A stretch of 64,000 bases of DNA from NCBI GenBank assembly GCA_964016885.1, contig OZ024764.1, positions 868,001 to 932,000 of the forward strand, in the 5' to 3' direction. This DNA is from Eledone cirrhosa. Taxonomy: Eukaryota. This document shows positions 1 through 64,000 of this stretch, in pieces. Every line of letters starts with the position of its first letter. The stretch's first letter is position 1. Below the pieces are notes generated by a model. It was not told where the DNA came from, searched no databases, and saw only the letters and a list, made by a program, of their open reading frames with translations. Made by a program: the position numbers and the translations under genes.

Positions 1-220
1 GGCCCACCTGATGATGAGCTGTATCTCATGTGGCCCACCTGATGATGAGCCATATCTCATGTGGCCCACCTGATGATGAGCCCTATCTCATGTGGCCCAC
101 CTGATGATGGGCCATACCTCATGTGGCCCACCTGATGATGAGCCATATCTCATGTGGCCCACCTGATGATGAGTCATATCTCATGTGGCCCACCTGATGA
201 TGAGCCATATCTCATGTGGC
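1..220. repeat. 31-bp tandem repeat (GGCCCACCTGATGATGAGCCATATCTCATGT), about 7 copies, cut by the window edge; probably inside a hAT-type MITE
   Basis: Units are directly visible. The array ends in AAAAAGGTTGGCCATGCCTG (231-250), whose reverse complement CAGGCATGGCCAACC resembles hAT/Charlie terminal inverted repeats (TIRs). Confidence 0.75.
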
Positions 221-729
221 TCGCTTCTCGAAAAAGGTTGGCCATGCCTGTATTAGGGGATGGTTTTGTACTTTAGGCACAAGGACAACAATTTTGGGGA
301 GGGGGGGGGAGTCGATTAAATCGACCCTGGTGCATTACTGGTACTTTATTTCATCAACCCCATAAGGATGAAAGGCAAAGCTAACCTCAGTGGGATTTGA
401 ACACAGGATGTAAAGGGCCATAACTATATGCCACATATTATCCGACGCTCTTCCGGAATTACCAACAGACATAAAGTCTCATTGTGGCTATCTTTGTTTA
501 CTCACCCCATGTAAGGCAATAAAGGGGTTACTAAGAATGGGGAATACACAAGGTAGAGAGAACATATGGAGGGTGTGTAACTAAATATATATATATATGC
601 AAAAGTTTTATTTAAAATTGTTGGGTTACAACGATTAAATATTTTATAACTGATATAAAGCACTCAACAAGTTTTGGAGTAGATATACGATATTAAACAA
701 ATGGAAACTATATTTATAAAACCATATTT

Positions 730-793
730 ATTTCATTATACATATTTCAGGGATACCATATTAAAAATATGGCATGCCTTCTTCAGATAAAAT
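730..793 (-). ncRNA. Type I hammerhead ribozyme motif, family A
   Basis: Minus strand reads AUUUUAU-CUGAAGA-[AGGCAUGCCAUAUU uuu AAUAUGGUAUCCCU]-GAAA-UAUGU-AUA|AUGAAAU. Helix I is 7 bp, helix II is long, and helix III is minimal and near-palindromic. Confidence 0.85.
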
Positions 794-1286
794 ACAATAT
801 ATAAGCAGTTTTATAAATAAATTTGCCATATTTTTAATATGGTATCCCTGAAATATGTATAATGAAATAAATATGGTTTTATAAATATAGTTTCCATTTG
901 TTTAATATCGTATATATATATATATATAAATTATGAAAATAAAACAAAGAAGCCTTCAATACATCAAAAGTCTTTATTAGCCAACAATTAGCCATAATTC
1001 TTCGGCTCTGTTTAATTACATTGAGCTATACCTTTTACTGTCATTTCTATAATACGAAGAGGGTGTTTAACTCCAACACGCTCCAGTATTTTAATCCTTA
1101 TATATATATATGTATACATTATCGGAGAAAGCTTTTAGCGATACTCAGGCCAAATTCCAACTCACTCAACAAACATTAGGAAATAGCTGAGTATATTCCT
1201 AATTAAACGTTCGGGGTGCTAACTAATTGTATTGTGTGGATAATTGGCTGTATCATTTCATATGAGATATATCGAATATATCTCTT

Positions 1287-1409
1287 CCCAGACGACTTGT
1301 TTCATTATAAGATTCCTACAAGTTGGGTGAAAATATATCAATTTATGTAGAAGCTTGTATAAGATCAACAGATACTTATTCAAGTGGGCTCTTATAATTC
1401 TTCAGTGGG
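1287..1409 (-). ncRNA. Type I hammerhead motif with a large helix II insertion
   Basis: CCCA-CUGAAGA-AUUAUAAGA...(about 77 nt)...UCUUAUAAU-GAAAC-aaguc-GUC|UGGG. Helix I is 4 bp and the helix II base is 9 bp. Confidence 0.75.
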
Positions 1410-1605
1410 TGCCCAATAATATTAATATTGATAACCAAATCAACATCAATATTTAGCGATAAACACCATCAGTGCTTGAGGGAGCTGCTAGGTTGTTAGT
1501 CCAGCAGTTCTAAAGAAATTCTCAAACTGATTCAAAAATGAGGAAGAAGATTATCGCCAAATACAATATATTAATAAATGGAAACTATATTTATAAAACC
1601 ATATT

Positions 1606-1671
1606 TATTTTATTATATATATTTCAAGGGCAACCAAGGCAAATTATGGTGCACTTTCATCAGATAAAATA
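1606..1671 (-). ncRNA. Type I hammerhead motif, family A
   Basis: UAUUUUAU-CUGAUGA-[AAGuGCACCA...UGGuUGCcCUU]-GAAA-UAUAU-AUA|AUAAAAUA. Helix I is 8 bp and helix III (AUAUAUAU) is palindromic. Confidence 0.85.
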
Positions 1672-1919
1672 CAGATTTGTTTTATAAATAAATATTGACA
1701 TACCCGGAAAAAAGACAACCTTAACGGTTGGAGCTTCCTGTTGAGTGCTTTATATCAGTTATAAACATTTTAAAGCTTGTTGAATCCCAACAAATTAAAT
1801 ATAACCTCTGCATATATATATATATATATCATCATCATCATCAACGTGTTCCACGCTTGCATGTGTTTAAACGGGGGTTTTCCCACTTGAGGCAAGAGTG
1901 GTTGTCTTGCTCGCATAGG

Positions 1920-2480
1920 ACTATCTGGCGGGTTTTCTACAGCTGGATGCCCTTCCTAACACCAACCACATTTACAGTGTGGGGCTGGGAGGTTTTTACC
2001 GTGTTACCTACATGGCCACATTACAGCGTGGACTGTCTGGCGGGTTTTCTATGGCTGGATGCCCTTCCTAACACCAACCACATTTACAGTGTGGACTGGG
2101 AGGTTTTTACCGTGTTGCCTACACGGCCACATTACAGCGTGGACTGTCTGGCGGGTTTTCTACAGCTGGATGCCCTTCCTAACACCAACCACATTTACAG
2201 TGTGGACTGGGAGGTTTTTACCGTGTTGCCTACACGGCCACATTACAGCGTGGACTGTCTGGCGGGTTTTCTACAGCTGGATGCCCTTCCTAACACCAAC
2301 CACATTTACAGTGTGGACTGGGAGGTTTTTACCGTGTTGCCTACACGGCCACATTACAGCGTGGACTGTCTGGCGGGTTTTCTACAGCTGGATGCCCTTC
2401 CTAACACCAACCACATTTACAGTGTGGGGCTGGGAGGTTTTTACCGTGTTGCCTACACGGCCACATTACAGCGTGGACTG
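1920..2480. repeat. About 111-bp tandem repeat (about 5 copies) built from a SINE body segment
   Basis: Repeats CTGGCGGGTTTTCTACAGCTGGATGCCCTTCCTAACACCAACC...; the same motif occurs in the dispersed SINEs. Confidence 0.85.
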
Positions 2481-2664
2481 TGTGTTTTTTTGTTGTGACA
2501 CCTACACGATCTCATTTGTTTCGGGCTGGATGTTGTGGTACCAACATAACTTTACAGAGAAAGAAGTGGTGTGGATGGGGTGGGGGTAGTGGGACGGGTA
2601 TGTGTTTTTGTTAGAGGTGCCTACTGACTGTAGTAGGTTTATATATATATATATATATATATAT

Positions 2665-3297
2665 ACACTCTTTTACCTGTTCCAGCCATCCAGCTGAGGC
2701 CATGCTGGGGCACTGCCCTTGCTGCTACACTTTCTATATCCAGCCTGTGTTGGCTGGCCATTGATGTAGGAGGGTGTTTATTGCTGGTCTGCCATCCGGT
2801 TACCTTCATTCCGTGTTGTGGGTTCATCTGGGATCCTGAATAGCAGAGTGTCGAGATGTTTCTTGAAAACATCCACGTCTACACCATGTAAATCTCTCAA
2901 ATATCTTGGTGGCTTATTAAAATGATGGAGGCCTTTGAACCCAAGGCTATTGCAATATCTGCTCCTTACTCTAGATGTGAAAGACAGGACCTTTGTCCCC
3001 ACACAATGACGTCCTGTTTGAAGGTTGGTCCAGCTCTCAATGCCAAAGTTTGGTGCTAGTCCCTCCAGGATCGTCTATATGTAGATCACTGCCTATCTCT
3101 CCCGTCTTAGTTCCAAGGAGGAGAGTTTCAGTTCTTTTTGGCCTCTCCCAGTAGCTTGTCTCCTTCATCGTGGCAATCCTCTTGGTGTAGCTTCGATGGA
3201 TTATTACAAGCTCTGTGGTTAGTTTGACACTATGGGGTGACCACAGCTGGGACCAATAGTCCAGTCGGCTTAGGGCAAATGTCCTCCATAGTACCAT
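2665..3297 (-). mobile_element. 3' fragment of a CR1/L2-group LINE (frameshifted ORF2 C-terminus)
   Basis: Peptides SRLDYWSQLWSP, SYTKRI, SYWER and FKKHLDTLLFRIPDEP are typical of CR1-group ORF2 tails. Confidence 0.75.
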
Positions 3298-3354
3298 TTA
3301 AAATAAAGAAACCAAGGCTATCAAATTAACACCATTTTAAATATCTACGACCAT

Positions 3355-3880
3355 GGAGGCACATGGCTTAGTGGTTAGAGCATTGGCCTTGCAATGGAGG
3401 CACATGGCTTAGTGGTTAGAGCATTGGCCTTGCAATGGAAAGGATGGAGGCACATGGCTTAGTGGTTAGAGCATTGGCCTTGCAATCGAAAGGATGGAGG
3501 CACATGGCTTAATGGTTAGAGCATTGGCCTTGCAATCGAAAGGTTGTGAGTTCAATTCTCAGACCAGGTGATGTGTTGTTTCCTTGAGCAAGACACTTTA
3601 TTTCACATTGCTCCAGTTTACTCAGCTGTAGAAATGAGATGATAGGGGCTGGGGTCCCTATCATTCCACTGCAAAGTGGACGTGGAGGTGCCATGGCAAA
3701 AAAGCACCCAGCACTCACTGTAAAGTGGTCGTGGAGGTGCCACGGCAAAAAAGCACCCAGCACTCACTGTAAATGAGGTTGGTGTTAGGAAGGGCATCCA
3801 GCTGTAGAAATCAAGCCAGAATCAGTTCCCGTCCCACCCTTGCAAGCAGGGAAAAGCGGACATAAAATGATGATGATGAT
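3355..3880 (+). mobile_element. tRNA-derived CORE-like SINE (SINE-A) with a multiplied 5' head
   Basis: A box TGGCTTAGTGG, B box GAGTTCAATTC, CORE-like TGTTTCCTTGAGCAAGACACTT...CTGTAGAAATG, and an RTE-like tail ending in (TGA)n. The head is present 4 times at 3355-3540. Confidence 0.85.
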
Positions 3881-4158
3881 GTCTATATAGGTAATAAGCT
3901 TACATACATATGTAAACAGTGAATTTATCAAAAACAATTATTTAGCAATTATTTACACAATACACTATACATAAATACCTGCATGCCAACAGGAATTAGC
4001 AAAAGGTGTTGAATGTAATTAGATACATATACAAAAATTATAGGCATTATCAAATGTTGAATAAGGCCACACTTGAAGAATGTAAGCGAAGCAGGGTAGA
4101 AGTATAAAGAGGTAAATATGGTGAAGGGGTGTGTTTCTGTGGTGATATATCTATCTAT

Positions 4159-5024
4159 CTAGGGCGGGTAAAATTCCCGAGATCCATGGACGAGTTCTCT
4201 CCAGCGGTCTCTGTCCCTCATTATCACTGCCATGTCCTGTGTCTCCAACAGACCAGTGTCTGTCTTTAGGCCATCAACATATGTCAACCTCGGTCTCCCT
4301 CTTCCAGTGTGTCCATGTAGGGGCTCCCACAGGAGCACTGAGTGCAGTGTCAACTCTGGTTGTCGGTGAGCATGTCCAGCTAACCTCAGTCTCCTCTGTG
4401 TCACTTTGGAGCTTTACATATATATATACACTGTGTTTTTCTCGAGCTTAATTTTGGGAGGCTCTCGTACAGCTCTGAGTTCTTCATCCTCAGTGTATAC
4501 TGATTAATGTTCAGAGCCATCCTCAGCACTCTCGTGTAGCACCCATCCACCATCTGAGTGAGTTTCTTGGTCAGTGTCCAAGTCTCAGACCCGTACAGCA
4601 GCACAGACTCCACTACAGCAACGAAGTGATGGATCTTCAGGTCTTTACGAAGGTCCGACTTCCACACCGATCTCAAGCTGTGGCACGCCGCCCAGGCTTT
4701 GCTCTTCCTCTCAACCACATCATCATCTGTATTCCCAATCTTTGCTCCCAGATACAGGAAGTCCTCAACCAGTTCTAGCGGCTTCCCGCCTACATTAGTA
4801 ATCTTCTCTGGTTTCCTAATATTCTCTACCAGATACTTCGTCTTAATCTCATTCATTCTCAGCCCCACACTCATCGACACAGTCTCCACCTCCTGCATCA
4901 AATCCTCTGCCTCCTTCACTGTGTCTGTCACCAAAACTATGTCGTCAGCAAATTCAGCATCCGATATCTTTTTCCCCTTAACTCTCCTGCTCTGAGCCGG
5001 TGCTACAGTAAAGCCAGGCGGCAA
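4159..5024 (-). mobile_element. RTE-clade LINE 3' part (RT C-terminus), 5'-truncated and interrupted
   Basis: EFADDIVL, FLYLGAKI, VESVLLYGSETWTLTK, RRLRLAGH, GRGRPRLTY. Confidence 0.9.
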
Positions 5025-6239
5025 ATTGGCAAAGTCCTTAAGAGATCAGATAGAATGCTTTACAGTATTGGTCCCACCTCATTGCACCCTCTGAGTTCAA
5101 ATCCCGCCAAGGTCAACTTTGCCTTTCATCCTTTCGAGGTCGATAAAAAAAGTACCAGTCTAGTACTGGGGTCGATTTTTCCTCTATAGAAAAACCTCGG
5201 CTGTGTTCAGACCTAGAGAGGGTTGGGCTCCGCCAGGTTTAAAGGTATCCTGGACACACTGTATGAGGGTACCTCTATGACTCCACAAGGAGTTATGGGA
5301 TCTTGATCTTTTTATCCTAATATATATATAATAATTGTTTCTACCTTTGGCACAAGGCCAGCAATTACCCAGTGCATTACTGGTACTTTATTTTATCGAC
5401 TCCGAAAGGATGAAAGGCAAAGCTAACCTCAGCGGGATTTGAACTCTGACCATATCCCACCGAGGTTAATTTTGTCTTTCATCCTTACGGGGTCGATAGG
5501 TACAAGGCCAGCAATTTGAACTCAGACCATAAAGGGCCATAACTCTTTGCTGCAAAGCATGGCGTCCGACCCTCTACCGATACTGCCAATCCACCGCCAT
5601 AATATATATATAATAAAGAAAGGGTTAACACATATACATTTATCTAAAAATCTTCTTTGCCCACTTATTCCTGAGGAGGTTGTGGGGACACAGTCCTCAA
5701 ACATTCCTTCCAACAGGTCACAGGTGGTGGTTAACAACACAGCCACCAGATATGATGGGTAGTCAATACTCATGCATTTTTTTTTTTTTTTCAATTACAC
5801 TCCATTTTATTTAAGTATCAACAGCAACAACATCATCATCATCATCATCATCATCATCATTTTACGTCCACTTTTCCCTGCTTGTAAGGGTGGGACAAGT
5901 CCTATTCAGCACAGCATCTCTCTCTGTCTCTCTTTATCTGTGTCCTTCTATCTATCTCTATCATTATCATCATCATCATCATACGTCCACTTCTCCCTGC
6001 TTGCAAGGGCAGGAGGGGTCCTATTCAGCACAGCATCTCTGTGTCTGTCTGTTTGTCTGTCTATCTGTCTCTTTATCTGTGTCTATCTATCTATATATCT
6101 CTATCATCATCATCATTATACGTCCACTTCTCCCTGGGCAGGAGGGGTCCTATTCAGCACAGTATCTCTGTGTCTGTCTGTTTGTCTGTCTATCTGTCTC
6201 TTTATCTGTGTCTATCTATCTATATATCTCTATCATCAT

Positions 6240-6545
6240 CATCATCATCATCATACGTCCACTTTTCCCTGCTTTCAAGGGCTGGACGGGTCCTATTCAG
6301 CACAGCATCTCTCCACTTGTCACGGTCTTTCGTCATCTCCTCTGTGAGCTTCAGCGATCTGAGATCTGTTCTCACCACCTCCGCCCATGTTTTACGTGGT
6401 CTACCTCTTCTGCGTCTTCTTTCAACTGGCATTTCTTGGCACTTCTTTACCCATCTGTCATCCTCCATGCACATCACATGCCCATACCATCTCAGCCTTC
6501 TCTCCTGCACACCACAACTTATCCCTCTTATACCCAGTTTCTGAA
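6240..6545 (-). mobile_element. RTE LINE 3' end (second RTE family)
   Basis: RRLRWYGHV...RGRPRKTW, followed by a tail and (GAT)n. Other copies at about 49640-49865, 51870-52085, 55845-56155 and 59005-59230. Confidence 0.85.
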
Positions 6546-6699
6546 TTGCTAAATGTGTCTGAGCGTGGAAGAGCCAAACTCTCACTGTCATCACCTCCAT
6601 CTCTCTGTATGGTGAGCAATGGGGTCCCACGTGGTGGCCACCCTGGCAGACAGAATGGAGAAGGCGTTTCCCTGGAGGATGGTAAGGGAGATGTGCTGG

Positions 6700-7165
6700 A
6701 ATAGCCATTCCATCTCACGAGGCTCGACAGCTCAGCACCTATGGTGGTAAGTAGGGAGGTAGCCCTAGGGCCAAGGACATCAGAAGTCTCCACTGCTACG
6801 GGTAGCCAGCTCAGAACCTATGGTGGTGAGTAGGGAGGTAGCCCTAGGGCCAAGGACACCAGAAGTCTCCACTGCCAAGGGCACGACTGCAAAGATGTCG
6901 GAGAGCAACCGGTACTTGGAGAGTTTGGCCTCCTCAGCCCGATTTGCAGCAGAACCTGGGTTAGTCGCAGACTGCACCAGGTTGCGGCTGGAGAAAGGGT
7001 CACTGCAAGTGGCATCCCAGACGAGGGGTTTGCCACTGCGGAACGGGAAGATGGTCATACCGTCTGGCCTTTTGCCATCACCTCGGTCCAGCCCCATCGG
7101 CTTGAGCTGGGAGGGGAAGCCTGCAGTATCCAAGCCATGCTTTATGACCTCGTTGAGGGCAGCAT
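6700..7165 (-). mobile_element. Restriction-like endonuclease C-terminus of a CRE-like non-LTR retrotransposon
   Basis: DGKRPDG...LVWDAT...AEEAKLSKY...VVPLAVETSGVLGP (PD..D-type motif). A local duplication of about 60 bp is present near 6740-6800. Confidence 0.75.
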
Positions 7166-7267
7166 TGACCTGTCAAGTGTTTCAGCCCTTAACATACATT
7201 CACACACAAACTCATACATACATACACACAAATACACAATCATACATGTACACGCAACTAAATATAC

Positions 7268-8296
7268 ACCGTATATGCCGGTGTACAAGTTGATCTGGTG
7301 CATAGAACTACCCCTAAAATACTGAGGTATAATTCAGGTTTAGGCCTATATTCGCCAGATAAGATAACCCCTAAAAAATAAGGCAGTTGCATGGGAAATA
7401 ATTCAAAAAATGTGGTGGCATGCTAAAGGCTAAGACACTTCTAAAACACTTGTCGCAAGTGAGTTCTAACTTACTGAGTAAACCAGCCTCGCCTAACCTT
7501 AACGAAGCTATGGTAACCTACCTTATGGTAACCTACACTATGGTAACCTCCCCTACAGTATCCTACCTTATAGTAACCTACCTTATGGTAACCTACACTA
7601 TGGTAACCTACCCTACAGTATCCTACCTTATAGTAACCTACCGTATGGTAACCTAACCTACAGTAACCTACCCTACGGTAACCTACCCTATACTAACCTA
7701 ACCTACCCTATGGTAACCTACCCTATGGTACCCTACCCTATGGTAACCTACCCTATGGTAACCTAACCTATCGTAACCTAACTTATGGTAACCTACCCTA
7801 CAGTAACCTACCCTACGGTAACCTACCCTAAGGTAACCTACCCTACAGTAACCTACCCTATGGTAACCTACCCTAAGGTAACCTACCCTATGGTAACCTA
7901 CCCTATGGTAACCTACCCTAAGGTAACCTACCCTACAGTAACCTACCCTATGGTAACCTACCCTACAGTAACCTACCCTATGGTAACCTACCCTATGGTA
8001 ACCTACCCTACAGTAACCTACCCTATGGTAACCTACCCTATAGTAACCTACCCAAGTCATTGATATTACTATAATCTCTACGTTAAACTTAACAAATATG
8101 AGATTCAGTAGAAATAAATGTGGTGGGTTGCTAGAGTTATGGTAAGTGGTGTACAACAAGTGTTAGGCAGGCAGTGTCACTGTTTACCCCTCAGTGGTAA
8201 AGGTTCACATTTTATATTTGGTGGACAAGTCGACCCCTGGTTTTGGAGAGAGATTTTTAGGCTCCAAATATCGACTTGTACACCGGCATATACGGT
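7268..8296. mobile_element. Tc1/mariner-pogo-type MITE
   Basis: Perfect 23-bp inverted termini ACCGTATATGCCGGTGTACAAGT (7268-7290 and 8274-8296), with TA at the right end and no ORF. Confidence 0.75.
7508..8052. repeat. 15-bp minisatellite (ACCTACCCTATGGTA)n inside the MITE
   Basis: About 36 visible units. Confidence 0.95.
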
Positions 8297-8666
8297 ACAT
8301 TACATAAGACAATTGGGTGCGATTTGAAGGGAATTGGACTGCTGTTTCTAGCAGGCTGTGTGGTAGAAGAAGACTCAGCCAACATGTGAATAAAACTTAC
8401 ACAAGTTACTATGAAGAGAGAGAAGGAAAAAATGGAATGGGTGGTGGTGGTGGTGTCGGGGGGTTCTGTATCAAATATCTGCCCTAAAAAATATAGACAC
8501 AACAGTAAACACACTCCTTTCTCCTCACTAATGCAAACACACACGCACACAGACACACTCTTTCTGTCTGTCTCCTTCTCGCTGTTTGTCTACCTGTCTC
8601 TCTATATATTTGAATCTCTCTCTCTCTCTGTGTGTGTATATATATATATGCCTTAGTATCTCTCTC

Positions 8667-8714
<48 letters not shown>

Positions 8715-8756
8715 TTCTCCCGAATGAAACATTTCTAGTCTTGTAGAAGCAATTTC

Positions 8757-8818
<62 letters not shown>

Positions 8819-8847
8819 GTTATGTAATAAACAACATAAGATGATTA

Positions 8848-8907
8848 TTTCATTTACCAGTGGTTTCTTGAAAGCAAATAAATCTGCTTTCAGTCGTCAG
8901 AATGAAA
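8848..8907 (-). ncRNA. Type I hammerhead motif, family J (left arm of an inverted repeat)
   Basis: Reverse complement of 9102-9161. Confidence 0.85.
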
Positions 8908-9101
8908 AAAACCCTGTTTTTATATATATATACACACACACACACAAATAAGTGTGTGTGTGTGTGTATATACTTATTTATATATATATATATATATTCC
9001 CTCTTTTTTTTTTTCTTCTTCGCTCACCGTTTCACCAGCCTCACTTTCATATTTCTTATATTTTTGTTTTAAATCCACATTCAATAAAAACACAGGGTTT
9101 T

Positions 9102-9161
9102 TTTCATTCTGACGACTGAAAGCAGATTTATTTGCTTTCAAGAAACCACTGGTAAATGAAA
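9102..9161 (+). ncRNA. Type I hammerhead motif, family J
   Basis: UUUCAUU-CUGACGA-c[UGAAAGCAGA uuua UUUGCUUUCA]a-GAAACCAcUG-GUA|AAUGAAA. Helix I is 7 bp, helix II is 10 bp and helix III is near-palindromic. Confidence 0.88.
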
Positions 9162-9254
9162 TAATCATCTTATGTTGTTTATTACATAACTAATAAGCTC
9201 TGTAACTTACATAGAGCACTCTTTTTTCCTGTACCTTTCCGACGGAATTCCTTT

Positions 9255-9303
<49 letters not shown>

Positions 9304-9591
9304 CCAGTGGCGAAGGGTAACCTGGAAAGCAGGGCATGCAGTCCAATCACCATGGCGGAAAGTGAGACTGTGCAGCCTTACCCCCCCCCCCCATTCCCTC
9401 TAAATGACCCTCCCAGTCAAAGCCGCATGTAGTGTTATCTAGTGTGTGTGTCTGTGTGTCTTATCTTTTTATGTGTCTACGATTTAGTAAGCAGCCAAAA
9501 TTCTGCTTGCTTCAACCAACGCAATTGATCAACTCAAGATTCTATAACACATGCACAGCATGCGTTGCATGCGCGGACCCTTCGCCCCTGC

Positions 9592-9639
<48 letters not shown>

Positions 9640-9762
9640 GGAGGTGAGTTTTATTGTAGTACAATAAAGCAATGCAGATATCGGATAAGAAGCACTCTAC
9701 AGTTTGTAGGACTGGAGTATACATAATATATAAGATCAAAAGATGGTTAAAAGAGTTCCATG

Positions 9763-9833
9763 TATTTTATTATGCGCATTTCAAAAACAAATATCATCAT
9801 GCAATAATATTTGTGTTTTCATCAGATAAAATA
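9763..9833 (-). ncRNA. Type I hammerhead motif (left arm of a 158-bp inverted repeat)
   Basis: Reverse complement of 9946-10016 with one helix II change that keeps pairing (G-U to A-U). Confidence 0.88.
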
Positions 9834-9945
9834 GGAGGACATGATATGAAGGTTAAAAAACACTTGTGGATAGTGCAGTTAGTGATATGTTGATTTAAAA
9901 CTGCACTATCCACAAGTGTTTTTTAACCTTCATATCATGTCTTCC

Positions 9946-10016
9946 TATTTTATCTGATGAAAACACAAATGTTATTGCATGATGATATTTGTTTTTGAAA
10001 TGCGCATAATAAAATA
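9946..10016 (+). ncRNA. Type I hammerhead motif
   Basis: UAUUUUAU-CUGAUGA-[AAAcACAAAUGUUAUU gcau GAUGAUAUUUGUuUUU]-GAAA-UGCGC-AUA|AUAAAAUA. Helix III (AUGCGCAU) is palindromic. Confidence 0.9.
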
Positions 10017-10074
10017 CATGGAACTCTTTTAACCATCTTTTGATCTTATATATTATATATTATATATATATATA

Positions 10075-10402
10075 TCATTTCATTTCATTTTATGTCCGCT
10101 TTTCCCTGCTTGCAAGGGTGGGACGGGAACTGATTCTGGCTTGATTTCTACAGCTGGATGCCCTTCCTAACACCAACCTCATTTACAGTGAGTGCTGGGT
10201 GCTTTTTAGCCGTGGCACCTCCACGACCACTTTGCAGTGGAATGATAGGGACCCCAGTCCCTATCATCTCATTTCTACAGCTGAGTAAACTGGAGCAATG
10301 TGAAATAAAGTGTCTTGCTCAAGGAAACAACACATCACCCGGTCTGAGATTTGAACTCACAACCTTTCGATTGCAAGGCCAATGCTCTAACCACTAAGCC
10401 AT
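10075..10402 (-). mobile_element. SINE-A copy
   Basis: Near-identical to 3500-3880, in reverse. Confidence 0.85.
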
Positions 10403-11313
10403 GTATATATATATATATGTATATATATATATAGTAATAATAAATGTGAAGACTAAAATCCGAAGAGGGATCGATAAGGATTACATATATATGTTTCAGA
10501 AGATCCCGTTAAGGGTGAAAGCAGCGATTCTTTGCTTAAACTTTAATATGTTCTTATAATATACGTGTGAGTGTGTGTATCCCGTGTTCAATCGGGGGTA
10601 ACCACACTAAGTAAGGTACTCAATACATAGCAGAGTATATATATTTAATATAGAAATGGCTTCTACAGGACTAGAACTGTTTCATTTGAAGGAAATGATC
10701 AGGAAAGCTTTCCTAATAATTCCCTTCGAATGAAAAAGTTCTAGTAGAAGCCATTACTATATTAAATATTGTATATCATCATCATCATCATCATTTAACA
10801 TCTATCTTCCACGCTAGCATGGGTTAGACGGGAATTGTCCCAGTGAGGCAAGATTGGTCAGGTGACCGTGTCTCGCTTGTATATATATATATATAGGCAT
10901 TTAAATTTGGTGGTTTACCACTGGGTATAATTGGTCATTCTGCACTGTTTACCGTAATGTAATATGAGAAAAGCACTCAACGTTATGCAACTCATCCATC
11001 TTTGATGTTAAATCATGTTGATGGTGCGGGAGGTCAAACATGAATTTCCTTAATTATTTATTTCTGTAAACACTATACACATTTCAGTGGCCAGGTTGTG
11101 TAAGAACAAGCTTCGAGTCCACAATGTAAATGTGGTTGGTGTTAGGAAGGGCTTCCAGCCGTAGAAAACCTGCCAGATAGTCCTATACGAGCGAGACACG
11201 GTCACCCAACCAATCTTACCTCTGTGGGACAATTCCCGTCTAACCCATGCTGGCATAGAAGATAGATGTTAAACGATGATGATGATGATGATATATATAT
11301 ATATATTTATCCA

Positions 11314-11433
11314 ATATCTCTGAAGAAGTGACAACTGATTATACATTTGCTATCGAATACTTGCTAACATTATATGATTACGCAAGCAGCGATACATAGG
11401 TATTCGGTCTGTTACAGAAACATATGTCAATAT
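11314..11433 (+). ncRNA. Type I hammerhead motif with a long rod-like helix II, family F
   Basis: CUGAAGA-a[GUGACA...UGUUAC]a-GAAA-CAUAU-GUC|. Helix III (ACAUAUGU) is palindromic, with inner pairings UAUCG/CGAUA and CUUGC/GCAAG. Helix I is imperfect and AATAAA follows. Confidence 0.75.
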
Positions 11434-11480
11434 CTAATAAATTCCTTTTTAAAAAAGCACTTTCATTTTATATTCATCTT

Positions 11481-11515
<35 letters not shown>

Positions 11516-11977
11516 AAACTGGGACGGGAACAAAAACAGAGAAGCAGTACAAACAAAGGTTTATTAGTTTCACGCTCTTGAGTGTGGGGGTGAAGGTGTG
11601 TAGGTGTGTGTGTGTGTGTGTGTTGGGGGAGGGGGGTTATGTAAGGTATGTTGGTTAATCTCTTAAAACTGTAGAGTGCTCAACATATCGGGCTGGAAGA
11701 TGCCAATCACATATGAGATATAGGATATGCTTCGATCAAGCTCTGTAGCCTACATAGAGCACTCTCTTTTCCTTTACCTTTCCTATGGAAACACTTCATA
11801 TAAACAGCTCCCACCGGGAATAATCGAAACATATTCTATATCTCATATGTGATTGGCACTCTACAGTTTTAGGAAATTAACCAACATACATTACATAACT
11901 AAAAAGCTCTGTAGTCTACATAGAGCACTCTCTTTTCCTTTACCTCTCCTTCAGAAACACTTCATATTTTTTAACAC

Positions 11978-12310
11978 ATCATTTCATTTTACGTCCGCTT
12001 TTCCCTGCTTGCAAGGGTGGGACGGGAACTGATTCTGGCTTGATTTCTACAGCTGGATGCCCTTCCTAACACCAACCTCATTTACAGTGAGTGCTGGCTG
12101 CTTTTTTGCCGTGGCACCTCCACGACCACTTTGCAGTGGAATGATAGGGACCCCAGTCCCTATCATCTCATTTCTACAGCTGAGTAAACTGGAGCAATGT
12201 GAAATAAAGTGTCTTGCTCAAGGAAACAACACATCACCCGGTCTGAGAATTGAACTCACAACCTTTCGATTGCAAGGCCAATGCTCTAACCACTAAGCCA
12301 TGTGCCTCCA
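11978..12310 (-). mobile_element. SINE-A copy
   Basis: Full head-to-tail match to the family. Confidence 0.85.
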
Positions 12311-12512
12311 TATATATATATAGTACATTATGAAGAGAGAAGAAACATTAGATATAATTAGTAATAAGATATATCATACCTAAACTGCTAAACCTATAGC
12401 TCTGATACTGGTTCAGTCTAATCCATTCGGATTGGTTTGTCCCAGTTATTCATAGAGCAACATCGGTTAAGGTTGGCACCATTAACTCAAGGATGGATGT
12501 GTTTCTCTATAT

Positions 12513-12554
<42 letters not shown>

Positions 12555-12829
12555 CATATATATTATAAAGTGAAATGGCAGGAGGCCAAATATGTTGAAT
12601 TTCCTTAATTATTTATTACTTTAAACACTAACCTGGTGACATCTTCAGGTGTAAATTGCGTAATAGATGTATACCCACAGACTGATGGTAAACTTTAAGG
12701 AAACAAGCAAAGAAAAAACATGAAAAAAATGTGTCTTATGTTTTTGACCCAGAGATGAACGAAGCAGTGTGTTGTTATCAAGCCTCGCCATCACCATCAT
12801 TCCATTGGTATACATTTATTATGCAATTT

Positions 12830-12887
12830 ACACCTGAAGATGTCACCACGTTCTTACACAACGTGGCCACTGAAATGTGTATAGTGT
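12830..12887 (+). ncRNA. Type I hammerhead motif, family C
   Basis: ACAC-CUGAAGA-uGUca[CCACGUU cuuacac AACGUGG]ccACu-GAAA-UGUGU-AUA|GUGU. A deleted inverted copy lies near 12625-12655 and a 3' half at 11068-11107. Confidence 0.72.
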
Positions 12888-12944
12888 TTATAGTAATAAA
12901 TAATTAAGGAAATTCCACATATTTGGCCTCCTCTCATTTCACTT

Positions 12945-13540
12945 TATTATATATATGTATTATATATATATATGTGTATTATATATATATGTGTATTATA
13001 TATATATATATGTGTATTATATATATATATATATGTATTATATATATATATGTGTATTATATATATATATATGTGTATTATATATATATATATATGTATT
13101 ATATATATATATATATGTATTATATATATATATATATGTATTATATATATATATATATATATGTATTATATATATATATGTGTATTATATATATATATAT
13201 ATGTATTATATATATATGTGTATTATATATATATATGTGTATTATATATATATATATATGTATTATATATATATATATGTATTATATATATATATATGTG
13301 TATTATATATATATATGTGTATTATATATATATATGTGTATTATATATATATATATATATGTATTATATATATATATATATGTATTATATATATATATGT
13401 GTATTATATATATATATATATATGTATTATATATATATGTGTATTATATATATATATGTGTATTATATATATATATATATGTATTATATATATATATATG
13501 TATTATATATATATATATGTGTATTATATATATATATATG
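12945..13540. repeat. Interrupted (TA)n array with periodic TGTGTAT
   Basis: Directly visible. Confidence 0.95.
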
Positions 13541-13914
13541 GTAGAGTGTCGGATGCCATGCTTTGACGCATAGAGTTACGGCCCTTGCCATTCTGAGTTC
13601 AAATCCTGCCGAGGTTAACTTTGCCTTTCATCCTTACGGGGTCGATAAAATAAAGTACCAGTAATGCACTGGGTAATTGCTGGCCTTGTGCCTAAAGTAG
13701 AAACAATTATATATATGTATACACACGTATATATATAATTCATTTTTGAATTTGTTTTGCGAGATTTCTTATCTGAAAACGTGTGTTGAAACAGATATTG
13801 TTGTACTTTGGGAGGGTCATGTTGACAATAAAAACACATGCACCTGTTGGTTTTCACTTCAATTTATAAGTTTCTGGTTGGTTGGTTCGATAACCGGAAG
13901 GTTGTTTATATATT

Positions 13915-13957
13915 GTCAAAGCTCTTTCGTCACACATTCTGTGACCTCCTCAGTGAC
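13915..13957 (-). ncRNA. Minimal hammerhead motif, family D (left arm)
   Basis: Reverse complement of 14015-14057. Confidence 0.8.
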
Positions 13958-14014
13958 ACAACACAAAAAAATTGTGTAGGATAGAATAAAGAAGTGACAC
14001 AAAATAGAAATCTA

Positions 14015-14057
14015 GTCACTGAGGAGGTCACAGAATGTGTGACGAAAGAGCTTTGAC
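14015..14057 (+). ncRNA. Minimal type I hammerhead motif, family D
   Basis: GUCA-CUGAGGA-g[GUCACA gaaug UGUGAC]-GAAA-GAG-CUU|UGAC. Confidence 0.8.
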
Positions 14058-14878
14058 AATATATAAACAACTATCCAGTTATTGAACCAACCAACCAGAA
14101 AAATAATAAATTGAAGTGAAAAGCAACAGGTGTGTGTGTTTTTATTGGCAGCATGACCCTCCCAAAGTGTAATATATATATATTATTAAGAGGCGAGAAC
14201 CCAACGGCTGAGCTCTTGCAGTTTCAACAGACAGCCAGAGTTCCAGACTTGATCTCTGTCTCTCTCCCTTCCTCTCTATATTTCTGTTAGTCTGCCTCAC
14301 TCAGTCTTCGTTTCTCTCCTCTCTCTCTCTTTCCTCTCAATCTGTCCATCTTCATATTTCTCTGTCGTTCTCTCTCTCTCTACCCACTCTCTATCCTGCC
14401 CTCTCTCTGTTTATCTTTACACCCCCTCGCTCTCATCACCTAACACTCCTTTACATAAAACGGTGAGATTTAAAGGAGATTTGGCTGCTATTTCTAGCAG
14501 ATCGAACGATCACATATCTTCACCCATTACCAAACACCCCAAACCCCTCAGTCAAGTGCATTTTACAGACGTGCAAGTGGCAGACCATTCTACAGACACG
14601 TGTAACCATAACAATGGAATGTTCCTGCTGATCATTCTGTAGCAATATGAAATAAAGTGTCTTGTTTAAGGTACAACACACCACCCGGTCTGGGAATCGA
14701 ACTCACAATCTTTGGATCGTGAGCCGAATAGACTAACCTTCCCCATATATATATAGTGGAGTGGGGTCCATAACTCCTATGGGTGACCTTGAGCCAATCC
14801 TCTGCGAAACGCGCGTAACAGGTCGATATCCTATAAATATCTTTTATAAGTAAATGAGACTTCCTCTTTTTTTTTTCC

Positions 14879-14929
<51 letters not shown>

Positions 14930-15296
14930 TAATAAAATAATGAATAAACAAAGAAACAGTTCCTTATATTAAAAAAATTCATCATTTTACGATCGTTTCT
15001 AGGATATATATGTGTTAGAGTTGGTATGCATATTCAATAACACTACATATATAAATATATATATATATATAATTGGAAATCAGTAAAATCGAATCTCTGG
15101 CGGTTTGCAAGTAAATTCGGCCTACTTATATGAAATGATGAGTTAACAAAGCACTCGATAAGATAGGACCTTAGAGTTATAACATACGTTTAAATAGCTT
15201 GACAAATCGAACATTGTGGTAGGCTAAACTAACACACAATATATACCAAAGTAACGATAGAACTAATCAGATCGAGAAAAATACACCTGGACAAAT

Positions 15297-15345
<49 letters not shown>

Positions 15346-15859
15346 TATATATATAAAACGAAGTGGTAAGGAACCAGATGGACCATAACGCACCAGAGTA
15401 CTCAATACTTAGGGTAGTAGAGTGGGTAATAGGAAAATGTATGACACCGACGGCAGAGCTCAAGCCGTTTCGACGGCTATTTCCAGAAATAGCCGTCGAA
15501 ACGGCTTGAGCTCTGCCGTCGGGGTCATACATTTTCATATATATATATATATATATAATATATATATAGGTTTCAATCTTATGGATCGAATTGTGATTTT
15601 GTCCTCTGAGACAATTGCAAACAAATATATATACATATACGTTTATATATTTATGTGTGTGTGTGTGTGTGTGTGTGTGCGTATATTATATATACGAACG
15701 TTCCGGAAGGACCTGAAGGCAGCCAGCCAACATCTCTTGGCAAGGGCTCGAACAAGTTGCCGCTGATCGTGACCCTTGGCGAGTACTTACTGCTCGATGT
15801 GCCGAACGGCGTGGAGGAATCTAAGATAATGTATGTATATGTGTGAGAGAGAGGGGGGG

Positions 15860-16292
15860 GTAGAGAGGGAGAGAGAGAAATAGGTAGAGTTAGAGAGAGA
15901 GAGAGAGAAATAGGTAGAGTTAGAGAGAGAGAGAGAGAAATAGGTAGAGTTAGAGAGGGAGAGAGAGAAATAAGTAGAGTTAGAGAGAGAGAGAGAAATA
16001 GGTAGAGTTAGAGAGAGAGGGAGAGAGAAATTGTAGAGTTAGAGAGGGAGAGAGAGAAATAGGTAGAGTTAGAGAGGGAGAGAGAGAAATAGGTAGAGTT
16101 AGAGCGGGAGAGAGAGAAATAGGTAGAGTTAGAGAGAGAGAGAGAGAAATAGGTAGAGTTAGAGAGAGAGAGAGAGAAATAGATAGAATTAGAGAGGGAG
16201 AGAGAGAAATAGGTAGAGTTAGAGAGAGAGAGAGAGAGAGAGAAATAGGTAGAGTTAGAGAGGGAGAGAGAGAAATAGGTAGAGTTAGAGAG
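15860..16292. repeat. About 30-bp purine-rich minisatellite ((GA)n-AATAGGTAGAGTTA)
   Basis: About 14 units visible. Confidence 0.95.
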
Positions 16293-16657
16293 ATGGGAAG
16301 GGAGAAAGAGTATTTTACGAATGTCTTCACGACCGAGAAAAGCAGGGAAACGTGTGGAAGAAAAGCCGAAAGAACCGGTGCTTTAGAAACGAAGTCCCTT
16401 GTGATATTTGTTCTACAGGGAAGACTGAGGACAGACACTCCCTGTCACATATTTCATAGAACCGTAACTAACGACGCTCTTATTCAACAATTGTCATATA
16501 AATACAAAAATATAACCTAGTATATATATATATATATATACTAGGTTATATTTTTATATATATATATATATATACTAGGTTATATTTTTATATATATATA
16601 TATATATACTAGAACTTTTACATATATATATATATATATACACGTGTAGGTGTATAT

Positions 16658-16710
<53 letters not shown>

Positions 16711-16957
16711 GAAGGAAATGTGGTCAGGAACCAGGTGGACCGTAACGCACCAAAGTACTCAATACTTAGGGTAGTAGAGTGGGTAATAGGAACGAGTAGG
16801 ACCCCGACGGCTGAGCTCAAGTCGGGGTCCTACTCGTTCCTATATATATATATATATATCTGTTACTTACATAGAGCACTCTTTTTTCCTGGACTTTTCC
16901 GACGGAATTACTTCATTTATATATATATATATATTATATACACATGTAGGTGTATAT

Positions 16958-16998
<41 letters not shown>

Positions 16999-17164
16999 TA
17001 ACACGTGTACTCAACAAAGTACTCGATATTTAGGGTAGTAAAGTATTGCTATATTATATAGAGTTGGGACCTCGGCGGCTGAGCTGTTGCCGTTTCGTTT
17101 CCACAGCTAGTTCCAGACTCTGAAGCGGCAAGAGCTCAGCCGTCGGGTCCCAACTGTTTATAAT

Positions 17165-17199
<35 letters not shown>

Positions 17200-17231
17200 G
17201 TTGTAAGGCTGCAATAAATGCGTCCGTAGGC

Positions 17232-17287
<56 letters not shown>

Positions 17288-17994
17288 AAAATGTTCAAGA
17301 CCCCGACGGCAGAGCTCATATATATATATATATATACACACACGTGTCTGTGTTCCGGGGAAGGATGGGACCTGCACGGCTATAAATACCTAACAACTTA
17401 TGACGGGACATAATCTCTGCCACTTCATCAAGAAGGAATTTGCTGTCTATATATATATATATATAGGAAAATGTTTGACCCCGACGGCAGAGCTCAAGCC
17501 GTTTCGACGGCTATTTCTGGACTATTTCTTAGTCCAGAAATAGCCATCTCTCTCTCTCTATATATATATATAGAGAGAGAGAGAGCAAATTATATATATA
17601 TCTCTATATATATATCATGGAATATATGTGTATAACCTGATGATTTCATGCGAATGAAACAGATCTAGTCCGGTAGAAGTCATTTCTATATATATATATA
17701 TATATAATACAGATGTTTGTACTATTCCAACGTATTGAGTACTTTTCGAAACTGGTTAGCGCCAGCTACCCATCTGGAATCCACCCAGAATTATATATAT
17801 AATATAGATGGGTAGCTGGCGCTAACCAGTTTCGAAAAGTACTCAATACGTATATATAATTATATATATCGGGAATTGACTCATAATTATAGACAGACAT
17901 AGATATATGTCTGTCTGTCTATATATACACAAATATAATAAATAAAGATATCTATCTATCTATTCATGTATGTCTATCTAAAGGCAGAGGGATG

Positions 17995-18620
17995 GATAGA
18001 CAGATATATTTCTTTATTAGCCACAAGGGCGCACAAGAAAAGGGGACACTACAAAGACATGCCGGGGATTTTACATACAGTCGTGTAAAAAAAAACAAAA
18101 AAAAACAAACAATTACAACAATCGAAATCCCCAATAGGGGGGAGGCGCCACAAATGGGTTGTTTAATACCCCGTAGATAGAACAACCCTCAACTCCAGGA
18201 GTGTGTTGTGCAAGTGCTCCTTTCTTCCTTTTGCTCTCTTCTTTAACCTACAGGTTTATATACAGAGAAGGCCCAATCACTGGGGCCATTTTTGCTACAT
18301 TCACCCACCAGATAGATAGATAGACATATATATATATATGTTTATATATAGATATATAGATATGTTTCTTTATTAGCCACAGGGGCACAAAGGAAGGGGA
18401 CAAATACAAAGGGCGAAGTTTACATACAATAAAAACGTGTAAAATACTATCACAAATGCAATTTAAAAATATAGATAGATAGATAGATAGATATGTTACT
18501 TTATTAGCCACAAGGGCGTACAAGAATAGGGGACAAAACAAGGACACATGCCGGGGATTTTACATACAGTCGTGCAAAAATATGAAACAAACAATTATAA
18601 CAATCGAAATCCCCAATAGG
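17995..18620 (-). mobile_element. Cluster of short retroelement 3' ends (possibly L1/Tx1-like) in GATA repeats
   Basis: Three related ends reading CTTGTGGCTAATAAA or a near match on the minus strand, separated by (GATA)n, plus a short peptide WVNVAKMAPVIGPSLYINL*. Confidence 0.4.
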
Positions 18621-18719
18621 GAGATAGACAGATAGATCGAGAGATATATAGGAAGATGGATATATAATAAAAACAAATTTTAACTTAATTGATATATAAT
18701 ATATATATAAATACAGTGA

Positions 18720-19340
18720 AGTTATTTACGTTTTGGAGTCTGCGGTGTGTGGGTCCCTTACGGGGGCGTTTGTGGTCTGTTGATGGTAAAATCCGTCTGA
18801 ACTTCCGTCTGAACTGTCCTAGGTCCCGGGTCTCTCTCTGTTGGCGGTGGTGTGGGCCAGCTACAAACGACGGTAGGTAAACTTGTTATCCGTCCTTGGT
18901 CGGTAGAGTTCCAGTCTCTGTCTCCACGTAATCTGTATTTTGTTGTCGTCTCGTCAGCAGCCCGGGACGACAGACCGGGGGGGGGGGGGGGGAAGGAAGG
19001 AAGGAGGAAGAGAGAAAGAAGAAAACAATGCGGAAGACGAAAGAATGAAGAAAACGAAGGAAGAGAAAGAGAGAAAGAAAGAAGATGAAGCGGAAGAAAA
19101 CGAAGGAAGAGAAAGAGAGAAAGAAAGAAGATGAAGCGGAAGAAGACGAAATAATAAAGAAAGAACGAAGAAAACGAAGGAATAGAGAAGAAGAAGAAGA
19201 AGACAGACAGGAAGGAAAAAAAAGGAAAGATTTACCAAAAAAACTAAAAAGCAAAAAAAAAACAAGTTAACAGCGACACGACGTGGTTTAAGACTGGGGG
19301 GCGGGGGAGGGGGGACCAGCAGCTATGTAGCGGGGTGGGG
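18720..19340. promoter_or_regulatory. CpG-enriched unique segment with G-rich/GC-box-like tracts; candidate promoter or first exon
   Basis: High CpG density relative to the window, GGGGCGGGG near 19297-19306, and candidate minus-strand donors GTAAGG (18761) and GTAAAT (18729). Confidence 0.35.
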
Positions 19341-20159
19341 GTGGTGAAGGGAAGGGAATGGGGAAGTAGAGAGGCAGAGAGAGGGGTGATGAAGAGAGAG
19401 AGAGAGAAAGACAGAGAGAGGTGATGAAGAGAGAGGCAGAGAGATAGAGGTGATGAAGAGAGAGATAGAGAGAGAGAGAGAGTTGATGAAGAGAGAGGCA
19501 GAGATAGAGAGAGAGAGAGTGATAAAGAGAAAGAGAGAGACAGAGAGAGGTGATAAAGAGAGAGAGACAGAGGTGATAAAGAGAGAGAGAGAGAGAGAGA
19601 GGTGATAAAGAGAAAGAGAGAGACAGAGAGAGGTGATAAAGAGAGAGAGGTGATAAAGAGAAAGAGAGAGACAGAGAGAGGTGATAAAGAGAGAGAGAGA
19701 GGTGATAAAGAGAGAGAGAGTGGTGATAAAGAGAAAGAGAGAGAGAGATAGAGAGAGAGCGAGGTGATGGAGAGAAAGAGAGATAGACAAAGGAAGAAAG
19801 AGAGAGATATGTGGTAGGTGCAGGGCTCCTCATGTGGTTCTGAATGTAGATCACACTGTATGGCATGGTGTGTTGGGACAGTGTCATCTACTATGAGTGA
19901 AATTTGGCAGGCAGAAGCTGTGTAGAAGCCTGCTGTATGTGTACATATTTTAACACACTAAAATTATAATTCATCATCATCTTTTTACATCCACTTTTCC
20001 CTGCTTGCAAGGGTGGGACTGGTCCTATGCAGCACAGCATCTCTTCACTCCGTCTGTTTCAGTGATCTGAGGTCTGCTCTCACCACCTCCACCCATGTTT
20101 TTTGTGATCTTCCTTCTACTGAGATTTCTTGGCACTTCTTTACCCAACGGTCATCCTCG

Positions 20160-21995
20160 ATGTACATCACATGTCCATACCATCTCAGCCTTCCCTCCCA
20201 CACACTACAGTTTATCCTTCTTAAACACAGTTTCTCTCTCAACACATCACATGTCCATACCATCTCAGCCTTCCCTCCCACACACTACAACTTATCCCTC
20301 TTATACCCAGTTTCTCTCTCAACACATCATATGTCCATACCATCTCAGTCTTCTCTCCCACACACCACAACTTATCCCTCTTATACACAGTTTCTCTCTC
20401 AACACATCGCATGTCCATACCATCTCAGTCTTCTCTCCCACACACTACAACTTATCCCTCTTATACACAGTTTCTCTCTCAACACATCACATGTCCATAC
20501 CATCTCAGCCTTCTCTCCCACACACTACAGTTTATCCCTCTTATACAGTTTCTCTCTCAACACATCACATGTCCATACCATCTCAGTCTTCTCTCCCACA
20601 CACTACAGTTTATCCCTCTTATACACAGTTTCTCTCTCAACACATCACATGTCCATACCATCTCAGTCTTCTCTCCCACACACTACAGTTTATCCCTCTT
20701 AAACACAGTTTCTCTCTCAACACACCACATGTCCATACCATCTCAGTCTTCTCTCCCACACACTACAGTTTATCCCTCTTATACCCAGTTTCTCTCTCAA
20801 CACATCACATGTCCATACCATCTCAGTCTTCTCTCCCACATACCACAACTTATCCCTCTTATACACAGTTTCTCTCTCAACACACCACATGTCCATACCA
20901 TCCCAGTCTTCTCTCCCACACACTACAGTTTATCCCTCTTATACACAGTTTCTCTCTCAACACATCACATGTCCATACCATCTCAGCCTTCTCTCCCACA
21001 CACTACAGTTTATCCCTCTTATACAGTTTCTCTCTCAACACATCACATGTCCATACCATCTCAGTCTTCTCTCCCACACACTACAGTTTATCCCTCTTAT
21101 ACACAGTTTCTCTCTCAACACATCACATGTCCATACCCTCTCAGTCTTCTCTCCCACACACTACAGTTTATCCCTCTTAAACACAGTTTCTCTATCAACA
21201 CACCACATGTCCATACCATCTCAGTCTTCTCTCCCACACACTACAGTTTATCCCTCTTAAACACAGTTTCTCTCTCAACACATCACATGTCCATACCATC
21301 TCAGTCTTCTCTCCCACACACAACTTATTCCTCTTATACACAGTTTCTCTCTCAACACATCACATGTCCATACCATCTCAGTCTTCTCTCCCACACACTA
21401 CAGTTTATCCCTCTTAAACACAGTTTCTCTCTCAACACATCACATGTCCATACCATCTCAGTCTTCTCTCCCACACACAACTTATTCCTCTTATACACAG
21501 TTTCTCTCTCAACACATCACATGTCCATACCATCTCAGTTTTCTCTCCCACACACTACAACTTATCCCTCTTATACACAGTTTCTCTCTCAACACATCAC
21601 ATGTCCATACCATCTCAGTCTTCTCTCCCACACACCACAACTTATCCCTCTTATACCCAGTTTCTCTCTCAACACACCACATGTCCATACCAGCTCAGTC
21701 TTCTCTCCCTCACACTACAACTTATCCCTCTTATACCCAGTTTCTCTCTCAACACACCACATGTCCATACCATCTGAGTCTTCTCTCCCACACACTACAA
21801 CTTATCCCTCTTATACACAATTTCTCTCTCAACACATCACATGTCCATACCATCTCAGCCTTCCCTCCCACACACCACAACTTATCCCTCTTATACACAG
21901 TTTCTCTCTCAACTCATCACATGTCCATACCATCTCACTCTTCTCTCCCTCACACTACAACTTATCCCTCTTATACCCAGTTTCTCTCTCAACTC
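20160..21995. repeat. 60-bp satellite (about 30 copies) amplified from inside an RTE LINE 3' region
   Basis: The unit encodes RRLRWYGHV-like sequence on the minus strand, and unamplified LINE sequence continues on both sides (19975-20160, 21995-22155). Confidence 0.9.
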
Positions 21996-22226
21996 ATCTA
22001 TGCTTGGTCATTCACGCACATTGACATTACACATCCAACGGAGCATACTTGCTTCATTTCTCTCCAGCCGTCACATATCCTCCACAGTTGCTGCCCATGT
22101 CTCACTACAATGCAGCATCACACACCTCATACAGGCATCATATAACCAGCCTTTTGTTCGTAGGATTTCCAGAAATTGACAGAATAAAATATCTAACTAT
22201 ATGTAAAAGAAACTTCATCGTTCTTA

Positions 22227-22690
22227 TTGGCCTAGTGATAAGGGTGTTGGACTTACGATCATAATGTTGTGAGTTCGATTCCTGGGTTGTGTGTTGTGTT
22301 CTTGAGCAAAACACTTCATTTCACGTTGCTCCAGTATACTCAGTTGAATATGAGTACCAGTAATAGCTGGAGGTTTAACCCTGTGATAGACTGGTGTCCT
22401 GTCCAGGAGGGAGTCTTGTACTCTCAGTCACTTCACGCCATGAAACTGGGATAAGTACCAGTAATAGCTGGGGGTTTAACCCTGTGATGGACTGGTGTCC
22501 TGTCCAGGAGGAGTCTTGTACTCTCAGTCACTTCACACCATGAAACTGGGATAAGTACCAGTAATAGCTGGGGGTTTAACCCTGTGGTGGACTGGTGTCC
22601 TGTCTAGGAGGGAGTCTTGTACTCTCAGTCACATCACACCATGAAACTGGGATAAGTACCGGCCAAATGACCCTTCTGGCTTAAGACAGA
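22227..22690 (+). mobile_element. Related tRNA/CORE-like SINE with a triplicated 99-bp internal segment
   Basis: TGGCCTAGTGA A box, GAGTTCGATTC B box, and three GTACCAGTAATAGCTGG... units. Confidence 0.75.
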
Positions 22691-22705
22691 CTTTAGACTT
22701 TATAT

Positions 22706-22736
<31 letters not shown>

Positions 22737-23651
22737 CATATATATGATAAAAGCCGACCTTACCCAACTACACCTCTCAAAGGCAATGACACACGACCGT
22801 GACTTCTGGCGTCACGCAGTAATACAGAGTACCCGACCTCCCATGGGTACAAGCTGAAGCATATAGACAATATGCCCCCACACCCCCCACCGCAAGGTGG
22901 TCGTGGAGGTGCCACGGCAAAAAAGCACCCAGCCCACACTGTAAAGTAGACGTGTAGGCGCCACGAAAAAACACCCAGCACTCACTGTAAATGAGGTTGG
23001 TGTTAGGAAGGGCATCCAGCTGTAGAAATCAAGCCAGATCAGTTCCTGTATGAGCAAGGCATGGTCAGCCGACCAGACACTGCTCACAACAGGACAACCC
23101 GTCTAACCCATGCTAGCGTGGAAGAACGGACGTAAAACGGTGATGATGATGATGATGATATATATATATATATATATACATATATACATATATATATATG
23201 CATATAGTAATAATAATAAATTTGAAGACGAAAATCCAAAGAGGGCTCGATAAGGATAAATATATATCAAATAGAACCCCCAGCATCCGTCGTCCCGCCA
23301 CTTGTGACCCCAGTTATTCACTGAATTTTCCTAAGAACCTAACCAATAATTGTTCCTAGAAACCACCAAATATTCGCGGAATTGTAAATATCTTCCGTGA
23401 CTTTTTTATGGCTTTTTTCGTAGCAATATATATATTTAACACTAACTTATCAACAACAATATACCGTATTTGCTGGCCTATTGGACGCCCTTCGTATAAG
23501 ACTCTCCCTATTTTTTAATTATGTTTTACGTTGTATTTTGACATTTATAGGCATTTTTATGGACCACGTCCAATGTTTGTCGATTTTCACTTTTACATAA
23601 CCCCCGTGAATACCGGGGGGACAACTGTATATATATATATAAATATATATA

Positions 23652-23995
23652 TGGAGGCACATGGCTTAGTGGTTAGAGCATTGGCCTTGCAATCGAAAGG
23701 TTGTGAGTTCAATTCTCAGACCGGGTGATGTGTTGTTTCCTTGAGCAAGATACTTTATTTCACATTGCTCCAGTTTACTCAGCTGTAGAAATAAGATGAT
23801 AGGGGCTGGGGTCCCTATCATTCCACTGCAAAGTGGTCGTGGAGGTGCCACGACAAAAAAGCACCCAGCACTCACTGTAAATGAGGTTGGTGTTAGGAAG
23901 GGCATCCAGCTGTAGAAATGAAGCCAGAATCAGTTCCCATCCTACCCTTGCAAGCAGGGAAAAGTGGACGTAAAATGATGCTGATGATGATGATA
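23652..23995 (+). mobile_element. SINE-A copy
   Basis: Full match to the family. Confidence 0.85.
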
Positions 23996-24039
23996 TGTAT
24001 GTGTAAGAGTGTACATATATATATATATATATATAGTTC

Positions 24040-24856
24040 TTTACAAGAAGCCAGAGAAGATTATGAATGTAGGCGGGAAGCCGGTAGAGTTGGTTGAGGA
24101 CTTCCTGTATCTGGGAGCAAAGATTGGGAACATAGAGGATGATGTGGTGGAGAGAAAGATCAAAGCCTGGCGGCGTGCCATAGTTTGGGATCAGTGTGGA
24201 AGTTGGATCTTCGTAAAGACCTGAAGATCCATATCTTCGTTGCTGTAGTGGAGTCTGTGCTGCCGTACGGGTCTGAGACTTGGACACTGACCAAGAAACT
24301 CACTCAGATGGTGGATGGGTGCTACACGAGAATGCTGAGGATGGCTCTGAACATTAATCAGTATACACTGAGGATGAAGAACTCAGAGCTGTAGGGGAGC
24401 CTCCCAAAAGTCAGCTCAAAAGGGACACAGAGGAGACTGAGGTTAGCTGGACATGCTCACCGACATCCAGAGTTGACATTGCACTCAGTGCTCCTGTGGG
24501 AGCCCCTGCATTGACACACTAGAAGAGAGAGACTGAGGTTAACTGGACATGTTCACCAACATCCAGAGTTGACACTGCACTCAGTGCTCCTGTGGGAGCC
24601 CCTACATGGACACACTAGAAGAGGGAGACTGAGGTTAGCTGGACATGCTCACCGACATCCAGAGTTGACACTGCACTCAGTGCTCCTGTGGGAGCCCCTA
24701 CATGGACACACTGGAAGAGGGAGACCGAGGTTGACATATGTTGATGCTCTAAGGACAGACACTGGTCTGTTGGAGACGAAGGACATGGCAGCGATAATGA
24801 GGGACAGAGACTGCTGGAGAGAACTCGTCCATGGATCTCAGGAATTTTACCACCCT
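24040..24856 (+). mobile_element. RTE LINE 3' fragment, same family as 4159-5024, with a triplicated 81-bp segment
   Basis: Same peptides (FLYLGAKIG, YGSETWTLTK, RLRLAGH) with a frameshift and a stop. Confidence 0.9.
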
Positions 24857-24863
24857 ATATATA

Positions 24864-24968
24864 TGATGATTTGATCAGACACACACTGTATTTAAGGTCA
24901 AGTGACGCAACTTTGAGTGATCAGCGGCCTTTAGACTCACCTAATCAATGAAACAATTGTTAATACTG
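24864..24968 (+). ncRNA. 5'-truncated hammerhead motif, family M
   Basis: (TA)n-UGAUGA-u[UUGAUcAG...CUaAUCAA]u-GAAA-CAAUU-GUU|. Helix III (ACAAUUGU) is palindromic; C3 and the 5' strand of helix I are missing. Confidence 0.6.
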
Positions 24969-25961
24969 CAAATAAAACCCTTTTGTACAGCCGACCATGT
25001 TATTCTTCACTCTTTCACTATATATATATATATATATATATAAAAGCCGACCTTAACCAATTACACCTCTCAATTACACCTCTGGCGTCACGCAGTAATA
25101 CAGAGTACCCGACCTCCCATGGGTACATGCTGAAGCATATAAACAATATGCCCCCACACCCCCGTCCGCAAGGTGGTCGTGGAGGTGCCACGGCAAAAAA
25201 GCACCCAGCCCACACTGTAAAGTGGACGTGTAGGCGCCACAAAAAAGCACCCAGCACTCACTGTAAATGAGGTTGGTGTTAGGAAGGGCATCCAGCTGTA
25301 GAAATCAAGCCAAATCAGTTCCTGTATGAGCAAGGCATGGTCAGCCGACCAGACACTGCCCACAACAGGACAACCCGTCTAACCCATGCTAGCGTGGAAG
25401 AACGGACGTAAAACGTGATGATGGTATATATATAATTGTTTCTACTTTAGGCACAAGGCCAGCAATTACCCAGTGCATTACCGGTACTTTATTTTATCGA
25501 CCCCGTAAGGATGAAAGGCAAAGTCAACCTCGGCGGGATTTGAACTCAGATCGTAAAGGGACGTAACTATGTTTAATATAGAATTTGATAAATTCCGACC
25601 TTACACATTTACACCTCTCTAAGACAATGTCACTGGACCGAGATCTTTGGCGCCACGTTAAACGATGATGATGATGATAGAAATGGCTTTTACAGGACTA
25701 GAACTGTCCTTGTAAAAGGGTTAATTATATGTTTTCTGGTGGTGTGAGGGGACCACTAGAGGTCATTGGTCAAGAGATTTTAAAGAAGAGATTCTTTGAT
25801 AAAACTATCTTTAGAAATGCACACAGTAGCACAAATATATATGACTTGGTCTATGTACACCTGTCAAGCCCTTGCTAGCAGGGAAAGAAGACTTTAAAAT
25901 GACAATGATGATCTATACAATAAAAGCACCCAGTACACTCTGTAAAGTGGTTGCGGTTATG

Positions 25962-26413
25962 AAGGTTCTCTGGCTACAATCAGAGTGACAAGATCAGGGA
26001 ATATAAAAGGAGCCAGAACCAAGCGGGCAAAGATTGTAGAAAATTATGCAAATGGGACTTGCCCCGTGTATAGGAGCAAATTTGGGAACAGAATAGAAAG
26101 GATTAGGAATAAGGCAAATAAAATCAACTCATGGTATGATAACAATAAATACCAGAGTGTAATATTCATCAAATCAACCTCTAGAGGTGAAATAGCTTAT
26201 AGATTTAGACCTTAGACAAGCTCAAATTAAATATTAAGATAGTTGAAAGACCAGGTATTCCCATAAAAACCCTAATTAGCAAAACATACCCATTTCAAAG
26301 AAACCCCTGTGCTGATAGGAAATGCACAGTCTGCAAGCTAAGCCTGCAAATTAACTGCAAAACTAGGAACGTAGTCTATAGCATGAGATGTACTGAGGGA
26401 CTGTGTAGGAATG
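25962..26413 (+). mobile_element. Degenerate Penelope-like element ORF fragment (thumb, Cys linker, start of GIY-YIG endonuclease)
   Basis: Across frameshifts: RFSGYNQSDK..., PVYRS...WYDNNKYQSVIFIKST, then IKIVERPG...PCADRKCTVC...NCKTRNVVYSMRC (Cx4CxxC plus VVY). Confidence 0.8.
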
Positions 26414-26742
26414 ACCTTCGCAATATCTGTTTCACAGGTTTTCAGATTAGAAATCTTGCAAAATAAATTCCAAAACAAGTATATATATCACCTTGACCGA
26501 CCAGTCTGTCGGGCACCAATCAGCGCCGCTGGTCGCAGCACATCGTGCTGTCTTAGCCATAAAATATCGCCATCCCACTGGCTGGGCGGGCAGGCCGGTA
26601 CTCATTTCTACAGCTGAGTAAACTGGAGCAACGTGAAATAAAGTGTCTTGAGCAAGGAAACAACACATCATCCGGTCTGAGAATTGAACTCACAACCTTT
26701 CGATTGCAAGGCCAATGCTCTAACCACTAAGCCATGCGCCTT

Positions 26743-26837
<95 letters not shown>

Positions 26838-26987
26838 TGTGTTTATATATATATATCATGTTTATTTTTATTTTTATTATGCTTTTATATTTAATTTCAT
26901 TTCTACCATTTCCTCTCACCCTCTTTTTTCTATATGTCTCTCCACCACTCCCCTACACACCCTTGGAACTCTCTTCCCACACACTTT

Positions 26988-27022
26988 TCACCTGAAGAAG
27001 GGCTTATGCCCGAAACGTCGTT
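26988..27022 (+). ncRNA. Minimal hammerhead motif, family G
   Basis: CUGAAGA-a[GGGC uuau GCCC]-GAAAC-GUC|, with only 2 bp of helix I visible. It sits in a repeat of about 250 bp (26857-27108) that recurs at 46010-46260. Confidence 0.65.
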
Positions 27023-27120
27023 CCCCAACACCACCCCACTCTCAGGAGCGTGAAACTAATAAACCTTTGTTCGTACTGCCTCTGTTTTGTTCCCGTTCAA
27101 TTTTTTACTATATATATATA

Positions 27121-52194: not shown

Positions 52195-53637
52195 TGTATG
52201 TATGTATGTATGTATGTATGTATGTATGTATGTATGTATGTATGTATGTATGTATGTATGTATGTATGTATGTGTGTATGTATGTATGTATGTATGTATG
52301 TATGTATGTATGTATGTATGTATGTATGCCTGTATGTATGTATGTATGTATGTATGTATGTATGTATGTATGTATGTATGTATGTATGTATGTATGTGTG
52401 TATGTGTGTGTGTATGTATGTATGTATGTATGTATGTATGTATGTATGTGTGTATGTATGTATGTATGTATGTATGTATGTATGTATGTATGTATGTATG
52501 TATGTATGTATGTATGTGTGTATGTGTGTGTGTATGTATGTATGTATGTATGTATGTATGTATGTATGTGTGTATGTATGTATGTATGTATGTATGTATG
52601 TATGTATGTATGTATGTATGTATGTATGTGTGTATGTATGTATGTATGTATGTATGTATGTATGTATGTATGTATGTATGTATGCCTGTATGTATGTATG
52701 TATGTATGTATGTATGTATGTATGTATGTATGTATGTATGTATGTATGTATGTGTGTATGTGTGTGTGTATGTATGTATGTATGTATGTATGTATGTATG
52801 TATGTATGTGTGTATGTGTGTGTGTATGTATGTATGTATGTATGTATGTATGTATGTATGTATGTATGTATGTATGTATGTATGTATGTATGTATGTATG
52901 TATGTATGTATGTATGTATGTCAGCTCACTCTTGAGTGCTACTGGTAACAAGTAAACCAGTACAACCTGTCGCATGGTTGGCTCGTCGGCGACTAAACCG
53001 GCAACCCCACCAAGTTTACTAGGTGAGGAGGGTGATTTTGGACACCCTGCAGGACAAAAAAACAAAACCTGACAAAGAGCGGAAGAAACTCATAAGAGTC
53101 AACGGCCATCTGAAAGTGTGTAAATATGTATATAGACATGTACCACGCAGTTAAACCACTGGGAGTGAAGGACCCCTAGCCTTTGTCAGGGCCTTCTTCT
53201 AGGAGAAGGTAACTCAGGAAACTGGGATAACTCCCATATAAAACCTGCAGCTCAGTAGTTACAGATGATGTTGATCTTTTCTTCTTTTCAGGTTATAGCT
53301 ACTGTCTCTCAGAGAGTGGGATTGGCTCAGTGCACAGTCTTTCCTCACTTTAAAACATATCTTCACACACAGGCATTGCACGATAGAATTAATTGATAAT
53401 TATTAATATTGGTATATCGTGCAAAGGCCATACTCGATAACGAGGGGGCAGCCATCATATATATATATATATATAGCCCATGTTCCGTCTAACCCATGCT
53501 AGTCCTGAAAATGGATGTGGAACGATGGTGGGGGTACGTAGCCTAGTAGTGAGGGTGTTTGACCAATGATCATTATACCATGGATTTCAGGACTGGGTTG
53601 TATGTTGTATTCTTGAGCAAAACGATATTTATATATA

Positions 53638-53681
<44 letters not shown>

Positions 53682-53900
53682 AGAATTAAAATACTAGAGT
53701 GTGTTGGAGTTAAACACCCTCTTCATATTATAGAAATGACAGTAAAGGTATAGCTCAATGTAATTAAACAGAGCCAAAGAATTAAGAAAATAAACCAAAG
53801 AAGCCTTCAATACATCAAAAGTCTTTATTGTTGGCTAATAAAGACTTTTGATGTATTGAAGGCTTCTTTGGTTTATTTTCTTAATATATATATATATATA

Positions 53901-54243
53901 TGGAGGCACATGGCTTAGTGGTTAGAGCATTGGCCTTGCAATCGAAAGGTTGTGAGTTCAATTCTCAGACCGGGTGATGTGTTGTTTCCTTGAGCAAGAG
54001 ACTTTATTTCACATTGCTCCAGTTTACTCAGCTGTAGAAATGAGATGATAGGGACTGGGGTCCCTATCATTCCACTGCAAAGTGGTCGTGGAGGTGCCAC
54101 GGCAAAAAAGCACCCAGCACTCACTGTAAATGAGGTTGGTGTTAGGAAGGGCATCCAGCTGTAGAAATGAAGCCAGAATCAGTTCCCGTCCCACCCTTGC
54201 AAGCAGGGAAAAGTGGACGTAAAATGAAATGATGATGAAATGA
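53901..54243 (+). mobile_element. SINE-A copy (further copies at 55188-55526 minus and 56766-57113 plus)
   Basis: Full match to the family. Confidence 0.85.
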
Positions 54244-56439
54244 TACATATGTACATATGTATATATGTATATATATATATACATATATACATATACATGT
54301 GTATATATATATATGTATGTATATACATATGTGTATATCTATATATATATACATATATATGTACATATGTATATATATATATATACATATATACATATGT
54401 ACATATATATGTGTATATACATATGTACATATATATGTGTATATATATATGTATGTATATGTATATATACATATATATGTATGTATATGTATATACATAT
54501 GCATATATACATATATATGTATATATATATATAGATATATACATATGTATATACATATACATTCATATATCTACATATCTATATACATATACATTCATAT
54601 ATACACAACAAACAACACCCAGCCCACACTGTAAAGTGGTCATGTAGGTGTCACAACAAAAAGTACCCAGTCCACACTGTAAAGTTGTCATGTAGGTGTC
54701 ACAACAAAAAGTACCCAGTCCACACTGTAAAGTGGTCATGTAGGTGTCACAACAAAAAGTACCCAGTCCACACTGTAAAGTGGTCATGTAGGTGTCACAA
54801 CTAAAAGTACCCAGTCCACACTGTAAAGTTGTCATGTAGGTGTCACAACTAAAAGTACCCAGTCCACACTGTAAAGTGGTCATGTAGGTGTCACAACAAA
54901 AAAACACAGTCCCCGCTGTAATGTGGTCATGTAGGTAACAGTAAAAACCTCCCAGTCCACACTGTAAACGTGGTTGGTGTTAGGAAGGGCATCCAGCTTG
55001 GCTCAGTTGACCATGTCTCGCTCATATAGGACTGTTTCTAGCTGGTTTTCTACAGCTGGGTGCCCTTCCTCGCACCAACCACATTGACAGTGTGGACTGG
55101 GTGCTTTTTGTTGACACCTAAATGCCCACTTTACAGTGTGGACTGGGTAGTTTAGTTGAGACACCTACATAACCACTTTATATGTATCATTTCATTCATT
55201 TCATTTTACGTCCACTTTTCCCTGCTTGCAAGGGTGGGACGGAAACTGATTCTGGCTTGATTTCTACAGCTGGATGCCCTTCCTAACACCAACCTCATTT
55301 ACAGTGAGTGCTGGGTGCTTTTTTCCGTGGCGCCTACATGTCCACTTTACAGTGGAATGATAGGGACCCCAGTCCCTATTATCTCATTTCTACAGCTGAG
55401 TAAACTGGAGCAAAGTGAAATAAAGTGTCTTGCTCAAGGAAACAACACATCACCCGGTCTGAGAATTGAACTCACAACCTTTCGATTGCAAGGCCAATGC
55501 TCTAACCACTAAGCCATGTGCCTCCATATATATATATAAACCACTGGGAGTGAAGGACCCCTAGCCTTTGTCAGGGCCTTCTTCTAGGAGAAGGTAACTC
55601 AGGAAACTGGGATAACTCCCATATAAAACCTGCAGCTCAGTAGTTACAGATGATGTTGATCTTTTCTTCTTTTCAGGTTATAGCTACTGTCTCTCAGAGA
55701 GTGGGATTGGCTCAGTGCACAGTCTTTCCTCACTTTAAAAATAATCTTCATGCACAGGCATTGCACAATAGAATTAATTAATAATTATTAATAATGTTAT
55801 ATCGTGCAATGGCCACACTCGATAACGAGGGGGCAGACATCATCATCATCACTTTACATCCGCTTTTCCCTGCTTGCAAGGGTGGGACGGGTCCTATTCA
55901 GCACAGCATCTCTCCACTTGTCATGGTCCTTCGTCATCTCCTCCGTGAGCTTCAGCAATCTGAGGCCAGTTCTCACCACCTCCGCCCATGTTTTTAGTGG
56001 TCTTCCTCTACTGCGTCTTCCTTCTACTGGGATTTCTTGGCACTTTTTTACCCAGCGGTCATCCTCCATGCACATCGCATGTCCATACCATCTCAGTCTT
56101 CTCTCCCTCACACCACAACTTATCCCTCTTATACACAGTTTCTCTCTCAACTCATCTATATATATATTGTTATACTTTGGGAGGGTCATGTTGCCAATAA
56201 GAAACACACGCACCAGTTGCTTTCACTTCAATTTATTATATATTTATAAATTTATAAATTTATAAATATATAAATATATAAATATATAAATATATAAATT
56301 TATAAATATATAATAAATTGAAGTGAAAGCAACTGGCGCGTGTGTTTCTTATTGGCAACATGACCCTCCCAAAGTATAACAATATCGGTTTCAACACACG
56401 ATTTCAGATAAAGAATCTTGCTAAACAAATTCAGAAACG

Positions 56440-56504
<65 letters not shown>

Positions 56505-57150
56505 GTCATTCATCAGTGATCTTCCAGCCTTCATTGGTATTTCATCGCTTTAAAGATCATATACCTCTGGTTGGTGCGAGCAACGGCTAAAGAAAGTCGT
56601 TGGGACACGTAAATAGGGGAAACGAGCGAGACAGTAAACAAACAAACAAATATGGTAATGCAACGAAAAGTGAGGAAGAAGGAGTCAAGTCCCTGAAATC
56701 GATGAATATAAGTTTTGTGAAATCGTAGACCCACACAAACATATACATATATATATACACGCATATGGAGGCACATGGCTTAGTGGTTAGAGCATTGGCC
56801 TTGCAATCGAAAGGTTGTGAGTTCAATTCTCAGACCGAGTGATGTGTTGTTTCCTTGAGCAAAACACTTTATTTCACATTGCTCCAGTTTACTCAGCTGT
56901 AGAAATGAGATGATAGGGACTGGGGTCCCTATCATTCCACTGCAAAGTGGTCGTGGAGGTGCCACGGCAAAAAAGCACCCAGCACTCACTGTAAATGAGG
57001 TTGGTGTTAGGAAGGGCATCCAGCTGTAGAAATCAAGCCAGAATCAGTTCCCGTCCCACCCTTGCAAGCAGGGAAAAGCGGACGTAAAATGAAATGAAAA
57101 TGAAATGAAAATGACACAAAAGTAATACATATGTTGATCTATAATTTCAG

Positions 57151-57313
57151 AAGGGTTGAAAGATTTGAAGAAAATTATTCTAAAGAACTGCCATTACCTG
57201 GATGACGAGGCTTTGCACCTGTTACATTATGTAAAGAATACTTTGGAACACCTGGAGATATCTAATGCCGGTAACATTACCCAAAGAGGCCTGAATCACC
57301 TGCCTAAATTACT
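57151..57313 (+). CDS. ATP5S: ATP synthase subunit s, third coding exon (LRR-like region); the final exon is not seen in the window
   Basis: TTTCAG| (E)GLKDLKKIILKNCHYLDDEALHLLHYVKNTLEHLEISNAGNITQRGLNHLPKL |GTAAGT. In frame with the previous exon and absent from the ORF track. Confidence 0.93.
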
Positions 57314-57399
57314 GTAAGTTTCAAAATACCCTAGCATTTACCTAATCCCACACTTTTTAACCCTTTACCATTTGCATTAATCTATATATACTATATATT

Positions 57400-57885
57400 C
57401 TGAGGTGTGAGGTGATACTTATGAGGGTACCTGGTTATTTCAGCCCCTTAGCCTCACCTTACTGAGGTGTGAGGTGATACCCGTGAGGGTACCTGGTTAT
57501 TTCAGCCCCTTAGCCTCACCTTACTGAGGTGTCAGGTGATACCCGTGAGGATTCCTGGTTATTTAAGCACCTTAGCCTCACCTTACTGAGGTGTCAGGTG
57601 ATACCTGTGAGGGTACCTGGTTATTTCAGCACCTTAGCCTCACCTTACTGAGGTGTCAGGTGATACCCGTGAGGGTACCTGGTTATTTCAGCACCTTAGC
57701 CTCACCTTACTGAGGTGTCAGGTGATACCCGTGGGGGTACCTGGTTATTTCAGCACCTTAGCCTCACCTTACCGAGGTGTCAGGTGATACCCGTGGGGGT
57801 ACCTGGTTATTTCAACACCTTAGCCTCACCTTACCGAGGTGTCAGGTGATACCCGTGGGGGTACCTGGTTATTTCAACACCTTAG
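57400..57885. repeat. 62-bp tandem repeat, about 8 copies
   Basis: CTGAGGTGTCAGGTGATACCCGTGAGGGTACCTGGTTATTTCAGCACCTTAGCCTCACCTTA. Confidence 0.93.
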
Positions 57886-58156
57886 TAATGCTGCCAGTGT
57901 GTTGGCTTGCCTCAAAGTGTGTAGTTAACCCCTAAGGTGTGAGGTGTGGCCTATTATCACACCTGGTGGTGAATTGCCATCTCCCACTGTGTTTTTCTTT
58001 CCTTTATCATTATTGTTCAATAAATTATATTTTATGTTTATACACCTTGATATAGATATAATATCTATATATATATATGTATACATGCTAGCGTGGAAGA
58101 TGGATGTTAAACGATGATGATGATATATATATATAGAAATATTTAATATAGAAATG

Positions 58157-58206
58157 GCTTCTACAGGACTAGAACTGTTTCATTCAAAGGAAATCATCAG
58201 GAAAGC
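58157..58206 (-). ncRNA. Hammerhead motif, family B, inside a 138-bp palindrome (58137-58274)
   Basis: GCUUUC-CUGAUGA-u[UUC cuuu GAA]u-GAAACAG...CU-GUA|GAAGC. The plus arm has CCGAUGA. Confidence 0.75.
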
Positions 58207-58346
58207 TTTCCCGATGATTTCCTTTGAATGAAACAGTTCTAGTCCTGTAGAAGCCATTTCTATATTAAATATTTATACTCTGCTATGTATTGAGTACCTT
58301 ACTGTGGTTACCCCCGATTTAACCCGGGATACACACACACACACGT

Positions 58347-58625
<279 letters not shown>

Positions 58626-58796
58626 CATATATATATATATATATATACATACATACATATATATATATACATACATACATATATATATATACATACATAC
58701 ATATATATACATACATACATATATATACATACATACATATATATACATACATACATATATATACATACATACATATATATATATATACATACATAC

Positions 58797-58857
<61 letters not shown>

Positions 58858-58906
58858 TATGCATACATATATACATACATATATATATATACATACATAT
58901 ATATAT

Positions 58907-59000
<94 letters not shown>

Positions 59001-59228
59001 ACATATGGAGGATGACCGATGGGTGAAGAAGTGCCAGGAAATGCCAGTTGAAGGAAGACGTGGTAGAGGTAGACCACGAAAAACATGGGCGGAGGTGGTG
59101 AGAACAGACCTCAGATCATTGATGCTCACGGTGGAGATGACGAGGGACCGTGACGAGTGGAGAGATGCTGTGGTGAATAAGACCCGTCCCACCCTTGCAA
59201 GCAGGGAAAAGCGGACGTATGATGATGA

Positions 59229-59267
<39 letters not shown>

Positions 59268-59999
59268 CATATATATATAAACATATACATATATATATAT
59301 ACTTCAAAACCGTCTGAAACTATTCGATTTTTTAAAAAGAATCAACCCTTTTCCTAGTTGCCTGTGGGTGCCAGACTCGGAGTCTAGGGTTCTCGGGTAG
59401 GGGACCACAGAAAACTAGTAATTTAAGATACTTCTGAAGGTCCATAGTCGTTTAAAACACCAAAAATCACATACAAAACAAGTTTTCGTTAAATAAAACA
59501 TGGGAAATGGTAGAAAAATAAGACATTTCAACCAAAACATGTCACAATTCTCTGACATCAAAACACTTCTGTTGTTATTAGAGGGTCGGATACCATGCTT
59601 TGTAGCATAGTGTTACGGCCCTTTACGGTCTGAGTTCAAATCCCGCCGAGGTTCATCCTTACGGGGTCGATAAAATGAAGTACCAGTAATACCCTGGCGT
59701 CGATTTAATAGACTTTCCCCTCCTCTTCAAATTACTGGCTTTGTGCCTAAAGTAGAAATCATTAAATAAAGTACCAGTAATGTACTGGGTTATTGCTGGC
59801 CTTGTGCCTAAAGTACAAACAATTATTAGAAGGTCGGACGCCACGCTTTGCAGCATAGTGTTACTCCCCTTTACGGTCTGAGTTCAAATCCCGCCGAGGT
59901 TAACTTTACCTTTCATCCTTACGGGGTCGATAAAATAAAGTACCAGTAATGTACTGGGATAATTGCAGGCATTGTGCCTAAAGTAGAAACAATTATTAT

Positions 60000-62120
60000 T
60001 TGTGTGTGTAAAAATATAAGCCCTACTCCTAAAATAAACCCGTGCTTTGTCATGGGGGGGAAATGATATAAAACAGGGGTTTATAGACAAGACTGTAGAG
60101 AGGTGTTAGTATATATCACATAACTTGTAATTTACGATACTAAAACATTGGAAAAACAACTTTAGATGGTTTTTGTTTCAATACAGATGGAAACCCACAG
60201 AAAAAGCCATAAATTTAGGCCGGTTTTCCTTCAGAATATCAACAAATTACCTCCAAAGACAACAAATAAAAGTTTTGTCTCAGATATTTCAACCAAAACA
60301 TGTCACAGAGACTCGTCTGTTGTTATTATTTAGTCGGTGTCTGTGTAAATATATAAGCCCTACCCCTAAAGTGAACCCAAGGGCCTTTTATGAGGGGGGA
60401 ATGATATAAAAGCTGTCTTATATTAAAGGAAACAGGGGTTTATAGCCAAGACTAGAGAGGTGTTAGTATATATCACATAACTTCTAATTTACGATACTAA
60501 AACATTGGAAATCACTGGAAAAACAACTTTAGATGGTTTTTCTTTCAATACAGATGGAAACCCACAGAAAAAACCATAAATTTAGGCCGGTTTTATTTCA
60601 AAATATTAAAAAATCTCCTCCAAAGACAACAATTAACCCCAACAAATAAAAGTTTTGTCTGAGAAATTTCAACCAAAACATGTCACATGTCTGTTGTTGT
60701 TATTTAGTGAGTCTGTGTAAATACATAAGCCCTGCCTCTAAAGTAAACCCTAGGGCTTTGTTATGTGGGGTAAATTATTTAAAAGCTGTCTTATATTAGG
60801 GGAAACAGGGTTTAATAGCCAAGACTGTAGAGATATGTTAGTATATATCAGAGAAAACTTGTGATTTACGATACTAAAACATCAGAAACCCACAGAAAAA
60901 CCATAAATTTAGGCCGGTTTTATTTCAAAACATGAACAAATACCTCCAAAGACAACAAATTAAAGTTTTGTTTCAGATATGTCAACCAAAACATGTCACA
61001 GAGACTCGTCTGTTGTTATTTAATGAGCCTGTGTAAATATATAAGGTCTGCCCCTGAAGTAAACCCTAGAGGGTTTTATGAAGGGTAAAATGATATAAAA
61101 GCTAGTTTATATTAGGGGAAACAGGTCTGTTGTTGTTATTTAGTGTCTGTGTGTAAATACATAAGCCCTACACCCTGAAGTGAACCCTAGGGCCTTTTAT
61201 GAGGCGGGGGGAATGATATAAAAGCTGTCTTATATTAAAGGAAACAGGGGTTTATAGCCAAGACTAGAGAGGTGTTAGTATATATCACATAACTTGTAAT
61301 TTACGATAGAAAAACATTGGAAATCACTGGAAAAACAACTTTAGATGGTTTTCTTTCAATACATATGGAAACCCACAGAAAAAACCATAAATTTAGGCCG
61401 GTTTTATTTCAAAACATTAAAAAATCTCCTCCAAAGACCACAATTAACCCCAACAAATAAAAGTTTTGTCTGAGAAATTTCAACCAAAACATGTCACATG
61501 TCGTCTGTTGTTGTTATTTAGTGAGTCTGTGTAAATACATAAGCCCTGCCTCTAAAGTAAACCCTAGGGCTTTGTTATGTGGGGTAAATTATTTAAAAGC
61601 TGGTTTATATTAGGACGAAACAGGGTTTTATAGCCAAGACTGTAGAGAGAGGTGAAGCGTGTTTAGGTTGACAGGAGTCGAACAAGTAACAGTTTCCTAG
61701 TCTAGTACGCTACCCAATGACCCACGTTTATATATATATCACATAACTTGTAATTTACGATACTAAAACATTGGAAAAACAACTTTAGATGGTTTTTGTT
61801 TCAATACCGATGGAAACCCACAGAAAAAACCATAAATTTAGGCCGGTTTTCCTTCAAAATATCAACAAATTACCTCCAAAGACAACAAATTAAAGTTTTG
61901 TCTCAGAAATTTCAACCAAAACATGTCACAAACACTCGTCTGTTGTTATTATTTAGTGAGTCTGTCTAAATACCTAAGCCCTACCCCTAAAATAAACCCT
62001 AGTGATTTTTATGTGTGTAAAATAATATAAAAGCTGTCTTATATTAAAGGAAACAGGGTTTAATAGCCAAGATGTAGAGGTGTTAGTATATATCAGAGAA
62101 AACTTGTAATTTAAGATACT
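60000..62120. repeat. Diverged long-period tandem repeat (units about 300-400 bp)
   Basis: Recurring GAAACCCACAGAAAAAACCATAAATTTAGGCCGG and CAACCAAAACATGTCACA blocks, about 5 copies. Confidence 0.85.
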
Positions 62121-62354
62121 TCTGGAGGACTGTAGTCGTTTAAAACACATTAAATATCAAAGATGTGTGATAAGTAAAACGTTTTTACCAAACATCTACA
62201 TATAAATACAATTTCTATAATAAAAATGATTTAAAAGAGAAAGAAATTGGTAAAAAATTAGATGAGAAATTAATATACCGTAGAAAATGTGCAGGCTCCA
62301 TTTTAGACAGCAACAGGGAGCTCAGAATTATCTCCCTTGAATAATGTTGTTAAG

Positions 62355-62675
62355 ACACTGTTGGTGTTTGGAACATAACTTAACAAAGGTTCTTACATAA
62401 AACTATGATGGAAGGTTTTTAGATAAATATAAACACTTTAACCCTTTCATTACCATATTTCTAATGAAAGACACTGTTGGTGTTTGGAACATAACTTAAA
62501 GGTTCTTACATAAAACTATGATGGAAGGTTTTTAGATAAATATAAACACTTTAACCCTTTCATTACCATATTTCTAATGAAAGACACTGTTGGTGTTTGG
62601 AACATAACTTAACAAAGGTTCTTACATAAAATTATCATGGATGAAAGGTTTTTACATAAATATAAACACTTTAAC
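62355..62675. repeat. About 115-bp tandem repeat, 3 copies
   Basis: AAGACACTGTTGGTGTTTGGAACATAACTTAA... is repeated. Confidence 0.85.
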
Positions 62676-62827
62676 GCACATACATATATGTATGTGGTTA
62701 ATGGCTGAAAGGAAAGAGTACTCAATACTGAAGTAGAGTTTTAATATTCATTTATATTCAAGCTTAAAAGTGAGTCTTGAAACTCCAGAGTAACAAGACT
62801 CACTTTTTAGCCTCCATATAAAGGAAT

Positions 62828-62859
<32 letters not shown>

Positions 62860-62921
62860 ATATATATATATATATATTCATTTATATTCATATATATATA
62901 TATATATATACATGTATATAT

Positions 62922-64000
62922 CTAGAGCGGATAAAATTCCCGAGATCCATGGATGAGTTCTCTCCAGCAGTCTCTGTCCCTTATCATCCTTGCCATGTCC
63001 TGCGTCTCCCAGAGACCAGTGTCTGTCTTTAGGGCATCAACATATGTCAACATCGGTCTCCCTCTTCTAGTGTGTCCATGTAGGGGCTCCCACAGGAGCA
63101 CTGAGTGCAGTGTCAACTCTGGATGTCGGTGAGCATGTCCAGCTAACCTCTGTCTCCCTCTTCCACTGTGTCCATGTAGGGGCTCCCACAGGAGCACTGA
63201 GTGCAGTGTCAACTCTGGATGTCGGTGAGCATGTCCAGCTAACCTCAGTCTCCCTCTTCCAGTGTGTCAATGCAGGGGCTCCCACAGGAACACTGAGTGC
63301 AGTGTCAACTCTGGATGTCGGTGAGCATGTCCAGCTAACCTCAGTCTCCCTCTTCCAGTGTGTCAATGCAGGGGCTCCCACAGGAACACTGAGTGCAGTG
63401 TCAACTCTGGATGTCGGTGAGCATGTCCAGCTAACCTCTGTCTCTCTCTTCCAGTGTGTCAATGCAGGGGCTCCCACAGGAGCACTGAGTGCAATGTCAA
63501 CTCTGGATGTCGGTGAGCATGTCCAGCTAACCTCTGTCTCCCTCTTCCACTGTGTCCATGTAGGGGCTCCCAAAGGAGCACTGAGTGCAATGTCAACTCT
63601 GGATGTTGGTGAGCATGTGCAGCTAATCTCTGTCTTCCTCTTCCAGTGTGTCCATGTAGGGGATCCCACAGGAGCACTGAGTGCAATGTCAACTCTGGAT
63701 GTCGGTGAGCATGTCCAGCTAACCTCTGTCTCCCTCTTCCACTGTGTCCATGTAGGGGCTCCCAAAGGAGCACTGAGTGCAATGTCAACTCTGGATGTTG
63801 GTGAGCATGTGCAGCTAATCTCTGTCTTCCTCTTCCAGTGTGTCCATGTAGGGGCTCCCACAGGACCACTGAGTGCAGTGTCAACTCTGGATGTCAGTGA
63901 GCATGTGCAGCTAACCTCTGTCTCCCTCTTCCAGTGTGTCAATGCAGGGGCCCCCACAGGACCACTGAGTGCAGTGTTAACTCTGGATGTCAGTGAGCAT
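62922..64000 (-). mobile_element. RTE LINE 3' end with its 81-bp RLAGH...LLWEP segment tandemly amplified (at least 11 copies, running off the window)
   Basis: Same family as 4159-4400 and 24420-24856. Confidence 0.9.

What the first reader, a model, noticed from the sequence alone, without database searches (positions are those of the whole stretch)
590..58330. Genome-dense system of hammerhead-bearing short elements in (TA)n: about 10 families and about 20 motifs in 64 kb
Seen: many of the 150-350 bp unique-looking islands between TA tracts carry a type I hammerhead (helix I, CUGANGA, helix II, GAAA, short helix III, NUH). Examples start at 730, 1287, 1606, 8848/9102, 9763/9946, 11314, 12830, 13915/14015, 26988, 27705, 27913, 28773, 36831, 37590, 46140 and 58157. 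The helices differ in sequence but still pair, and helix III is often palindromic (AUAUAUAU, AUGCGCAU, ACAUAUGU, ACAAUUGU). Known: Penelope-like element terminal repeats carry minimal type I hammerheads with palindromic helix III that are thought to cleave as dimers, and some clades insert into microsatellites. Inferred: these are Penelope terminal-repeat-derived or retrozyme-like non-autonomous elements that have radiated widely in this lineage. I cannot tell whether these particular families have been described.
Basis: partly seen in the sequence, partly recalled or inferred. Interest (0 to 1): 0.92.

Follow-up and report, generated by a model that had tools for sequence, protein, structure and literature searches.

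The report
Penelope retrotransposon ends carrying hammerhead ribozymes
The short ribozyme-bearing islands are mostly the broken-off tail ends of known Penelope-type jumping genes that insert into TA repeats, but their huge numbers expose a two-start-site insertion rule and a conserved RNA hairpin that could explain how these elements copy themselves.

Summary
14 type I hammerheads pass a strict descriptor (0 in shuffles) and 11 more are decayed or cut; they fall into 13 families and their ends abut (TA)n. The Penelope link is right; 'non-autonomous/retrozyme' is mostly wrong. Six families (11 of the 19 listed starts) run upstream, elsewhere in the genome, into RT and/or GIY-YIG ORFs. Four of these are Hydra-clade, a published clade with hammerheads and (TA)n targets that already includes an octopus family. 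The islands are 5'-truncated, often head-to-head inverted 3' ends with individual junctions; no same-strand tandem was seen. Three things I did not find in print. (1) About 3.5x10^5 motifs per genome (44 in 380 kb). (2) Head-to-head insertions almost always join one tailed to one untailed end (57 of 60; 23 of 25 fully classed in a held-out family), and in 31 of 57 the arms are not nested, which argues for two priming events rather than fold-back. (3) A covarying hairpin, RCUC-stem-UN-GAGY-RCUY, starts 4-9 nt behind the untailed end in Hydra-type families and is also visible in published coral and sea-cucumber consensus sequences. It is a candidate reverse-transcriptase positioning signal. Cleavage and expression are untested.

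The parts
596..918 (.). Family A3 (Hydra clade) head-to-head insertion: tailed arm on - with hammerhead core at 786 and tail hairpin at 658-680; untailed arm on +
   Evidence: the same hammerhead lies 1.55 kb behind a Hydra ORF in L081
1110..1560 (-). Family J, hammerhead with 95-nt helix II region (core 1405, predicted cut after 1291); not traced to an ORF; boundaries approximate
1563..1811 (.). Family A (Hydra clade): untailed arm on - with core 1663, joined to an inverted tail on +
   Evidence: near-full-length relative L061
8830..9260 (.). Family F (Hydra clade): two copies, cores 8900 (-) and 9109 (+), separated by microsatellite; tail hairpin 9197-9221; boundaries approximate
   Evidence: pLTR-ORF-pLTR copy L174
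9637..10060 (.). Family N3 (Hydra clade) head-to-head insertion, cores 9825 (-, tailed, hairpin 9690-9718) and 9954 (+, untailed)
   Evidence: same hammerhead 0.9-1.3 kb behind Hydra ORFs in L058 and L084
10579..10775 (.). Family B head-to-head insertion, core decayed, tail hairpin 10614-10636 (-)
11310..11480 (+). Family K, decayed hammerhead with 90-nt helix II region (core 11320); single copy held; boundaries approximate
11640..11950 (+). F-related tail pieces with two tail hairpins (11740-11764, 11906-11930), no hammerhead core; boundaries approximate
12560..12950 (.). Family G inverted pair, cores 12648 (-, deleted) and 12834 (+, weak helices); not traced; boundaries approximate
13739..14172 (.). 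Family E (Neptune/Nematis-type PLE) head-to-head insertion, cores 13953 (-, tailed) and 14019 (+, untailed); no Hydra hairpin
   Evidence: same hammerhead about 200 nt behind the EN domain in L014, L070, L083, L085, L167, L169
15366..15530 (.). Family X head-to-head insertion: 3' half of a hammerhead (19-nt palindromic helix III) plus tail hairpin, CUGANGA half absent; further copies near 16708-16843, 28059-28267, 37037-37166
25963..26430 (+). Broken ORF fragment of an E-type PLE (RT thumb, Cys linker, start of GIY-YIG)
26856..27109 (+). Family C PLE 3' end, core 26992, 2-bp helix I, ACGU helix III; second copy with core 46144
   Evidence: EN C-terminus about 1.45 kb upstream in 6 loci
27605..27876 (.). 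Family D head-to-head insertion, cores 27761 (-, tailed, hairpin 27642-27666) and 27780 (+, untailed), decayed; not traced to an ORF
27905..27975 (-). Family B hammerhead, core 27956, 16-nt near-palindromic helix III; cut copies at 17637 and 28406; boundaries approximate
28765..29010 (.). Family H: core 28843 (-), inverted tail with hairpin 28954-28977 (+); not traced; boundaries approximate
29438..29966 (.). Family A head-to-head insertion, cores 29545 (-, GAAA mutated, untailed) and 29757 (+, tailed, hairpin 29885-29908)
36665..36960 (-). Family I hammerhead, core 36879; not traced; boundaries approximate
37551..37819 (.). Family A subfamily: core 37642 (-, untailed) plus inverted tail with hairpin 37735-37759 (+)
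58134..58330 (.). Family B head-to-head insertion, core 58200 (-, untailed); tailed arm on + with hairpin 58277-58299

Best explanation
The islands are the 3' pseudo-LTR ends of many autonomous endonuclease-bearing Penelope-like retrotransposon families, mostly Hydra clade plus at least two others. SHOWN: the layout is RT + GIY-YIG ORF, 3' UTR, hammerhead, then two fixed 3' ends ('untailed' and 'tailed', 40-95 nt apart); copies are cut at variable 5' points; ends abut (TA)n; inverted insertions join one tailed to one untailed arm. INFERRED: the endonuclease opens both strands of a (TA)n tract. Each free 3' end primes reverse transcription on uncleaved sense RNA, one at each of two internal start sites, helped by 2-6 nt of UA-rich pairing. 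Both cDNAs usually stop early and are joined head-to-head, often through a few overlapping bases. In Hydra-type families a conserved hairpin just 3' of the first start site probably binds the protein and sets that site; family A has a second copy just behind the second site. The hammerhead rides along because it lies upstream of both sites. Its palindromic helix III points to cleavage as a dimer or with protein help, probably to process long precursor RNA, not to make the template ends.
For: L061: pLTR, 743-aa open frame, 3' UTR, pLTR, with RWR, DKT, CxCX5C, CxxC and CxH, the Hydra diagnostics of Craig 2021 (PMC8557442 section 11). L174 shows the same layout for F. A3, N3, E and C lie at fixed distances behind ORFs on the same strand. 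3' ends pile at two sites in 7-8 families and 5' ends are spread. 57 of 60 classifiable head-to-head pairs are tailed + untailed (22 of 23 in unselected DNA). Held-out family X: 32 ends lie 5 nt before the hairpin; of 37 pair rows 23 are tailed + untailed, 11 more have an untailed arm plus an arm running past the hairpin, none is untailed + untailed. In 31 of 57 pairs the tailed arm starts downstream of the untailed one, and 8 do not overlap at all. Hairpin: 11 of 16 distinct types form at least 3 inner pairs with a 2-nt bulge (0.9 expected); 40 of 48 cells pair against 27.1 in column shuffles, 0 of 5000 as high. 5' ends do not pile at the predicted cut (6 copies within 6 nt), in line with the finding that uncleaved RNA is the template in the anole PLE (PMC11167929).
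Against: Seven of 13 families (B, D, G, H, I, J, K; 8 of 19 listed starts) were not traced to an ORF. 26 of 38 B copies begin within about 10 nt of the core, and no X-like copy held showed a fitting CUGANGA half (42 hits examined), so B and X may have fixed 5' ends. The second hairpin fits the second start site only in family A; in F it is not canonical and lies about 75 nt away. E and E2 keep two ends (E: 12 of 12 classifiable pairs tailed + untailed) without this hairpin, so it cannot be the general cause. Three pairs break the rule (2 untailed + untailed; 1 tailed + tailed, where the arm runs on into the ORF). 10 further pairs could not be classed and 25 query-selected pairs were set aside. 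Clade labels rest on motifs, not on a tree. Pfam found nothing in the L061 protein. No cleavage or RNA data.
Confidence: 0.85

Rival explanations
1. Some of the most abundant families (B, X) are true non-autonomous derivatives: short RNAs that begin at or inside the hammerhead and keep only the cis signals for a Hydra protein.
For: 26 of 38 B copies start within about 10 nt of the core; many B matches come as close inverted pairs (listing); X copies lack the 5' half of the core; B is very abundant (31,535 exact 23-mers); no ORF link was found in 0.9 Mb held.
Against: Seven of 38 B copies reach 76-149 nt further upstream with shared sequence. A strong stop or a preferred joining point would give the same pile-up. 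The one discrete-looking unit that was tested (family A) proved to be independent truncations.
Confidence: 0.2
2. Head-to-head pairs arise by fold-back self-priming of a single cDNA or of an antisense RNA, as proposed for rotifer Penelope (PMC3846280).
For: Junctions often overlap by 1-7 nt; arms are often near identical (several at 99-100%); 26 of 57 pairs are nested or start together.
Against: Fold-back requires the untailed arm to lie within the tailed arm; 31 of 57 pairs are not nested and 8 do not overlap.
Confidence: 0.1
3. Non-LTR retrozymes: tandem hammerhead repeats that give circular RNAs and spread by rolling-circle copying.
For: Type I hammerheads with palindromic helix III and unit sizes of 150-350 nt resemble animal retrozymes (PMC7229834 passages; bioRxiv 10.64898/2026.07.22.740005).
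Against: 0 same-strand tandem pairs among 39 motifs in 444 kb of unselected DNA; ends are fixed at PLE start sites, not permuted; ORF links exist for six families.
Confidence: 0.05
4. Two different RNA molecules, paired through their palindromic helix III, template the two arms of one insertion.
For: 49 of 57 pairs copy an overlapping stretch twice; the anole PLE protein is predicted to be a dimer; in a few pairs (L144, L021) each arm matches another locus better than its partner.
Against: Most arm-to-arm differences equal the sum of each arm's decay. In rare subfamilies both arms are 99-100% alike against 95-97% to any other copy (L032, L077, window A3). One RNA with strand displacement explains the overlap.
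Confidence: 0.25

Closest known systems
Hydra clade of Penelope-like elements, incl. Hydra-1_Obim (Craig et al. 2021, PMC8557442)
   Same: C-terminal GIY-YIG; RWK-like, DKT, CxCX5C, CxxC/CxH motifs; canonical hammerhead near the 3' end with short palindromic helix III; (TA)n targets; inverted 5'-truncated copies; tail often at one end only.
   Different: The paper lists one octopus Hydra family; two 12-15-nt marks of its hammerhead are absent from the 0.96 Mb held. Here there are at least four traced Hydra families, 3' UTRs up to 1.5 kb, helix II regions up to about 110 nt, helix III up to 19 nt. [quoted passage not shown]
Minimal hammerheads of metazoan PLEs (Cervera and de la Pena 2014, PMC4209133)
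   Same: Many families per genome, mostly single motifs from truncated PLEs, some pairs on opposite strands 100-700 bp apart, palindromic helix III, low activity as dimers.
   Different: Counts there are about 2,000 (Schistosoma), 4,000 (coelacanth) and 9,000 (Xenopus); here about 3.5x10^5 are estimated.
Poseidon element of the anole, PAc (Frangieh et al. 2024, PMC11167929)
   Same: Two internal RT start sites bounding the tail; both target strands extended; uncleaved RNA is the template; protein-binding region 3' of the start sites.
   Different: In vitro no difference in start site between strands was seen, and priming was called non-homologous. Here each insertion pairs the two sites, and 2-6 nt of UA-rich sequence match the (TA)n target at the sites.
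Animal non-LTR retrozymes (PMC7229834; bioRxiv 10.64898/2026.07.22.740005)
   Same: Type I hammerheads related to PLE pLTRs; units of a few hundred bases.
   Different: Retrozymes are defined by tandem units; none was found here.
Neptune/Nematis clades of PLEs
   Same: Family E ORF has a CX4CxxC linker and two Cys inside the GIY-YIG core.
   Different: Clade not resolved; no tree was built against published proteins.

Membership tests
Type I hammerhead ribozyme | CUGANGA and GAAA core with NUH, three helices, open helix I | tested here: met
   14 motifs pass; 0 in shuffles and decoy cores
Type I hammerhead ribozyme | Covariation of helices | tested here: met
   7 of 9 helix II pairs with double changes, 0 of 500 shuffles; helix I nearly invariant in this set (1 double change)
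Type I hammerhead ribozyme | Self-cleavage at NUH | not testable with these tools
   no RNA run listed; monomer folding puts helix III near zero probability in 17 of 22 motifs
EN+ Penelope-like element | Single ORF with RT and GIY-YIG flanked by pLTRs | tested here: met
   L061 and L174 (frameshifted); ORF or EN upstream for A3, N3, E, C; 7 families untraced
EN+ Penelope-like element | 5' truncation, inverted 5' copy, optional tail | tested here: met
Hydra clade | RWK, DKT, CxCX5C linker, CxxC and CxH, no CCHH | tested here: met
   L061: RWR 37, DKT 120, CNCRNKSNC 600, CSLC 692, CKH 719; L174 has RW-K and DKT with a Cys linker; diagnostics
Hydra clade | (TA)n insertion and canonical hammerhead | tested here: met
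   291 of 362 ends (all families) against 12% background
Hydra clade | Placement in the RT phylogeny | not tested
   published proteins were not available to the scripts
Neptune or Nematis clade (family E) | CX2-5CxxC linker plus CCHH in EN | tested here: inconclusive
   motifs present but they do not separate the two clades; family C has only the EN C-terminus in hand
Non-LTR retrozyme | Two or more tandem units each with a complete hammerhead | tested here: not met
   0 same-strand pairs among 39 motifs
Non-LTR retrozyme | Circular RNA products | not testable with these tools
   no RNA holder listed
Non-autonomous element (SINE-like) | Shared fixed 5' end and no coding relative | tested here: not met
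   not met for A and for A3, N3, F, E, C; open for B and X

The most novel reading that the evidence does not exclude
Hydra-clade Penelope elements carry a clade-wide RNA hairpin (RCUC-stem-UN-GAGY-RCUY), seen from coral and sea cucumber to this genome, that binds the telomerase-related reverse transcriptase and fixes where copying starts. A protein dimer primes both cut strands of (TA)n at once, obligatorily one at each of two start sites, which explains the long-known tail and the inverted repeats. This genome, with some 3.5x10^5 hammerheads in more than 20 families, would also be the densest ribozyme-bearing genome among the counts I saw.
Probability: 0.45. Interest if true: 0.75.

Novelty: new member of a known kind. 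Interest (0 to 1): 0.52.

Why it matters
How Penelope-like elements, the closest relatives of telomerase, insert is still open: why tails, why head-to-head repeats, why microsatellites, and what the hammerhead is for. This genome holds tens of thousands of frozen products per family. They give two exact, testable rules: each inverted insertion uses both start sites, and a conserved hairpin sits 4-9 nt behind the first. Both can be tested directly in the existing in vitro priming assay. The families also give a large natural library of hammerhead variants that Rfam misses. Their inverted pairs may form double-stranded RNA in introns (inference).

Tried and rejected
Rfam: only microsatellite-driven miRNA hits among the 150 listed; no hammerhead. 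Pfam and PDB sequence searches did not name the Hydra protein. A discrete 250-nt non-autonomous family A unit: rejected. My first clade labels (Nematis for A, Hydra for E) were recalled and wrong; they were corrected from the published diagnostics. I first took family B for a core without helix I; a 16-nt helix III resolves it, and the B offsets use the earlier provisional cut. Template 5' ends made by ribozyme cleavage: no pile-up. Correlation of arm lengths: none (rho 0.15, n 41). Two different templates per insertion: mostly not supported. Expression: no RNA holder listed, so no reads were laid. The CUGAUGA-bearing 30-bp array at 1-210 is not counted as a hammerhead. Family I could not be searched in the genome, and B, D, G, H, I, J, K stay untraced. 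Earlier findings of this scan: none returned. Literature searches found no account of the hairpin, the pairing count or this abundance; subscription papers, Repbase and Dfam were not searchable.
Full report
Setting. The window is G000:C25:868001-932000 of a 3.0-Gb animal assembly. It is mostly repeats around two exons; the first matches ATP synthase subunit s (E 6.9e-20). The tRNA-SINE landscape looks octopod, but that is recalled and was not tested.

1. The observation. A descriptor scan (CUGANGA, helix II, GAAA, helix III, NUH, helix I) found 11 motifs, against 0 in 300 dinucleotide shuffles and 0 with 8 decoy cores. Two relaxed versions gave 13 each (shuffle means 0.025 and 0). The other six are decayed (11314, 12830, 27705, 28773) or have a 2-bp helix I (26988, 46140). 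With cut copies the window has 25 motifs in 13 families. Helix III is self-complementary beyond what the descriptor asks. It is seldom formed in the monomer (probability near zero in 17 of 22), which fits dimer cleavage as proposed in PMC4209133 (text parts 1-2 of 4 read). Sixteen subfamily copies chosen by flanks alone show double-sided changes at 7 of 9 helix II pairs; relatedness is not controlled there. Of 362 distinct family 3' ends, 291 abut (TA)n, 24 abut (CA)n or (TG)n and 47 neither; background is 12%.

2. What the islands are. Family A has a fixed 3' end and variable 5' extent. It leads through a 1.3-1.5-kb UTR to a GIY-YIG domain. L061 is a near-complete element: pLTR, 743-aa open frame, UTR, pLTR. 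Its motifs are those given for the Hydra clade (PMC8557442, section 11). F has the same layout in L174. A3 and N3 lie behind related Hydra ORFs (68% and 46% identical to L061), E lies about 200 nt behind a Neptune/Nematis-type EN, and C about 1.45 kb behind another EN. That is 6 of 13 families and 11 of 19 listed starts. B, D and H were not traced but share the Hydra tail hairpin; G, I, J and K were not traced. The best candidate for a discrete non-autonomous unit, the 250-nt form of A, fails. Its junction occurs once in the genome, the junctions of the 29 such copies differ apart from evident duplicates, and these copies mix with ordinary ones in a tree. No same-strand tandem was seen among 39 motifs, so the retrozyme criterion of the 2026 preprint (text parts 1-3 of 5 read) is not met.

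3. How many. In 38 stretches of 10 kb at preset positions the scan found 44 motifs, against 0 in 10 shuffles and 0-3 per decoy core. That is 116 per Mb, about 3.5x10^5 per genome (bootstrap 2.3-4.8x10^5). Exact whole-genome counts agree in scale: 31,535 for a 23-mer of B (helix III and flank only), 16,390 for the E core and 2,715 for one A subfamily, against 63,000 extrapolated for the same three patterns. Published counts I saw: up to 120,000 in the axolotl (PMC7229834, passages), 9,000 in Xenopus and 4,000 in the coelacanth, 235 by Rfam in the giant squid (PMC6962438, passage). The window is about 1.8 times the sample average.

4. A pairing rule. Most families have two 3' ends. Of 97 head-to-head junctions, 25 were set aside because the query selected both arms, 2 were cross-family hits on low-complexity sequence, and 10 had an arm ending elsewhere. 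Of the remaining 60, 57 join a tailed to an untailed arm (p 3e-14 against one half; two rows are duplicates of one insertion). In unselected DNA it is 22 of 23. Family X, not used to find the rule, gave 23 mixed, 11 untailed plus a longer arm, 2 rows tailed + tailed (one locus seen twice), 1 unclear and 0 untailed + untailed. That a tail is often at one end only is known in words; the count and its strictness I did not find in print. In 31 of 57 pairs the tailed arm begins downstream of the untailed one, and 8 do not overlap. A fold-back on one cDNA or on antisense RNA (PMC3846280, passages) cannot make these. Two priming events on sense RNA can. Only 6 copies begin within 6 nt of the predicted cut, so the templates were uncleaved, as in the anole element (PMC11167929, passages and section 3 part 2).

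5. A conserved hairpin. GAGTRCTY occurs 26 times in the window against 3.95 in shuffles. It is the 3' side of RCUC-stem-UN-GAGY-RCUY. Among 16 distinct types seen at least twice (two satellite-bearing loci left out), 11 form three or more inner pairs with a 2-nt bulge, and at most 1 does so with any other bulge (0.9 expected). Inner pairs vary in type and 40 of 48 cells pair (27.1 shuffled). In A, A3, N3, B, F and X the untailed end lies 4-9 nt before the hairpin, at a UA-rich spot that matches the target. In A a second copy follows the tailed end, 22 nt before the ATG. The same hairpin can be read in the published Hydra-2_Ajap, Hydra-2_Amil and, twice, Hydra-1_Ajap consensus sequences (supplement parts 52-53, read by eye); the main text does not mention a hairpin. 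It is absent from the E, E2 and C references, and the second copy does not fit in F. So it is a Hydra-specific candidate for the protein-binding signal, not a general cause of tails.

6. Mechanism. Shown: architecture, two ends, pairing rule, hairpin position. Inferred: the endonuclease cuts (TA)n on both strands; each end primes at one of two internal sites; both cDNAs usually stop within a few hundred bases and join head-to-head. The ribozyme is copied because it lies upstream of both sites. Whether one RNA or two serve as templates is open; most arms fit one.

7. Known or new. Hydra elements with hammerheads in (TA)n are described, including Hydra-1_Obim from an octopus (supplement part 2 and search passages). 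Two short marks of its hammerhead are absent from the DNA held, so these look like further families. Repbase and Dfam could not be searched, the preprint's supplements are closed, and the PAc supplement (its stem-loop figure may bear on the hairpin) was not read. Verdict: real, and new members of a known kind, with an unusual abundance and two mechanistic clues that make an open question testable. Interest 0.52.

Noticed in passing
window 51471-51681 and about 57138-57315 (+): Two host exons; the first matches mitochondrial ATP synthase subunit s, the second looks like its leucine-rich continuation.
   Followed up: partly
L108:2900-4500: A minisatellite of 26-nt units that is a tandem run of the tail hairpin motif, lying just behind a hammerhead-bearing PLE end: a satellite apparently born from a PLE tail.
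   Followed up: no
L071 and L072 (G000:C4:316576000-316595800): Four family A copies in direct tandem about 4 kb apart.
   Followed up: no
window 15366-15530, 16708-16843, 17460-17540, 28059-28267, 37037-37166: Family X: abundant ends with a 19-nt palindromic helix III whose CUGANGA half is missing in every copy held.
   Followed up: partly
   Followed up: partly
window 10958-11004, 15130-15180, 17700-17850, 28460-28515: More islands carrying the GAGTRCTY motif without a hammerhead core nearby, probably tails of further Hydra families.
   Followed up: no
B family ends, e.g. window 58320-58345: Tailed ends of B abut (CA)n about as often as (TA)n (13 against 14), unlike the other families.
   Followed up: no
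window 1-240: 30-bp tandem array containing CTGATGA, ending in what looks like a DNA-transposon terminus (recalled).
   Followed up: no
window 37820-45450, 20180-21990, 50380-51400, 57400-57890, 60000-62100, 63050-64000: Long minisatellite arrays, several grown inside SINE or LINE fragments.
   Followed up: no
window 4404-5045 (-), 24100-24850 (+), 62930-63100 (-): Fragments of a non-LTR retrotransposon with an RT reading frame, and many tRNA-SINE copies, also next to (TA)n.
   Followed up: no
window 56165-56430 and 36050-36325: Family E ends without the hammerhead; the first is a long inverted repeat that scores as plant miRNA precursors in Rfam by chance.
   Followed up: partly
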